Shown here in pieces: positions 1 through 64,000 of a stretch of DNA of 64,000 nucleotides. Within the stretch, counting starts at the first letter, position 1. Every line of letters starts with the position of its first letter. The stretch is from Rhizaria sp. SCN 62-66 (taxonomy: Eukaryota): NCBI GenBank assembly GCA_001724265.1, contig MEDY01000255.1, forward strand, positions 1-64,000, read 5' to 3'. Under the pieces are notes generated by a model, which was given only the letters and a program-made list of their open reading frames with translations, had not been told where the DNA came from and made no database searches. A program made the translations under genes and the position numbers.

Positions 1-810
1 TAAGCTTTGACGATTATTTCACAGAGATTTCTATTGTGGAAGTTACCTGCCGAAAACTGCGTTTTTGGCGTTTTTTAGTTGACGCTACATAGGGGTTAAT
101 TACATGTACACCCGTATTAGTAACTGTAACTTGGAAGATTATTGTGAGTGTATTGTGGTGTGTGCGTTTGAAAATGAGGAATGGTTGTACCAACTTAAGA
201 GTATTTAGCAGCACTCATCTGTTCGTCTTTAACCATTGGTAAATCGGAAATCAGCGGAGGACTTAACGCTTAACGCGCGCAATGATCTTTGGTAGAAGCT
301 GAACATGAACCATTGACGTATTTGTGTCAGCAAATGTTCTCAAGTTCTTTTTGCAAAGGAACAACTTTGTCTTACTACATCAGAGTCGTAATAGTACTAG
401 AATTGACCAAGTATTATCTTGTTCTCAATATTTTAGGCGGCGAACTATGGATGGCAATGTTTGTTGATACAGTGTGCTTCTTCTTCTTAATCTGAAGCTT
501 AATCTTCTATAGCACTGAGCTTCCTTAGGTAGATCTTCCTGAAAGGCATCGTCAAGATATGTTTTAAAAATATATTCACTCTCATCACTAGATTGTGCAT
601 ATAATCCCGAAATATCGTTTTCTGTGTGCATTATTGTCGCTTTGAAATCGAACAACTATTTCCACAGGCTTTCGCACAAGGTCCCATCTGACAGTGAAAT
701 ACCGAATAGCAATGCATGGATGACTCGAAACATCAACTAATTGTTCGCTAATCTTTGCGCTTGACCCACAACAAGCTATTTCCACCATCGTTTGAAATCT
801 CACAGAAACG

Positions 811-3261
811 ATGCAATACGTCGACGACGCACACCGCCATGCCCACGACGCTCGCTTCCATGCCGCCATCAGGCATGTGACAGCTCTGACGTCAGATCTC
901 GATGCTTTGTCTGAATTGTAGGAAGAGATTACTTTAAGTGAACACCGCGACGTTTCCTTGCTTCGCGAGAGCGGAGTTGTCCCACTGCTGCTGCAGTCGC
1001 TCGTGCTGGGTGGCGAAGCGACAACGGACGCACGCCTTGATCCTATCTTAAAAATGTTTCAGCAAGTCGCGCTCTGGCAAGGTGGCTGCAATTTACTTGC
1101 CGAGTATGGCGCCTTTGAACGAGTCTTTACTGTACTTCCTATTCTTGCTCATGATGAGAGCAAGAGCGTAGCCGCGACAATGTTTGCCTTCGCGGAGACT
1201 TTTATGCGCAAGCAGGAGCCTTCCATTTCTGCGAGGCAAGCTGTGTCAAAAAACTGTCTGGCGTTCTTGCGTGAAGTCGAGCGGTACTGTGTTGACTCAA
1301 CGGATTATTAGTATCTAACATATCACTCCAGCGCTCCTCTTGAAATGATAACGTAGCTCCACTCAGGGTTGCTTCCATTTAGGTCGGTGTCCGACTTTGT
1401 TCCGCTGCTACGCAGGATCATCCGGCATCTTTTGACGCTTTAGTCGGACTTCGAACCAGAATGGATGTTGATGCCCCGTGACTTCTACAAAGCTCTTCAT
1501 GGCGTCTTTATGTGTGGCGTCAGTGGCCAAGACCCAGATGATGCACAGCGTCGCGCGGATATGGCGGACTTCGCAGCCAGTGGCGAGTTTCAGGCATTGT
1601 TTAAGTTTCTGAGTTGGGATTTAATGATCCAATTTCTGAAATTGTTTGATCATGCCACGTTTGTCTGTGCCTTCACTCATGATCGCATCGAGTGCGTTAT
1701 CGACTGGATTAACGCGGCGGATCCTGACGACAATGATCCCCGAAGGCTTTTTAATGACTTGCTGGGGGTAGTTGCGCATGTATCAACCCAGCTTCCAGAG
1801 TTTGCCCGAAGTCTCTCTTCCGTGAGTAACTTTGATGTGATCTTACGCAACCTGAGCAATCGTTGGTGCATTTGGGTGGAAGATACCCCAAACAATTTGA
1901 TGATGATATTCTCCAGCATCTTGAACGCTGTCCCAAATAGGGCGCTGGCGGCGCAGCAACTTCTTGCGAACGGTGCAGTGAAGTTGTGCTGCAACTTCAT
2001 TATGTCTCATTTGTTGCTGGGCTTTAATTGTCAGTGTTTGAACTCAACGGACGCTGCACTAATTCTGCGCATGCTCCACTTATTGATCATCATTGGAAAC
2101 GCGTCGCCTGATCATGCAATGGTTGACAACGACGTTAATTTGCGCGAGAACCCCTTCGTGGTCGAGTTCATTGCGAGTCGCGGGCTGCAGGCACTTGATC
2201 TGTTACACTATGATGATCGTGTACTCGTTGACGGCGGGGGTCCTGTACTCTTTGAACGATAGCAACTGTGCTCACTACTGGCAACGCTGGGCGTGGTTGT
2301 GCCGGACACACCAGCAGCAGTAGAGCAGTGGCGCATCCAGGCTCACAAAGAATTGAATGACTTTGTATACCCAAACGAAGACTGGCAGTGTGCGTTAAAC
2401 AACTATATTTCAAGCCACTACTTCCAAAATAGCGGCTTTCTTCAGAAGTCTCAGTCTTTACGTCGACAATATGGCGGACATGTCCCTTCTGGAGCTGCCT
2501 TAACAGTCTTGCAGACCAGGGCGCGCGAGCTCATCCGTCGTGCGGCGACGAGCGATGTCGCGGCCGAGCATACAGCCTTTGATGAGCAGATGGCCCTGGA
2601 TGTGGTGATGACGATGCGTCTGTACAATGCACATTCCTCGTTGCCGGAAGTGTACACGATGACGATACGGCTCAATGATGAGAGTTTACCTGCCAACTCT
2701 GCCCATTTTCGCACTGCGGCTCGAAATACTTGTCTTGGTAGTTGCCTCCATACATGTTTTATACCACCCCAGCATGGTACAAATCCGACGTTGCCATTCG
2801 TCACATTCTACGGAGAGGATGGCGAGTCCACGTGCGCGACGACACCTCTCGTCCTACCAGACAGTGACATCGTTTACGGCGAGTACTCTCAGCCTGCGCC
2901 GGTCGGCACATCATCTCGTGCAACATTGTACCCCGTTGGTACTGTATTGTATTTTCCCTACACAGTGTATTCGCACTACCAACGCGATCAAGTGAACCCG
3001 CATACTATGCCGTGGTTCATCGTCTTCACACCATGTCCGACGGACTTGCTGCGCGGCGCCGTGCCCGTCGGCCGCGTTATGTCGTGCGTGGCGGGCGATG
3101 AGCCAGCACTGTACGACAGCAGTGATGAGCCTTTTGATGTCACTGTCTTGAAACACCTTGTAACGCGAAGTCACGTCGAGAACTGTTGCAATGGAAATCG
3201 TGTGGCAAAAGTATGTGTTTATTTTAGAAAGTATGTTGCCAAAGATGTCACACAAGTGTAA
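811..3261 (+). CDS. Intronless 816 aa protein, divergent importin-alpha/ARM-repeat-like N-terminal part plus an unrecognised C-terminal domain; needs 5 in-frame TAG codons read as sense
   Basis: ORFs 958..1311, 1465..2262 and 2293..3261 share one frame with an ATG at 811. The only interruptions are TAG at 919, 1309, 1354, 1441 and 2260, and the frame ends at TAA 3259-3261. LRESGVVPLLLQSL and LLIIIGN...ENPFVVEFIASRGLQALDLL resemble importin-alpha ARM repeats (from memory). Confidence 0.7.
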
Positions 3262-4601
3262 AGCGGCCATAACTCAGCTCGTGTTTTGTATCCACACTTG
3301 TCGCAGTAACAAAAACCTGCACATATATCGCAAGTAAATCTGCACAATCCAAGTCAACGCATGATATTCAGCTTTGAGCCTATGACTTCTGAAGTGCATG
3401 TACTCTGCTCCTCTGCCTTGAGAGTAAACCACAAGCCGCGCATGCACTCAAATGGCGTTGTGCGCTGAACACAACATGCCTATGGCGTCAACATGGCTAC
3501 AAAGTATTGCTCTCTCATAGTATGTTCCGCGCTATCGCTGTGTTTAACGCAATCAGCGTATGCTGTCACCCACAGATCACAGTGATATGACAAAATAGCA
3601 AAACCAGCCGACGTAACTGAACTGTATTCTTGGTGTGACTCTGAACGGGTTTGAAATCAATACTAAATCGATTTTCTCAACTCCAGCCGTCACCTCAACA
3701 GCAGCGTCATTACCAGCCCCGCCAGTTGCAATAGCCGCAGTCGTTGTCTGCGCGCAGAAACGGCGGCAGCGGCGGGCCTGCCGACGTGGCGTCGCCTCGC
3801 CAGGCTGTGGCGACGGCGGCACGCGTGTCTGTGGCTTGTGTGGGAGCAACTGCCGCTTTTGCTGGAAACCTTGGGGCTGGGCGACTCGCCGTTGCTGCTA
3901 CTGCTACTGTAAGTGGCACACGTTGACTGTAAGTCGTGCTGTTGCTGCTGTTGCTGCTGCTGGTGCGACTGCCGTTGACCCGAACCTTATTTGCAGGCGC
4001 TGTGACAGCATTATTAACTGCAACTGCAGTGACAGCAGCCGCAGTAGCCTCAACACTCCTGCCAGCGCTGCGTAGAACGCGTCGAGCTCCGCGGGCACGT
4101 GAGGCGAAGAACGTCAAGTAGCCAAACCGACAGCGGCAAGGCGTGGTTGCCGGCGAGTACATGGCGCGGCAGGCGCACATGCGGCCGACGATCGCCTTCA
4201 AGATGAGGCCGCAGTAGGGGAGGGGTGGGAACATCATGGGGGCCATCCGGGAGAAAAGGCTCTCGATCGGGGTCACAAGCGTGACGCTTGTCGCCAGCGA
4301 CAAATGTCGTTGTTCGTCTCCTTTGGCTTTGGAGGGCGGCCTACACTCTGCTCGAAACCATCTGCCTGTTTTCTGCTCGTAGAAACTCATTGATTTGTGA
4401 TTGGAAAATTCCTTGAATTCTTGTATTTCGATGTTAGGAACACAAGTTAACAACGTGATATATTGGCCCTAGAATGGCCGCAAGAACATAACTGCACTGC
4501 CGCAGCAAGCGAAGAGCATTGTGACACATCTTAGCATACTAAGAGCCAGGTAACCATTATGAATACAGAATGAGTATAATGAGTTCTCTTAATGGTATAG
4601 C

Positions 4602-5482
4602 TCAATACTTGGTGATGCTACAGCAGCATACTCGCACCATCATAAAAAGCTCTAGCACAAATGGAATCAGCCTACACACAATTTGACAGTAAAGGAACAT
4701 ATGAACATCAAGCAAAAAATATTATAAGAATTCATTGTTAGTATATCGTAAATATGCGCCGTGTAGTCTTAAATTCGTTCGCTTTCTGATGTTAAAGCGA
4801 TATCAACTTGATAAGCATTCACAAAACGAAAGAGGTGTGTTTGGTTTCTAACGTACGAGCAAAAGGCCCAAATGATCCAGAAAGTTGAGTAATGCCACTT
4901 CTCCATCAAAAACCACGCAATGAGAATTGCGGCGATGTAGTGCGCGCAAGTATCTGTGTTGTTGTAGAGCAAGGTCAAAGGGTAAACGTGTCAGCGAAAA
5001 TGGCATGAGGAAAGAAGTGGAGGATAGAATAGAGAGATAAGCACTATAGAGTGTATATATTGAATATAATGCAAACAAGTCTCATTAACGTCATATATCC
5101 TCTTGTTGTTTGGAAGAAAGTGATGGCTAATCAGTCTACTGTCCTAACCAGTGCTTGCTTTCGTGAGAAGCAGAACCAAGACGACATAATATCGCATATT
5201 TTCGATGAAGTACGTACCATAGACGTTGACAATCGGACTAAACATCGAGAACCCGGCAAACAGCCCAAGAATCTCGGCCGCCTGGAAGAGGATGGTGAGC
5301 CAGACGGCCGCTTCGAGCGAGCTGTAGACGGTGTCGTACTGGCTCGAGGTGTGGTTGTAGGGAATCGACGCGATGACGTTGTCCGACATCTGGTACAGCA
5401 CCATGATGGCGACGGCAAGATGCGCAAGTGTGGCGATAAAGCGCGCGGGAATGACCGTGCTGAGGTAGTTCTGGGAGCCCAT
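4602..5482 (-). CDS. TMEM107: Transmembrane protein 107 (ciliary transition zone), 3 exons: 5482-5218, 4953-4857, 4671-4602
   Basis: Spliced product MGSQNYLSTVIPARFIATLAHL...EILGLFAGFSMFS...AHYIAAILIAWFLMEKWHYSTFWIIWAFCSLIPFVLELF matches the TMEM107 pattern. GTACGT donors, phases are consistent, TGA stop. Confidence 0.88.
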
Positions 5483-6087
5483 GGAGGGCAATCTTGAAAG
5501 CGGGCCGCGGGTGGGCGGGTTGTGGTTGCGGTGCTCAGGTTGCGGTTGCGGGAGCGGAGTGGTGGAAGAGCGCTGGAGAGACACAGACAAAGATACAGAT
5601 AATATTATAAAAGGAAATTCAGTATAAGAAAGGCGTTTATATTTTGGTGAGACTGCATTGTCATAGACGGAAGATGGCGCAAGTTATGAACAACAAAAGT
5701 TGGGCTGATTCAAACCTGACGGCGCGAAGGGCAGCAGCTGCTGAGGTCCAACGGGAGGGTCGGAACTGCGGAGACGAAAACAGCTTCCAGAGCGTTCAAA
5801 CGACCGTCAGAACGAATCTTGCAGAGTCCCTTGGACTAGCTTTGTGTGCTAGATTTCTGATCTAAATGAATTCAGTTTGAAAATGCGCGCAAGGGGCTCT
5901 TCACTCACTGGAACCCGAAAGCCATGCCTCTTTACATCACTATTGGCCCACGTATCCCGCATTCCTTGCATGCCCCACAAACCGAGTGTTTCTCCCTCAT
6001 TTTATCTGATATGACCAATCATCCCCTCATATATATTTTGCTCCTTTTTATCACTCTTGATGTTGCGTATTTATCAGTAAATCCCCG

Positions 6088-6432
6088 ATGGCTGAGGAGA
6101 ACTCTTTCCGCAAGATGATCACCCGCTCCCGTGAGTTCTGCGAGACGGCCTACAACCACACCAACAACACAATTGACGCTCTCCGCGACCCCGCCCGCCA
6201 GTTCAATGACTCCGTGACCGTTTTCACGCGCCCCGCGTTCTCGTGGTTCCACGAGCAGCGCCACACGCGGCCCTGGATGCTCGTCGGCGCCACCGCCACG
6301 GCCACGGCCATTTGCTCCTTCCCCTTCGGCCCCAGCGCGGCAGCCCGCAACACGATCCTGGCTACCATTCTGACCACGTGCGTCGTCAACCCCGAGTATG
6401 TCGTCAAGGTTGTGCGTGACAAGGAGCACTAA
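6088..6432 (+). CDS. 114 aa small protein with two C-terminal hydrophobic segments; function unknown (weak resemblance to MICOS MIC26/27-type layout)
   Basis: Strong C/G third-position bias like the neighbouring real genes, ATG after a pyrimidine-rich leader, TAA stop. The family guess is weak. Confidence 0.7.
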   Translation: MAEENSFRKMITRSREFCETAYNHTNNTIDALRDPARQFNDSVTVFTRPAFSWFHEQRHTRPWMLVGATATATAICSFPFGPSAAARNTILATILTTCVVNPEYVVKVVRDKEH

Positions 6433-7274
6433 GTGAGCCGCCAAACGAGCGCAACTATTGCGTTGCGCGACACCGAAGGCGGAAGCTGCTCTGAACTAGC
6501 TTCACGAAAACAAAGCTCTGACCGGCTTAATGTGCTCTGATTGGTCTCAAACTGTATAACCATATGTTTGTGATGAATACGTTTGTGTACGTTGAGTCCA
6601 ACGATTAAACTGTTCGAACACCTGTATATTCGAATTGTTTACCTCGTACGATCGACGCTAGAGTGACGAAAGCATCGTGCTCTTGACGACGTGAACACGA
6701 CAAAGCGAAGCTAATAAGACAATTGCTGCTGTCATTATTATAAAATCAAATCAACAAATATCATTTATTTAGAAGAAAATGCAAATCATGCAATCATCGA
6801 CTCGTTAACTCCACGCTTCTGCTCTGCTATGGTGTTGACGCCTCCGAGCTGCGTAAGCGATTACGACAGAATACCAGGAATATGGATGATAGAGCTCAAT
6901 GAGTGATGGGATGCAGCGTAAAAACAATTAATAAACAACCTCCTATTAATGTTCCCCTCGTCCGTCTTCAAAAGGCAAACACGAATCACATCATCGCCGG
7001 TCACTCACGAAAAACGTCGTCACAGGTCACAATACGCTTTAACAAAGTACAAGCAAACAAATAAGACTTGACGATAAGGAGTATCTAAACAAGCATTGTG
7101 TATTGGCGGAAACTATCGCTGACAAAAAAGCAGATTAAGCAATCTAAAAGTGTGAAGAGAAACGGCAATTGCGAGAGAGTGCGTGAGTGCAAAGCTTCAT
7201 AGAAACGTTAAGCGTGATGCTACAGTAAAAGCACAACACTTGAAATACGTGTTATAGTGGTTATAATGAAAATA

Positions 7275-7345
7275 TCAGAGATCTTGGTGGAAAAATGTGT
7301 CGTCAGCGCCGAAGCTCTTGAGTAGCAATGATTCGTAGTCATCAT
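7275..7345 (-). ncRNA. SNORD24: Box C/D snoRNA, U24/snR24 homologue, copy A
   Basis: Minus strand reads ATGATGA...TTGCTACT...CCACCAAGATCT-CTGA. Both guides complement the conserved LSU rRNA segment AGAUCUUGGUGGUAGUAGCAA, as in U24. Confidence 0.88.
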
Positions 7346-7589
7346 TTGTATAACCGATGCGCGTGCCTAAAGGAAGAAGCAGCAGCAGTGAAAGATGACA
7401 TACCTTAAGAAGGGGGGGCACTTGCTTATCAAAGCAAGCGCTGTCAGTTCTCGCGAAAGCGTCACGTTGAATCCGCGCGAAACCGCTAAGACGGAAATGA
7501 ATGAAGTTGAAGAAGCAAAGATGAGACGAAGGTTTACAAAAGATTGTAGACTCACAAGGGGACTGAAAGGGTTGTTTGTTTTACTAAAG

Positions 7590-7660
7590 TCAGAGATCTT
7601 GGTGGAAAAATGTGTCGTCAGCGCCGAAGCTCTTGAGTAGCAATGATTCGTAGTCATCAT
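7590..7660 (-). ncRNA. SNORD24: Box C/D snoRNA, U24/snR24 homologue, copy B
   Basis: Identical to 7275-7345 from box C to box D, with unrelated flanks. Confidence 0.88.
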
Positions 7661-8022
7661 CCGTAAAACGAGAAGAGTGGGTAAAGGAGAAGCAAATTGA
7701 GAACACGGACGTACATGTAACTTTGCAGGCGACTGCAAAACTTGGCACAAGTGACAAAAGTTCACTAAGTCAACATCCACAACCTAAAGAAGACAGAACG
7801 TGGACATGGGAAGGAGGATGCATTAGTTACCATGTAGAAAGTCGTAGTACTGGTTAAGGGCCGACAAAATAACGCGAAATCGCAACGTTATACTTTGCTA
7901 TACCACGAGGTATACCGAGAGTAAAATGAATAGATTATTTAAATTTGATAAATAGAAGTTCAGAAAATATTGCCAAAAATTTGCTTGATTTCACGATACC
8001 CCATGCGCCGGGATGCTTCGAC

Positions 8023-8086
8023 TCAGAACGAGACGCGCGCCAACGCACGGAGTAGCATCAAACTAGCCATAAAATTTGTTCATCAC
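8023..8086 (-). ncRNA. Box C/D snoRNA candidate, possible SSU rRNA guide
   Basis: GTGATGA at 8086-8080 and CTGA at 8026-8023. GTCTCGTT next to box D complements the conserved SSU motif AACGAGAC (8 nt only). Donor at 8142. Confidence 0.6.
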
Positions 8087-8363
8087 AACAACTCACGCGT
8101 CATTTAGACTCGTTGAGTGGATGCCATAAGACATAGACGTACCAAATGTGTTGCTGACACGGACATTGCTGGCAAGCGAAACGCAAGCGAGACAAAGCGC
8201 GTGCGTAACGGTATTGACACTTGACTACACCGAGCACAAGCAGGCCGAGCGGGGGGGCGCGACCGAGAGGGCTAGAGGACGAGACAAGAAACGAGAGAGC
8301 AACCAGGTATATGAGTGAACAATATCATTGTTGCGTTGTGATGAGAGAATTGAGGGAGAATAT

Positions 8364-8495
8364 CCACTCAGACAAATGCCTATAAATTGCCATCACGGTT
8401 GAGTGACGCCTCCTGCTTGTCGTGGCCCTCAGAACGAGGGACTCACATCGCACAGGGATTGTCGTAAGACGTGTGTAATAATTTCTTCAGTGTGG
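8364..8495 (-). ncRNA. SNORD15: Box C/D snoRNA, U15-like
   Basis: The 3' end AGGCATTTGT-CTGA is the U15 signature and complements LSU CAAAUGCCU. Variant box C TGAAGA, CCAC/GTGG terminal stem, donor at 8571. Confidence 0.78.
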
Positions 8496-8787
8496 GATGT
8501 GATGTGATGCGATAGCGGGGGATGCAGGCACAAGAGTGCGGTGATACGGCAGTGCTGGAGAAGAAACATACCTTGATGAGTCATGTGTCAAAAGTAAACC
8601 AACAGTCAGCAGTTGCCAAACGACTGAGCTCTGAAGCTAATTGCACAGACTAAATAGCAGAAACACGAAGATCAAGGACTCGATGTGAGGGAATGGACTC
8701 AGAGAGAGAAACAAAGTTAACTAACACGGTTGTTTACAAACAATTTCTACTCAAATTGCGAGTGCTTCGCAAAAGGAGCAAAAAGAG

Positions 8788-8861
8788 TCAGTTTAGTATT
8801 AATGTTTCGTTCTCAGCAATGATAATTACAGTACAGGTCCGTGAAAACAATTAATCATCAT
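8788..8861 (-). ncRNA. Box C/D snoRNA candidate, target not assigned
   Basis: ATGATGA at 8861-8855 and CTGA at 8791-8788, 74 nt span, 60 nt downstream of the donor at 8921. Confidence 0.6.
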
Positions 8862-9200
8862 GTTTGTTTGTAGTGGCAAAGGGCAAGGCAGACAGTCTTG
8901 AAACAAAGCCCAAAAACATACCTCACATGAGACTCGCTTAGAGTTGGGGGGGAAACTGTGTCGCGGGAGTAACGTCTTAAAAACCAAGACTGTCACATCA
9001 AAGAGACATAAAACGTCACCAAAACGAGTGAGAACGATGCCATATAGAAGTAATCTAATCATACGGAAGAGCTCTCATACGGAAGAGATAATACGTAAAC
9101 AAGTACAATCTCTCGTGTGTGTTGTAAGGAATTGATTGGTGTCCTTAGCGACAATGCGAAATCGACATTGTGGAGTCGTTAATCACAACAAAAACCGTTA

Positions 9201-9250
9201 TCAGCGGCCGACTACCACTCCGACCGCCCGTCATTGTCAGTTATCTTCAT
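9201..9250 (-). ncRNA. Box C/D snoRNA, U43/snR70-like (3' end uncertain)
   Basis: Variant box C ATGAAGA. Guide GACGGGCGGT complements the universally conserved SSU ACCGCCCGUC. CTGA at 9204-9201, donor at 9328. Confidence 0.7.
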
Positions 9251-9486
9251 TGGACGAGACTAAAACAAGACTGAAACAACTACAAAGAGGAAACTGGAGC
9301 AGAGGTAAAAAAGAAGCTTTAGACATACCATTACCGTTTCGCAACACCAAAAGTATTGCTGTTGTCACACCAGTCGTGAAACACGCGTCAAGCCATAGGG
9401 CTACAAACATAAATGTGTAAAGAAGGAAACGGTGAGGTCTTCGTAGTACGAGAGAGGCTTGCGGGTTGCAGTAAAGATTGGTTTTT

Positions 9487-9574
9487 GAGTTGAAGTCAGT
9501 CAAAAAAAGGTAAGTATTGGTTTTATCCTCACATTTGATGCAGAAGCTGGACATGGTGATCATCATATCAACTC
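9487..9574 (-). ncRNA. Box C/D snoRNA with 7 bp terminal stem, target not assigned
   Basis: GAGTTGA-t-ATGATGA ... CTGA-ct-TCAACTC: canonical boxes closed by a perfect terminal stem. Donor at 9623. Confidence 0.8.
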
Positions 9575-9788
9575 GGGTATTGGGACAGCGAACTAGGGCT
9601 TTAGTCCTGGAGCTGAGACATACCTTGAGCGAGGTCAAACTGGGGAGTGCAACAGCGGCGTCCGCTTCAGTGCATACTAACAAGACGACTGCGAGTATAA
9701 GAGATAAAATACAATCGTGTGAGTCGTGGTCGTCAAGTTTAGATCGTCGACTGAGAACGATAAAGTAAATTGTTGTAGAAAAGTATAA

Positions 9789-9880
9789 TCAGACTTGCTC
9801 CAATGCCTGGCAAGACACAATTGAGCTGGTTTCCTGTCTCTCGTCATAGTCGATAAGATGGGGAAAGAAAGCGTCATCAT
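9789..9880 (-). ncRNA. Box C/D snoRNA, snR190/SNORD12-like candidate, copy A
   Basis: ATGATGA...CTGA, 92 nt. TTCTTTCCCC and AGCTCAA complement LSU GGGGAAAGAA...UUGAGCU. The family name is tentative. Confidence 0.72.
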
Positions 9881-10166
9881 TTGTTGGGAATCAATAACAG
9901 AAATAATAGAAAACGAAAACGAAAACTGGAAGTATCAGTAAGTAGAAACGCGGTTAAGGCTAAGTTTGCGATGCTTGCTTCAGAAGCATGACATACCTGA
10001 TGCAGAAACCTTGAAAGTGCAGCACTGCGCAGACCACCAACAATCGTCTATAAACAAGATAAAGGAACAAGATCAAGGAACAAAGTCGAGAGCTACCGAT
10101 GTGAGTGATGGCGTTCGAGAGTTGCGAAGTTAGAGCTAAACTAAGTTAAGGGTGATTGTTTTGTAA

Positions 10167-10258
10167 TCAGACTTGCTCCAATGCCTGGCAAGACACAATT
10201 GAGCTGGTTTCCTGTTTCTCGTCATAGTCGATAAGATGGGGAAAGAAAGCGTCATCAT
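10167..10258 (-). ncRNA. Box C/D snoRNA, snR190/SNORD12-like candidate, copy B
   Basis: Near-identical to 9789-9880 (one substitution seen). Donor at 10310. Confidence 0.72.
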
Positions 10259-11182
10259 TTGTTTAATCGTAAAAATGTTGTTTGAAAAGCAAATGAGGAA
10301 GCGAACGTACCAGAGCTTGCAGCGTCGGGGTTCAGAAACATCCTCTGGTGTCTCACGATTGCGCCAATGTAAAGCGGCATCGCTTGGGATTAAAGTGCAG
10401 GCGTGGCTTTATTCCATCGATTAAGTTAAACCGATGAACAAAGCCGTCAGGTGCGGTCCTAAGAGCGAAAGCTCAGAAGGGTGGCATTCAGGCCGAGTGC
10501 TTAGTAACAGTCTAGAAATGGAGCAAAGGCGACACAAAGCAAAACGGGGAGATGTGAGCTTAGTATGAATAGGTACTTGAGAACATGGAATAGCCGTGAA
10601 AAGAGCCAAACTTAAGTTTCAGTGAAACTAAAGGCGGTTTGAGACGCGACAAGTGTGGCGCCCGAATTGGCGCCGAACGCCGTGCGATGCCCGCGTTTTC
10701 GCTGCGTCGATTTGAGCGCAAAAATGAAACATGCAAGCAACGCGGAAATTGTACAAATAGAGTAAAGCATCTCAAGTCGCTATTGAAACGTACCATGGCC
10801 CAATCGCCCCGCAGTGCCGACGGAAATGTGTGGTTTTCCGTAGCGCTCGAGTCATGCCGTGACCCGCGGGCTGGGCCTGGGAGCCGTTCGGTTCAAACCG
10901 TCTAAGCGCCCAGAGCCCTTAGCTCACAGTCACCAGCTCTGTTCCAACAGCTCTCGCCAGACGGGTCAGTCAGTCGGCTCACCACAGCAGAGAGTGGGCG
11001 AAGAGACACTCACTTAGCCTGAACTTTGCATGTGTGATATGGCGTGAAGTTTCCGTTAACAGTTTTTTGGTTGATATATATATAGCTAGATGTCTTGAAG
11101 TGTGCTATGCGTTGTTTTATATACCTCACATGTGTATCCCTGGCTCTATGCCCCCCTTTTACCGCCACGCTGTTGCTCGCAG

Positions 11183-12034
11183 ATGTCTGAGGCACGTAAG
11201 CCGTCTCTGCTGTCGACCTGGACCCTTCCTAAGGCCAGTAAGGCCCTTTTTTGCACGCAGTGCGGTGCCATCATGAACTTGCCCGACTCGTTCAACGATA
11301 TCAAGTGCCCCGACTGCCCCTACTCCTTCAACGGTACGCTCCTCTCGACAACCTGCCCCTCCTCCACTAGAGCTCTGCTTCACTCTTACAAAACAAGCTC
11401 TATTGCCGCACAACAGTGCATTATCAGTATTGCATCTTAGTATCACGTGAAATGCGATGTTAAATATCTGTGCATCTGTTTCTGTCGTGACTTGGCCTTA
11501 TCTCACCTTACTCAACTCCTCCCCCTTTTCCCTGCTCCATCTCATCGGAATGCAACCCTACTTTCGCTGTTTCATTGCTGTCCAATGTTTCCGCTTCCGC
11601 TGCTTAGCCGACACTATGGATGTCGGCGACCAGGTGCAGACGAAGATGATGGAGAGTCTGGAGACCGTCCAGAGCAAGGCCCTTGACCCTACCATGCGCC
11701 GCGCAGTCGTACGTTCCCTCGCCTCTCACGATCCTCCCAACATTCTTCACTTAATGCACTCTAGAACCCCTCAATCGTAATGCCTTTTCACAATACTTTA
11801 TCCAAACCTGTAAACCTGTATCATATAACTTTCTCTAACTTTTTCCTGCTATATCTTTTACTGTGTATCTTTTTTGTTGCGTTATGTGTCATGCCTCAGG
11901 TTGCCGAGCCCTGCCCTAAGTGCGAGTACCACGAGTTGCGCTTCTACACGATGCAGATGCGTTCCGTCGATGAAGGGCAGACCGTCTTCTACGAGTGCGA
12001 AAAGTGCAACCACACGTACTCTACTAACACGTAA
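11183..12034 (+). CDS. RPA12: RNA polymerase I subunit RPA12, 3 exons: 11183-11333, 11608-11708, 11900-12034
   Basis: N-terminal zinc ribbon FCTQCGAIM...CPDC and TFIIS-like C-terminal ribbon CPKC...QMRSVDEGQTVFYECEKC. Splice phases are consistent, TAA stop. Confidence 0.92.
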
Positions 12035-12564
12035 GCGCGACAACAGTGCGCGTTGTCGTGGCCCGCGAGAGTGTGCGCTTGACAGGGGGGGGGGAGTTGT
12101 CTCAGGTATTTTATTACATAGTCCATACATCAAATCTTTGCCTTACGGGATTGTTTGATTTATAAATCAGTATTTGTACTTTATTGGAATGGGAAAACAA
12201 AAAACTACTCGCGCATATCATCGAGTATTGCGTTACAAAGCGCCATCTCAGCCGTCACCCCGCTCAGTGTGACTTGAGAGCGGAGGTGGCGGTTTGTGTC
12301 GACAAACGGCGGCGACTGTGGGGAGGCGAGCGGTGCGAGCGTCCAAACGAGACACACACGCACGCGCACAAAAGGGGGGGACGCCGGGGCGGGCGGGGGT
12401 TAATAGAGCTCGCAGACTGCGGCGGCAAGAGTGGAGGAGGTAAAAAGTGACTGCAGGATCGGGTCACGTGGTTTCGCCCTTACCCGCGCGCTCGCCGCTG
12501 CAAACGAGGGTTAAGTTGCATCAAAGCGGCACGGCACTGTGCTGAGAGTGTGCGGGAAGCGCAC

Positions 12565-13313
12565 TTACTCCTGCTTGGCGGCGATGCGAGCCTTCTCGGC
12601 AGCCTCGGCGACAGCGACAAACTTGGCGTACTCGGCACGCTGGGCAGCGACCTGTGGTGAAAACAAAACAACGCGGGAATATGCAACGATAATGTGAGCC
12701 AAGTGCAAATGTAACAAACACGAAACGTATATATGTAACGGGTACATGTTCTGGTCTTGTTAGAGCGTCAGAGCATGACGGTAATTGAGCGCAAAGTAAG
12801 TTGCAGTGTGGTAAGGGATTGGACGGACCTGAGTGTTGTCGTTGACCTTGTAGGCGATGCCGGCAGCCAGGCCGAGCAGGGAGCCGATGGCGACGTGGCG
12901 GATACCACGGGAGAAGAACTGAGAGGCGGGAGAAGGCGGGAGCGACGAAGTGGGGGTGCGAGGGGCGCAGGGAAGCGAGGGAAAAGGGACGGGAGAGAAG
13001 GTAGAGGTGTGTTAGGTCGGCTAGGCAAGGCGTGGCGTGGGGGGAAACTTTGGAGGGACATTTGGCGGCATAAATGCGTGAAATGCGGGGTAAGACGGTG
13101 ATGATGAGAGATAAAAAGTCGTGGGGAAAAATCTCGTGTGAATGAAAGACGTACGGCCTTGGTGTCGAGAGTGCCATCGTTGAGGTGAATGCCGCCGAAG
13201 AGCTTGTCGGAGCCCTTGGAGCGGGCAATGTCGAGGCACTGCTCAAAGTTGCGGATGCGGAAGTTGGCATCGCGAGTGAAGGTCTGCTGCACAAAGCGAG
13301 AAGCGGTAAACAT
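12565..13313 (-). CDS. Probable cytochrome c oxidase subunit of the COX6C/Cox9/plant COX5c type, 3 exons: 13313-13155, 12918-12829, 12651-12565
   Basis: Spliced 111 aa product with a presequence-like N-terminus and one TM segment IRHVAIGSLLGLAAGIAYKV...RAEYAKF resembling that family. Strong codon bias, TAA stop. The gene model is firmer than the product name. Confidence 0.65.
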
Positions 13314-14223
13314 CCTTAATTCCTAACCACGTTCGGAAACGACGGTAACAGACAAAAGACAAAAACGAAAACCAAATCACGTGCTCACCCCTTGGACGGC
13401 CAGTGGGCCAGAGACCGAAAAGTGACCGTGAGCAAAGGTGGGTTGGAATTTTGCGGTCCAGCGCGCGCCGGCTGCTGACCGCACCCACCACAACTCGAAC
13501 TTCTTCGGTCGGTTGTCTCGAGGAGTGTCGCGGGATTTTGAGATTCGAATTTCGCTCTCGTGGTGCGGACAGAAGCCTAAGGATTTCTACCACGGATGTG
13601 TCGTCGAGGTTTTTTTCTTGTACATTATTTGCCATTGCGCTCACGATGATTTCGCCGCGGCCAGAACCTCGCTGACGGTGTAACGCCCCGTAGACTGCAT
13701 CGCACAGGGTTTCGTCCCTGCTCGCCACGCACCTTGCTTTCCCACCCTCACCCTGTCACTTTTCGCGCTGATTTTTTCTGCACCCTACAGCTCCAACCCG
13801 TTTAAATCCCCCTATCGTGGAGATTTAAGCCTCCGTCCCGCGTCGACCCCACCCCGGCGTCCAGCTTCCTTCCCCCTCTCCAGGCTGCTCCGTTGCTGTG
13901 CGCTCGCCTACGACGACGACAGCCCCGCGCCCCAACGCTCTCGCCTGCGCCCGCCTCCCCGCCGCCGCAGTTGCCACACCCACACCTCGCCCCGCTTCCC
14001 GCGCCGCGCCGTGCTGTCCCCAGCGTTGCTCCCGTCTCGCACGAGTCAGCTCTTGAACCAAGAATTGAACTTCTGACTTTGCTGTCGCCTTGCTCACTTC
14101 GCTGTGCTGTGAACTCTTGCTCCCGCACGCGTCTTTCCCCGGCACCGACTGATTTGTCTTCTACACTGCAGTAACCGCTTGTTTTAGGCCTCGACCCGCA
14201 CTTAAACACACCACAAAACTACG

Positions 14224-15107
14224 ATGGGTAACATTTGCTGCCGCTCTCGCAAGGTACACCATCCTTTCTCCTCAAACAACTCATTGCTCAGTCAAAACAA
14301 TCTATCACACTTTCTCGTTTGACCTAACCTACCATAAGCTCACCAAGTATCTTTTTAATTACGAATTTCTTGTTTTGACTTGTTTTTGCGCCGCAATCCC
14401 AGGGCAACTCGGCCGCCCCTGGCGCCGAGGATAAGGTGCTCTCTGAGCAGTACGACACGCATCTGCTCGCCTACAACCGCGCCGGCCGCTCTGCGCGCTC
14501 CACCCGCGCCGCCGCCGCACGCCTGCCGCCGCCCTCGCCCTTCACGGACCTGATCCGCACGCTCCCGGCCGACGTACAGGAGCAGGCGCGCGCCCTCATG
14601 ACGCCGGGCCACAACGGCGACGGCGCCACGGGCAGCACGCCCGCAGTCGACGCGGCGGCCTTGGCGGCGGCGGCGAGGGACGGCGCGGTGGACGAGGACG
14701 CGGTCGCCGGCGTCTCGCTGCTGGCCGCCTTTACCGCGGCGTACGTCGACGTCTCGGAGTCAGAGGCTGAGGTTGGCGCCGGCTCCAGAAAGCGCGGGGC
14801 CAAGGGCAAGGGGGGCAAGGCCGCCGCCGCCGCTGCCGCTGCTGCTGCTGCTCCTGTGACCAGCAACGGTCCCGTCGCGCGCAAGTCGCTCGCCGCCGCC
14901 GCCAAGGCCGCCGCCGAGGCCACTGACAGCGAAGCCGAGGCCGAGGAGACTGAGGCAGAGCCCGAGACTGAGGCTGAGGCTGAGACTGAGACGAAGAAGG
15001 GCACCAGGAAGAGCAGCGGCAGCAAGAAGGCGAGTGCGAGCGTCAGTGCGAGCGCCAAGAAGGCTGCTGCCAAGGCCAGTGAGAGCGACGCGCGCCGCCG
15101 CCGCTAA
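14224..15107 (+). CDS. Uncharacterised protein with N-terminal myristoylation/palmitoylation motif and Ala/Lys/Glu-rich tail, 2 exons: 14224-14253, 14403-15107
   Basis: MGNICCRSRK micro-exon splices in frame (GT..AG) to ORF 14436..15107. TAA stop. Confidence 0.75.
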
Positions 15108-17077
15108 GTAAGTACCTTGCGTACTTCGATGCACGAGGTATTAGTTGCACTCTAGTTGCGCGTCACTTCTTTTAACTGCGCTCAGGCGTACTTAGTTGGC
15201 CCGGTGGGTTGCACCGCCCTCGGCAGCTTATGCTTACTGACAACACTCCATGGAGCGAGACAATGAGAGAGAGGCAGAGTCACAACGACCAGCACAGCAA
15301 CAACAACAGCAACACTGCGATATCAGTAGCGACGACGCGCTCGCTCGAACAGCACTGTCACGAGCGAGCTAAACTCGCATGCTAGCTCGTGACAACTTTA
15401 GTACTGAATCCTTCGCTGGTGATGTTGCCATTGTCGTTGTTGTTGTTATCTCTGCACTGCTTGTTATGCTTTTTGCGCTCCGTTTTTTGTTTTCGTTTTT
15501 TTTCATCTTTTCTCATTCTGGCTTTGTGTCGATGTTGTGGTTGTAAGTTAAGTGACATATGTTTCTTATGATGATTGTTTTCGTTTTTTCACATATCTAT
15601 TTGTTCGTGTTTGCGCTGTTCTATTTCTTTTTGTGTTGGGCTATTTGCAATGTTTTGCTTTGTTTTTTACATGCTATGTTTTTGAACGTCTCGAGTGTGC
15701 TGCGCCCGCGAATTTGTGTGTGTTTTTGCGCCTCTATATGCCTACATTGCCATAGCGTAACCAACGAACCAACGCATATGTGTTTGTGTGCGAGGTGTTT
15801 GTCATGTGAGGCTTGTTTTTGTTCGCTTCCCAAATTTCCTTTTCACGCTCGTTAAATGCTGTTGATTTTTTTCCTTTAAGAGATCTTGATACCTACAGAT
15901 ACACAAAATCTCTCTTCAACGAATCTACATTTGCATTTCCTCATACACTCTTGTTCTAAGGCATCATTTAATGGATACGATTGTATCCAGTTGTTTTCTC
16001 ACGATGTCATCTCATTTCAGGCGATCAAATAAAACCTCGCTCAAACTCGTGGTCGTCCCCATCGTACATAAAAATTCGAGTGAAGCAACGAAGATAGATG
16101 ATATGCGAGCTAAAATTATACAGTTAAGTTCAATAATGCGGTTCAAATGTAATTTCTAAGTTTTGCTTCACGAAAGTGCGTTTATGTCAAAATCATCCCT
16201 GTTTAGGTACAATTAGCAGCATGTCCAGCTACATTAGGACCGTTTCTGGTTCTCCGTGAACTCGAATTTTCGAGCAAAGTACAATCTACCTCATAAAAAC
16301 AACGAGATTTACCCGCAAACAAGGAAATACAAAACGAGCTTGGCTTAATCAGATCAATAACAGGAACCTGAGCCACTTAGAGGCTGTTTATGATGCAGTT
16401 ACGCCGCAATGTTGACCTCAATCCCCTGCGCGGATGGCAACAAATTTCAGCTATTCACATTGAAAGTGTCTTATAAACATGCACCAGTGCGGTTTAAATA
16501 CTAAATCCGGCGGCGGTCATGAGATGCCTCCGTTGAGTGACACAGCCGTGCGTATTGCGAGGATAGTGACTGAGCGATGGGCAGCCTTGACTGGGAGTCA
16601 GACACAAAAGGCGCGATAGCGCACTGAGACTAGCCAGAGCCATCGTCGCAATTTGCTATAATACACAAAAAGTAGCTTTCAGTAAATTTATGCCAATGCC
16701 GTTCAAAAAAGGCTTGTTATAGCATAGTTTTCTTCGACTGAGTGGTGCTGACAGAGCGACTGCCGTTAGCGTCGGCGGTCACGTCTCCTCTTCGAAGGCG
16801 ATCACTTCTGCAGGTCCTGTGCTGTTTTCTTATCGTCAATAGGAGTGTGTTGCCGATAAATAGCATTAAATTAATGCAGTTTACATTGTCCTTCTTTTAA
16901 ACGCGCTCATGTTTTCGTTTCGACCTTTTTGAGGTAGGTCTTTTTGGCCCCCCAAGCGGTGCTTTCCCCCTTCCTTTACCCAAACCTTCTTTTGCAGCCG
17001 CAGCACATCTTCCGCTCCTTTTCGGCCTACACTCCCGCAAGAATCCACGCTTATTCGCGTGTGCACACTGCCCAGCA

Positions 17078-18317
17078 ATGTCAGATCCGTCGGCTGAAGC
17101 GGGTTTTCTGGGCAATTACGACCCTTTTGCTATGGACGATGACGCGTATTTGGCCGCTCCGTGTCAATCTTGCCTCGATTCAGTACGTTCTTATTTCCGA
17201 ATCATGACCAAAACAGCTTGATGATTACCTTTTGTGTCTGTTGCACGCCTTTCTCGCGCGTTTTCCCGCTGAAATTTCCACGAGAACCCGGTTTTCTCCT
17301 TTCTGGATGCTTTTCACCCCCTCGCTCCTGTTTTCACACTTATTACCATCCATTTATCTCCATCTATCTCACTCGTATTACTTTAACCTATACCCAACAC
17401 GTTTGTTTTGCACTCTTCTGCCTTAGGAGTTTACTTTCACGTCGTCCCTGTCCGAAACCCCGTGCATCTACTGCATTCTGTTCCTGCTCTCCGAGGCTCA
17501 CGGGCAGGCCGAGGTGCGGGAGCCCCTCGTCGCGCGCCTCAAGAGCGATATCAGCGACCTCGACCTCGAGTTCATGATCCCGCAGCTATGCCAGCTCCTG
17601 CTCACGTGGCCCGCCGAGGAGGCCGAGTCGCTGGGCGAGGCCCTGGTCGAGCGCGCCGGCCCCTGTGTGCACTTGGCCATCAAGCTCATCTGGTGGCTCG
17701 AGGTACGATCTCGAAACAACAAAACAAAGCTTTTGGAGGCATATATTCGCTCTATTCGAACTAAATTTAAGATATAATTTATAATATCACATATTTTTAG
17801 ATATATAGTACTATATACCTTTGTTTTGTTTTTCAACCCGTCGATATATCCCATTTATATCTCACTTAAACCAAACACTGTTCTGCCTCGCCTTCCATTG
17901 CGTTTGCGTCCTCTGTCTAGGCCGCTGCGTACTACCTGCCGCCGGCGTCCGCGGAGCGCGCGGCGACAATCATGGACTCTTTGGAGATGGCCGTTGTGAA
18001 CGGGCCCGTCGACCTCAGCACGCTCGACACGTCCGCCCTCGCGTCCCTGCACCACGACCTCAACAACACACACATGGCCATGAGTACAGGCAGCCAAGGC
18101 GCGAGTACGCAGACTCAGACGCCCCACCAGATTGCGCACAGCAACAACGCCAGCGGCGCTGAGGCCGGCCACAACCTCACGCACATGAGCGCTTCAGAGC
18201 ACACGGTCGATGCCGGCGGCAACAGCAACAGCGACAGCAACAACACTGTCACCGCGGTCGCGCTCTCTGCTCCCGACGCCAACAACGGTGCCGCGAGCAA
18301 TAGTATTAGCACGAGTG

Positions 18318-18414
<97 letters not shown>

Positions 18415-21400
18415 CCTCGGCCGCGCTGACCTCGAGACTCCCCACGAGCACAAGCGCGGGCGCGGGCTCGTTTAGCGCGGCTGCGACGCCGCTGAAGCTG
18501 GTTCGGTTGGACTCGGTGCTGAAGAACATCACTCAGAAGCAGCACGCGCACCGCACGCCCGGTCGCGGCCACAACAACAGCAACAGCAACAGCAACATTG
18601 AGGGCGAACACGGTCTAAGTATCTCGAATCTAAGTACCGCCGACGACCGTGAGCACGACTCCGTCGCCGCGGCCCTGAGTGGCGACGTGGATGCCCACGA
18701 TGCAAGCGGCACCTCAACGCATCTAAGTACCCCGCACAAGTCTAAGGGTCGCGCCCTTAGCAGCAGCGGCGACATCCGCAACAACAGCACGGGCGACTGC
18801 GAGGCCGTGCTGATGCTCAACACCTTCGACTCGTCCCAGCCGCCCCCGTCGCTGGCGAGCGACGATATCGCAGCGCTCACCGCCGCCGCCGCCGCTGCCG
18901 TGGCGAAAGGACTACTCCCGGCCGCGGCGGCGGCGGCCGCGGGAGGCGTGAGCGCTGGTGGCAGCACCAAGGGCGTCGGCGCGGGCATCGTGGCGCGCGC
19001 GCGTGCGCCGTCGGCGGGGTCCTCGCAGTTCAAGCCGCGCAACAGCAAGGTCTTCACGACAAACAACAACAGCAACACCAATAACGCCGAGGGCACGACG
19101 ATGACAAGTCTCGCTCTCGATGACAACACTAGCGCCGCTAGAAACGCTGACGCTGAGTCTGCTGACAGCAACACCAGCGCCGCTGCTGCTGTTGACGGGG
19201 CTGGTGCTGGTGACGCAGGGCCTGAGACGACGGCTTTGATGACGACTGAGGGCGGCTTAACTTCCGCGTCCCAGTCATTGTCATCCTCGCAGTCGCAGTC
19301 GCACGCTCTGGGCGGCCTAACCTCTGACGAGTACGCCCTCTTCATCTCGAAGCAGGTGCGCTCGCAGTTCTTCAGCGGCGAGCTGGGCCTGCTTAAGTCC
19401 TTTCACGACATCTCGACGCGGCTTGTCGCGCATAAGGAGCGCGAGCAGCGCAAGAAGGTGCTGCCCAAGCTGCTCTCGCACCTGCGACTGTTCGGGCTCT
19501 ACTTTCCCATCTTCTCCGTCAACGACGAGCACCACATGATCCGCCGCATCTTCCCCGCCGAGGCCGTCGTGCTCAACTCGCGCGACAAGGCGCCCTTCTT
19601 GCTTTGGGCCGAGATCGAGACCGTGCCTGGCACGTACATGGGCGACCCCTCTACTTACAAGTCGTACGAACGCGTCGTGCAGTCGAAGTATCGCCGCCGC
19701 GTGCCCACGCTCATGTCGGCGGTGCGCGGTGCCGCGGGCAGCCCCGCCATCGTGCCCGCGCCCGTGCCGACGGTCACCAGCAACGGCAGCGGACAGGGCA
19801 GCGGAGGCAACGCGAACATGGGCAGCACCAACGGCAGCAGCAGTCGCAACAACAACAACAACGAAGACAGCTCCAGCATCCACGAGGACGACGAAGACGA
19901 CGACGACGATGACAACGACGGCGACAACGACGACGGCGACGCCCTCGCGCTCAACGCCAATGCCAACGCTAACGCCGCGGGGCTTGACAGCGGCAGCGGC
20001 CTTTTGTCGCCGCTGACGGCCGGCATCGGCGCCAGCCACCTCGTCATCGACGACTACGTCAACACCGCGAACAACAACAATAACAATAACAACCTCAGTG
20101 AAGATGGCGCCGTTGCTGCTGCTGCTGGTGACGCCGCCGCGCTGGCCGCCGCGACTGCCGCGGCCGAGTGCGCGGCGGCGTCGGGCAAGAGAGGTGGCCA
20201 CGTCCCCCTGGGCGCGGCCATGTCGCCGCTGCAGAACGTCACGGCCACCTCGCTCGCGCTCGCGTTGTCATCCTCCTCCTCGGCGCATCACCCTGGCACT
20301 GGCGCTAGCGCCCCCGGCGCAGCTGGCGCGGCGGGCGGTGCGGTTGCGGGGGGCGGCGGCGACTTCAGCGGAATCGCGAGGACACCGCTCGCGTCGCCGC
20401 GACAGGCCGCGCGGCTGACTCCCAGCAGCAGCAACATCCTCACTGCGAGCAATACAATCAACAACAACAACAACAGCAGCAGCGCTGCCGGCGACAGTAA
20501 CAGCAACAGCAGCGCTCGAGTGCCGGCTGCGGCGACTGCGGCCGCGACCGCGTCCGTCGCTGGCTCGCCTCTGCCCGCTCACAGCGCGAACACCGCCGCC
20601 AGAGTGGCCGCTGCCGCTAAGGCCGCCCCGAAGGAGAAAGAGCCCCCGCTGACCGGCACCGCGATGCTCGCCGAGGTCCGACCCGGAGGCCGCTACGACC
20701 CCTTTGGCGAGCTGCTTGAGGCGCGCACGGAGCGCCTGCTCGCCCACTACCGCGATGACGGTAACGGCGCCGGTGCAGCGGCGGCGTCGACCGCGGTGAC
20801 CGTGGGCGGCGGCGGCGGCAGGAGGCAGCTGAGGCCGCTGCCGCCGCCGGCCGGCGACGTCGCGATCCTCTCGGTCATCTTCAAGGTACGTGGGGCGATA
20901 TTTATTTCGCACAAATCAACGTATTTCGAAACATAATTTCATTTTTATCCGTAATGTCATTCGATGTGTGCATATTTATATTCTTGTGTTATGTAGTGTC
21001 AATCTGGTCGTTATGTACCTCCGCTCACGTTTTGTCATCAATCTTCATTGCTTCGGTTTCCCTCAGGGCGGCGACGACTGTCGGCAAGAGGTGCTCGCCA
21101 TGCAGCTCATCCAGCTTTTCCACCACGTCTGGGGCCAGGCCGATCTCTCGCTGCGGCTGCGGCCCTACGCCGTGCTGGCCACGTCCTTCGACTCCGGGCT
21201 GCTGGAGACGGTCACCAACACGTGCTCTATCGACGGACTCAAGAAGTCGCTGCCGGGGGTGTCGCTTGCGCAGTTCTTCGAGTGCTACTTCGGGCCCCGG
21301 CAGTCGGAGCGTTTCCATGAGGCGCAGCGGACGTTTGCAAACTCGATGGCTGCGTACTCGCTCGTGTGCTATTTTCTCCAGGTGCGTTTCACGAACTTAA

Positions 21401-21959
21401 GAAACTATGCGATCTCTTATCCCTGAAATTGCGTTTACTACGATGAATATGTGTTATATCTCACAGCAACTCAACGCTTTACTATTTTGTGTTTCGATGA
21501 TTCCAACAGGTCAAGGATCGCCACAACGGCAACATCCTGATCGACAACGAAGGCGCCATCGTCCACATCGACTTCGGCTTTATGCTTTCCAGCTCCCCAG
21601 GCGGGAACATGAACTTCGAGAACGTTCCGTTCAAGCTCACGGAAGAGTACGTCCGCGTCCTCGACGGCGAAACCTCCGAGATGTTTGACTTTTTCCGCTC
21701 GCAATTTGTCATGGGCTTCCTCGAGGCGCGCAAGCACGCGCACAAGTTCGTGCTGCTGACGCAGATCATGCTCACGGCCAACATGCACGCCTTCGTACGC
21801 GGACAGGCCGCCGTCGACGCCCTGCGCGCGCGCTTTATGCTGGACCTCAGCGACGACGCATGTATGGAGCACGCCGCGTCGCTCGTCGAGCGAAGCTGCA
21901 ACCACTGGCGCAGCGCGCGCTACGACGAGTATCAGCGCGTCACCAACGGCATCCTCTAA
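17078..21959 (+). CDS. PI4KB: Phosphatidylinositol 4-kinase beta, 5 exons: 17078-17182, 17427-17702, 17921-20885, 21067-21381, 21510-21959; one frameshift near 18323-18412
   Basis: PIK helical motif LEFMIPQLCQLL, LNSRDKAPFL, and kinase motifs FKGGDDCRQE, VKDRHNGNIL, HIDFGFML. Ends NGIL-TAA. Summed exon length is 4111 nt, not a multiple of 3. Confidence 0.92.
18323..18412 (+). repeat. Perfect (CAG)30 microsatellite inside PI4KB exon 3
   Basis: Counted directly from the sequence. Confidence 0.95.
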
Positions 21960-22952
21960 ACGCGGAGAGCGGCGGATAGGACGCCGTTTCGTTAGCACAG
22001 CGGCTGTCTCTCCAACCAATGTGCTTGACTGTGTGCGTGACTGCGTGTGCCGGATCTTGGCTTGACAAAGCGCATGCGTTGCCTCTTGTTTGGTTTGTGA
22101 CATTCCGAGTCGGTATCTGACAGGGTGGGGAGGTAACGCGCGAACACTTAGACTTATACAATTTCTTGTTTGAGTTGAAGTTTTAAAATTTAAGTGTAAG
22201 GGCTTACTGGAAAGATTTTTGTGTGTAATTCGTTTGGTGACAATACTCATCCGTATTTTTATGGCGTCATTGTGGAAGATCAACAATGTTTATACCTTCA
22301 TATCTTTGTTTTTGTGTTATTATTACGGTGTTTGTTGCGTTTGTTATTCGTATTATGTGAGTTGTTACTAAGTCTCTTTATTATAAAGTTGTTAATACAC
22401 AAAGCAAATTCAATCCAATCACGTCAGCTCAGCGCTGTGCGATTGTTTCCAATCTAAACATCTAAGGCGCATTCAATAAGTGTTCAATCGTAGGCTTTGC
22501 GCAAGAATCACTGGCTGTGTGTATTTTTTTGTTTCTTATAATTGTGCTGCGTGATCAAGTCTTTAGTTGTTTTGTGGTGTTACATGTACCTCGCAATTCG
22601 AGAGTAGTTTGTGAATGAATTATGCGAATAAGCATAAAATAAAACAGTCCTGTACTTATATGGACTTGTACATGGACATACTTTTTTTTTTTTAAATAAC
22701 TTTTAGTATCAATACGTAGCAACAATACTACGTCGACTTCGTTGTCTGCATTGAAGTCTCCCAGGATATCTTGCTGCTGTAGCATTGTTGGCTGCAATGG
22801 CGGCGTCAACAGCCACGATAGTAGCAGCCTTTAGAACACGTTCGTCCAAACACGCGAGCGTAGTAACCATTTGTGCTTCGCGCAACACTGCTTATACGAG
22901 TGCAAGGAGTGAATAATTTTCAACATCAACACTGTGCGTACATAACACGTGC

Positions 22953-25900
22953 TTAAGCCCTGCAGCGCTTGACGATGGGACGCAGCTTGCTCGAGAGCTC
23001 CATATCCTTTGCAGTGAGCAAGTAGCGCTTGACAAACTCCTCTTCCATCATGAACTCCGTCTCCTTGGTGCGAATCTTGAGAGCGTCCTCCGCCATGAAG
23101 ACCGCAACTTCGAGGCGCGCTTGCACTGGCTCGGCGTCGAGCACAGCGTACACACGCGCCCGGCGGCGGTTGTAGCGCAGCTCTGCCATGAACGCCTCGG
23201 TGATATAGTAGTTCTTCTCGCGGTTCTCGGTGCAGGTGCGCACGTGCGTATGCGCATCGCCCTTGATGTAGTACTTCATGCACACACCACAGAAGTCGTG
23301 CTTGCACGTGTCGCAGCGCACGGCAGCGCAGTTGACCCAGTCGAACACGATGACGCCGCAGTCGGGGTTCGGGCATTTGTCTTGAAGAGCATCGCGCAGC
23401 GCCGCTATTAAGTCGGCGTGGCGGTCCTCAACGGCAGCACCATCGCCCGCGTTGCCGCCAACGGCTTGAGTTTGCTTGCACGTCCTGCAGGCAAACATCG
23501 TGGCACCACCAGCTGTGAAGAAAAAAGAGTTGGTATTAAACAATGAGAGAGATGTGTGTAAAGATCGAGCGAGCATAATACACGTACACTATGAGCAATG
23601 AACAATACATCCGAATATAAAAATCAAACTTATAACAGCATTTCCGGCAGTATCGGTAAAGATACAAAATACGCTTGTTTCAATGATAAAGTTTAATAAC
23701 GTACTCGGTAAAGCCCTGCGCTGAATCTCAGAGCAGTTCGTTGTGGGACACTTGACGTAGGCTTCCTTGTTCTTGGAATCAATAAGGAAGTTGTCGCGCT
23801 CCCACTTGAGCATCGTCTCAAACTCACCGGGCCCGAAGGCGGAAATGGGAATGTCACTAAGCGGCAACTTCTCCTTGCACCCATGCGCGCAGCATTTGCA
23901 GCGGTTCTGCTTCAACTGGTTGACAACAGCAGGAAGGCAGTCGTGGCACGCGACATGGTTGCACACACTGGACGCCATGCCCAGGTTGTGACGGAGCACT
24001 TCGTCGCCGCAGAAGATCAAACACTCGTTGCTGGCAAGCGCGACCTTCTTCTGAGCCGTTTCGAGCATCTGGCGCGTCTCCAATGCCTGCTTCAGGTTTT
24101 CAACCTTTGCACCGGAGCCTGACACCAGATACACGGAGCTGCGTGCAGCGTTGTGTGTTGTGCCCACAAAGATGTAATCAACGCCGCTGCTCTTAAGCAG
24201 CTTCTCAACTTCGCCTGCCTTGATGGAGCTCTTGATCTCGATGCGATCGTCGACAACTGCGTAGCCGGCCAGCTTAGCGGTAAGGTCTTGGATCGCAGTA
24301 AGCAACGCGTTGCAGGCCGTCACGCTGCCGTAAATGTCAACCGAGGTCGTATTGTGATTCACCTCAGCCCACACAGGCAGCTTCGACTTGAACTTGTTCT
24401 GACTGCTACCATGCTTGCTCTTCTCTGCCTCCTTAGCCTTGGCCACTTCCTCCATCTGCTTCTTGCTGCGGTGCAATTTGAACAGCCCACCCAAGTGGTG
24501 CGTGCCGGTCGGGCCCGTAAGGCGGGGGAACACGTGGACAAGCGTGCCGTTGTCGGGCCGCTTGAATATGTCAATGCGGTGAGATTTGAACACAAACTCG
24601 GTGTCAAAGTACTTGCGCGCAGCCTCGATCGCGGAGTCTTCGCCGGCGACAAGAATGCTGTACTTGCCGTCTGTGTGCACCCCAGGCATAATCCGGCACT
24701 CAGCACCCTTGGTGATTTTGCGGAGCTCCTCGATGATCTCGTCGCCCATCGACATGCCCACGTCAACAGGCAGCATGATCTGCAGTAGCGCCCAGATGCG
24801 CTGGCAAAGATTGCGGCCGAACCTGCTCACGTCGCCCGTGTTTCCTCCAGGAACGTTGCCTTCAATGTACGCGTACTGGCGCGACTGGCTGCGGTCAATG
24901 GCGACGGCAACCCGGGTCACTGCGTCCGACGCAAACGCGGTCGGAAGCTCGAACTCGCCCCTCGCCACCCAGCTCATCTCACTGACGCCCTTCTTGTAGA
25001 TCACTTCCATGCCGCGCGCCTCGCCTGCAAGTGGGACCACGGTCTCAGTCGTCTGCTTTAAGGCAACGTTGCCACGAAAAACGGGGTGATTGTTCAGTGT
25101 TGTATGCACCTGAAGAGCAGCTTCCTGGGAGACGCAGATGAGCGTTACTGTCATCCGCTTCTTGTCCTGGTCGCCGCGCTCGAACGTGATGGTGGGCACC
25201 TTGCTCCCACAAGACGGCAGATAGCATTCACGGAAATAATGCTCGTCGTCGTCGCGCTCGTCAGAGTCACTGCGGCAAGCAAATGAGACAGTCAGCGTTG
25301 CTGTTTCACCATGACACAAGATGTCATAAACTTCGAGGCCAGGGCCGCAAAGCAGTGCCACGTTGGCCCCAATGTCGATTTGGCGGACTTCAGTAAGCTT
25401 GCGCAAATGCACATCCTGACGATACCGTTCGAACTCGTAGAATGCCAGGGCGGCCTTATCGTTGGCTTGAGGCGCGCGCACCATGACACCGGAGGCATCA
25501 GTCACAATAGTGCAGCCGTACCTCTTCTCAAAGCGTTCGCGAGCTGTCTGCGTAGGGAACAACGCGTCCGACTCACCAAGGTTAAGCGTGTAAAACTTGC
25601 TCTTGGTGACGGTTTCATCGGCTAAAGTGCGGCACTTTTGGTAAAACTTGGCGCTGCAATCGGCGATCCACTCCAGTTCGATGGGCACCGGCGGCGTCGT
25701 AATGACGCACTGGCCATGAGAGGCGTGCGCAGACACGTAGATTGCCCACTCGCTGAGATCGCGAATTGCCGCGGCGGACTGGCAACGCCAGTTAACCAGA
25801 ATCTTGAGACTGCTTGCGCTAGTGTAATATGCGTGCTGGTTGACGGTCAAGCCGACGTCGTTGTTGAGCTTGCGGATTGCGTGCGTAAAGTAGCCCGCTG

Positions 25901-28808
25901 TGACGCAACGGAACACGTCTTCGTCGCGAACGTCATCTTTAGTAACTGTTCCGCTCAGAAAGAACGGGTTCGCAGTTGCATACGAAGTGGCAAACGTAAT
26001 GTTGCTGGTGAAGTACTTCGTAAACACACCAGTCATGTGTTCAACCCAGTTTTGTGCCAGCTTAAAGTACTGCTCCGACAGCTTCGATTTCTTGATCAAA
26101 GCCGTGCGTTCCCGCGGAGACCCCGAGTTCCACCAGGTTAAGATCGAGCGAACACACGTCTCTACACTTACGGACGCCTGAGTGCTCTTCAAGCTCTCGA
26201 CGGCATCAACACCAGGCAAAAGGTTGTTGTCAACTGCCGCACTGCTGTCAGCGGAAACTTCAGCAACAAAGCCCGGACTGGAGATGTGAACGTAATGCAA
26301 TGCAGCAGCGACGACGACGCCAAACATGATGTTCTTACGTTTGGCGCCTTCAAGAATGACCTGTGTAAGCTCAATAGGACAGCCAGTAGCAACGCTCATT
26401 TTGCCGCTGTCCGTGGCACGGAAAGGCTCAGTGTCGATGGCGCACAGCTCGGTAAGATCATCTAGCGCGTGTTCCACAAGCTCTCGCGAGGGCTCGTCAA
26501 ACCAGCTAAAATCATAGGGCGTTTGTCCCAGCGACGCAAGGCAAAGTACCGTAGTTTGCAGAGGTTGGCACAGCACAGCAGCAATGTTGGCCTTGTCAAA
26601 GCGCTTGAGCGCGGTGTGGCTGTAGAGGCGCACACAGTGACCTGGACGAGTACGACCAGCGCGTCCCTTGCGCTGCTCAGCCGACGCCTTCGAGATGGAC
26701 TTCAGCGACACGTGCGCAAGGTGCGTCTTGGCGTTGAACTCGCTGGCTGAACGCAGGCCGGGGTCGATAACCACGGTCACGCCGTCAATCGTCAGTGACG
26801 TTTCGGCAAATTCGGTCGCCAGGTACACGACGAACTCGTTGTTCTTGATCTTAGCTGCAATCTGATCCTGCGCAGCCTTCGAGGCAGCCTTGCCCTTGCC
26901 CTTGCCCTTGCCCTTGCCCTTGCCCTTGACTTCGCCTGCGGCGGGCTGACTACTAGATTCGTTAATGGATTCGATGTTGTTCGCAGGCTCAAGGTGTCCG
27001 TCAGCATCGGTCATGGTCACTACAGTGAACTTGCCGTCATTGGGCATCGCGTGTGCAGCGTTGGTCTGCTCAAGAGACTTCCTCGCCTGCTCGATGTGCC
27101 CATCCGTCGGCAGGAACACAAGCACGTTACCCTTCAGCGGACCGCAGAGGTTGCCGCGCAGACAGCGGGTAATGACTGATACAACTGAGCCAACGAGCGT
27201 GTGAGATGTAAAGGGCGTGACGGGTGGCACGTATTTGATGTCGACCCAGTTGCGCTGGTCCTTAATGTCAACCTTGCCCATGCGCAGATTTTCGCCAGCG
27301 GCGCTGCCGGTGAAGTACTTGCTGAAGGCCTCCGAGTCGATGGTGGCTGACATGACGACGACCTTGATGCCCATGCGCACAGCCTTGGTGGCGAATGAGA
27401 GCAGGATATCGCTCTCGACAGTGCGCGCGTGCGCCTCATCAAGCACCAGGCAGCCAAGAGTGGCATTCGGCACAAACGCACCCTTTGCAGCAAACGTGCC
27501 GTGAGGCGAGCGCGTTACCGCCTCGCGGTATGCGCTAATAGCGTCCATCTCAGCGGCGTAGGCAATGCGCGTCGCTTCTGTTGCACCACTGCAGTCCGCT
27601 CCAAGAAACGAAACACCCGAGCCGCCATCCTTAGCCGTAACACCGTCATTTGTCAAAAGTTTGCAACCTTGCACAGCGCCAGGGTCCGCATCTGGGTCAC
27701 TCTTGAGCAGCTCGAACACATTGCTGTAAGCGCCGTTGTAGACGGTCTGCACGTACTTGGACAGCTCTTCGGCCGCCATGCGGTGCGGCTGCGTGCACAG
27801 CACCGCCTTGCCTTGCATGAAGTTCAGCTCGGAGACGAAGATGGGCACCTGCGTGCTCTTGCCGCAGCCGGGCGCACCGGTGATGATGACAACGTCGTTC
27901 TTCTGCAAAGCGTCCTCGATCTCCTTGCGGTGCCAGCGCACCGAGTGCTCGCCCAGCAGCAGACTCGCCTCACGCCACAGGTAACGCACCATAGCGTTGT
28001 CGGTTAGCTCCGCGCCGCTAATCCGCTCAACGCGCGCGTCAAGCTCAGTCGAGTACTCATCGAAGCAGAGTCGCAGCTCGTCGCGGTCGGCGCCGCGCAG
28101 CGCCGACTGAGGGCCGAAGTAAGTCGACTCGACGTGGTCGCGGACAAGTTGGAGCTGGATTTTTGCGTGCTTGACGAGCTCTGCAGGGGTATACTTAACA
28201 TGGGGCGCCTCCTTCTTCTGGGCCGGGGCAGGACCCTTGCCGGAGGCGCCCTTCTTAGCAGGCTCATGTGGAGTCATCGGCGGAGTGCGGCGACCCTGCG
28301 CGATCGTCGTGTAGCTCTTTGTCGCACCTGTAGAGCTTGGGCTGACAGCTAGAACCTGGCCTGGCTCTTGGTCGTTGTGCTCAGGAGCGGACGCTGGCTT
28401 GTTACGCGCCCCCTTGCTGGCAGTCTTGGCTTTATGTGAGTGCTCGACTTTCTTCTTGAAATCAGGATCATCTTGGTGAATGTAATGGCAGCGGCGAGAG
28501 CCTGGGACGTCGCAAGCGCTACGGAGGGCGTTCCTGCCACAAGCCATAAAAAAATTCGCATGGCGAAAGGCGCAAGTTACAGAGGCAGCGTTCAGACCCT
28601 CACACAGACCTTTACGGACGTATGGACAGAGCGGGACGGCGTGCTCATTACAGTTGAAGTGAACACAGTTTTCACCGTAGCAACCCTTCTTGGGCTTGGG
28701 GCCTGCTGGATGAGGCGGTCGTGAATGGGCAGGAGCAGCTGCTGAGTTCGCGGGCTGCTCGGTAAGCTGGTCCTTGTCCTTAGAAAAGAGCCGATTGAAG
28801 AAGTCCAT
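22953..28808 (-). CDS. DEAH-box RNA helicase fused to N-terminal CCCH-like fingers and a C-terminal RING-IBR-RING (RBR) E3 module, 2 exons: 28808-23705, 23512-22953 (~1,887 aa)
   Basis: Helicase motifs GAPGCGKSTQ, LDEAH, MSAT, AETSLTIDGV, QRKGRAGR. Cys/His clusters CNHVACHDC, CPTTNC..CRTC, CPNPDC...CAAVRCDTCKHDFCGVC. Phase-1 GTACGT..CAG intron, TAA stop. Confidence 0.88.
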
Positions 28809-29151
28809 CTTCAAACCAGGGGGTGTAAACCGTCGTATGTACGAGTTGGTTTACCCTCCTGCTAACTGTAGGAGGATGGGGAAAGGAGAGGAATGGTTTG
28901 CAAATGAAGTTGTGCTAAATGATAAACGACGGTTTTCAACCCTTTTCACGTCGAGTACGAACTATTTACAGTTGTCCATCTAAAGTCATTGGTTGGATTT
29001 CGTGGATTTCATCGGATCTTTTGTTCCGAAAGGTAAGCCGCGGCTTATTTGGTCTTGAATCAATCCATAATTTATTTTTTCTAATGCGGATAGAGGGTTT
29101 TTTTTTCTTTTTATTTCGTCGATTTCAGTTGCGTGCAACTCTTATGTTACC

Positions 29152-29418
29152 AACTCACACAACAGAATGGGCCATAAAATCGTGTATCTGTGAGCAGGAC
29201 ATTGCCAACTGAGCGGCTTATCATATGGTTCATGTATTTGACCGTGACAGATGAGACAGTTGTCAAGAAATACATGATCTTGAACCATAAAATGATCATT
29301 TTATTCATATTCTCATTGACATAATATATATAGACAAACCCCTAGAAAACACCGGTAAACCCCGCTACGTGATGCTCAAGTGGTTGACCGTTTTATGGCC
29401 GATTCTGTGGTGTGAGTT
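29152..29418. mobile_element. MITE-like element candidate with ~30 bp imperfect terminal inverted repeats
   Basis: AACTCACACAACAGAATGGGCCATAAAATCG (29152-29182) versus CGTTTTATGGCCGATTCTGTGGTGTGAGTT (29389-29418), around an AT-rich non-coding core. No clear target-site duplication. Confidence 0.45.
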
Positions 29419-29523
29419 ACCATGTCGAGGAATTGTTACCGCCGACATTTAGCATAAAATACCAAGTCTCACAGGCTCACATTGGGGCAAACACCACCCA
29501 CGGTCGTTTCGGGGCGGGTATAT

Positions 29524-29678
29524 AAAGGTGGCGTTTTCCTGTGAACACAGACTTCTCTTTTCTGTGAAAACAACAATAACATTACAATATACTTGATTCT
29601 TATTGTTTTCATAGAAATTGAGAGTCTGTGTTCACAGGAAAACGAAGTAACAGTGTATACACAAGAAACGCCACCTTT
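29524..29678. repeat. Long fold-back / nested inverted repeat
   Basis: Perfect 22 bp arms at 29532-29553 and 29623-29644, an inner 15 bp pair at 29559-29573 / 29603-29617, and an alternative outer pair AAAGGTGGCGTTT / AAACGCCACCTTT (29524-29536 / 29666-29678). Confidence 0.85.
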
Positions 29679-30411
29679 AAATCGCGGCCGGAAATTGCTG
29701 TCAGAGGGAATTTTGTGCAGAATGTCGGCGGTACCAGGAATGTTTCGGTTGGTGTGTTATTGTGAACATTGAAACCGCACAAAACCATGATTTTGCCCGG
29801 TTAGAAACATGATTATTAATAATACAAACCACCACCCAAGCCAATTGCAGCTTTAGTGTACTGGTACTGTATGAGTCTAATAGATGATCGCACATGCATA
29901 ACCCATCATAACATTCTCACAACTCACACATCAGTTGCATGTCGTTCACTGTCACGTTCGTTCGCACCACGAGAACAACTGCGAACGTTGATAAGAGGTT
30001 GTAATTGTGGTTGTATTAATATTTTCACACTTGGCGGCCCAAACAAGAAAAATAGGTACTCCTTGCTTGTAGATTGCTGTGTAGAGAATATGTACTCGTA
30101 CATGGCTGGTATGCGGGGCTACAGCCAAGTTGTCAGCAACGGTCGTGCGACCAACGTCCACTGTTACACACGTGGCGCACGCGATGACAAAGAGGCGTGA
30201 TGGTCACAGTCATCACTCATGATTGACTGTGTAACGATACAACTTCTTTGTTTTTGTTACACCGCTGCCACGTGCTATTGCGGTGACCGTTGATCATTAT
30301 TCAACACTGCTTCAGCTCACAACAAAGGATCCATGCAACACTTCTTAGTCAGGTGACAGAACGGTCAGAATAGGTCGAAGTGCGTCATATTGATGGGTAC
30401 TTGGTTGGCGC

Positions 30412-32165
30412 TTAGCCGAGACGGGGGACGGCCCACCAGATGTACTCCTCGCTGCCGAGGCAGTTCTCACCGGCAATGACGTGGAAGACGCCGTTGACGT
30501 CACCCTGGAGCGGATACAAAGGCGAGCAAGCAGGAAGCAGGAAAAAAAAGAAGAGCAGAAAGTGCAATTAAAGTGAGTTATACTGTCGCATATATCATTT
30601 CAGAGGTCTTAAAAATGCGAAACGTTGCAAGATAAACAACCATGACGATGAAGCTATGATATTGTCGCAATAAATTCCCGTGTTTCGTCGTCGACGTACC
30701 GAGTTGGGTCCCCAGGAGTTGACCATGACCCAGAGGGTGCCGTAATCCTCGTGCTCGCGCCAGCCGATAATGCGCACGACGTGGTTCACGTACTTATCCT
30801 GCGCCGCGCAGTTGTCGATGATCACAGGACTGGGGCCGGTCACGTTGAGGAGCTGCATAGACAGGCACAAACAAGAGAGAGGAGTAGGATTGTGAGTTGT
30901 CATTCAAACAGAGCGAGATGGTTGATATTTAAGCAGAAACGAATAATAAAGCACCATAAAAAGAAGAAACAGCGTTTGCATGTGGCGCAAATTAACATCC
31001 ACGTCCCACAGCGTTATGCTATGATACAAGATTCGAACGACTAAGTCGACGTTAGTCGCTGCTATGATACGTACGGGGATGGCGTTGATGCCGGCCGAGA
31101 CGGGGCCGCGGGCGTAGATCTCCTTCTTGATCGAGTCAACATCAGAGTCGGTGGAGCCGTACTCGTCGACGAAGACCGTGGTGTAGTTCTTGAGGGGCCA
31201 GCAGGTGCCCGAGCCGTAGGGGCCGGAGCAGTCGCCGCAGCGGCGGGCGGGGGTGCACTCGCCGTTGCTCGCCTGGAAAGCGGTCATTTGTCAAAGTACA
31301 CAGGGTGAAAACACAAGGTGTGAAGAGTTGTTTGAAATGATGCAGTACGTACGAGAACAATCGCAATAATAGATGCCACTGGTGCATGACTTCTGGAAAA
31401 ATTTTGTCATTTTGCGCAACTGAGAAGGCTTTCCTCTTCAGTTGATTTGCTTGGCATATCGTATCGTGGTTGACCGTACCTCGTAGGGGGCGCAAGCCTC
31501 AATGGGGAGACCGTTCTTCTTCATGTAGGCGAACATGCCGTTGCTGGTGCCGCCGTTGCAGGAGCCGGCGGAGCCGCGGCCGCAGTTCAGAACGTCCTAG
31601 GAGACACGAGGGAAAACAATCGAACAAACAAGCAGATAAAAACAGTTAGATATGTAAGGAGACGCGAGAGTTACTAGGAAGGCACGTGCTCAGTTCAATA
31701 GTTCATTATGCTGCGATTGATTCGAAGAGACGACGGTCTCACAGAACGTCTGGTATCCCGTGGAACAGCATGCAGCATAAGCCAATCCAGTTACGGGAAT
31801 TGTAAAATTGATTGACGCACCTGGATGGCGACGGAGATGTCGGGGTAGGCGTTCTTGCGCATGATCTTGAGGCGGTCCACGACCGAGGACGCAGTGCCGT
31901 GAGCCCAGCAGGAGCCGCAGTACTGGGGCACGTGCTGGTTGAGGACGCGCGAGACGTAGTTGACACCGTCGACGTTGGCCCAGGTGAACTCCTTGGGGAG
32001 GTCGGAGGACTTGAGGTAGGTCTGGGGCAGCGCGGAGCGGATCACGGGCTTGTGGTGGGCGAACTGGTGGACGTCGCGGAGAACCTCGTTCTTGTACTCG
32101 AACGCGGCGGACAGGGACGCCAGGGCGGCGATCGCGGCAACCAGGAACACGACGGTAAAACGCAT
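30412..32165 (-). CDS. CTSZ: Cathepsin Z/X-like papain-family cysteine protease, 5 exons: 32165-31821, 31596-31480, 31272-31075, 30852-30700, 30504-30412
   Basis: Signal peptide, short propeptide, NQHVPQYCGSCWAH with the cathepsin-Z mini-loop, catalytic His (VNHVV) and Asn (NSWG). All introns are phase 0, TAA stop. Confidence 0.92.
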
Positions 32166-32975
32166 CGGGTGCTTGCTGAACGTCGGGGAAGAAAAAACAG
32201 AAACGTGGCCAACAAAAGCGAACGCGATGGGCAAAGAACAGAGAGCAAAGTAAAAGAAGGGGTCACGCATGAGCGTGCGAGTTGTCCAAGAGCAAGAAGA
32301 AAGAGAGGTGTAAGAATAAAAGCCATTGGTTCAGTTGAAGAAACTCAAAGAATAGTTGAGAGTTACACTGCTATCGAAGGGCGAAGTGTGTTCATGACGG
32401 TAGATACCGATAACGATAAGTATCGGAGCCTTGTGCGAGCGGTTGGAGAGAAGCCTTCTTTCCAGCACATTCAGAGCCGTCAAACTCACAAGATAGATAT
32501 CGAAGAAACGAGACACACATGGACACTTTGCAAGAAGTCTGTTCACAGTCCACGGGCATGACACACGCTGTCCACATCGCACACGTTGGCTCCGCAGATT
32601 GGGACAAGCGACGTCTCTTTTGATCTCCCGGTTCGGTCGGTCGGTCGGTCCGTCTCAGCTGGTTCGCCACAAACGGTTTCGTGTGCCTTGCTGCTCACAG
32701 TCACTTAGTGCTGCTCTTTGGCTTGTGGCTGGCGGGTTCTGAGCCAAAGTCGGAGTTTGGACTTAAAAGCGTCTTTGTCGTGAGGCTACTTCGATGATAG
32801 TTCTTCTGATGCGCATATGGAATTAACATGTTTTGTTTAATAACAATATCAAATTGGTGAATCGCGACACGTTCGTTTGTACGTCCTTTTCTGCTGTTTC
32901 CGATTCTCGTCACTCACCGTCTTGTTCTCGACTGTTCCTTCCTTATCTCCCTTCGCTTTTCGCCCATAGTACACT

Positions 32976-33784
32976 ATGCCCCCGTCCCGTTCTCGTTCCC
33001 GCCTCTTCGGCACCAAGCCCGCTGCGTACGTCCATCTTCTGCCCGCTTTTCCGCCGCCATCTTTGCGTCATAATTGACCTCTTAAACCCTCTCGCTCGCT
33101 ATCCTTCTCATCGCATTCCTGATCCCAATTCCGCCGGCCTCTCTCTCGCGCTCACTTCGACCATCCGCCGCATCTCCTTCGACACCGGCTTACATCGACC
33201 TCTATTCTATACTGCTATAATTTTCTTTTCTCTCTCCGCGCTCCCCTTTGCGTTGTACCGTGCTTAGTCCCGCCCCCGCGCGCGCCCCCGCCCCCGCGCC
33301 CACCCGCACCGTCGCGCCCGCCCCCGCCGCAGCCCCCGTCGCACACTCGGCCCCCGCGGCCCCCGCGGCCCACCACGCGCCCGCGGCGCCCATGGCCTCC
33401 CCCATGGCGCCCCCGATGCAGGCCCCCATGGGCGGCGGCGGCGGCTTCCTCAAGACGATGGCCGACGGCCTTATGTTCGGCACCGGCTCTGCCGTCGCGC
33501 ACCGCGTCGTCGACGGCATCATGGGCCCCCGCACCGTTGTCCACGAGCACACCGGCGCCGCCGCCGCCCCCGCCAGCGACGCGCCCGCCGCCGCATCCTC
33601 GATGGCTCCCGCCGCCGCCGCCGCGCCGGTGGCTGCGAGCTCGACTGGAGAGATGCAGGCGTGCTCACTCGAGCGCGTCGAGTTCGAGCGCTGCATGCGC
33701 AACAACAACTCCAACATGGAGGCCTGCAAGAGCATCTACGACGTCCTCTTCTCCTGCCAGCAGACAATGAACAACTTTAAGTAA
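32976..33784 (+). CDS. CHCHD2: CHCHD2/CHCHD10/Mix17 family mitochondrial protein, 2 exons: 32976-33025, 33268-33784
   Basis: Central MADGLMFGTGSAVAHRVVDGIMG helix and twin CX9C motif. TAA stop. Confidence 0.9.
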
Positions 33785-34934
33785 GCATGTCAGCACGTGG
33801 AAACTGCACTCCGACGACAACGACACCGAAGAAGCGCGCCACACGTGAACACGTGAACACCAAACGTCGTTAGTGACTGAGCCACCATAACTGGTGGCTT
33901 CGCAACGCGGGTTTGTATTTCTTTGTTGCGATTTCTTTTTGTTTAGGGGGATAATAACATATTTTGAAATGATTACTTAGTTGAATTCGTCGTCTTACGC
34001 GCGGCTTTTCACGATACTGACTCGATATGCTCGCCGAGAGCCTTATCGCAAGTGATGTCAGTTTTTGGCTTAAACGCGTTATCAAGAACAACGATCATAT
34101 GAACAAAAGAAAAAAATTATAAGAAAAATACACAATAATTTAACCCACACGCACACTTCTGACTCGATATGGACTTGTATATCGTTTCAGTGTCTCCTGT
34201 AAAGCACTTAGCTTGCACACTGCTGGTGCAGCGGACAAGCAACACCGGGTTAACTTAGAACATGTGTATCTACGGTTAATGACCGACGATAGAGCAATGG
34301 GGCAAATCAGGGTCTTAACCCGATGTTTCAAGCGTAGCCTTCTTATTATATAGGCTGGTATGTATCTTTGCATATGTTGCGATGTGCCTGGGCAAGCCGA
34401 TCGCAGACTGGATGCTGAGACTGTCGCACATGCTCTCGTTGACATCATTATTGCTTGAAATGCCATGCCATGTGAGACGATACGACGTGCCCCTGCGTGA
34501 TTGCGTGACAGCCTGCCTGCGGTTTTAAGGTGTTCACGTTTGCACTCGCACGAGTTGCTTTCATTCACTTTAGCCTTAGTGCTGTGCGATGAAGGTAGCG
34601 TTACCTGGAGAGCACTAGCGCTGCGTATTCATCACAGCTCGCACTAAAGCAACGAGATTAGGCATTGAACGACAATTTTCCACTGAACACCAACGCGGTG
34701 ACTCACGATGTATTTGTCTTGTCTCTCTGCGTTCTTCGTTAGTTCGCACCAGCTACTCAAATTGTTCTGGAGCAGCGTGAAGCACTAAAACAACAATCTA
34801 GTCCTATCAATCAAACAGTGTCAAGATCCAAAGTTGCAAAGACTACTAAAACACGCGCATGTATATTATATCCCGCTATAACCTCACTCAACGTCGATAC
34901 TGCTTTCTATCTTCTCTGTGTTTGCAGATCAAGC

Positions 34935-37900
34935 ATGCTGTCGTCCCGCTGGCTCGGTCTGCGGAAGGTTTGTGCCTCCGCAGTCTCGACCACAACAGCA
35001 GCAGCAGCAGCTGCAGCGTCACAGGCTTTCGCCGCGGCGTCAGTCTCTGGCTTGGCGGCCGTCCGACCGGTGACTGTGACTGCGGACCGCGCACGCTTGC
35101 CGACCACCAGCAAGAACAGCGCCAATAACAACAACAGCACTATGCGCGGCGTTGATGCTCTGTGCGCTGGCCAGACTGCGCGCTTGCCTCTCCTGTTTAC
35201 CCCATCAATCCCTCTCATGTTCCGCAACAACTACAACAACAACAGCGGCGGCGGCGGCTACGGCGGCGGGTTCGGCGGCGGCGGCCGGCGGGGCAACAAC
35301 AACAGCAACAACGCCGAGGACAGTGAGGACGAGTCCGCGGCCGCGCAGCGCCAGCTCCGCATGATGGCCAACTCGCGCGCGTTTGCGTTTGCGGCCCCCT
35401 CGTCCACCGCCGCCGCCACCGCTTCGAACCCGCGCGTCAGGGCGCCCGCGAGCGCTCTGCCTAAGACAGCTGACGCGGATGCGGATGAGGAGGAGTTTGG
35501 CGATGATGACGAAGACATCGTGGTAGAGGACGTGGCCCCCGCGGCTGGTACGTTATTTCATCCTTATGTGCCGCACGTTTGACGATCATAGTCGGATTCT
35601 GTTTCAGAATCACGAGCGTATTGTTTGTTCTCTAGAACATCATTTAAGACAACTCAAATCACCATGCTTCTCCGTGTTTCTTCCATATCGCCATTATGCA
35701 CGCATGTATATGTATATATATCTTAACGCAGACGCGTACCAGCTGCCCCTGCCCTACGACAAGGCCGACGCGGCCAAGAAGTTTGTCAAGACGTGGAACA
35801 ATATCCGCGCCGACCAGGAGTTCACCAAGATCACCGCGCCGCTGGCTAAGGCCGCCGCACTCAAGACAAACCCCACGAAGCGCGGCCAAGAGCGCGCGCA
35901 GATGCTCACCGAGTTCCTCGTCGATAACAACATTGCGTACGCGCTCTCCCGCGCCCCCGCCTTCGCCTCAGCCTCAGTCTCAGCCTCCGCGTCTGACACT
36001 GCTTCTCAGAGCGGCGGTGGCAGCAGCAGCGGCCGCTCCCCCCGTGGCGGCGCCGCCGCTGCCAGTGCCGGCGCGGGCGCGGGCGTTGGCGACGCGCTGC
36101 CCCCGGCTGTCGCTGCGTTCGCGTCGGCCGCGGTCGTGCGCGTGATCGTCCGCGACGACTCGTACGCCAGCCCGGGCAACGTGACGCTCGACAAGGCGCT
36201 GCGGTGGGCCGCAGGGCAGCGGCTCAACCTGCTGATGCCGCGCGGGCAGCTGCAGCCGGAGCCGAAGCCGGAGAACAAGGCTGCGCTCGAGGACGACGGC
36301 GTGCCCGTGGCCTTCGCGATGTCCTTCTCGAAACTCCGTGCCGAGCTGCTCAACAAAGATAAGGCCGCCGCGCGCGGCGCCGCCGTGGTCAAGGAGTTCA
36401 GCCTCAACGGGCAGGCGTCGAGGGGCGATGTGGTGCGCCGTGCGCTCCAGGCCTTCGAATTTGCGCTGCAGGGCTTCTCGGTCAAAGTGCAGCTCGTGGA
36501 CAACAGGGGCAAGGCGCTTGCCAGCACCGACGGCGCGGGCAGTGTAAGTACCTCGTCGTCTAAGGGGGGGCTCGACGAGGACGCATTGGACCGGAGCGAA
36601 CGGCGCGGGCGCCGCGGCGGCGACGATGACGGCGACAGCGGCGACGGCGACGATGACCGGCGCGGCGGCCGCGGCGGCGGCGCCGGCGGTGGCGGCAAGA
36701 AGGGCAAGTTGACGAAGAAGGAGCTCGAGATGCAGAAGCGCAAGGCCGCGATCGCCAAGGCCATGTCTACCGGGGCGCCGCTGCCGGCGGACGAGGAGCC
36801 GGGCGCCGCGGGTCGCAGCGGCGGCACCAACGACGGCACTGAAACCCTGCTGGCGCTCAACGATGTGGTGATGCAGTGCGCGGGGCTGCTTGTGCAGCGG
36901 CGGAGCGACGTCAAGATCCGCCACGGGCTCGCCATGGCCATGATGACGCAGTACCTTAAGGCCAAGGGGCTCTTCACCCCGGTGTCCGGCCCCAGCGGGG
37001 CCAAGGCCGCGGTCGTGCCGACCAACGAGGGCGGCAGTCCTGTCGTGCCCTCGGAAGTACGTTCGCAATTGATCGCGATATCACACGAATTGCGCGATAT
37101 CACTCGATAATGATACCATCGTTTAATGAAAACAATTGTAATGACTCATATCAATGCCATGTACGATATATGTTAAAATTATGTATTTGTGCTGACATAA
37201 AATCTCGTTTATATCTTGTTATCACAACGCTTCACAGGAGGAGCGCGAGGCCGCGGCCAACGCAGTGTCCACACGCGCGAGCATCATGCTTGCTGCCAGC
37301 ATGTCCACTGCGCTCGACCTCACGGCGCTCAACGCCAGCAGCAGCAACAACATCTCTAGCACTAGTGCGGGCAGCGACAGTGCGGTGCCGATCGCCGCCG
37401 TCATCGCCGCAGGGCTGCTCGCGCGGCCCCTGGAGCGCGAGATGGGTACGGACGCAGCTTAGCTTTGTAATCACACATATTTTACACTCAATGTTTTGTT
37501 ATTAGTTCTTCAAAATGAAAAAATGTCATGAAAACCCATATTAATTATTTTGCATACGATGATTCATCGTTGACTTGTTGTCTTTATGTTTATCTTTGCG
37601 TTCTGTTTTACTCCCCACAACAGGCAAGCGCGGGCGCATCGAGACCGAGGAGCTGACTCTGGAGCCCGTCAGTAACCTGCTCAAGCGCATCTACGACCTT
37701 CCTAACGTGCCCGCAATCAGCGACGAGGCCAAGGGCGAGGTTGTCAAGAGCAACATCTACTTCGCGCCGGTGACCGAGGCTGCGATGCGGGAGAAGAAGT
37801 ACCTCCAGCTCGTCCCTGGTACGTTAACGTCACATTTCGCATTGCACTCTTGATTTGACAACATATATCTTGAATAAGTTACGAAATATTTGGCAATATA

Positions 37901-38183
37901 ACTTTTAAACAGTTATTTGTAAGATTTATTTGATTTACATCTAACATATGTCATCTTCTCTTGTTTATATTGTATTTCGCATGTTATTTGCTTAGGCTCA
38001 AGCAAGAAGATGGAGCTGGACGCCGAAACGCAGCAGAAGCAGTGGGCCGAGTCCACTGAGGTGCTGACTCTGCTCGCCAAGAAGGACACCGACGGGCTCG
38101 TGGCCAAGCAGAGCGCGAAGCAGGGCGGCGGCAAAGACAGTGGCAAGGATGGCAACAAGGACGGTGGCAAGAACAGTAAGTGA
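34935..38183 (+). CDS. Mitochondrion-targeted ~842 aa protein with a translation initiation factor IF3-like core, 5 exons: 34935-35547, 35732-37056, 37238-37445, 37624-37818, 37996-38183
   Basis: Presequence-like start MLSSRWLGLRK. VRVI...VTLDKALRWAAGQRLNLL...PVAFAMSFSK...VKEFSL...DVVRRALQAFEFALQGFSVKVQL aligns by eye with IF3 N- and C-domains. Splice phases are consistent, TGA stop. Confidence 0.68.
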
Positions 38184-38660
38184 AGGAGAGCGCAAACACG
38201 TTTTACTATTTAATGCAGGTTTATATCCGCGTAGATAATCTAAGGTAAGGTCAAAGTGGCCACATTATGAAATAAACAGTTTGATTTAGACAATAAGTAT
38301 GCTATTTTTGCTATTGATACTTATCTAAGAACTGATTGTGCGCAAATGAGAGCTGTGTTACACAGTCCAAGTGATCGTGGTTGTGATGTGCCGTGCGGCG
38401 GGTCGGATAGAAGTTCGAAATTGGCATGGCTTTTCTCTGTCGACCCTGAATTCAGATGACCGTCAACAGAAGTATAACATAACTGCCCACGTTGATCGTG
38501 CATCAAGACATTAAGAATTCTTTTTATATCTCTTATGTTCTCTCTCTTGTTTATTATCTCAACTCTTTCTCGCTTACTCGCACACTCTAGAACTCCGGAC
38601 CAAACTTTCTCCGACGTCAGCACGTGCAGGCACCTGCCTCTCACTCGTTCTTCCTGCACG

Positions 38661-41600
38661 ATGGCCAGCGTGTCCGAGCTCGCGTCTCGTCTTGAATGGG
38701 CGACGGACGACGAGCTCACCTGCACTCTCCTCGAGTTGAGCACCGAAATCAACATGATGAATGAGAGCGACCTGACAACTCTGCACATCCCCACCTTCTG
38801 CGGCTCACTCGCCACCGCCATGCAGTCCTGGCAGGCGCCGGACGCAATCGTGCTCGCCGCGCGCGTCCTCACCGGCCTGCTTGACACCGCACCCGAAACG
38901 ATGGCCTTCGTGCACTCGCAGACGCCGCTCATCAACGTGCTGCTTGAGCACCTCAACTCGGTAGCGTACCCCGACGTCGTCGAGCTCGCAATCCCGCTGC
39001 TCGCCCGCATTGCCGCGCGCTCACCGCCCGTGCTTAACGCGCTGGACATTACCGCCGTCTACGGGTCCATCGACTTCTTCTCCGTCGTCACCCAGAGGGA
39101 CTTGTTGGGGCTGATCGTCGCGGCTGTGCACACGCACTCGCCGGTCCAGACGGTGACTCGCGCGCTACAGCTGCTGCCCATGCTCGCGCAGAAGGTGCCG
39201 CAGCGGCGCTGGCTGCCCACGCTTACCGTTAGTAGTATTGACAATAACTACAGCAACAACGAAGTGAGGAACAACGAGCGTAGCAATGCGACAGATGTTA
39301 GGGTTAGCTCAAGCGTCAGTTCAACTGCGAGTGTGCTCGATACAAAGAATGTGACTGAGAGTGGGTTACGGCTTGTCCTCGCGTCCGCACTGGCCGCGCA
39401 CAGTCGCCACAAGAAGCGCACTCGTCGTGTGAACACACACACTGCGACCGATCACGTCGACGGCGACAGCGACGACGAGTACGATGACGAGTATGATGAG
39501 GGCAGCAGCAGTGACGGCGACAACGACGCCACTGCTGCTCACGCCGCCAGTGCGAGCTCCGACTCCGCGGCGACGGAGGCCAACACGGCGGCTGTCGTCG
39601 TGTCTGCGCTGCTCAAGGCGGTTCTCAGCACCAAGGTCGTCAAAACCGCGTTTGCGACCGGTAATTACGCCACGCCGAGCTACACCCCGTCTCTGAGCTC
39701 GCTGCAGCGGCTGACTGGTGCTGCTTGTAACGCCATAAAGTGGTCCGATAGCGCTGCGAATGATGATGAGCGAAATGGTACTTTCATGTCGTGTAAGGGT
39801 GGCGACGTGACCGTGGGCGCAGCGACGATGGCGGCCGAGCTGGGTACTATGCACGGACTCACGGTCGCTGCGGCCGCTCGGCGCATGCTTGAGACCGTGG
39901 GCACGGTCAACGGGACAGTGCACACTGCTGATAAGCCCACGGCGAATACTGACAGTGTAGTGGCAGTGGCTGAGGCTCAGGGTAATACCTGTGCTGCAAT
40001 GTCTGACTCGGACGACAAAGCTGTTGATGCAAGTATCAAGTCAGACAACAGTCCTGTCGACGCACCCTCATCAGCGTCGAATGCTGACGATGTAAGCGCT
40101 CTGTGTAAGCACGTTTCATGGGGGAAGCTTGTGCCCACAGTCACTTTGCCCTTGTTCACACCTGTCACGAGTCAGATTCAGACGAGGCCGAGCAATGGCT
40201 CAACCACTGACACCGCCAGCGCCAGCGCCAACGCGATTTGTGCGGGTGTAGGTGTGAGTGGATGTGACGGTGACTGCGAGTTCAAGGAGGAAGAAGAGAG
40301 TCTCATCGACGGTTGCTGGGTGACGATGCGCCTCGCCGATGCAAGTACCCACGGAAATTGTGCGGGTGATGCATCTGTTCCTGGAGTTGCGCTCCGCCTG
40401 TTGCAGCAATACTCTCAGTCCCAGTCCCAGTCGCAGTCGCATGCACAGACACATTCACAGTTGCAGGCACAGTCAGTGGAGCTGCAGCCCGTGCCGGCCG
40501 TCGCGAGCGCGAGCGCAACCACTGACTGGGAGCAGCAATCTGACCTACAGCAGCAACAACAGCACGAGCAAGAGTAGCCAACTCACACGCGAGAGCAGAA
40601 GCGGCAGTTCCTGTCGCTGGCAGGCGACGCGCTGGTCACTTCTTTGACCCAGGCTTTCCCGAAGATACAGGGCGGCTTGGCTCTGGGGGACGGCGGTGGC
40701 TTAACTGCTGCTTCGTGCGAGATTGTCGCCGCACTTACATCCCCGTCATTGCTGCTCACGTTAAGCACTCTGTTTGAAACCGCACTGGCTCCACCTCTTC
40801 TCGCTTACAGCGACGATGCTCGCGCTGGCGCCAGCGACACGAACGCGATCGCGTTTGATATGTGCGACTCTACTGCCGGTGCGTCAAGTGCTGAGAATGA
40901 CGAGGCCGTACTTAACGCTTTGCTTCGTAGGCCGCGTACTTACACGCGCGGCACTTACACTCGCAACGGTACTTATACGAGCGACGTACTGAGTGCGCTC
41001 GCGCAACAGCACTTCGACAACAAATGTCATTGCTGCAGCCGTCGTTCTGATCACAACAATGACGATGTGACTTCTGCGTCAAAGGATGATGCTTCAAAGT
41101 GTCCATTGGCCCAGATTATCTTTCAGCTCGTTCGCTCACTGCCCCATCATCGCGCGTACAATGCCCGCGCGCTTGGCAGCAGCGCCAGTGCGAACCCCCC
41201 CGTGAGTCTCGCTCCCAACGTCGCCGCCTCTGTGGCGACCGCCGCCGCCGAGGCGTTGATGCTGGTGCTAACGACGACTGCGACGCCCGTCGTCACACTC
41301 CCTACGGGAGATCAGCCGCGGCCTCAACAACAACAACAGCAACAGCAGCAGCAACAGCAGTGCTCGCAGGCGTTGGGAGACGGGTTCGGCACTGTGGTGA
41401 CGGCTGTGACGCTTCCGCCGCCGCCGCTGCCGCTGCGGCCAGCGCCCGTCGCCGTCGCCGTCCCAGTCTCAGCCTCCGCGTCCACGACCAGTGTGAGCGT
41501 TACGAGCAATGACACGGCACGGGTCAAGTTGCGTGGCAGCGACAGTGGCAGCGGTCGCGACACTGACTCTGACAGCAATGGCAGTGGCAGTGAAGAGGCT

Positions 41601-44600
41601 GTTCTCTAGCACCTGTTGGCTCAGGCAACTGAGTACTACGGTCTTGCTCTGTTGTCCCCTCTCCAAGAAGAAGAAGAAGAAGAAGAAGAAGAGGAGGAGG
41701 GCGCTGGCGATGAGCGCGCCGACAAAAGCAACACAAGCGCTGAGGATGGTGCGACTAAGAGTGCTGCTGCCGCGACCGACATCAGTGCCGACAATGACAA
41801 CAAAGATGCTGCTGCAGATGGTAATGACGGTGCATGGGAGTAGCCGTCCCGCAACACGCGCAGTCGCACCCGCACTCGCGCGCTCAGTGTGCCTGCCACT
41901 GCCACTGCCACTGCCACTGCCACTGCCACTGCCACTGCCACTGCCACTGCTACCGTGACTGCGAACTCTAGTTCAGGCGGCAGCAAACAGAGCAACGGCG
42001 CAAGTAGCAACCGCGGGCGTGGCCGGGGCCGTGGCCGTGCCCGTGGCCGTGCCCGTGGCTGCGGGCGCGGTCGAGGCGGCAGTAACACTGCTAACGACGA
42101 TGACGCCAACGCTGACGCCCACACCGAGACCAAGGCAATCACTGGCGATATGGTCGATTCGCCCCCCACATCGCCCCCGCCCCCGCCCCCTCCTAGCGCG
42201 CGCGACATCCTTGTTGGCGCGCTGCAGAAACTGGAGAGGACGCCGCTTTTCACTGCCAACGAACGCGCCGCACTGGCGCGGCAGCATCCTCCGCTTTTTA
42301 GCCCCTCTGCGACGACGAAGGCGAGTGGATACACGTGCCAGCTCACGGTCGCACTTACACTGGCTAAGGGTGCTGTCACGTCGCTCACTTTCACAAACAG
42401 CTCCTCGAATACGAACAGTACTGCGAGCGGTGACAGTACCAGGTTCATTAAGCTCGAGTCCGTGCCTCTTGCTGTGCTGCAACAAGTTGTTGACGCTGCC
42501 CACGGTCACTTCGCAGCACTTATGTCTCGCGTAAGCGCCACCTCATCAATTGACAGCGGCAATGCTTTCCGCGTTGACTATAGTCTCAGCGGCTCGTGCA
42601 AGTACGATGTCGAGCTGCTTTTGCCTGCTAAGGTGTTTTTGCATGCGCACAAAGACACGTCACTCATCACGACTGAGACAATGACGACACCTGCAGCTGC
42701 ACTTTCAGCGGGCAACAGCGACGATTTTGAGACTCGCCCGAGCACATCTGTGTCTGTTGCTGCTGCTGTTGCTGCATCGGTGACTGCAGTCGAGACAGCA
42801 AGCGCGAATGAGTCTCAGTCATCATCGTCGTCGTCGTCGTCGTCGTCAGCGTCGGCATCGTCAGCTGCGGATACGTGTACTGCTAAGCGTGGCACGTACA
42901 CTTCACGGTCCGTCGTGCTGACGCGGCCACACGCACTCTTCGCGGTTCTCTCCGCACTTACTCACACAGTACTCACTTCTCCGCTAAGTACCCCGCTGCC
43001 AAGTCTAAGCACCCATCTGCCAGCGTCCATCAACTCAGTTGCGGCAGCGACCGCGGTTACCCACACTGCGGCGGCCGCGACCGTGGCCTCTGCGATGCTC
43101 ATCCCGCCTCTTGTCCCCAGTCCGTGGACTATGCTCACTCACTCACGTCTAAGTATCCCCTTAGACTCCGGTCACGCGAGCAAGCGTAGCGCGCAGCAGT
43201 CCGGGCTCGACAGCGCAGCGCGCGCGATTTTCTCGGTCCTGCGCCGCGCCCCCGGCCAGTCTCTGCGCGCTCCCAGCCACTCCGTGGTGACGCACATCCT
43301 GACGGTGCTGCCGCCGCTGCCGACGACGAGCGGCGCGGGCGCCAGCATCACTGGGCTCAGCGCCCTGAGCGCCAGCCTCAGCGGCGGCGTCAGCACCGCG
43401 GCCGTGGACAAGCTCTCGGCGGGGTCGCTGCTGCGCGCGCTCCTGCTGCCGCCGCTGGCGCTGCCGCTGACGTTCGCCGAGAAGGGGGCGAGCGTCGGCG
43501 TGGGGAGCCACCCGGCGGCGCTGCAGTCGCGCTGGCAGTGTAAGTACCTCGCGTCTAAGGGCCAGGGCGGCGCCTCACCCGGGACTACGCAGAAGACGCC
43601 GAGGTACCTGCAGTCTAAGGGTGTGGTGCGCCCCTGGGTACTTACATCTGCGCCTAGTCGTCTGCTCGCGGTCGCCGCGACTGTGCCCGCTGCTGCTGCA
43701 GCAGTGGCAGCGACAGCGTCTGCTGTGGCAGCTGTGGTGACTGTGGTTCTTGCCGCTGCAAATGACGCGGCGAAGGAGGCCGCCGAGGCAAGTGCGGCCG
43801 ACGCTACCCCTTCTAAGGCGGCTGATGCTGACCACGATGCTGATGGACATGCTGTTGATGCTGCTGAGGTTGCAAGCGCGAGCAATGACAAGGTTACTGC
43901 TTGCGTTGGTGTTGCGGCAGCTGTTGCTGCTGTAACAACTGCGGTCGCTTCCGTCACCGCTGCGACTGCGCTGTTGCGCTCTTTTCTCAACGAAAACGCG
44001 CCTACTAAGTATTGCATTGCATCATTTAAGGGTTTGACTTTGAGCGAGGGTGCGTTGTTTCTGCACTCTACTACTCCTTACATCGAAGGCGTTCTCACAT
44101 CTGTTGCCGACATGATTGCCGATATCACAAGCACGGAAGCTTATCTCAGTACAATCAGTGCTGATCTAAGTACTCTTGGCTTAGGACGCGCGCTTCAGAG
44201 TGTCAAGCAACAACTTTTGGTCTTGATCTCGATCACAACATCGATCGCTGCCCCACTAATTGCAACATACTTACCCAGTCAGACTGTCGCTGCTGCGGAC
44301 TTAAGCACTTCTTTGACTGACTGCGACACACGTGAGAATAGTGACATCCACGGAGCTGTGATATCACATATGCGTCGGTTTGGCGTTGCTTCAGCAATGC
44401 GGCGCTTGCACGCCTTTGTTCTGAGCGCTGCTGGTGATGACAACGGAAGTGACTCGATTTCTACCACTGTTGAGAGTGAACTATCTCGGAGTACAAAGGC
44501 AGCTGTGACTGCTGCTGCGAGTACACTCAGTATCTCCCTTGCGAGCAACAGCGTCGATTCGAGTGCAAGTGCCTGTGCCCAAATGGACGACACATGTGGC

Positions 44601-47600
44601 GAGAGCAGCATCGTTGCACGCCTTACTGCTGCTGCGCGGACACTAAGCCAAGCCGCATCAACTGCAAGTCAAGCATTGCCAGCCTCAACTGCATCACCTC
44701 TCTTAATGACTGACTGCGAGCAACAACAGCCTGTTCCGAGTGGCAATGAGCAGTCGAAGCTCAGTCAGTCCAGTGCGAGCTGGTGGCTCGGGACAATGCC
44801 GTCGGGCACTGACCCGCTCACGTCTTCTTCCAGTCTTGGTGCGCGCGATCGCAGTGCGAAGGATTCGACCAGTGCAACTCCTAACACGAACTGTGGAGTC
44901 GTGAGTGACTCTGAGCTCGTTGCGCTCAGCGAGATCCTCGACATTTTCTCTCTCACTGAGCCGAAGTCCCATGTGGATTCAAACTGTGCGGACATTCCCG
45001 GTAGCGAGGTGCCATTGCTTCCTTTAACTGCGTTTGCGCCGACCCTACACGAAGTGACGGAGTCTGGCGTGCTTGCAGCCCTCAGCTCATACCTCAATGT
45101 AAGTACCCCCTTGGACACGGAGGACCACGCACCCGTGCCTTTGTCGCTCGCAGCAGCGCGGGCCCGTGCGCTGTTAGCCGTTGCATGCGGCTTGCCTTTA
45201 GTGCCGAGCCCTTACATCACCACTGGTACTACTTGCGCTGATAACAAGAAGACTGGCAGCGAAGCTGAGACGGAGACCGGTGCAGCTTGGCTTTCCTTCG
45301 CTTCTCAAATGAAGGCCGCCACAGATCCCCTCTTCACCACTCAAAGTCAGGCCGCGCCATTTGCTTGCTCTGCGCAATTAGACGCAAGCAGTGTGCGTGC
45401 GCAGCGTTTACACGGTCTTAGCACGCTGTTCAAGTCTGCGCGCGCGGCCGCTGACTCGGCCGCGCTTCGTCTGGCGCCATTGCTGTCGCCCACGTACACG
45501 CTCGCACTCACATTGGGCTCAACGACGGCATCTCCTCTGACGACCATCACGTCGGTGGCAAACGCCCTCAACGACAGCAGTAGCGGCTCAAGCGCAAGCT
45601 GTAGCTCTGGTGCTGGTGCTGGGAATAGCATCGTCACCGTGAGTACTGGCGCTGGTGCGTTTGCGCTCTCACAGACACGCGCACAGTCCCTTACATGGGC
45701 AAAGCGGTACGTACGCCACATCCGCATGACTCTCCATCACACGAGTACAGGCTCTGACACGACTAGCCATGCAAGCTCCGCTGTCTCAGAGCCGTGCGGC
45801 TTAGCTTTCTCGACTGGCGGCTTAACATTTGTGCAGCTTGTGAGCGCTTTGTGGGACAAGACTCAAGTGACAGTCGCGCCATCACACCGTCTTCTTGCAA
45901 ACTACTTTAGCGCGAACGCTAACAACAACGCGAACAGCGCAAGTAGCGCCAGCCGCTATAGCTCAGGCTACAGCCTTTACTCGAGGCAATCGTACGGCTC
46001 TGGCGGCTATAGCGCGCAGTTACAGCCGCAGTGCCAATGGTCGCTCTCTGTCCTCCCCACAGCTGCCATTGGCGACAAGGCTGCTGACGTTCTTCGCAAG
46101 AGTCATACCGAGATCTCCAAAGTCTATCTCTACGATGTCAGTGCTTCCAACAGCAAGGCCACTGTGAGTACCTGCGGTGACCTGAGTGATCCTGCTGCTC
46201 TTGCCCCTTACACTGTCTCATGCCCAGCTTTTCCTTGTCACGCCACACCCTTAGACCTTGCTCTCATTGACAACGTGACTAAGGATGCTCACTGTGAACT
46301 TGATGCTGTCAATGGAAACGAACACTCAGAAGAGGGTAGTGCGATGCTCACGGTCACTGCTGCAGTTGCACGGATGCTAAGCCGCCCCTGGACTGTATAT
46401 TCATTCAAGCCGAATATGACAATGCTCACTATCGATGGCAACGACATCACAAGCACTGTTGGTAGTAGCCCCAGCTCGAGTAGTAACTACTCAGGCTACA
46501 TGAGCTCGTACGGTAGCCCGTACGGCTCTGCATACGGTCACACCCCCGCCCCGTCCGCCCTGTTCACTCTCGTCCCCACTGCCGTCGGCAGCGGCGCTAT
46601 CATCACTCTCAACAGCGGCGCGGGTGCCGGCACCCAGAGTCGTCGCCACTGCTCGATTCACGGCTGCCAGAGTAGCAGCAGTAGTGATAACGCCGCTGCG
46701 AGCGCGAGCGCTGCTGCATCTGAGAAGGCGGCTGCGACTAGCAAGCAGGTCAAGGCGTACTATAGCAATATCACGACGTCTGTTGCCCCGTACGATGTCT
46801 ACGTTGAGGGAGACTGGGCTGCGAGTCGCGCCGCGTCCAGAGACGGATGTTTGGCCGCTCTCGGTTCTTGTAAGGAAGTCACGGCGCAGCACCCCTGTAC
46901 TCTGTGCAGCGCCTCTGGCAGCACCACAAACAGCGCGGAGACGACCCCGGCTACAAGCGCCATTGCTAAGGCCAACGGCGGCAGCAGCGATGGTGAACAT
47001 GCGCGCAGTGTTGTGAAGATCGTCATCTCACAAGAGCAAGAGGAGGACGCGGTGATTCACAATGTGCTGTTGCCGCTGCTCCAGCTCGTGTCGAGGCTCA
47101 GTCGCGTGTTGACGAAGTGGTGGGAGTGGTACTTACCTGACGTCGTCGCGACGGTGGATCTAAGTGCCTCTAGCTCTTGCTCGAGCTCGAGCTCCAGTGC
47201 GAGTGCCGTCACTGCCGCAGCTGGCGGCAAACTCGTGAGCATTGCTCTGTTGCCGACAACCGTCACGCTGACGGCGCCGTCAGCTGTCAGGGGCGGTGGC
47301 GACGAGTTGACGACAAACAACAAGACCAAGGTTCCTGTTCCCGTGCCCGTTACTGCATACTTGCACTACATGCAAGAGACCGCCCCGCTGTCCAGCGTAG
47401 CCAGTGGAGGCATCTCCGCTTCGAGGCCCTGCTTTACGTTTGTTGCAGGCCTTGTTGGCCGCCCACGCCAGCTTCAGCCGCTGCCGTGCCCGTCTCCAGT
47501 CTTTGCGAGTATTGCGCACGCCCACAGCGGCTCAACCTCGAGCTCTAGCTCTGCTACTGCTGCTGGTACTGTCCACACTGTGAACGCAAGCGTTGATGTT

Positions 47601-50600
47601 GATGTCGGTGTTGTGTGCAGTGAAAGCGACTGTGAGCTGCCTCTGTTAGGCGCAATCGCTGCTTTATGGACGCTAGACCCAGTGGCAATCGCGTTCAAGC
47701 ACTTGCCTTCCTGGCTCGGCACCCTCACGCGTCTCAGCTCTTCGACTGCGAGTCAGCGCTCAGACGGCGGTGTAAGTGCCCCCTTGGCCGTCCCCGCGCT
47801 GCTGCCGCTGCTGCCGCTGCACGTGCGCTCCCGCCTCGCGCTGGCTTACCACACGGGCCCCGCTGCGGCGCGCGCCGTGGTTGCGGCAAACTCGGCGCTG
47901 TTCCGCAGTCAAGCCGGGTTCCTGCACCGCTACGTCAGCAGCTCGGTCAACCTGCGGGGTGCCCTGCCGAGGGAAGCGGTGCTGAGCGGTGGCGCGAGCG
48001 CGACGGCGAGGGCAAGCGTGAACGTCATGACCTCGACGGTGCTCAACGTGGATCTCCTCACTGCCTGCGCGTGCGCGAGTCTAAGTACCTTTCTCGCGCC
48101 GCCGCTTACTCAGCTCCATATCTTTCACAGCAGCCATACCTACGCCACCAGCACGAGCTCCATGACCACGGTGAGCTGCGCAACCACGCTTTCGTCCCCA
48201 TCACTCCCGCTGCATTTGCCGCCGGTATCGCTGCTCTTCGCCCCCACGCCGCCGCCGCCGACGCAGCAACAGCAACAGCAGGAGGGCGCCACGGGGAGCG
48301 CCGGGGCCGCGGGCGGCCGCGCACCGCTGGGCAGCGCCAAGGTGACTGTGAGCAGGCCGGCGCCGTTTGCGGACATGACCAAGTGGGCATGGACGCAGGC
48401 ACTTGCAGCTCTAAGGGGCGCGAGCACAAGCGCCACTGTTAGTAGCAATTCTAGCGCAAACGCGTTCACTCGCAAAGATGCTCTCGACATTGCAAGCACT
48501 GCTCTCGCGTACATGCACAACAACAACGCGAGCGCGAACTCCAACATTGGTTTGTCTGCCGGTGATGCTGGCTATGACGGTGTGTTGAGTCCGTGTGAGT
48601 TTGGCAATCTTGTGTCGCTACAGTACACGACAGTTCCTCTTCAAACACATGCTGGGACGAACCCCAATGACTTTCCATGGATTTCTCAGCTTCTGCACGC
48701 AATGGCATCGCCGCAGAATCTCAGCAGCCGTCTAAGTACCTGCCACAGCGAGAATGTAAGCACCCGTCACCCGCTGCTGTGGGCCCCACGGCCGCTGCAG
48801 GTCGTGCTCAAGGGCGTGTTTGCGGGCGAGGCCGGCTTTGGCGAAGGGCCCAACCAAGAGGTGCGCGCGCTCGTCGACTCCACGCTCGCCGCCGCCGGGG
48901 CCGGGGTGGGACTGTGGCGGCAGGACTGGGGCAGCGGGGCCCGCAACGGCAGCTGCCACAGCCAGGGCAACAGCGACTGCGAGAGCGACGACGACGGTGG
49001 CGGCGGTGTCGACCCTTATAGCGGCCGTGGTGATGATGGCGACATCGTCAATGGCGGTGCAGCTGTAGCTATGACTGATGGTGACCGTGGCACGACCGCA
49101 GACAAGGTTGCTGACTCCAACTCTGGCGCGAGCTCGAGCTCTGTGCTTGTGACGGACGCTGCGAGTAAGCAAGAACGCAAAGCGCAGGCTTTGGTTGCAA
49201 AGTCAGAGGTTTTGCTTACGTTTCCTTTACCGAACTCGCTGAGGAGCCCAACTTCAGACGCGTATGCACAAGATGCACGCGCATCCCTGTGTGTGCCTAT
49301 TAGCTCCAGTGCGCTGCTCATCTCTGCCATTGTCGCGATCGACACTGCGTATAGCCCAAACACACCCAGTTCTGGAGGGGCATCAGGCAGCCTCGCTTCT
49401 AGTTCTGGGTACGATAGCGCCTACCGTAATGACAACAACAGTGGCAGCTGCTACAGTAACAGCTATGTTTCAACGGCAAGCCTTAGCAGCAGCCTTAGCA
49501 GTAGCGCTACTAAGCACAGCTACAGTAGCTTACACAAAGACAACATTCGCCACAAACGCGAGAGCCTTCTGTTCCCGTCTAAGCGGGCTTTGCGACTGCA
49601 GAAGCAACAAGCGATGCTGCAAGCACAGCAACAGGCAGCCGCGCGCGCGGATTTGATGAAGGACGGCGATGACGCAAATGAAACTGCCGCAGATAGCAGT
49701 GATATTGATGATGCCAGCGCGGGCTACATCTTTGGTGGGATTGATGATATGTTTGGCTTCCGACCCAAGCGTAAGCTCGAGTCATCATCATCAGCAGCTA
49801 CTGCTGCTGGCGTTGGCGCCAACGATGCCGCTGTGAGCACGACTGATACTGACTCCGACTTCGATCTGGACTTTGATTCGGACTCTGACTCAGACATCCT
49901 CAAGAGCTCTCGTGTTGTCGTTAGCGACGATAACAGTTCGAGCCTCGATGGCGCGAGCAATCCAAGCGCTGATCTCAACCCGCGCCACCGCCGGCGTCGG
50001 CTTGCAGTTGCCGTTTCCAGCACTTACAGTTACCCTCCAGTTCCCGGCCGCAACGCCGGTGACGATGACGACGACGAGGAGGAGGAGACTGAGCAGGAGC
50101 ACCAGCTGCCTGCGGTGATATCGGCGCCAATTACAGCCACAGACCATGTCGCCACCGTGACTGACAAGCAGAGTGACGCGCCGGCCACTGCGGCCTCTGG
50201 CGCGGAGGCTGCGGCTGCTCTTACCGAGGCTGAGGCGAAGGCCAAGGCTGACGCCGAGGCGGAGGCTGAAGCTGAGGCAATCACAAAGGCCGTGATTGCA
50301 TCTGACTGCGCAATATCTGGAGTGACGGACGCGTTGAAGGCATTCTTCCAGTCGGCAGGAACTCCTCAGAGTAGCGCAAACAGTAGTAGCGTGAGCGGCA
50401 GCACGAATGCTACTGCTTGCGCTGGCGCCGGCGCTGATGCCAGCGAGGTCCCTAGCGCGAGCGCTAGTGCGAACAATCTTGATAGTACTGCAAGCTGCGC
50501 AAACTTTAGTGCAAGTGCTAATTTTGCGGACAGTTCTGATGTTAGTGCCCCAGATGTTGGCCCTGGCCTCGCGTTGACGAGCCAGCTAATGCGCATCATG

Positions 50601-53600
50601 ACCACTCTGTTCGCGCACACGGCTGCGTCTGCTTCAAAGGCTAAGCCTCTGACGCTGAACAAGAACGCTTTAACAGCCGCTGCCGCCGCCGCTGTTGCGG
50701 CGACGGCTGCGGCTGAGTCAGGCGCGGCGAACAAGAGTGATGTGGCTTCTATTTTCAACGCGGTCAAAATCTCTCCTGTGTTCACAGTCACTTACTCTAG
50801 CAGCAACGCGAACGCGCGCACCGACACAGCTAACACGCGCTCGGACAGTGCTCGCATGATGACTGTGAGTAGGGTGGCTCATGTGCCTCATGCAACAACA
50901 ACATCGCTTGTGGTCACAAAGAACGCGCTCACCATCACCGCAACATCTGAACATGATCGTCATGGCTCTAGCAGTCAAACCAGTCTCCCCACGATCACGT
51001 TTGTTCCCTACAGGACCCATAAGCTTGCCGCCCGCACTGCACATGACAGCAGCTCTAGTGATGATGGCGGACGCGATAATAACAGCGACACCAGTGATAC
51101 TGATGATGATTGCGGCTCACGCTTGCCGTTGCCTTTACTCTTGCCGCTCACATCCTCACGTGTTCCCCAGAACAACAACAACGACACTGACACGAGTACG
51201 CTGTCAAGCTCAGGTGTCCCTGCATGCGCTGTCATTTGCACGTGCTGCGGTGACGCAACCCCTTTAGTCGAGAATGGAGCGTCCATTCCGATCCGGCTTC
51301 ACTTCAGCGATACCCCGCTAGTCATTCCTGATATTACAGTCACTTCGACGACCCTGGCACGCGCGCGACCTCCAGGCTTATCATTCAGCAACAAAACCAC
51401 AAGTAACACTCTTGACACGAACTCTGGCGCTGTTTCGACACTGACTACGGTCACACCGATTAACACTGCTAGCCGTGTGTTCGCAACGTTCTTCGCGATG
51501 GTGATTGCTCGCGTCGCCAGTGTGCGTGCAGAGACACGGCGGTCACTGAAGATTCTCGCGAACGAAAGTCAATCCGCACGCGATAAGACGAAGGCCGCTG
51601 CAAGGAAGAGCAGGCGCGAAGCTGTTGTTGCATCGGAAGAGACGAGTCACAACGACGACAAGAAGGACGACAAGTCTGAGGCTGGTGAGGCGGTGAACGC
51701 AGACTCTGACTCTGTCGTTGGCACAAAGGCCGCTTCTAAGACGCGGGCTCGGACCCGGACTAGAGTTCGCGCGAGGGCGAACACTCAGATTGCGACCGCA
51801 GCGAACTCGAGGTCGAATGCCGGCGCAACGGCCAAGTCCCGTGCGAAGTCGACGTTGAAGGCTAACGCAGACGCTGCCTTCGAGGCTGATACCGAGTCTG
51901 AGGAGGAGGCTATTGCTGAACAGGACACTGGGGCTTTGAAGGTCAATCTCTTTGCCGACGCAGCGGCGAGCAACACGCCTGATGCCGCTGCTCCTGCGAC
52001 CGACGGGAACAATGATGACAACAGCAGCGATGACAGTGACAGCAACGTTGGAGACGACAGTGACAGCGACAATGACCGTGACAGTGAAACTGGTGAGGAT
52101 TGGTGGGCACAATGCTTCGGCTATCAATTCACTTCCACAGGTCTTGCTGTCGATGTCCAGCTCGCTGCGACCAACCCAATCAAGTCTAGCGACACCACGA
52201 GCGCCACGTTTTGTGAGCAGCCCGCCGCATCCACGCGGTCTAATCCGCGATCTAAGCGGGTTAACTCGCCACCGAAGAGCTCCCAGTCGGCTAAGACTGT
52301 TGCTACGAGCGAAACCGCGGTGTCATCTAAACCCCGCGTCAAGCGCACCAAGCCATCTGATCCTGGCAGCCAAACTCAGAGCAACAAGATCGAGGACTTG
52401 ACTTCGGAGCAACAGCTTGAGAGTCACCGCGCGCGTGTACTGCGTCGTTACGTCAAGATGTTCACTGCTCGTGCCCCCCGGTTGGCGGCAGCAAACACAG
52501 CAACGCAGACCCATGATTGTGTCAAGGAGGCGAACATGACGATTAGCTGTGCTCCCGAGTCAGCGCTTACCGTGGGCAATGTCGCTGAGCGGCTGACTGC
52601 CAAGGCGGCGAAGCTTCACCACTTGCAGTGGGTATCCTGGACTGACGCTGTTGCCGTGGCGATGTACGTCGCTGTGGCAGCGAGCAAGGCAATGGGCGGC
52701 ACAGCGCACCTTCGCTTCGGCCAGAAGCTCCCCTTTGCGGAAATTAGTCTGGCTAACCATGGCGTGCAGGTGCCGGCGAGCGTCACGCTGTATCAACCCG
52801 CGGTCAACAGTAATTCAAGCACGAACGCGAGTGGACTTTCCTATGCTGCCGCCGCCCTTGCATCTGTCTATAACAATAGTCACCCCAGCGGCGGCTCAAG
52901 CTCTGCACCGCGGTTTCCCTCACAAGACCCTCTTGTTTGCCGTTGCATGACGACTGATAAGGACAAGAATAGCTCTCCAAACACTACGAGTGTCGCAGTA
53001 CCTCAACGTGTTCGGACGTTGTTTTATGTTTCTCCGAACTTCAACAGCATGAACACGACGAGCCCAGGCAGTGGTATTGCACCGGTCACGTCAGACTACC
53101 AACAGAGCCAGAAGCAGCAGCGCGAGCTGCTACGGCAACTGCAAAAGTCACATGATGCGGCCCAGCGCCGCGCTGCACGCCTTGAAAGTAAGCCGCTGAG
53201 GCTTGACTTTAGGCCGAGTCTGCAAGCCATCGCTGCTTCTGCACTAACTCCTAACTCCAGCAATACTGACAACAACAATGCACCAGCTGCTACTACTGCT
53301 GCGTCTGGTTTGAATGCGACAGCGAGTGCGACTGCAGGTGCACCTGGCAGTGTTGCAGTTGTCACGGTTGCTTCTTGCGATCAGGTGGAGTTACCTCTGT
53401 ACCCTTCGTGGCGTCTTCCAACTGTACCGAGTGCAACAACATCTAGCACAGACATGTGGGGCGATACCACTATGCAGTCTAAGTACACCCTTGCACAAAT
53501 GCCACTGTGGCTCCGCGACCTGCGCTCTGACTCACGCCCTACACTCGCCAATAGCAACGCCAGCGCTAGTCTCTCGCAGTCAACGCAGGACTCGCAGTCG

Positions 53601-55757
53601 CTCGTTGCGTCCGTGCGGTGGTTTACACTGGGCACTGCGCTGGGTCGTGCGTGGGTTGAAGGGGCGCGGCTTAACTTGCCACTGTCGGAAGCGTTTTTTG
53701 CGGTGTGGCAACAGCACATTCGCAAGTACCACAGCAACGCGAGCACACCCATTACGCACACCAGTGACAATTACAGTGCCACCATTGCGCGTGCACAGTC
53801 ACTGGCGAACGCTGCCCGTGACTTGAGTCGCTTCGGCGCAACTGCGCTTCTCACGCAGACGACAACACCGTATTGCACGTCTTGTAGTGCTAATGCGAGT
53901 GACAATGCCGCGAGTGGCACTGGCGCAGGACCTGAAGTGCTTCGGAGCGTCTTGACTTCGGCACAAGCGGGTCTGCTAGTTCCTGCTAAGTCAGATTCTG
54001 GCTCCGCAACAGCAGCAGCAGATGATGTAGGTGTGACTCTTGGCGGCATGCCCTTGGATGACATTTACTTGCCCTTACTGCTGCCCGACCCTGAACCGAG
54101 CCCACGTGCTTCTAACAGCGCCGCCGCTGAGTTAAGTGAGTCTAGCGCCCGCGTAAGTGGTATTCCCGCCAGCGTGTTGTCCGAGTACAGTATGACTGCT
54201 AGCGAGCTTAGCGCCGCAATCGCGAGTGACAGTGTCGCTAGCGTCAATACCAGCAGTCTCAGCTCTGCAGCCGCAAGTGCAATTTCATCTGCCGGATCTG
54301 CGAACCGAAGCGCCGTGATCCCCGTAGACCAGACCCTAACATCATCGACTCTGCCGCTGTCCCTCGCCCTCACTCACAGCACGCTCTTCCGCGCAGGTCT
54401 GCCCGCCGCGAACATGCTCGCGCCGCTCACGCTCGGCTTTGCGCTCGCCGCGGCGCCGCAGGCGCTGTTGCTGCTGTCGTCCGCGGAGGCGGCCGCCGCG
54501 CTGGGCACGCTGCCTGACGACGACGACGGCGAGTTTGAGGACGGCGACGACGATGATGAGGACGAGGACGAAGACGAGGAGGAAGAGGGCCCACGCAGTC
54601 CTGGCGCAAGCGCCGTCAGCCCGACGAGCACGAAGTTAAGCCGCGCCCGCAGCAGTGCGCACAGTCGCCGCCGCAGCAGCAACGGCGGCACTGTTAGTGG
54701 CAGAGCCCGTCGTCGCAGCAGCCTCGGTGGCAACAGCCTTCCCGGCAGTCTCAACAACACGCCTAAGACAGCGAAAACAAAGTCTTTGGCGACCACCGCA
54801 TCCGCAACGAAGGCGGGCGCTGCGAAGCGTCGCCGCGGCGGCTACGACTTCTCCGTCGCCACTCTGGCCAAGGCCCTTACACTGCGGTCCCCTTACACCC
54901 TCCAGTCGCCGACGATCGTGGCCCTGCTCACGGTCCTCTCGACCTTCTCGGTTAAGCAGCAGCGCCGCTTCCTGCACTGGGCGACGGGCGTGCCGCGCCT
55001 CCCCCCGGGCGGCCTGGCAGCGCTATCGCCGCCGCTCACGGTTGCGCGCGCGGCCGCGACGGTGCGCGAGGTGCAGGAGGCGGAGGAGAAGGCCAGTAAG
55101 GCGTGGCGCGATGAGGCCGAGGCGCGGGCGGCAGCGACGCTGGCCGCGGGGCTGCAGCGGGCGCGGGCGAGCGCCAGCGCCAGCGCCAGGGCTGAGACTG
55201 AGGCTGAGAAGGCTAACGCCGGGGCTAGCAGTGACCACGATGACAACAAAGATGCTAGCCTAAGCGAAAAGTCGAGCGATGTCACAAGCAACGAGTCACT
55301 CCCGCTGCCGATGACTGATAGCGATTCCAACAGCAGTGCCAGCACAAACACTAGTGCTGACAATGAGGGAGAGGAACATGAAGAGCAGCAGACAACAACA
55401 GCAGCCCAAGCGGCGACCACAGAGGCGTCAGCAGAGTCTGTCACTGTCGCTGACAGCAGTGCGAAGACCGAGAATGAGACTCTGGCTGAGATTGCTGCAC
55501 AGGCTCCGGCTGATACGGACACGGGGGCAGCGATGGAGTCTGGCTCCGCGAGTGTGACTCTGACGCCTGTCGCTGTCGTCGTAAGCAGCACCGAGTCAGC
55601 AGCGAAGGACGAGGATGAGCCCACAGTGTACTTGCTGCCGACAGTGATGACGTGCACGCACATGTTGCGTTTGCCTGACTTAAAGACCGTTGCGTTGGTC
55701 AAGGCCAAACTCTTACGTGCAATGGCTGACACTGACGCGGGATTCCAGCTGTCTTAA
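38661..55757 (+). CDS. Giant single-exon HECT E3 ubiquitin ligase of the TRIP12/Ufd4/UPL3 type (~5,698 aa); needs 3 in-frame TAG codons read as sense
   Basis: N-terminal ARM region (PDAIVLAARVLTGLLD, IDFFSVVTQR) and HECT motifs FAGEAGFGEGP, LNLPLSEAFF, FLHWATGVPRLPPGG, LPTVMTCTHMLRLP, GFQLS-TAA. Four ORFs share one frame and are separated only by TAG at 40575, 41607 and 41841. Confidence 0.88.
41893..41950 (+). repeat. (CTGCCA)n hexamer repeat encoding poly(Ala-Thr)
   Basis: About 9.5 tandem copies, seen directly. Confidence 0.9.
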
Positions 55758-55982
55758 ACAAACAGGTCTTGCCGACCCAATCGTATAATAGCGACCATGG
55801 TGTTGATAAACATGTTATATTTAGATGAGAGGTGATTCAAATTAAGAATCACACAATTATATACAATAAACCTATGTATTATTAGAAATCAGACTCGGTA
55901 TCGATGAGTCAAAACCTATACTATATATACTGAAGGTGACTAATGCTCTAAATGAGCTTCAGTTTTAGTTCGCCTGCATCTT

Positions 55983-58657
55983 TCACTGCATCTGCGCGCC
56001 CCTCAGCGCAGCCACCTCCTTGCGCAGCGCCGCAACCTCGGCCATCATGGCCTCGAACTGGAGCTGGCGCTGCCGGTCGCTGTGCTCCGCGGCAGTCTTG
56101 CTCGCGAAGGCCTCACGGAGGAAGTCGGAGTGCACGTTGGTCACCGCTGTGTGCAGCGACAGGCGCAGCGAGTCCAGCTGCTCCGTAAAGGCGGACTGCT
56201 GCTGCGAGAGCAAGTGTTGCACAGAGCCGCTCAGCTCAACGCCCCCACTATTGTTGTTCACAGCACCAGGAGCGTTCACGCTCTGCGCAGTGCCGACATT
56301 GGTGCCGACCTTCCCGTTCGTGAGCGACGCGGTTGCGGCTGCGGCGGCGGTCGCAGTCGCAGTTGACAATAGCGACGGCAACGTGTTCTGCAGCGCTGTC
56401 GTGACCGCGTTCGCAATGGCGAGGTTAAGCGATTCCGACACAAGCACCGGCGCAGTCGTCCCAGTCGCTGTCGCAACGGTTGAGGCTGGAGCACCCGTTG
56501 CAGCAGCCACCGTGCTCGCGTTCGTGACCAGGGCCGCTGTGTTGCTGTGGGTGCGCGCCAGAGAAGCGAACGGCGAGACACGGCTACCCAGACCAGTCGC
56601 GGCAAAGCTGGAGCTCGCGCTCGAGTTGGCGCTTACGGCGCTCGCAGAAGCCACAATAGCACTCGTGCTCGGGGCAGCAGCGCTAGGAGCGAAGTCGCTC
56701 GAGTTGCTAAGGTTGCTATTGGCGTTGCTGAAGGCAGAGACGGCGGCAGTGAGCGCAGCGTTGCTGCCCGCGCTGGTACTGTCACTGCCATTGGCAGCGC
56801 CGCGAGTGGAGAGCTGACACATTGGGAAGAGCGCAGCCACCGACTGCAGCGTCACCCGCGTCGCTGACGCCGCCACTGCCGCGCCCTGTTGCTGGTGCTG
56901 AGCCTGGATATTCGTGATGGCACCCAGGGGGTACTTAGATCCGTACGCGTTGCACTCAGACTTGGAGTCGCCCTCAGTGATCGCAGTCTTCGCCAAGAGC
57001 TTCACGCCCGAATACGGCTTAGCTTCCGTACTGCCGGTCACGCCAGAAACCGCGAGCAGCGAGTAGGCGGCGCACGCGCCGTCTGAGTATCCGAGGATGA
57101 CACTGCAGCCGTCGGGACTGACTTCCAAGGCAGTGACCGTGAGCTCTGAGGGGGTGCTTAGACTGCGCGTGGGCAGGTAGAGTAGCGAAGGCCGGGTCGG
57201 GACTGCAATTGAAAAGGGCACTGAGGGGTCCCAGAGACACAGGTCGGCACTTGCGCGGTCTAAGGGGGTGCTGACAGTCGCGGGCCGCGTGAGTGCGATG
57301 ACGAGGAAGCGGCCTGAAGGATGCCACGAGAGCTTGCTCAAAGTCACAGTATTACTCGCTGTGCTGTTGTTGTTTAACGAGGCAATAGCAAGAGGCGTTG
57401 AGAGCACAGTGCTGGAACCACTGATAGTCGCGACGTTACCGCTCTTGCTCACGACCTGCGACAGGTCAAAGAGAGCAACAACACCGTTGCTGTAAGCGAC
57501 AGCCAGGGTGGCCCCGCTGTACCCGCTACCACTGACACTAGCACTGCTGGCGGGACAGAGGCAGAGATCGGCAACACTTACGCCATCCACCGAGCCGGCG
57601 CTGCCACTATTGTAAGTCCCCGGGTGAGGGATCACCGCGAGCACACCCTTACCCAAACCAGAGCTCTGTGACTGTGAGCCAGAGGGAGCAAACGCGTGCA
57701 CAAAGATTAAGCCGCCCTCAGTAGCTGTAATCACAGTCGCGTCAGTCGGCCCAAATGCAAGTGCTGTAATGGCGTTGGACGTCACATGGACAGTCTTGCT
57801 CGCAGTGCCAGCGCTGCCGTTGTTGGTATGGGTGTTGTTGAAGTTACTGAGGTACGCGTTGGTGACAGCAGGCGTTGGCGTTGTGATGCTGAAGATCTTA
57901 GACTTGTGCTTCAGATCCCACACGTCCACGCTGTTCGTGGACGTGTCGTTCTTCCCGAGAGACGGCGCGGAACACAGGTACCGACTCCCCGCGCTGAAGG
58001 CCAGCAACCTCGTCGCGCCGCCGCTCTCGCTGCCTCCAAGGGAGGCGTCGGGCGCGTCAAGTTTAGCTGCATAGGCCGCGGCGTCAAGCGTAGCGGGCGC
58101 GCCGACGGGTGCGAGGAGGTCGAAACGGCCCAGAAGCTGACCTGTGTGGTGTGTGAGGGCGATGGTGCCGTCAGTGGCACAAGAGACGATGACCTGGAGA
58201 CGGGGTTCGATAGCGGGAGAAAATAAAACAAAGTTTCAGAGAGATAGATGAGCGCATATTAGAGTAAGACAAAAAAGAGCCAGGAGATACATACGAATGC
58301 GCATATTGTAGACGAGTTGCATTGATTCGGAGCCGTAAGGTGTGTTAAACGAGAGACTTCAGTGTACGCGGTGACGAACCTGGTGGTTGTGGTTCCAACG
58401 GGCGCAGGTGACAATAGTATCAGCGGCATGAGAAGGGACAGTGAGCAACAAGGACACTGTCGTTGAGTGAATCTGTGAGTTAACAGTGGAGGACATAGAC
58501 CAAAGACGGAGGTCGCTGTCCGTCGTGAGAAACTACGAAGGCAAAGATGCAACAAAACACAGGACGGGCAAGTGAGACAACGTACAGGCTGAAGGATAGA
58601 TGCCAGTCCGAATAAACGTATCGCCAAACAATTACATACCTTTGTGGCTTCAGCCAT
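55983..58657 (-). CDS. NEDD1: NEDD1/GCP-WD-like WD40 protein (gamma-tubulin ring targeting), 3 exons: 58657-58640, 58532-58380, 58193-55983
   Basis: Spliced N-terminus DLRLW...CARWNHNHQVIVSCATDG, FSAGSRYLCS, VWDLK, and a C-terminal coiled coil (AVTNVHSDFLREAF...EVAALRKEV) typical of NEDD1. TGA stop. Confidence 0.8.
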
Positions 58658-59538
58658 GTTGTGTTCGAGTTCAGCCTGGACACCTGGTGTTGGTGCCAAG
58701 GTGCGACAGAAGCTGGGAGAAAAGCTTGACACTGAGTAAGGCTGGGAAGTGGTTGGTCTTTAGCAACGCAGAACAAGAGTTACCAAACGCAATGTGAGTG
58801 CACCAGACCAAGGGTGTAGCCTATAAACACTCTACAACACGGTTATATAACGAATACATCATTGTGAGAGGAAGGTAGGCAGTGGGAAAGTGGCGCTGAA
58901 CGAAGTCGAACACTCGAAGTCAGTTGGCCTTGTCAAACAACAATCATATCATATACTGCTTTCTAGAGAGTCTTATATCAAGTACAGCCCTATTACGCCA
59001 GCATAATTAACATATTCAAACTACAGTCCGAACAACGATCAGACGGATGAGAACGACATGTGTTTTTCAAGCCTGCAGGTCAGCTACTCGCTCCCTTCTT
59101 GCTCGTTTGTTGATTTAGACGGTTCTGAAAAAAACGTCCACTGCTCACGGTCACTTTCTTCCTGGCACGATTTTAGACCTTCGCGCCAAAGATTGAAGAC
59201 AGGTATTTGAGGGTGAATCCGGGACTGCGAAGTCGTGGTATAAATGGCATCGCTACTTATTTGGTGCAACAAGCATCGCTTTGTGTAATATGCCCCAAGC
59301 AACGATGCCGTAGGGTCGATCTGGCGATCGCTCGATTCCCCATCTCAACCTTGTCTTGCACTCTCACTTTCTCAATGTTCAAATTCCTCGCTTCAGAAGC
59401 GCATTATTCAAAACAGTGTGTCTGTGGCCATTTATGCATCTTACTTTAGTACCTAATTCTTCTGCTCACACTTCTTCTCGCGCTTTTCTTCACCCGCCGT
59501 ATCCTCTTTTGTTCCCCATCGCGCCGAAGCTTCTTTCC

Positions 59539-60177
59539 ATGAGCCAGAAGAAGAAGGTGAAGACCGTCGCGGGCGGCGCCGCCCCGCAGCTCAAGCTCTC
59601 CGAGCCGCTGACCCAGTGCCACGCCATCCTTAAGGCCATTATGTCCAAGACGCAGGCGGGCCCGTTCCTTGAGCCCGTCGACTGGCAGACGTACCACCTT
59701 TACGACTACCCGCAGCTGATCAAGAACCCGATGGACCTGGGCACCATCATGACCAACCTCGAGTCTGGCAAGTACTCGGCACCCGACCAGGTTGCCAAGG
59801 ACGTCCGCCTTGTCTGGCGCAACGCCATGATCTACAACCGCCCCGACTCGGAGATCTACGTGACGGCCGACAAGCTCAAAAAGCTGTTCGAGCGCAAGTT
59901 CATCAAGGTCAACAAGGTGGGCAAGCGCAAGCGCGACGGCACCGAGCCCCAGGTGTCGCGCCTCGACCAGACGCGCTTCGCCAACATCGCCTCGGCGCTG
60001 GGCAGCGAGGACCTGGGCCTGCTCGTCGACATGCTGCAGAAGGAGTGCCCTGAGGCGCTTAACGAGGACGAGGCGGATGACGTCGAGATCGAGATCGGCA
60101 ACATCGATGCGCGCACCCTCACTTCGCTGCTCGCCTTCGCCGAGGGCTGTCTCAACAAGAAGGGCAAGAAGAAGTGA
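59539..60177 (+). CDS. Single-bromodomain plus ET/NET domain protein (BET/GTE-like), 212 aa
   Basis: PFLEPVD...DYPQLIKNPMDLGTI...DVRLVWRNAMIYN and ET motif DVEIEIGNIDARTL. TGA stop. Confidence 0.9.
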   Translation: MSQKKKVKTVAGGAAPQLKLSEPLTQCHAILKAIMSKTQAGPFLEPVDWQTYHLYDYPQLIKNPMDLGTIMTNLESGKYSAPDQVAKDVRLVWRNAMIYNRPDSEIYVTADKLKKLFERKFIKVNKVGKRKRDGTEPQVSRLDQTRFANIASALGSEDLGLLVDMLQKECPEALNEDEADDVEIEIGNIDARTLTSLLAFAEGCLNKKGKKK

Positions 60178-60623
60178 GTGCGTGGACTGCTGTCTGCGTG
60201 CACAGGGGAAACAAGCAAGCAGGCAAGCTTCGTAACGCACTTGCTTTGCTTTGCTTTGCTTTCTCTCCCGAAGTGTCTTGTTATTCATTCTGTCGTGACA
60301 TCAACTACAGCAACAGCATGAGCTTAAGTGCGAATGCTGCTGCTGTGCAACTGTCTGTGTGTATACGTATTATATATATATGCTGTCATTTTGCTGTGAT
60401 AATGTGTATGTGTGTATGCGTGTACCGATTTGTGCATTGGCCACACCTGCAAGGCCAGGAGTCTTATCAAAGCATAAGAACACAAAATACGCACATAATG
60501 CTGTCTAAAAGAATACAAAAAGGATTATCACATCGTTTCTCATTCGATAAACATATATTTGTTTTGTATTTCAGATTTCAATCTTAATTAACTTTATTTG
60601 TTTCCTATATTCGCGCAGCATAT

Positions 60624-63600
60624 TTACGAGTGCATCTCGCTGACTAGGTCGGCGTAGGACCCGACCGGCTCCGCCGCCCTGCCCGCCGCCGCAGCGGCCG
60701 CGGCCCTGGCGGCGGCCGCGGCCTTGCCCGCCGCGCCGCCGGCCACGCGGCCCTGCTCGAAGCACGCTGCGAGATCCGCGGGGAGCTCCTCCCCGAGCAA
60801 CAGCAGACTCAGCTGGGCGCGCGCAGCAGTGGCCACGGCAGCAGAGTCGGCGTCCCAGGCCGTGTCGCCCACCAGAGCCACCGCGCGCCGCAGCCGCTCC
60901 GCGCCGGACAGGGTTAAGGGGGCACTTAGACCTCCACTGTTGGCGTTGTTGACGATCGCAAGGGGCCCGAGGCCGAGGTCGGCGGCGGAGAGCGGGGCGA
61001 GGACCGTGAGCAGCCCCGTCGCGGTCATGCGGCGCAGCTTCGGGTAGCGGTGGGTCAGGAGTGCCAGCAACACGCGCAGCACGTCGACGAACGGGTGGCG
61101 CGCGGGGCTGGGCGCGGCAGACTCGGGGAACGCGGCGGGGCTGTCTAAGGGGGTACTTAAACCCTCGAACGGGTAGGCCGCGGTGCCCGGCAGCGCAGCC
61201 AGGCAACGAGGCGTGCGCCTAGTAGTTGTCGCAGCAGCAGCAGCAGCAGCAGCAGCCTGGTCATTGGCATCACTGGCACTGGCACCGGCACTGCTGTTGA
61301 ACACAGGGGGGCATGCGTTGGCGGAGAGCGCGGCCAGACTCAGCAGCACGTTGATGCCAGCCATGGTCTTGGGCACGTTGTTAGTGTTGCCGATCTCGGC
61401 GTAGACGCGCCTGTACACGGCGTAGGAGTAATAGTAAATCTCCTCGCAAGGGTCAGAGCACGAGATCACAACACTCTCCTGCTCCTGTTCCTGCTCTTGC
61501 TGCTGCTGCTGTTGCTGTGCCTGCTTGAATGCGGCGGCCGCGTTGCCCACGGCTCCGGGGCTGGGCGTCAGCACCCCGTGCGCGTGCAGCAGGTGGATCG
61601 TGGCGAACACGGGCGTTACCACGCGCGGGTCGCCGCGGTGCCGGTGCGCCAGCGCCAGCAGTCCCCACACCAGCCCGGCTGCGGGCGTCAACGGGTACGC
61701 CGCCGACAGCGCGGGATCAAACAGCAGGGGCGCGCGCACAGCCAGTGGCAGAGAGACCGCCGCACCGACGGGAGTACTACCGACAGCGCCCGCCGCCGCC
61801 GCATCCGCACCCGCGCAGCTGGCGAAAAGGCCGAACGCGGGTCCGTACTGCGCGAGCTGTAGCGCCTGCGAGTCGGGGCCCAGGATGACGCCGCCCACGG
61901 TCAGCGCCACATCAGCGAACAGCGCGGAATCGAACTCAAGCCGCGTCGCCTCCAGCGGCGTATTCGCGCTCACATTCGCACTCGCACTAGCGTTGTCATT
62001 AGCGTTGACCCTCTCAACGACCTCGTAGGGCCAGTGCAGGTCGGCGGCAAGCTGCTTCGCAACCGCATCTACGTTCTCGCCGAGCATGTTGACAGCCTCC
62101 CAGACGCCGTTGCCGCGGTCGACGGCCGCCTCGTGGTGCTCGTCCGTGGCGGCCGCGAACTCGCACAGTGCCGCCAGCGAGGACTTGAGGGTGGACTCGG
62201 TGAGACCGCCGGCCGAGAGGGCGAGGCCTGAGAGCAGGGCCGGCCGGTAGAGCACGAGCGGAAGGAGACGGGCGGCCAGACTGAAGGACATCGCGGGGGT
62301 CGACCAGTCCACCGTGCTTGCACTCGCGCTCGCACTCGCGTCAACAGAACCGGAGCTAGAGCTAGAACTAGAGCTAGAACTAACGGCAGTGGAGCTCGAA
62401 GCGGCGGTACACTGATTCTGAGTACTCGCGGTAGCACTGCTGCTGCTGCTGTTGCCAGAGGGAGCAAGGTTGATTGGCACGACCGCGTCCTTGGTGGCAT
62501 TGCGCAAGACCTCCTCTTGGAGCGCGCCCATCACGGTGAACGTGCTCAGCAGGTGCTTGTGGTGCGGGAACGGCGCCGCTAAGAGCAACAGCGAGTGCAG
62601 GGACGACAGAGCAACACCGCGGACGCGGTCGAGCTTTTCGCTGCCCTGCTGCAGCAGCGCGCGCGCGACGGTCAGGAAGACGACGGGCAGCAGCGGCAGC
62701 GAGTGGCCGTGGGCGATAGCGCGCTCGCTCACAGCCGCATCACTCTCGTTACCACCCGCACTCGCACTCGGAGCGCTCGTGCTCACAGGCGGAGCGCTTG
62801 CGCCCACGGTCGCAGTCCCAGCCGCGTCAGCGCCGCGGAGCGTGACCGCGAGCACGTGCTTGAGGCCCAGCACGGCGGCCTCGCGGACCCATGAGCCGAC
62901 GTCGCCTCGCGAGTCCGTCGCGTAATCATCAAACGCGCTCAGAAGCGTGTTGATGATGGCCACTGTCACTGCGGGGACACTGTCCACACCAGCGGCGGGT
63001 TCTGAGGGGCTGCTTGGAGGCTTGCGCAGAGCGATTGAGAGCGGGACATTGTACTTGGCCGTCTTGCCAGTACTCACGGCTGCTACAGCGCCCGCGGCAG
63101 TCTTAGTCGCGGTAGCAGCAGCAGCAGTGGGATTTCCGCTGCGGGCGGCGGCGGTGACCGCGGAGGCGGCGGCCAGGCGCGCGCGCGAGGCTGCTGCGGC
63201 CGCGGCAACGCCGCTGCTCCCACTACTGGCATTGGCCATGGCGGCGGCGATGAAGCGGTTGTACCCACTGGCGGCGGGCGCAGCAACAGGCGCAGCGGCA
63301 ACGGGGGTGGCGGGGGTCTCAGAGGGCGCGGCAGCTTGGGTGCCGCTGCTCAAGTCAGCGCGAGTGTCGCTCGCAACCGCGGCGTTCGCGAGTGCGAGCA
63401 GCTTGTCGGCCGGGATGAGCGAGTCCCACTTCGGCGCCCACTTGGTGTCCAAGGAGCACTTGGTCGTCAGCGTGACGTAGAGCTGCGCCAGCGCCTGCGC
63501 CGCGCACTGGCGGGTGCCCGGGTCGGCCTCGCACTGCGGCGAGACCGACCGCGCCAGCGCAGAGAGACACAACAGAGACAGGTCGCAGGTCTTGACGTCC

Positions 63601-64000
63601 ACGTCGGACGCCGCGACCGGGGCACTTACACTGCTGCGCGGTGTAGATGTAAGGGTGGTGAAGGCGCAGGCCGGCAGCAGGCCGAGAGCCAGCGCCAGGC
63701 CCTGCGAGGCGCTCGCCTGGCCAACGGTCGCGCTCGCGGCGCCCGCGCTAGATGCGGCGCTAGCAGCAGCAGCAGCGGGGGCAGCGGCGGGGGCGGCAGC
63801 GTTGGTCACGAGCGCAAGGGCGTAGCCGCGGACGGTGGCGTCGACGTCGAAAAGCGCGGTCAGCCGCGGGGACTTAAGCAGCGTGGCCAGCGCGTGGGCC
63901 GAGGAGAGCTGGACCGTGATCGCGGGGTGCCGGGCAGACTCGGCCAGGAACGCCATCAGGTGGGGCAAGCGCTGGGTCAGCAAGCGGCGCACGAACGCGT
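60624..64000 (-). CDS. TBCD: Tubulin-specific chaperone D, C-terminal part (5' end is outside the window)
   Basis: DDYATDSRGDVGSWVREAA, EKLDRVR, LLTHRYPKLRRMTA and terminal SYADLV are TBCD hallmarks. TAA stop. Confidence 0.9.
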   Translation of the reverse strand, partial: AFVRRLLTQRLPHLMAFLAESARHPAITVQLSSAHALATLLKSPRLTALFDVDATVRGYALALVTNAAAPAAAPAAAAASAASSAGAASATVGQASASQGLALALGLLPACAFTTLTSTPRSSVSAPVAASDVDVKTCDLSLLCLSALARSVSPQCEADPGTRQCAAQALAQLYVTLTTKCSLDTKWAPKWDSLIPADKLLALANAAVASDTRADLSSGTQAAAPSETPATPVAAAPVAAPAASGYNRFIAAAMANASSGSSGVAAAAAASRARLAAASAVTAAARSGNPTAAAATATKTAAGAVAAVSTGKTAKYNVPLSIALRKPPSSPSEPAAGVDSVPAVTVAIINTLLSAFDDYATDSRGDVGSWVREAAVLGLKHVLAVTLRGADAAGTATVGASAPPVSTSAPSASAGGNESDAAVSERAIAHGHSLPLLPVVFLTVARALLQQGSEKLDRVRGVALSSLHSLLLLAAPFPHHKHLLSTFTVMGALQEEVLRNATKDAVVPINLAPSGNSSSSSATASTQNQCTAASSSTAVSSSSSSSSSSGSVDASASASASTVDWSTPAMSFSLAARLLPLVLYRPALLSGLALSAGGLTESTLKSSLAALCEFAAATDEHHEAAVDRGNGVWEAVNMLGENVDAVAKQLAADLHWPYEVVERVNANDNASASANVSANTPLEATRLEFDSALFADVALTVGGVILGPDSQALQLAQYGPAFGLFASCAGADAAAAGAVGSTPVGAAVSLPLAVRAPLLFDPALSAAYPLTPAAGLVWGLLALAHRHRGDPRVVTPVFATIHLLHAHGVLTPSPGAVGNAAAAFKQAQQQQQQQEQEQEQESVVISCSDPCEEIYYYSYAVYRRVYAEIGNTNNVPKTMAGINVLLSLAALSANACPPVFNSSAGASASDANDQAAAAAAAAATTTRRTPRCLAALPGTAAYPFEGLSTPLDSPAAFPESAAPSPARHPFVDVLRVLLALLTHRYPKLRRMTATGLLTVLAPLSAADLGLGPLAIVNNANSGGLSAPLTLSGAERLRRAVALVGDTAWDADSAAVATAARAQLSLLLLGEELPADLAACFEQGRVAGGAAGKAAAAARAAAAAAAGRAAEPVGSYADLVSEMHS

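Follow-up and report, generated by a model that had tools for sequence, protein, structure and literature searches.

Does UAG still end translation in the organism behind this DNA? The question is raised by a GC-rich 64-kb stretch (the window, all 64,000 nucleotides of it), which originates from metagenomes of wastewater and bioreactors and in which two genes carry TAG codons in frame. A sequence-only reading of the window had proposed that UAG is a sense codon here and that UAA and UGA remain stops. Nuclear codes in which UAG alone is reassigned and UAA is kept as a stop are attributed in two reports to very few lineages (PMC5304391, PMC11687900).

The in-frame TAGs are eight, at 919, 1309, 1354, 1441, 2260, 40575, 41607 and 41841, and both their coordinates and their frame were reproduced. 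The first five lie within an open reading frame (ORF) at 796-3261, with its ATG at 811, and the last three within an ORF at 38496-55757, with its ATG at 38661. Gene 1 (811..3261, plus strand) encodes an ARM/HEAT-like repeat protein of 816 codons, whereas the second gene (38661..55757, plus strand) is a single ORF without introns, about 5,700 codons long, for a TRIP12-like HECT ubiquitin ligase; both end in TAA followed by A. The two are unrelated, as had been claimed, and neither contains an in-frame TAA or TGA, or a frameshift.

Gene 1 belongs to a large, unnamed family found only in metagenomes (68 representatives); it matched no family in Pfam, and its alpha-solenoid look-alikes are to be taken as leads only. 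Its homologue P0005 aligns over 670 columns with 32% identity (E = 1e-60), without gaps at TAG sites 42, 216 and 489, and with good matches that reach right to the codon. In a 37-row alignment of the family, four of the five TAG sites are ordinary occupied columns. Many members of this family have been called full-length, at 700-880 aa, with TAG taken as a stop; if these paralogues come from the same organism, they would contain no TAG. In the ligase ORF, the HECT domain (E = 2.1e-19) lies downstream of the TAGs, and a TPR_TRIP12_N match that falls below Pfam's cut-off (E = 1.7e-4) lies in the N-terminal segment upstream of them. All the segments bounded by TAG score as coding under the codon model (+189.6, +70.7, +31.1 and +1386.3), whereas the off-frames score from -12 to -2003. 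Homologue alignment, codon model and domain architecture thus place all eight sites, in both ORFs, in coding sequence.

The simplest objection is that the TAGs are errors of base calling or assembly, or lie in unrecognised introns. At the DNA level, contigs from independent assemblies, X2 and X4, match gene 1 with no difference, all five sites included. Both cover 919..921, 1441..1443 and 2260..2262, and the X2 contig spanning 97-2258 covers 1309..1311 and 1354..1356; a further locus, L001, is identical at 1441 and 2260. The sequence is the same in samples dated 2015, 2017 and 2025. ORFs bounded by these TAGs also recur in the protein collection, on 4-7 contigs: those ending at 1309 are P0027 and P0206 (on one and three contigs), and those ending at 2260 are P0007, P0204 and P0205 (on four, two and one). 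For the ligase, an exact 638-aa ORF (38661-40574) ending at the TAG of 40575..40577 is found on four contigs, and the other four of the five exact look-ups derived from this gene returned no match in that collection, among them the one flanking 41607..41609; this TAG and the one at 41841..41843 are known from the present assembly alone, which leaves room for an error at these two positions. In the public collections, the fragments P0007, P0021, P0027 and P0203 are pieces cut at TAG by standard gene callers.

As for splicing, the window does contain spliceosomal introns, as the sequence-only reading had said. They are AT-rich, 170-270 nt long, and begin with a GTACG donor. One of them, a 192-nt in-frame intron of a helicase/IBR gene on the minus strand (23513..23704, GTACGT...CAG, GC 0.33), encloses a ninth in-frame TAG at 23591, which for this reason neither codes nor terminates, and which shows that the intron explanation does hold for one TAG of the window. 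The IBR domain of that gene lies in the exon downstream of the intron, and its stop is a TAA at 22953-22955. No intron signals or AT-rich stretches were found around the eight sites, however: local GC is 0.46-0.61, and no GTACG-type donor occurs within 470 nt upstream of the ligase TAGs. Together with the homologue alignment and the codon-model scores, this speaks against their being spliced out. A further point in favour of an artefact is a phosphatidylinositol 4-kinase gene (PI4K), whose frame shifts across a (CAG)30 repeat, so that the window holds at least one oddity of assembly or gene; a TAG at 18473, out of frame behind that repeat, was rejected as a terminator. With five gene-1 TAGs and the TAG at 40575 recurring in other assemblies, and homologues aligning through the gene-1 sites, the artefact explanation is largely refuted, and we consider it barely credible.

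Selection on the two frames is evident from the codon counts. The 13,073 modelled codons of the window contain eight TAG, no TAA and no TGA in frame. The off-frames, on the other hand, hold 33 and 40 TAA plus TGA in gene 1, 27 and 53 in the N-terminal part of the ligase, and 119 and 219 in the rest of it. For TAG itself the in-frame counts resemble the off-frame ones, with five against three and five in gene 1, and three against three and seven in the N-terminal part of the ligase; over these same stretches TAA and TGA number zero in frame against 27-53 off-frame. The eight TAGs are real, and they stand in coding sequence, in ORFs that are selected against TAA, TGA and frameshifts.

Could they nonetheless be plain nonsense mutations? 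Recent inactivation would make gene 1 a dying member of its family, and would have the ligase lose its N-terminal part and use a downstream start. This would fit the codon bias of gene 1, which at 0.064 bits per codon is weaker than anywhere else in the window (0.2-0.48; GC3 of gene 1 is 0.55), the many intact members among the 68 representatives of its family, and the confinement of the ligase TAGs to the first fifth of the ORF. Under a null model of random single-base nonsense changes, built on the codons that the two genes contain, 44-46% of such changes in gene 1 and 33% in the N-terminal part of the ligase would yield TAG, and the probability that all eight do so is 6.2e-4 to 7.2e-4. Because of this value, the excess of TAG alone is more than chance, and eight TAGs by random nonsense mutation are unlikely. 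The 2.4 kb plus 17 kb of the two ORFs are free of frameshifts, TAA and TGA, against 27-219 TAA and TGA in the off-frames. Random substitutions in sense codons make stops in about 4% of cases, and indels accompany gene decay; eight nonsense changes without a single indel would not be expected on these general grounds. Gene 1 also lacks the signature of RIP-like mutation (TpA/ApT 0.63, (CpA+TpG)/(ApC+GpT) 1.23), and the sequence is the same in the samples of 2015, 2017 and 2025. We regard inactivation as decidedly improbable.

If UAG is a sense codon, it should be missing from gene ends. Independent gene models reproduced the stop tally, with 11 TAA, four TGA and no TAG at the ends of 15 confident models, a small sample drawn from the 64-kb window; an additional doubtful ORF on the minus strand (3710-4468) also stops in TAA. 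In eukaryotes, according to one survey, rising GC3 goes with less TAA and more TAG as the stop (PMC9348620). TAA closes 11 of the 15 genes here despite GC3 values of 0.55-0.80. If the usual share of TAG is taken as 20-30%, which is our assumption, its absence from 15 ends has p of about 0.005-0.035, so that this count is weak evidence for reassignment. The context of the two kinds of codon differs as well: a purine occupies position +4 at all 15 true stops and at only one of the eight in-frame TAGs (Fisher p = 3.3e-5), the other seven being followed by a pyrimidine, which is C in five cases.

A C at +4 makes the leakiest stop context in eukaryotes, and the pyrimidines thus lend something to a further alternative, in which the code is standard, TAG terminates elsewhere, and the two genes either are leaky, through near-cognate readthrough, or yield mainly truncated protein, for instance an N-terminal ligase fragment of 638 residues. 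However, other NAG codons are followed by a pyrimidine at a background rate of 0.44-0.66, against which the excess at in-frame TAGs is not significant and not clearly special. The distribution of the codon also favours suppression. Five TAGs fall in the 816 codons of gene 1 and three in the 1,061 codons of the N-terminal part of the ligase, with none in the other 4,637 codons of that ORF and none in ten further coding sequences, which add up to 6,406 codons; apart from two stretches, about 11,000 codons therefore include no TAG, and 13 of the 15 genes lack it. No distribution of precursor codons that we tried raised the log10 P of this clustering above -6.7. ATA and other rare codons are biased in the same direction, less extremely, and rare-codon bias accounts for only part of the clustering. 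Such a pattern is not expected of a broadly used sense codon, and broad use across genes is not seen in the window (two of 15 genes carry TAG).

Specific suppression would also suit the variable positions of the TAGs, which could accept a mixed or unusual residue. Against it, three to five leaky stops in series would allow hardly any full-length protein, and still the 4,637 codons downstream of the ligase TAGs are open; a stimulatory RNA structure of the kind that marks site-specific recoding was found downstream of none of the eight sites (z-scores -0.32 to +1.34); and the lack of TAG among the 15 terminators would not follow from it. Overall, gene-specific suppression under the standard code seems unlikely to us.

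Which amino acid UAG might specify was approached through the columns of the 37-row alignment of gene 1. Four of them are usable and all four are variable, so that one consistent residue opposite TAG was not found. At 919..921 the homologues have N (six), K (four), R (three), C (two) and D (one), and at 2260..2262 A and T (seven each), L (three), E and K (two each), M and G (one each), whereas the column at 1354..1356 is gapped in 32 of the 36 aligned rows. No conserved gene of the window carries a TAG; all the sites lie at variable, mostly polar positions, in weakly biased or disordered sequence. Polar residues head the ranking of fit at the four sites, and judging from these columns Gln, Glu, Lys and Ser would be compatible with TAG, with Leu and Trp fitting poorly. 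At three of the four sites, 96-100% of the positions where gene 1 truly has Leu score higher for Leu than the TAG column does, and Trp is the worst of the 20 residues (summed score -10.4) and occurs in no homologue there.

The poor fit of Trp bears on mRNA editing before translation, for example A-to-I, by which UAG becomes UIG and is read as Trp. Such editing of premature UAG codons is described in some filamentous fungi, in which a few intact-looking genes hold one or several TAG-only stops, Trp is the product, and TAG stays a normal terminator. The likeness lies in the minority of intact genes with several TAG-only premature stops, and none of the RNA-derived contigs listed (X9 and X11) covers a TAG site; these contigs include spliced joints of a neighbouring gene, and hence the organism's mRNA, and X11 also holds unspliced sequence. 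The differences are that Trp fits worst here and that editing leaves unexplained the missing TAG terminators, which in the fungi are normal ones. Nuclear mRNA editing of this type is not known in Rhizaria, and the organism, as far as its sequence tells, is not a fungus. Editing is a very improbable explanation.

The identity of the organism comes into view through the last exon of the PI4K gene (148 aa), the best named match of which is Bigelowiella, with 61% identity. In a tree of 44 rows, the exon falls in a 21-row clade (SH-aLRT 99) that includes all four named rhizarians, apart from the sampled alveolates, plants and Amoebozoa; metamonads were not in the tree. This one short exon tentatively points to Rhizaria. 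The window has no rRNA, and scans of sequence collections for more of the organism returned only an identical 2.3-kb contig. Between 2015 and 2025, near-identical sequence recurs in samples of wastewater and of bioreactors, and the organism could thus be re-sampled.

Taken together, the proposal that UAG is sense, and UAA and UGA are stops, stands as regards the real coding TAGs and their absence from gene ends, but not as regards a consistent residue or broad use. The reading that we prefer, at about even odds, is that UAG is decoded as an amino acid rather than serving as a terminator in this uncultured, probably rhizarian protist; its sites are eight strongly clustered codons in two of 15 genes. 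On this reading, UAG would be freed from ending translation, ribosomes would insert an amino acid at it, and UAA, mostly, and UGA, each with a purine next to it, would serve as terminators; we infer a UAG-reading tRNA and an eRF1 with poor recognition of UAG. The 64-kb window has no tRNA gene at all, and so no tRNA with a CUA anticodon. Because TAG is very rare (8/13,073) and is confined to variable, mostly polar positions, the reassignment would be young or inefficient, with TAG admitted only at positions that make hardly any demand on the residue. Even more specifically, an uncultured cercozoan-like rhizarian, common to many wastewater plants, may have freed UAG independently of the rhizarian exLh and decode it as a polar residue, not Leu, at an early stage, in which TAG would be gone from all gene ends and re-entering only unconstrained positions of weakly biased sequence; we hold this fuller account to be possible but doubtful. 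If true, it would show stop reassignment in nature while still in its "codon capture" or "ambiguous intermediate" phase. A further, probably independent case would be a data point on the uncoupling of UAG from UAA, its low and patchy use of TAG could reveal what early or inefficient reassignment looks like, and standard gene callers would be truncating this organism's proteins at TAG.

Three known systems offer a comparison. Phyllopharyngean ciliates, as PMC11687900 describes them, read UAG as Leu or Gln, and UAA has become their fixed stop of preference; the discovery was made in metagenome-derived genomes, with widespread UAG use and suppressor tRNAs identified. Our case would share the UAG-only reassignment, shares the preference for UAA and the discovery from metagenome-derived sequence, and differs in its GC-rich 64-kb stretch, its spliceosomal introns, its very rare UAG and the lack of a tRNA in the window. 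In the fornicate Iotanema spirale, an anaerobic metamonad, UAG means Gln, and UAA (104), which predominates, and UGA (15) terminate; PMC5304391 counts 204 UAG in 126 genes, with Gln at 22 of 28 hyperconserved UAG positions. Sense UAG would be common to both, UAA-dominated stops are, and Gln is one of the residues that suit the TAG columns of gene 1; the hyperconserved Gln sites contrast with the lack of a conserved TAG position in our genes, and the metamonad affiliation with the grouping of our PI4K exon with Rhizaria, in a tree that had no metamonad. The third system is the sainouroid rhizarian exLh, in which, according to the same paper, UAG is Leu, 71 genes carry 384 UAG where Leu is conserved, and only UAA (56) and UGA (15) terminate (PMC5304391). 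It lives in insects, whereas our organism is from wastewater and bioreactors, and its conserved Leu sites have no counterpart among eight TAGs in two of 15 genes, where Leu fits poorly. Even so, both have UAG as the only in-frame stop codon, with UAA to UGA at 56 to 15 there and 11 to four here, both use UAG unevenly between gene classes, and both would belong to the same supergroup if the placement by a single PI4K exon holds.

With only TAA and TGA read as stops, two ORFs on the forward strand carry in-frame TAG codons. Gene 1 (796-3261), which encodes a repeat protein, has five of them in 816 codons, at 919, 1309, 1354, 1441 and 2260, and the gene of a TRIP12-like HECT ligase (38496-55757) has three, at 40575, 41607 and 41841; both genes end in TAA. 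These eight TAGs, without any in-frame TAA or TGA, had already been reported by the sequence-only reading, and the reading of the ORFs confirms them. In gene 1, TAA and TGA together are found 0 times in frame and 33 and 40 times in the other two frames, the corresponding figures for TAG being 5, 3 and 5. The N-terminal part of the HECT gene, that is, its first 1,061 codons with all three TAGs, gives 0 in frame and 27 and 53 off frame for TAA plus TGA, and 3, 3 and 7 for TAG; in the remaining 4,637 codons the counts are 0, 119 and 219, and 0, 16 and 76, respectively. Across the 13 modelled CDS pieces (13,073 codons), the internal stops are eight TAG, no TAA and no TGA. Random inactivating nonsense mutations are an unlikely origin for this pattern, since the probability that eight of eight nonsense changes would be TAG is 6-7e-4, 19.7 kb run without a frameshift, TAA or TGA, and gene 1 lacks a RIP-like signature. 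C-to-T decay of the RIP type, acting on a repeated gene, was rejected on the dinucleotide indices.

The ends of the genes were examined in 15 confident gene models, which were rebuilt and reproduced the earlier count of 11 TAA, 4 TGA and no TAG. The TAA ends belong to gene 1, a 113-aa ORF (6091-6432), a three-exon gene with a TFIIS ribbon (ending at 12034), another three-exon gene (reverse strand, ending at 12565), 14379-15107, PI4K (ending at 21959), a helicase/IBR gene (reverse strand, ending at 22953), a papain-family protease (reverse strand, ending at 30412), 33221-33784, the HECT ligase and tubulin cofactor D. The TGA ends are those of a three-exon membrane protein gene (ending at 4602), a five-exon gene (ending at 38183), a WD40 gene and a bromodomain gene. 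A doubtful ORF on the reverse strand (3710-4468), outside the 15, also ends in TAA. TAA predominates despite a GC3 of 0.55-0.80; across eukaryotes broadly, the available text of PMC9348620 describes a decrease in TAA use and an increase in TAG use with higher GC3.

The +4 base is A or G after each of the 15 confident stops, and 8 of the 11 TAA ends are TAAG; termination in this organism seems to rely on a strict four-base signal. The bases following the eight TAGs are, in order, G, T, C, T, C, C, C and C. As this differs from the true stops (Fisher p = 3.3e-5), the in-frame TAGs lack the termination context. However, ordinary NAG codons are already followed by a pyrimidine in a share of 0.44-0.66, and a special readthrough context is therefore not demonstrated. 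Site-specific recoding elements at the TAGs are not supported either: the 90 nt downstream have structure z-scores of -0.32 to +1.34, with no stimulating pseudoknot-free structure at any of the eight sites.

The TAGs of gene 1 are real bases. Contigs from two DNA metagenome runs of different studies, X2 (dated 2025; 97-2258 and 2234-3077) and X4 (2017; 72-1267 and 1366-3076), show 0 differences from the window, and no differing base in these comparisons falls at a TAG site; among the pieces listed, TAG 1309 and TAG 1354 are both spanned by the X2 piece alone. A metagenome-contig search with the alignment of gene 1 and P0005, a public-collection protein, returned a single JGI contig, identical to 1366-3692. 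In the public protein collection, whose callers treat TAG as a stop, ORFs stop exactly at the TAGs: P0027 and P0206 end at TAG 1309 (1 and 3 contigs, respectively), P0007, P0204 and P0205 at TAG 2260 (4, 2 and 1 contigs), and a 638-aa ORF, 38661-40574, at TAG 40575 (4 contigs). None of the four remaining look-ups with HECT-derived sequence in this collection gave a match, so that TAGs 41607 and 41841 are unconfirmed beyond the window's own assembly. No strain variation was found in the other assemblies (0 differences), and the members of the protein clusters vary solely in the chosen start.

Over positions 1-20000, the X2 and X4 contigs show 0 to 1 differences each, with samples from 2015, 2017 and 2025 and from separate studies. 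This near-identity over years and studies suggests that the wastewater organism is clonal and widely distributed. At least part of the stretch 700-3400 is present in 16 rows from 11 studies (half or more of the sampled words in 4 rows), in runs labelled as bioreactor, wastewater, activated-sludge and fuel-cell metagenomes. In DNA contigs of both X2 and X4, position 2886 is connected directly to 3047, with 160 nt left out, at a depth close to that of the main contigs. No repeat explains this join, whose shorter side is just 30 nt; either an allele with a deletion in the 3' part of gene 1 or an artefact of the graph may be the cause.

Both genes read as coding through their TAG sites. A profile search over 1.84 billion representatives placed gene 1 in a family of 68 proteins at E ≤ 0.001, 28 of them at E ≤ 1e-30; the ten clusters looked up are all unnamed and come from ENA or Logan metagenome assemblies only. 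Gene 1 and P0005 align over 670 columns (32% identity, E = 1e-60), ungapped at TAG sites 42, 216 and 489, with good matches reaching the TAG codon. When gene 1 is aligned with 36 of the 68 matches (37 rows), four TAG sites fall in normally occupied columns, and site 187 is gapped in 32 of the 36 rows. Clustered at 50%, the family counts 68 representatives; it lacks any Pfam domain, and its look-alikes are ARM/HEAT-like. Several N-terminal fragments of the family stop near one alignment column, a common end that may mark a shared intron; many paralogues are called as unbroken proteins of 700-880 aa. In the HECT gene, a codon model trained on the TAG-free ORFs of the window gave the TAG-bounded segments scores of +189.6, +70.7, +31.1 and +1386.3, with every off-frame score negative. 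A TPR_TRIP12_N match lies 5' of all three TAGs (E = 1.7e-4; 22.1 bits, below the Pfam cut-off of 33.7) and the HECT domain at the opposite end of the ORF (E = 2.1e-19), a predicted domain order that is of the TRIP12/UFD4 type.

The introns of the window are AT-rich and spliceosomal, of about 170-270 nt, with a G|GTACG donor and a YAG acceptor. That the organism is intron-containing, as had been proposed, is borne out by the gene models and by spliced joints in RNA-derived contigs over introns 12649-12825 and 12919-13154. An intronic position of the eight TAGs was rejected: homologues align through the sites, and intron signals are missing around them, where local GC is 0.46-0.61; no intron donor lies within range of the HECT sites. 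Among the pieces listed for the RNA-derived runs X9 and X11, none overlaps a TAG site, and in X11 introns are also found unspliced. Other TAGs were discarded. TAG 23591 is neither a sense codon nor a terminator, as it lies inside a 192-nt intron (23513-23704, reverse strand; GC 0.33, GTACGT...CAG) that is followed by the IBR domain. The length of this intron is divisible by three and its sequence has neither TAA nor TGA in the frame of the gene, so that it looks coding-like under TAG readthrough, and the intron check was necessary in this case. TAGs 5146 and 37460 are each intronic, and TAG 18473 is in the wrong frame relative to the PI4K coding frame 3' of a CAG repeat. This repeat, (CAG)30 at 18323-18412 inside the PI4K-beta gene, lies within 18314-18425, flagged as a skipped repeat in the contig comparison. 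The coding frame is that of 17921 before it (+75.9) and that of 18189 after it (+398.8); a repeat made up purely of triplets leaves the frame intact, so that the change would go back to faulty assembly of the repeat, a true frameshift or some feature not recognised.

The organism behind these genes is probably a rhizarian, because the last exon of PI4K-beta, a short stretch of 148 aa (PI3_PI4_kinase) on which this placement is based, groups with all four named rhizarians. The tree had 44 rows, namely the exon and 43 of the 120 matches listed (all those whose organism name could be read, together with the best unnamed ones), and the exon fell in a 21-row clade (SH-aLRT 99), apart from alveolates, plants and Amoebozoa. 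Its top matches are unnamed metagenome proteins (60-65% identity), and its best named match is from Bigelowiella natans (61%). Most proteins of the window have no close named relatives; tubulin cofactor D matches itself and one other protein, at E = 1e-5, a genome-contig search with the TFCD protein gave no match, and neither did a viral-contig search. The window is eukaryotic nuclear DNA (GC 0.47-0.66) with long ORFs on both strands. GC is 0.47-0.49 in the first 12 kb and 0.55-0.66 further on, and GC3 is only 0.55 in gene 1 and 0.62-0.80 elsewhere. No rRNA was found in the window by Rfam, whose sole match is SNORD24 (7271-7350, reverse strand). It lies within a gene-poor, lower-GC region of repeated units (6500-10500), where the peptide strings MMTTNHCYSRASALTTHFSTKISD and QMMTLSFPILSTMTR.RKPAQLCLARHWSKSDY are each found two times among the translated ORFs; parts of the region are covered by poly(A)-library contigs, and it resembles a snoRNA cluster or host gene.

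The TAGs are very rare and unevenly distributed. The three in the HECT gene fall within 423 codons, and ten other coding sequences have none in 6,406 codons. The distribution of one-step precursor codons (CAG, GAG, AAG, TTG, TCG, TGG, TAY) was rejected as the cause of the clustering (log10 P ≤ -6.7). Enrichment in gene 1, and to a lesser degree in the N-terminal part of the HECT gene, is also seen for the rarest sense codons, but it is milder than for TAG; ATA, for instance, amounts to 4.9 per 1,000 codons in gene 1, 1.9 in the HECT N-terminal part, 0.6 in its remainder and 0.8 in the ten other sequences. A general rare-codon bias accounts for the clustering only in part.

Regarding the encoded residue, every usable TAG column of the 37-row alignment is variable. 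The mean BLOSUM62 fit over the four usable sites is highest for N, S, E, D, K and Q, and far lower for Y, L and W. Q, E, K and S stay within their own normal score ranges, and for Leu, gene 1 has 80 true positions, of which 96-100% score higher than three of the four columns. These four variable sites would speak, if weakly, against a reading of UAG as Leu, the code of the rhizarian exLh. The worst fit is that of Trp, which A-to-I editing would produce, and removal of the TAGs by mRNA editing seems very improbable.

A translated TAG is the simplest reading, and we consider the chances about even that UAG is decoded in this organism rather than serving as a terminator. The proposal of UAG as a sense codon stands insofar as the TAGs are real and coding and none of the 15 genes ends in TAG; their rarity, clustering and variable columns weigh against it. 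UAG might be tolerated only at positions where the residue matters little, and such sparse, clustered use could reflect a reassignment that is still young, or decoding that is inefficient or ambiguous. A tRNA scan found no tRNA genes in the window. None of the papers listed by full-text literature searches describes a reassigned UAG in a eukaryote from wastewater or activated sludge. According to the available text of PMC5304391, exLh has 384 UAG in 71 genes, with 56 UAA and 15 UGA terminators and Leu at conserved sites, and Iotanema has 204 UAG in 126 genes, with 104 UAA and 15 UGA terminators and UAG = Gln. Phyllopharyngean ciliates, as far as the available text of PMC11687900 describes them, read UAG as Leu or Gln, have suppressor tRNAs and prefer UAA as stop. 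The stop pattern found here is like that of these three systems, whereas the density and placement of UAG are unlike theirs; if true, this would be one more case of a known but rare code type, possibly at an early stage.

Follow-up and report, generated by a model that had tools for sequence, protein, structure and literature searches.

A spliced, very probably non-coding host transcript carrying one predicted box C/D snoRNA per intron in a probable cercozoan protist

Intron layout and splicing of the host transcript

The question raised by this locus, on the minus strand of a 64,000-nt window (the whole stretch of DNA analysed, from contig MEDY01000255.1 of Rhizaria sp. SCN 62-66), is whether a series of box C/D snoRNA-like units belongs to one spliced gene that encodes no protein. 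The original prediction had read it as a spliced, non-coding protist gene with one C/D snoRNA per intron, a reading supported by the tests of splicing and coding potential described below. The gene is very probably a non-coding host of the GAS5/UHG type with one C/D RNA in each intron. The organism is a probable cercozoan, sainouroid-like, and the best named homologue of a protein from the window was that of the cercozoan Guttulinopsis.

Nine minus-strand GTAYGT donors were each followed by a box C (Table 1), at distances identical to those predicted. These nine pairs compare with a mean of 0.031 and a maximum of 2 in 2000 dinucleotide shuffles, and of 45 further GTAYGT sites in the window, 1 formed such a pair. 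Each intron, shown or predicted, contained one unit running from box C to box D. The predicted alternation of nine units with nine donors was thereby confirmed, except that it had missed a tenth donor (10793), one of the ten minus-strand GTAYGT sites between 7000 and 10900, with no box C behind it; judged by its sequence, this site may begin a snoRNA-free first intron. The 5' end of the host would lie at 10605 or upstream of 10793, and its last acceptor at 7220, 7144, 7119 or 7085. A 5' terminal oligopyrimidine start, a trait of vertebrate snoRNA hosts, had been suggested near 10605 and is unsupported, the pyrimidine run there being one of 15 similar runs on the minus strand and indistinguishable from chance; moreover, given the donors at 10793 and 10576, transcription may begin further up.

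Table 1. Features of the snoRNA host locus and its surroundings, numbered by position in the window
Feature	Position	Strand	Donor	Box C	Donor to box C (nt)	Basis
Non-coding host transcription unit	7119..10793	-				ends putative
Unit 1, SNORD12/snR107-like (snR190-type LSU guide)	10167..10258	-	10310	10258	52	snR107 32.7 bits, SNORD12 27.9 bits, below cut-off
Unit 2, duplicate of unit 1, core 99% identical, unrelated flanks	9789..9880	-	9996	9880	116	Rfam, alignment
Unit 3, snR61-like, altered D' guide, D' box CTGC	9496..9566	-	9623	9566	57	snR61 31.1 bits, E 0.071
Unit 4, U43/snR70-like guide 9233-9223	9201..9250	-	9328	9250	78	SSU pairing; no Rfam match
Unit 5, snR56-like, predicted intron 5	8788..8861	-	8921	8861	60	snR56 27 bits, E 0.94
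Unit 6, U15-like, predicted intron 6	8368..8490	-	8571	8490	81	SNORD15 26.5 bits, E 0.0074
Unit 7, C/D-like, no Rfam family	7960..8086	-	8142	8086	56	boxes
Unit 8, U24 (SNORD24), two guides	7590..7660	-	7714	7660	54	Rfam 39.2 bits
Unit 9, second U24 copy, core identical, predicted intron 9	7275..7345	-	7403	7345	58	Rfam 42.6 bits, above cut-off
Additional (tenth) GTAYGT donor, not followed by box C	10788..10793	-	10793			sequence; joint outside RNA cover
Possible second snoRNA-free intron, GTACCT donor	10459..10576 (acceptor 10459 or 10512)	-	10576			sequence
Exon before intron 1 (5' limit not fixed)	10311..10414	-				X2 contig 10313-10414, joint 10047/10311
Intron 1, 263 nt, spliced	10048..10310	-	10310			joint in X2
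Exon, 51 nt	9997..10047	-				joints both sides
Intron 2, 308 nt, spliced	9689..9996	-	9996			joint in X2 and X3
Exon, 65 nt	9624..9688	-				joints both sides
Intron 3, 223 nt, spliced	9401..9623	-	9623			joint in X3
Exon, 72 nt	9329..9400	-				joints both sides
Intron 4, 339 nt, spliced	8990..9328	-	9328			joint in X3 only, 23 nt short side
Exon, 68 nt if donor 8921 used	8922..8989	-				acceptor shown, donor predicted
Predicted intron 5	acceptor 8624-8650	-	8921			sequence
Predicted intron 6	acceptor 8220-8272	-	8571			sequence
Intron 7, 359 nt, spliced	7784..8142	-	8142			joint in both X2 and X3 (side of 61 nt)
Exon, 69 nt	7715..7783	-				joints both sides
Intron 8, 229 nt, spliced	7486..7714	-	7714			joint in X2 and X3
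Exon, 82 nt if donor 7403 used	7404..7485	-				acceptor shown, donor predicted
Predicted intron 9		-	7403			sequence
Two-zinc-ribbon RNA polymerase subunit, divergent neighbour	11183..12034	+				Pfam Zn_ribbon_TFIIS and a zinc ribbon
Recurrent 12-nt motif, gap between host and divergent neighbour	10925..10936	-				genome motif count

Lack of splicing at these donors had been named as grounds for doubting the layout; splicing at the predicted donors was evident for six of the nine introns from CT..AC joints in cDNA contigs of runs X2 and X3, which derive from the same sample, were automatically labelled "probably DNA" and covered the locus at a depth of 2.3-5.8 with a single contig per joint. 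Two contig records summed without extra letters (X3 record 20, 23+72+65+29=189; X2 record 12, 23+67+61=151). Joint 8989/9329 had just 23 nt on one of its sides. The same runs also spliced the neighbouring coding gene, where a loose end at 12654 continued at 12832. None of the six joints was found in run X4, a DNA-like run that covered all 30 bins, or in the polyA run X1, which gave unspliced pieces only, over the neighbour's introns as well, and was uninformative.

Overlapping contigs led stepwise through introns 1-4, and introns 7-8 were linked too, with none bridging the 5' and 3' exon groups; introns 5, 6 and 9 had no contig cover. Since no RNA was seen over 8202-8966 or below 7447 in the host, the locus might consist of at least two shorter hosts, or of a polycistron that is spliced in part, with units 5, 6 and 9 lying in exons and released by nuclease cleavage, an arrangement with counterparts in the polycistrons of Candida (PMC5033589) and Neurospora (PMC2780460), both of which mix intronic and exonic snoRNAs according to the available text of these papers. 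This alternative is very improbable. The gaps do not count as evidence because depth was so low that gaps are expected, whereas each of the three donors lacking RNA cover is a complete GTATGT, with normal spacing and a pyrimidine-rich acceptor. In addition, donors precede the snR56, U15 and U24 units in L011, one of two metagenome contigs (L011 and L014) from a distant organism in which SNORD12, snR61, U43, snR56, U15 and U24 units followed in the same order, each behind a donor-like site.

Coding potential of the joined exons

The exons had been predicted to be short and devoid of coding signal, and joined exons forming a conserved protein would have told against a non-coding host; no conserved or codon-biased ORF was found. 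In each of 144 splice models the longest ORF starting with ATG had 73 aa; it begins at ATG 10380 and spans four exons. A coding host for this small protein, whose long 3' UTR would contain the further snoRNA introns, is very improbable, even though the open frame passes through RNA-supported joints, has a GC3 of 0.60, which is higher than that of other frames, and has a precedent on contig C352 of this genome, where a coding host bears snoRNA introns in its 3' UTR. A length of 73 was reached by 26% of 2000 shuffles, and the codon score was -0.008 as compared with 0.16-0.25 for five neighbouring coding exons. Only two exon pieces had sufficient length for a Pfam scan, and neither gave a match; tblastx likewise matched none of the exons in L011, where the exons of the locus are unrelated to those described here, and diverged contigs of run X4 matched snoRNA cores only. 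These negative tests support the view that the joined exons of the non-coding host encode no conserved protein and arise merely as a by-product. A stop-free frame of 183 codons (9237-9788) was rejected because it crosses spliced introns and gave only sub-threshold Pfam hits.

Identity of the snoRNAs and their guides

In the minus-strand Rfam search proposed with the original prediction, seven of the nine units matched C/D families (two U24, two SNORD12/snR107, snR61, snR56 and U15), with only unit 9 above the gathering cut-off (41 bits for SNORD24), while units 4 and 7 had no match at E<=10. Matches to SNORD12, snR107, snR61, snR56 and SNORD15 were all under the gathering cut-off and are hence designated "-like". 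The labels U24, U15, U43/snR70 and snR190/SNORD12 assigned beforehand agreed with Rfam or with guide pairing. The nine units represent seven different RNAs, two of them duplicated (core identity 99% and 100%). Boxes and guides aligned with the Rfam families SNORD24, SNORD12/snR107, snR61, snR56 and SNORD15, and with SNORD43/snR70 by guide only; in contrast with these families, guides were altered in units 3 and 6, and unit 7 belonged to no family. Box C and box D were present at the ends of eight units, with variant box C sequences in unit 4 (ATGAAGA) and unit 6 (CTGAAGA). Box D of unit 4 was uncertain, as a unit ending with the CTGA at 9204 would be just 50 nt long and the true end may be near 9145. 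Minimum free energy folds did not give consistent terminal stems.

Counterparts in L011 were noted for unit 1, for unit 3 (44 bits), for unit 4 (the same guide at the same rank) and for unit 5 (an identical 12-nt guide). Alignment of unit 6 with L011 indicated that the D guide was kept and the D' guide had diverged or been lost. Neither BLAST nor Rfam gave a counterpart of unit 7 in L011; a putative SSU guide of 8 bp precedes its CTGA at 8026, and the surrounding stretch (8018-8041) was kept in a diverged X4 contig from what appears to be a relative. A dehydrogenase on L011 gave no clear lineage placement. Chance motifs or a decayed cluster, which might be suspected from the mostly sub-threshold Rfam scores and the degenerate boxes of units 3, 4 and 6, are extremely improbable in view of the shuffle test, the RNA joints, the ordered homologues in L011 and the identical duplicate cores within unrelated flanks.

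Guides were compared with the LSU and SSU sequences of contig C706, the only rDNA unit of the genome, which may be co-binned, as it is AT-rich and intron-rich and a different LSU 5' fragment occurs on contig C143; target pairing is therefore provisional. With this possibly foreign reference, pairings of 11 bp were found for units 1 and 2 (LSU) and unit 4 (SSU) and of 12 bp for units 8 and 9 (LSU), and pairings noted by eye were about 10 bp for unit 5, across an rDNA intron, 9 bp for unit 6 and 8 bp for unit 7. The guide of unit 3 was mismatched with the LSU of C706 at its would-be methylation site. An additional 12-bp LSU pairing of units 1 and 2 was taken as chance because it was missing from the L011 homologue. 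The LSU segment predicted from the guides was not found in a scan of prokaryotic genome contigs.

In the non-coding host, one minus-strand transcript, with splicing seen at six of nine introns, would carry in each intron one box C/D RNA placed 52-116 nt behind the donor. By analogy with established intronic C/D snoRNAs, the released lariats would undergo debranching and then trimming back to the boxes, and the resulting RNAs would guide 2'-O-methylation of rRNA.

Related systems and genomic neighbourhood

The vertebrate genes UHG (SNHG1) and GAS5 likewise have many introns with one C/D snoRNA each, short exons and short ORFs only. The vertebrate hosts further have a 5' TOP and their spliced RNA decays. 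Their snoRNA set is different, and the likeness is one of layout, with no sequence homology or orthology claimed. Non-coding hosts of this type are described in general terms in the available portions of PMC11028025 and PMC2780460. The latter, as far as its available text extends, reports C/D clusters I-V of Neurospora crassa in UHG-like hosts that are non-coding and spliced at GTATGT-type donors, as here, with the snoRNA mostly 41-60 nt from the 5' splice site, as compared with 52-60 nt in six of the nine units of the present host. Polycistronic hosts of Candida are also non-coding and spliced (PMC5033589, accessible part). In contrast with the fungal clusters, two families are duplicated here and no fixed TACTAAC branch point precedes the six shown acceptors; the order SNORD12-snR61-U43-snR56-U15-U24 also differs from that of the clusters named in the accessible parts of these two papers.

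Among SAR protists, arrays of 12 and 4 C/D snoRNAs, predicted to be intronic in non-coding carriers, are described for Oxytricha trifallax in the available sections of PMC3177221. The array there resembles the present one in its length (roughly 3.5 kb), in the conserved donor before each snoRNA and in the lack of other conservation, but that case was argued from sequence, whereas six joints were seen here in cDNA, and the present host belongs to a different lineage (Rhizaria), with another donor consensus and mostly other snoRNA families. The proposal of an intronic host in a protist was supported, while its novelty in protists was overstated because of these earlier arrays. The ciliate arrays carry U31, snR60 and snR77, unlike this host. 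Such arrays were found at 27 metagenome loci, 16 with C4A4 telomeres (ciliate-type contigs). Of the 138 box C sites at these loci, 103 were preceded by GTAAG, as compared with 21% at random positions, and at many of the loci U15 lay upstream of U24.

Thus, the layout is already known from GAS5/UHG, Neurospora and Candida and predicted in Oxytricha, and is not a new mechanism. Annotation of protist snoRNAs is thin according to the available parts of two reviews (PMC11028025, PMC12309372), and no snoRNA study was present among the matches listed for Cercozoa and Rhizaria, a point on which the supplementary tables of PMC11028025, PMC12309372 and PMC3511168 could bear. The RNA-supported multi-intron host is a data point on whether the splicing-linked production of snoRNAs from introns is an ancestral trait or evolved more than once. 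It also provides seven concrete guides for comparison with fast-evolving rRNA. A wider reading is rather doubtful: one snoRNA per spliced unit might be a strict rule, with duplicates always acquiring their own intron, bounded by short exons here and by zero-length exons (recursive splice sites) in an intron of the coding gene eIF3h elsewhere in the genome; together with the ciliate layout and the position of U15 upstream of U24 in both, this might make non-coding intronic hosts an old SAR-wide trait, perhaps an ancestral eukaryotic one, with altered guides (unit 3 and the D' guide of U24) tracking a divergent sainouroid rRNA.

The divergent neighbour encodes a polymerase subunit that we take to be RPA12-like, with RPB9 and RPC11 as other possible labels. 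The 12-nt motif in the gap between the two genes, a possible promoter element, had 94 matches in the genome as compared with 10 for the reversed control and was also found upstream of the S19 host on C352. Its resemblance to the fission-yeast Homol-D core (available text of PMC4138321) raised the idea of a Homol-D-like ribosome regulon, which was rejected, since around 30 of the 94 sites the 74 flanking ORFs included no ribosomal-protein family, and 10 of these 30 sites were inside long ORFs. A DNA search of the same genome returned this locus alone. Other C/D RNAs of the genome were also carried one per intron. The S19 host on C352 was coding, with further snoRNA introns in its 3' UTR, and the eIF3h gene on C93 contained four U31 copies in one intron, separated by probable recursive splice sites.

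Splicing and coding potential of the host

The minus-strand gene is very probably a spliced non-coding host of the GAS5/UHG type that would release methylation guides; direct support for this best explanation came from splicing at six donors, the boxes and guides, the lack of coding signal and the ordered conservation. Four of five sequence runs (X1-X4) were aligned to positions 6000-12800 of the window. In contigs of X2 and X3, which derive from one sample, six CT..AC joints corresponded to minus-strand GT..AG introns at six of the nine donors where splicing had been predicted. Contig pieces abutted without intervening letters, as judged from record lengths, a single 189-nt contig spanned three introns, and exons with joints at both ends were 51, 65, 72 and 69 nt long. 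The six joints were absent from X1, a polyA run, and from DNA-like X4, in which all 30 bins were covered. Despite an automatic classification as 'probably DNA', X2 and X3 hold cDNA, since they also skip an intron of a neighbouring coding gene (a loose end at 12654 resumes at 12832). Joints were supported at a depth of 2.3-5.8 by one contig each, one joint having a 23-nt side. Introns 5, 6 and 9 were without cover in X2/X3 contigs and no contig linked the two exon groups, a pattern that several shorter or partly exonic transcripts might also give; this explanation is very unlikely.

A small coding host is very unlikely. The longest ATG frame was 73 codons in all 144 splice models, a length reached in 26% of shuffles, and its codon score (-0.008; intron null -0.20) was far below those of five neighbouring coding exons (0.16-0.25); a Pfam search of two exon pieces gave no match. 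Thus, the exons carried no coding signal, in agreement with the original prediction. The nine predicted donor-to-box C distances were likewise reproduced exactly by a recount on the minus strand, and each of the nine donors is followed by box C; the donor tally was incomplete, as GTAYGT occurs ten times on this strand between 7000 and 10900, the overlooked site at 10793 having no box C after it. Chance is an extremely unlikely explanation, as dinucleotide shuffles (n=2000) gave a mean of 0.031 donor-box C pairs (maximum 2) versus nine at the host, and the remaining 45 GTAYGT sites in the whole window gave one.

GTAYGT donors followed by box C, and spliced introns observed (all minus strand)
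Donor	Donor to box C (nt)	Spliced intron	Run
10310	52	10310-10048	X2
9996	116	9996-9689	X2 + X3
9623	57	9623-9401	X3
9328	78	9328-8990	X3
8921	60		
8571	81		
8142	56	8142-7784	X2 + X3
7714	54	7714-7486	X2 + X3
7403	58		

Predicted small RNAs and rRNA guides

Low-stringency Rfam searches matched C/D families on the correct strand for seven of the nine units (SNORD24 and snR107/SNORD12 twice each, snR61, snR56 and SNORD15), and the single match at cut-off in the whole window was SNORD24 at 7271-7350. Units 4 and 7 matched no Rfam family, low-stringency search included. Unit 4, with an uncertain box D, has an 11-nt guide, which we take to be of the U43/snR70 type, that pairs with the SSU of C706, an rDNA contig of the same assembly. 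Units 1 and 2 are duplicates (cores 99% identical), as are units 8 and 9 (100%), with only about 50-59% identity in the flanks of these units.

Pairing with C706 rRNA extended over 11-12 bp for units 1, 2, 4, 8 and 9. By eye, unit 5 paired over ~10 bp spanning an rDNA intron, units 6 and 7 over 9 and 8 bp, and unit 3 had a mismatch at the position to be marked. These predicted targets are provisional. C706 was the sole rDNA unit found in the assembly, and a different, divergent LSU 5' fragment was noted on contig C143 (3156-3235, L004); thus, C706 may be foreign, possibly co-binned from another organism, and the C143 fragment may come from the true rDNA of the organism. The C706 rDNA (L006-L008) is AT-rich and much enlarged by insertions (SSU 4.4 kb, LSU 6.8 kb). 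The snR61-like guide (9533-9552) differs from its homologue in metagenome locus L011 at three positions, one facing the methylated base, changes that suggest an altered LSU target.

Ends and relatives of the cluster

The proposed TOP-like pyrimidine start near 10605 is unsupported, the run being one of 15 on the minus strand. Upstream donors at 10793 and 10576, together with a 12-nt motif at 10925-10936 within the gap common to the host and a divergent RPA12-like gene, indicate that the host may start further upstream. This motif had 94 genome matches versus 10 for the control, often between divergent genes; it resembles the Homol-D core, and a ribosome-regulon reading was rejected, as no ribosomal protein gene was among 74 ORFs next to 30 of its sites. 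At opposed AATAAA sites, 6769 (-) and 6930 (+), the host may overlap at its 3' end with that of a plus-strand gene (6088-6432). A TMEM107 family gene (5213-5482, -) lies two genes downstream of the host, and a low-complexity open frame of 4637 codons (41844-55757, +) has a HECT-like C-terminus by eye.

A metagenome search with a U24 pattern gave 29 loci. Two of these, L011 and L014, identical across 9602 nt, contain units in the order of the window (SNORD12/snR107, snR61, U43-type guide, snR56, U15, U24), each behind a donor-like site, and an additional SNORD36-like unit upstream. No counterpart of unit 7 was found in them, window exons gave no tblastx match and, by blastn, matched over just two short stretches of 16 and 24 nt, and the flanking genes were unlike those of the window. 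The tested L011 sequence gave no fixed lineage placement. L011 (3700-6450) has a candidate one-base exon before U24 and a candidate zero-base exon before the U43-type unit, and another donor at 6232 followed by an unassigned unit. Six other joints in X4, not GT..AG, connected snoRNA ends, from which we infer diverged relatives that kept the snoRNA cores, including the unit 7 guide, but not the spacers. The other 27 loci (L010, L012-L013, L015-L038) are ordered C/D arrays (snR77, U15, U31, U24, snR60, snoR1 and others), 16 of them ending in C4A4 telomeres and several complete from telomere to telomere, with GTAAG before 103 of 138 box C sites versus 21% of random positions. These are probably spirotrich ciliate nanochromosomes with non-coding hosts.

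Known systems and other snoRNA hosts in the genome

The host is real, and its layout is already known from other lineages. GAS5/UHG hosts have the same working layout, and three of their defining features were found here, namely snoRNAs within spliced introns (seen for six of nine), one unit per intron, and exons free of a conserved reading frame; no orthology is claimed. In the available text of each source, this layout is published for Neurospora (PMC2780460) and Candida (PMC5033589) and predicted for the ciliate Oxytricha (PMC3177221), whereas Tetrahymena snoRNA clusters are described as intergenic (PMC3273799). Available portions of PMC3511168, PMC12309372 and PMC3268645 contained no rhizarian case, and no study of such a host was found among the listed papers on snoRNAs and Cercozoa or Rhizaria in a mostly open-access literature. 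Since debranching and exonucleolytic trimming are established for intronic snoRNAs (PMC11028025, available text), each spliced lariat would be debranched and the intron trimmed by exonucleases, yielding a snoRNP that would direct 2'-O-methylation.

The best named homologue of a bromodomain protein in the window was from Guttulinopsis vulgaris (55% identity), with Mataza, Plasmodiophora and Reticulomyxa next, as well as a haptophyte. From the database matches of this one gene, the organism is likely cercozoan, perhaps sainouroid; Sainouroidea are termed highly divergent in titles cited by the available text of PMC10770858.

Across the genome, the donor-box C-box D pattern had 30 matches versus 4 for the control, and Rfam searches of 16 loci supported U18, U31, snR54, U30 and others. 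An S19-like ribosomal protein gene on C352 (L064:2800-4360, -) has a U18-like RNA in its coding intron and, past the stop, three further introns in which two duplicated C/D RNAs alternate. An eIF3h-like gene on C93 (L044:557-1623, -) has a 1067-nt coding intron in which four identical U31b-like snoRNAs are parted by three TTTAG-GTAYG sites. No other AG follows box D in two of these cases and a single GAG does in the third, a pattern characteristic of recursive splicing; within this protein-coding gene, the sites are probably zero-length exons. For a non-coding Candida cluster, the available text of PMC5033589 describes snoRNA introns that are removed by recursive splicing. C132 (L071:1490-1750) contains an apparently non-coding single-intron host with one C/D-like unit.

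Follow-up and report, generated by a model that had tools for sequence, protein, structure and literature searches.

In-frame TAG codons in a giant HECT ubiquitin ligase gene and a multi-copy gene family suggest that UAG has probably ceased to be a stop codon in a eukaryote

The nuclear code of Iotanema spirale (Fornicata) reads UAG as Gln and retains UAA and UGA as stops; in the sections of the two reports drawn on here, 204 UAGs are described in 126 conserved genes, with 22 of 28 at hyperconserved Gln, and terminators comprise 104 UAA and 15 UGA (PMC5304391, PMC9161772). In the rhizarian exLh (Sainouroidea), UAG encodes Leu, and the 384 UAGs described in 71 genes lie at conserved Leu positions (PMC5304391). 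The same assignment is described for three uncultivated phyllopharyngean ciliates, in which UAA has become fixed as the preferred stop (PMC11687900). Euthynema mutabile, which is related to Iotanema but uses the standard code, has UAG at just 7 of 170 terminators, and abandoning UAG as a terminator is thought to be a step that precedes reassignment, according to the excerpted portion of that study (PMC9161772). Amoeboaphelidium was considered as a further UAG-only parallel and set aside because its code is described as UAR = Gln. To our knowledge, no nuclear code that gives UAG and UAA different meanings was known before 2017, and in the excerpts of the literature used here such separate meanings are documented outside ciliates for only two lineages. 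Our literature search found no report fitting the case described below; it was performed without the name of the organism, so that publication elsewhere is possible.

We analyzed a 64,000-nt stretch of eukaryotic DNA (hereafter, the window) that contains introns and cilium genes. Named relatives of its helicase are at best 26–31% identical, and a homology search with its WD40 protein matched only that protein itself. The ten homologue clusters examined were all derived from metagenomes, an Atlas search gave just a weak lead to Chlorophyta and a cyclophilin, and a profile search against solved structures yielded no match. For ORF 33221–33781, a CHCH or mitochondrial signal was too weak to be accepted (E 0.04–0.09).

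On the forward strand, the frame 38496–55757 is open for 5,754 codons if only TAA and TGA are taken as stops, and it terminates with TAA. Within this frame lies the single-exon coding sequence (CDS) of a predicted TRIP12/Ufd4-like HECT ubiquitin ligase (38661..55757, + strand; ATG, TAA and codon count checked), which comprises 5,698 codons from the ATG at 38661 plus the TAA stop and contains three in-frame TAGs. These are located on the + strand at 40575..40577 (codon 639, following a Gln/Glu-rich run; local GC 0.57 over 61 nt), 41607..41609 (codon 983; local GC 0.52) and 41841..41843 (codon 1061; local GC 0.65). The standard code would cut the frame into 38496..40577 (693 codons), 40578..41609 (343 codons), a 77-codon piece and 41844..55757 (4,637 codons), all in the same phase. 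A first-pass annotation had proposed that these ORF pieces share one frame with three TAGs, and that ~5,700 codons run without TAA, TGA or a frameshift; the coordinates, the DNA triplets and the joins across the TAGs (QHEQE*PTHTREQKRQF, EEAVL*HLLAQATEYY and DGAWE*PSRNTRS) confirmed the former, and the 5,754-codon open frame the latter. The codon-usage score of the frame was +2,340 bits, and the signal was positive through both inter-TAG stretches. Because the background rate of TAA and TGA, obtained from the off-frames of the window's genes, was 0.034 per codon, the openness between the TAGs is beyond chance: the probability of staying open without TAA or TGA was 8e-6 for the 343-codon stretch and 0.07 for the 77-codon stretch, and the other two frames contained 11–12 and 0–7 of these codons, respectively.

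Introns were considered as an explanation of the TAGs. Three measured introns of this organism had a GC content of 33–38% and started with GTACGT or GTGCGT. One of them, in the DEAH-helicase/RBR gene (23513..23704, – strand; GTACGT...CAG, 33% GC), served as a control for intron appearance, and the TAG of the helicase gene at 23589–23591 falls within it. At the ligase TAGs, the GC content was 52–65%, and the lowest 100-nt segment of the whole ORF had at least 44%; upstream of the first and second TAGs, the closest donor-like motifs (GT[AG][ACT]GT) were 321 nt and 405 nt away, respectively. Moreover, the reading frame was preserved at all eight TAG sites of the window. Introns at the in-frame TAGs were thus rejected in view of the GC content, the distance of the donor motifs and the kept frame, and the earlier observation that neither an AT-rich intron nor a donor is present at the joins was upheld by the GC values and donor-motif distances. 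Two further TAGs proved to be splice signals and were left out of all counts, namely that at 17918, which is a 3΄ splice site, and one common to three of the family loci described below (L007, L018 and L023), which is an intron acceptor.

The two ends of the ligase were compared with known families. For 38682..39200 (+ strand), Pfam, phmmer and an AF2 model predicted N-terminal armadillo repeats similar to those with which TRIP12 begins. The Pfam family TPR_TRIP12_N matched with E 1.7e-4 and 22.1 bits, below its cut-off of 33.7 bits, and phmmer against TRIP12 chains gave E 2e-4. The AF2 model was of low confidence (pLDDT 55.6) and superposed best on TRIP12 9gkn_A (TM 0.52, rmsd 2.9 over 172 columns, E 6.6e-3); its Foldseek matches were armadillo repeats throughout, none of them at E ≤ 1e-3. 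These weak but concordant signals suggest that the N-terminus forms a TRIP12-type armadillo solenoid. At the other end, the Pfam HECT profile (E 6e-21 / 5.6e-22) was covered at positions 193–306 only, with a HECT segment at 54846..55055 (+ strand; profile positions 193–261, E 5.6e-22), which aligned to TRIP12 and Ufd4, and a C-terminal segment LLPTVMTC...FQLS at 55632..55754 (+ strand), which aligned to the C-terminal 41 residues of TRIP12. The top matches among solved structures were TRIP12 (E 4.5e-9) and Ufd4 (E 2.2e-8). The predicted catalytic Cys codon is located at 55653–55655, and the protein ends in LPTVMTCTHML...FQLS. Accordingly, the ARM and HECT assignments made from the sequence at first pass and the claim of an intact catalytic MTC motif hold, although the ARM match is weak and the HECT match is restricted to the C-terminal part of the profile.

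Neither Pfam nor phmmer detected the HECT N-lobe (profile positions 1–192) in 41844–54845; this lobe may have diverged or been split by insertions. For the middle ~4,000 residues, Pfam and homology searches found no family, and since this part of the protein had no matches, the amino acid at the ligase TAGs was not obtainable from relatives. As in this ligase, an N-terminal armadillo region and a C-terminal HECT domain are combined in a single chain in TRIP12, Ufd4 and UPL3 (PDB 9gkm, 9gkn, 9ken, 8j1p), which also have the C-terminal LPxVMTC...LS motif in common with it. In contrast to these proteins, the ligase has ~3.5 times their length, with low-complexity sequence rich in Ser, Ala and Thr filling it, and carries a ~190-residue insertion in the C-lobe; the HECT N-lobe and a WWE domain are not detectable. 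The three TAGs would fall in low-complexity sequence that links the N-terminal armadillo repeats to the far-off HECT domain.

A second gene with in-frame TAGs, a member of a multi-copy family, was found at 811..3261 (+ strand; terminator TAA). It contains five TAGs (919, 1309, 1354, 1441 and 2260) and no TAA or TGA before the terminator. Its homologues cover residues 11–808, across the TAGs; the alignments (33–39% identity) were ungapped across four of the five TAGs, and at the other (residue 182) most homologue rows had a one-column gap. The gene is on record as three separate standard-code proteins split at TAGs (P0126, P0127 and P0141). A contig of a separate metagenome assembly (L001) was 100% identical to window positions 1366–3692 (2,327 nt), including the TAGs at 1441 and 2260, although that assembly may derive from the same reads as the window. 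From the shared dataset, the gene family and the TAG pattern, and only from these, we infer that the loci L002–L036 belong to the window's organism. In 17 paralogous ORFs of the family, 24 further in-frame TAGs were counted. For example, the ubiquitin domain of L035 (Pfam E 8e-26, residues 76–147) has a TAG at residue 101, and the frame runs on past it into a Peptidase_S74 domain. The copy in L025, in which similarity is lost directly after a TAG, is ambiguous, and in 7 of the 36 family loci (L014, L016, L024, L026, L033, L034 and L036) the ORF at the matching position was short or broken. A profile search with the family alignment against genome contigs and viral contigs yielded no match.

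We then counted stop codons in frame and at gene ends. In the window, seven coding stretches with a total of ~11,400 codons contained eight TAG in frame, but no TAA and no TGA. TAG accounted for 156 of 924 off-frame stops (17%) in these stretches, and given this share, the probability that all eight in-frame stops would be TAG is ~7e-7. At gene ends, TAG was lacking: the nine window genes ended in TAA (seven) or TGA (two), the eight non-family genes of the loci in TAA (six) or TGA (two), and the 34 closed family ORFs in TAA (13) or TGA (21), so that TAG was the terminator at none of ~50 gene ends in the window and loci. This tally is partly circular because TAA and TGA were used to define the ORF ends; a non-circular test is provided by 28 genes without TAG in the CDS, in all of which TAA or TGA is the first of the three stop codons to be encountered. 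Other genes, most of them more conserved, had no TAG in 13,077 codons (window, 4,908; loci, 8,169), in which ~7 would be expected at the rate of the ligase gene. The base 3΄ of 32 TAGs was C in 12, T in 8, G in 7 and A in 5 cases with no common motif, and none of these contexts showed a conserved 3΄ context as in programmed stop-codon readthrough. No tRNA gene of any kind, including tRNA(CUA), was found in the 64-kb window and the 120 kb of the 36 loci, and these sequences do not include eRF1.

To which residue the TAGs correspond was addressed by alignments of the family. The 101 homologues of gene 811–3261 did not permit a reading, as all five of its TAG columns are variable. Of 12 TAG sites aligned with close paralogues, four had CAG or CAA as the facing codon, and CAG was the commonest partner; TCG, TAT, AAG, GAT, GCA and CGC also occurred, and TGG (Trp) was found at 0 of 12. 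Among the 26 TAG-bearing columns of the family alignment, K (2.1-fold), E (1.8-fold) and D, N, Q and S (1.3–1.5-fold) were enriched, and L, F, Y, C and W were depleted (Leu 0.48-fold, W 0.7-fold). The best residue likelihoods were those of E and K, at merely +5 to +8 bits, by a method that ranked true residues first in at least 97.5% of resamples; for each of the 20 residues, the hypothesis that the TAGs are typical sites for it was rejected (P ≤ 0.002). These columns point to a polar residue, and Gln is the leading candidate, a tentative assignment in which our confidence is limited, with Glu and Lys as the next candidates. The mean share of the top residue was 0.30 in TAG columns compared with 0.46 (as low in 0 of 20,000 resamples), and only 1 of 26 TAG sites fell in a column with a top residue of at least 60%, compared with 28% of all residues. 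No TAG codon was common to paralogues of 80–90% DNA identity. Thus, the TAGs avoid both conserved genes and conserved positions.

Such a distribution could also arise if UAG were still a stop but a leaky one, read through by near-cognate tRNAs and tolerated only under weak constraint, which would make the code ambiguous. Near-cognate tRNAs that decode UAG insert Gln, Tyr or Lys, and C directly after a stop constitutes a leaky context. The rarity of TAG (none in the 13,077 codons of other genes), its unconstrained columns that no single residue fits, and a mild enrichment of C 3΄ of TAG (12/32, compared with a background of 21–24%) are in line with this. However, UAG terminators would then be expected, and none was present at ~50 gene ends, including the 28 non-circular ones; furthermore, very little full-length protein would be made if a ligase that looks essential had three leaky stops in succession, or gene 811–3261 had five. 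We consider a leaky stop unlikely. A very unlikely explanation is that the TAGs are corrected in RNA, be it by A-to-I editing that turns UAG into UGG (Trp), by U-to-C editing that turns it into CAG, or through removal by unconventional splicing, even though the sole in-frame stop is the codon that can be edited to sense at its middle A or first U, and CAG faces TAG in paralogues (4/12 sites). The lack of Trp codons opposite TAG and the depletion of W in TAG columns argue against A-to-I editing, U-to-C editing would rescue TAA and TGA as well, neither of which occurs in frame, and splicing is unlikely given the sustained GC content and the frame kept at 8/8 window sites. A-to-I editing of UAG to UGG occurs in sexual-stage filamentous ascomycetes, but the window's organism would not be an ascomycete because it has the cilium gene TMEM107 (E 3e-19).

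It is highly improbable that the ligase is a pseudogene, or that its ARM and HECT parts are separate genes sharing a frame by chance. Standard-code gene calls do split such genes (P0126, P0127 and P0141), the middle 4,000 residues of the ligase have no detectable family, and 7 of 36 family loci have short or broken ORFs. Decay, however, would bring TAA, TGA and frameshifts, none of which occurs in the 5,754 codons, and would not restrict in-frame stops to TAG (8/8); in addition, both ends of the frame match one family, TRIP12, and the in-frame codon-usage signal is positive between the TAGs. Sequencing or assembly errors, such as systematic C-to-T miscalls at modified CAG, might be suspected from CAG being the commonest partner codon of TAG and from a possible assembly indel in the (CAG)n tract of the PI4K gene. 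Nevertheless, the identical L001 assembly carries two of the TAGs over 2,327 nt, possibly from the same reads, and TAG also faces TCG, TAT, AAG, GAT, GCA and CGC; such errors are extremely improbable.

Taken together, the sequence data make it likely that TAG is no longer a stop in the window's organism. That the TAGs are probably translated had been proposed from the ligase gene; gene 811–3261, the 8/8 counts, the gene ends and the TAGs within paralogue domains now support this proposal. UAG would be translated and UAA and UGA would remain stops, and the 17-kb frame would therefore be one gene for a 5,698-residue TRIP12/Ufd4-type HECT ligase. If the analogy with Iotanema spirale and the rhizarian exLh holds, UAG would be read by a tRNA with the anticodon CUA, and eRF1 would have lost recognition of UAG; changes in the stop-recognition motifs of eRF1 (GTS, NIKS and YxCxxxF) would then be expected. 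Because TAG is limited to weakly constrained genes and positions, its decoding may be inefficient or mixed; the rarity, low conservation and copy-specificity of the TAGs could reflect a clean reassignment and, equally, one that is young or leaky. A more specific reading, which we advance only tentatively, is an early reassignment in a previously unreported non-ciliate lineage, in which UAG was purged from all gene ends and has returned only where constraint is lacking, in genes that evolve fast or are of low complexity, as codons that are young and specific to single copies; its decoding may be inefficient or yield more than one residue.

Nuclear code changes that affect TAG alone are rare, and the window would add an independent case, which could inform how eRF1 and tRNAs distinguish UAG from UAA. 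The combination of rare TAGs, located off conserved sites and missing at gene ends, may represent an early phase of stop-codon reassignment. As standard-code gene calling breaks genes at TAG, the proteome of this organism would be mis-annotated, with the 5,698-residue ligase in several pieces.

As far as the cited portions of the reports describe the known systems, Iotanema spirale and the window would be alike in that UAG alone is affected and never serves as a terminator, whereas UAA and UGA are kept; moreover, Gln is assigned in the former and the leading candidate in the latter. Unlike in Iotanema spirale, TAG is absent from the 13,077 codons of other genes, avoids conserved columns and gives no clear residue signal in the window, and TAA and TGA are about equally used (UAA 104 and UGA 15 in Iotanema spirale). 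In exLh and the phyllopharyngean ciliates, a UAG-only change from stop to sense, as proposed for the window, was found through in-frame UAGs in otherwise intact genes. However, UAG is abundant in exLh and located at conserved Leu, the residue depleted in TAG columns here, and the phyllopharyngean ciliates prefer UAA, whereas the window is a multi-gene stretch of ~55% GC in which TGA is a frequent stop. Euthynema mutabile resembles the window in that UAG is being dropped as a terminator; it lacks in-frame UAGs, whereas the window's organism has them and uses UAG at 0 of ~50 gene ends. If the early-reassignment reading is true, the window's organism would represent a natural intermediate between the Euthynema state and the Iotanema state.

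We read the ligase gene, a TRIP12/Ufd4-like HECT ubiquitin ligase frame at 38496-55757 (+), directly from the DNA and found TAG triplets at 40575, 41607 and 41841. This confirms the claim of the first-pass annotation that its three TAGs lie in one frame, and re-reading also reproduced the peptide contexts that it had quoted at the TAG joins. The standard-code ORF listing splits the gene into consecutive pieces in one phase (38496..40577, 40578..41609, a 77-codon piece and 41844..55757, all +). When TAA and TGA are taken as the sole stops, 5,754 codons can be read without interruption up to a TAA at 55755-55757; starting at the ATG at 38661 gives a CDS of 5,698 codons, in which the TAGs are numbers 639, 983 and 1061. 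The inter-TAG stretches of 343 and 77 codons contained no in-frame TAA or TGA (chance, 8e-6 and 0.07, respectively), compared with 11-12 and 0-7 in the other frames, and the codon-usage score was positive in frame 0 across both. The whole 17-kb frame very probably makes up a single ligase gene.

Both ends of the protein have recognizable relatives. Over its first ~180 residues it resembles the armadillo region with which human TRIP12 begins: the Pfam profile TPR_TRIP12_N scored E 1.7e-4 (22.1 bits, below the 33.7-bit cut-off), and phmmer against solved chains gave E 2e-4. Modelled with AlphaFold from the single sequence, residues 1-280 gave a poor structure (mean pLDDT 55.6, with 64-83 in the first 120 residues); the Foldseek matches to it were all armadillo-repeat proteins, none at E ≤ 0.001, and the best superposition was TRIP12 9gkn_A (TM 0.52, rmsd 2.9 Å, 172 columns). 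Positions 193-306 of the Pfam HECT profile are found in the last ~300 residues (E 6e-21 and 5.6e-22); among solved structures, these residues match best to TRIP12 (E 4.5e-9) and to Ufd4 of yeast (E 2.2e-8), in an alignment that includes the terminal LLPTVMTC...FQLS. No family was detectable in the ~4,000 middle residues, which are Ser/Ala/Thr-rich and of low complexity, and the HECT N-lobe was undetected. The C-lobe is interrupted after profile position 261 by an insert of ~190 Glu/Ala/Ser-rich residues (window 55056-55631), beyond which comes the segment with the catalytic Cys.

Introns are an alternative way to account for the ligase TAGs, and the organism does have spliceosomal introns. The three that we measured, two in the PI4-kinase gene (20886-21066, 181 nt; 21383-21510, 128 nt) and one in the DEAH-helicase/RBR gene (23513-23704, -, 192 nt), have 33-38% GC, start with GTACGT or GTGCGT, and end in a pyrimidine run followed by CAG; a fourth, also in the PI4-kinase gene (17703-17920, GTACGA...TAG), was read from sequence alone. 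GC in the ligase ORF was at least 44% in every 100-nt window and 52-65% in the 61 nt around the TAGs, and for the first and second TAGs the closest donor-like motifs lay 321 and 405 nt upstream, respectively. At exactly 64 codons, the helicase/RBR intron is in phase and has one TAG and no TAA or TGA in frame (a rough chance estimate is ~1% per intron); if it were retained, the frame would survive in a TAG-reading organism. In the PI4-kinase gene, the frame shifts within a long (CAG)n tract (18323-18411), from a poly-Gln frame upstream to that of the long ORF downstream, reflecting either an assembly indel in the repeat or something unusual.

A second window gene, at 811-3261 (+), carries five in-frame TAGs (919, 1309, 1354, 1441 and 2260) and no TAA or TGA across 816 codons, and ends with TAA. 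A full HMMER search returned 101 homologues at E ≤ 0.001. Among them, the database proteins P0126, P0127 and P0141 are pieces of gene 811-3261 itself as called under the standard code, beginning or ending at TAGs; because it is filed as three pieces, existing gene calls for the genome are broken by the code. Full-length homologues (33-39% identity) align without gaps across four of the five TAGs, and most homologue rows have a one-column gap at the remaining one (residue 182). Across seven window coding stretches (~11,400 codons), the in-frame stops were 8 TAG, 0 TAA and 0 TGA, compared with 156 TAGs among 924 stops in the two off-frames of the same stretches; under random decay, the probability of an all-TAG outcome (8/8) is ~7e-7.

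The lower-GC 14 kb that follows (3300-17000) has few long ORFs, and its contents are limited to small or multi-exon genes: TMEM107 (5078-5488, -), a TFIIS-type zinc-ribbon polymerase subunit with an intron (11177-12031, +), a Lys/Ala/Glu-rich ORF (14397-15092) and a snoRNA pair. The latter is a C/D-box snoRNA-like element in two 80-nt copies (7275-7354 and 7590-7669, -), 96% identical and 315 nt apart, one of which passes the Rfam SNORD24 threshold (42.6 vs 41 bits).

We scanned metagenome contigs with the conserved C-terminal domain of the gene 811-3261 family and obtained 36 loci, all from one dataset. One (L001) matches window 1366-3692 at 100% identity across 2,327 nt, TAGs 1441 and 2260 included; a second assembly thus agrees with the window at these two TAGs, though the same reads may underlie both. 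The other 35 are paralogues (31-62% protein identity), which we take to belong to the same organism from their common dataset, family and TAG pattern. In seven loci (L014, L016, L024, L026, L033, L034 and L036) the ORF is short or broken at the match. The paralogues contain 24 in-frame TAGs in 17 loci, a count that leaves out the duplicate L001, three 3' splice sites (L007:382, L018:8267 and L023:609), TAGs close to ORF starts and outside alignable sequence (L017:7794 and 7812, L014:127 and L033:7701), L025:710, beyond which similarity is gone, and all three from L029, which is probably a pseudogene. A ubiquitin domain encoded by L035 (residues 76-147, Pfam E 8e-26) has a TAG at residue 101 and is followed in frame by a Peptidase_S74 domain; the L020 codon opposite this TAG is CAG.

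This family, the richest source of in-frame TAGs, is large, fast-evolving and multi-copy, numbering 36 loci in the dataset above and 101 representatives in the databases. Its C-terminal domain is conserved (LLRGAVPVGRVMSC, YPVGTVLMYP), and an Atlas assignment, unconfirmed, suggests a cyclophilin-like fold. Some members have an N-terminal B-box-like zinc finger (read by eye), and some a C-terminal ubiquitin plus Peptidase_S74 domain. Locus L017 also encodes a NUDIX-domain protein (2571-5906), whose likely start, MLLHRLAASSLAVRPSLRRPRALL..., resembles an organelle-targeting presequence; its single in-frame TAG precedes the Met of that start.

No gene was found to end in TAG: the ends were TAA 7 and TGA 2 for nine window genes, TAA 6 and TGA 2 for eight non-family genes in the loci, and TAA 13 and TGA 21 for the 34 of 36 family ORFs that close within their contig. 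These make ~50 distinct ends, since L001, among the 34, is gene 811-3261, and the tally is partly circular because TAA and TGA were used to delimit ORFs. In a non-circular subset of 28 genes without TAG in the CDS, the first stop under the standard code is likewise TAA or TGA.

For 12 TAG sites, partner codons could be aligned within two paralogue groups whose members are 78-90% identical at the DNA level. Gln was the most frequent partner, at four sites: L018:8504 (CAG, CAG), L018:9188 (CAG, CTG, CTG), L020:479 (CAA, CCG, CAG, CAA) and L035:301 (CAG); CAG to TAG is the commonest single-step path whatever TAG means. The others were L003:137 (GCA, TCG, GCA, GCA), L007:3046 (AAG, TCG, TCG, TCG), L004:1236 (TTT, CAT, CTT, TAT), L018:8372 (GAT, GAT), L011:1027 (GAA), L029:388 (AAG), L029:724 (CGC, CGC) and L029:1024 (GCG, GCG). 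In the family alignment (126 sequences), 26 TAG columns pointed to no clear residue, with E and K on top at +5 to +8 bits; in a control, true residues ranked first in at least 97.5% of 200 resamples. K, E, D, N, Q and S were enriched 1.3-2.1x, and L, F, Y, C, W, V and I depleted to 0.37-0.74x. That the columns are typical sites of a given residue was rejected for all 20 residues (P ≤ 0.002, with a control inflated by the shared descent of close paralogues).

TAG columns were less conserved than the average column, with a mean commonest-residue share of 0.30 vs 0.46 (0/20,000 resamples as low), and columns of at least 60% conservation hold 1/26 TAG sites vs 28% of all residues. No TAG codon was common to close paralogues in the two groups, and TAG was absent from 13,077 codons of other genes (4,908 from the window, 8,169 from the loci). 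The TAG codons accordingly look young, copy-specific and limited to tolerant positions. The base after 32 TAGs was C 12, T 8, G 7 and A 5, C being mildly over its 21-24% background, and these contexts had no longer motif in common; the context is not a classical programmed-readthrough signal.

The first-pass annotation had proposed translated TAGs from the ligase gene alone; gene 811-3261 and the paralogues support that proposal and widen it, and judging from sequence, TAG is very probably translated throughout the genome. A UAG that still terminates, but leakily, would fit the rarity of TAG and the fact that no single residue stands out at it, but not the absence of UAG gene ends, and we regard this reading as improbable. 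RNA editing of UAG is disfavoured in either form: TGG never occurs as a partner codon at the 12 paralogue-aligned sites, which argues against editing to Trp, and U-to-C editing would rescue TAA and TGA as well, neither of which is seen in frame. Pseudogene decay or separate genes are likewise disfavoured, as the in-frame stops are exclusively TAG and both ligase ends match, and so is assembly error, given an identical second contig and varied partner codons.

If TAG is translated, the known UAG codes offer a comparison. The helicase of the window is 26-31% identical to its best named relatives, the homologue clusters examined all come from metagenome assemblies, and our literature search found no report fitting this organism, which is not proof that there is none. 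In the rhizarian exLh (UAG = Leu) and in Iotanema spirale (UAG = Gln), UAG is described as frequent and at conserved Leu or Gln positions, with I. spirale terminators at UAA 104 vs UGA 15 (Pánek et al., PMC5304391). Iotanema eRF1 is described with GTS changed to GGS, and its relative Euthynema as keeping the standard code, with UAG in just 7/170 terminators (PMC9161772); for phyllopharyngean ciliates, UAG is given as Leu or Gln and UAA as the preferred stop (PMC11687900). The window organism fits none of these descriptions of Iotanema, exLh, Euthynema and the phyllopharyngean ciliates: TAA and TGA are about equally common as its stops, TAG is kept from its conserved genes, and its DNA includes an intron-bearing, multi-gene stretch of ~55% GC.
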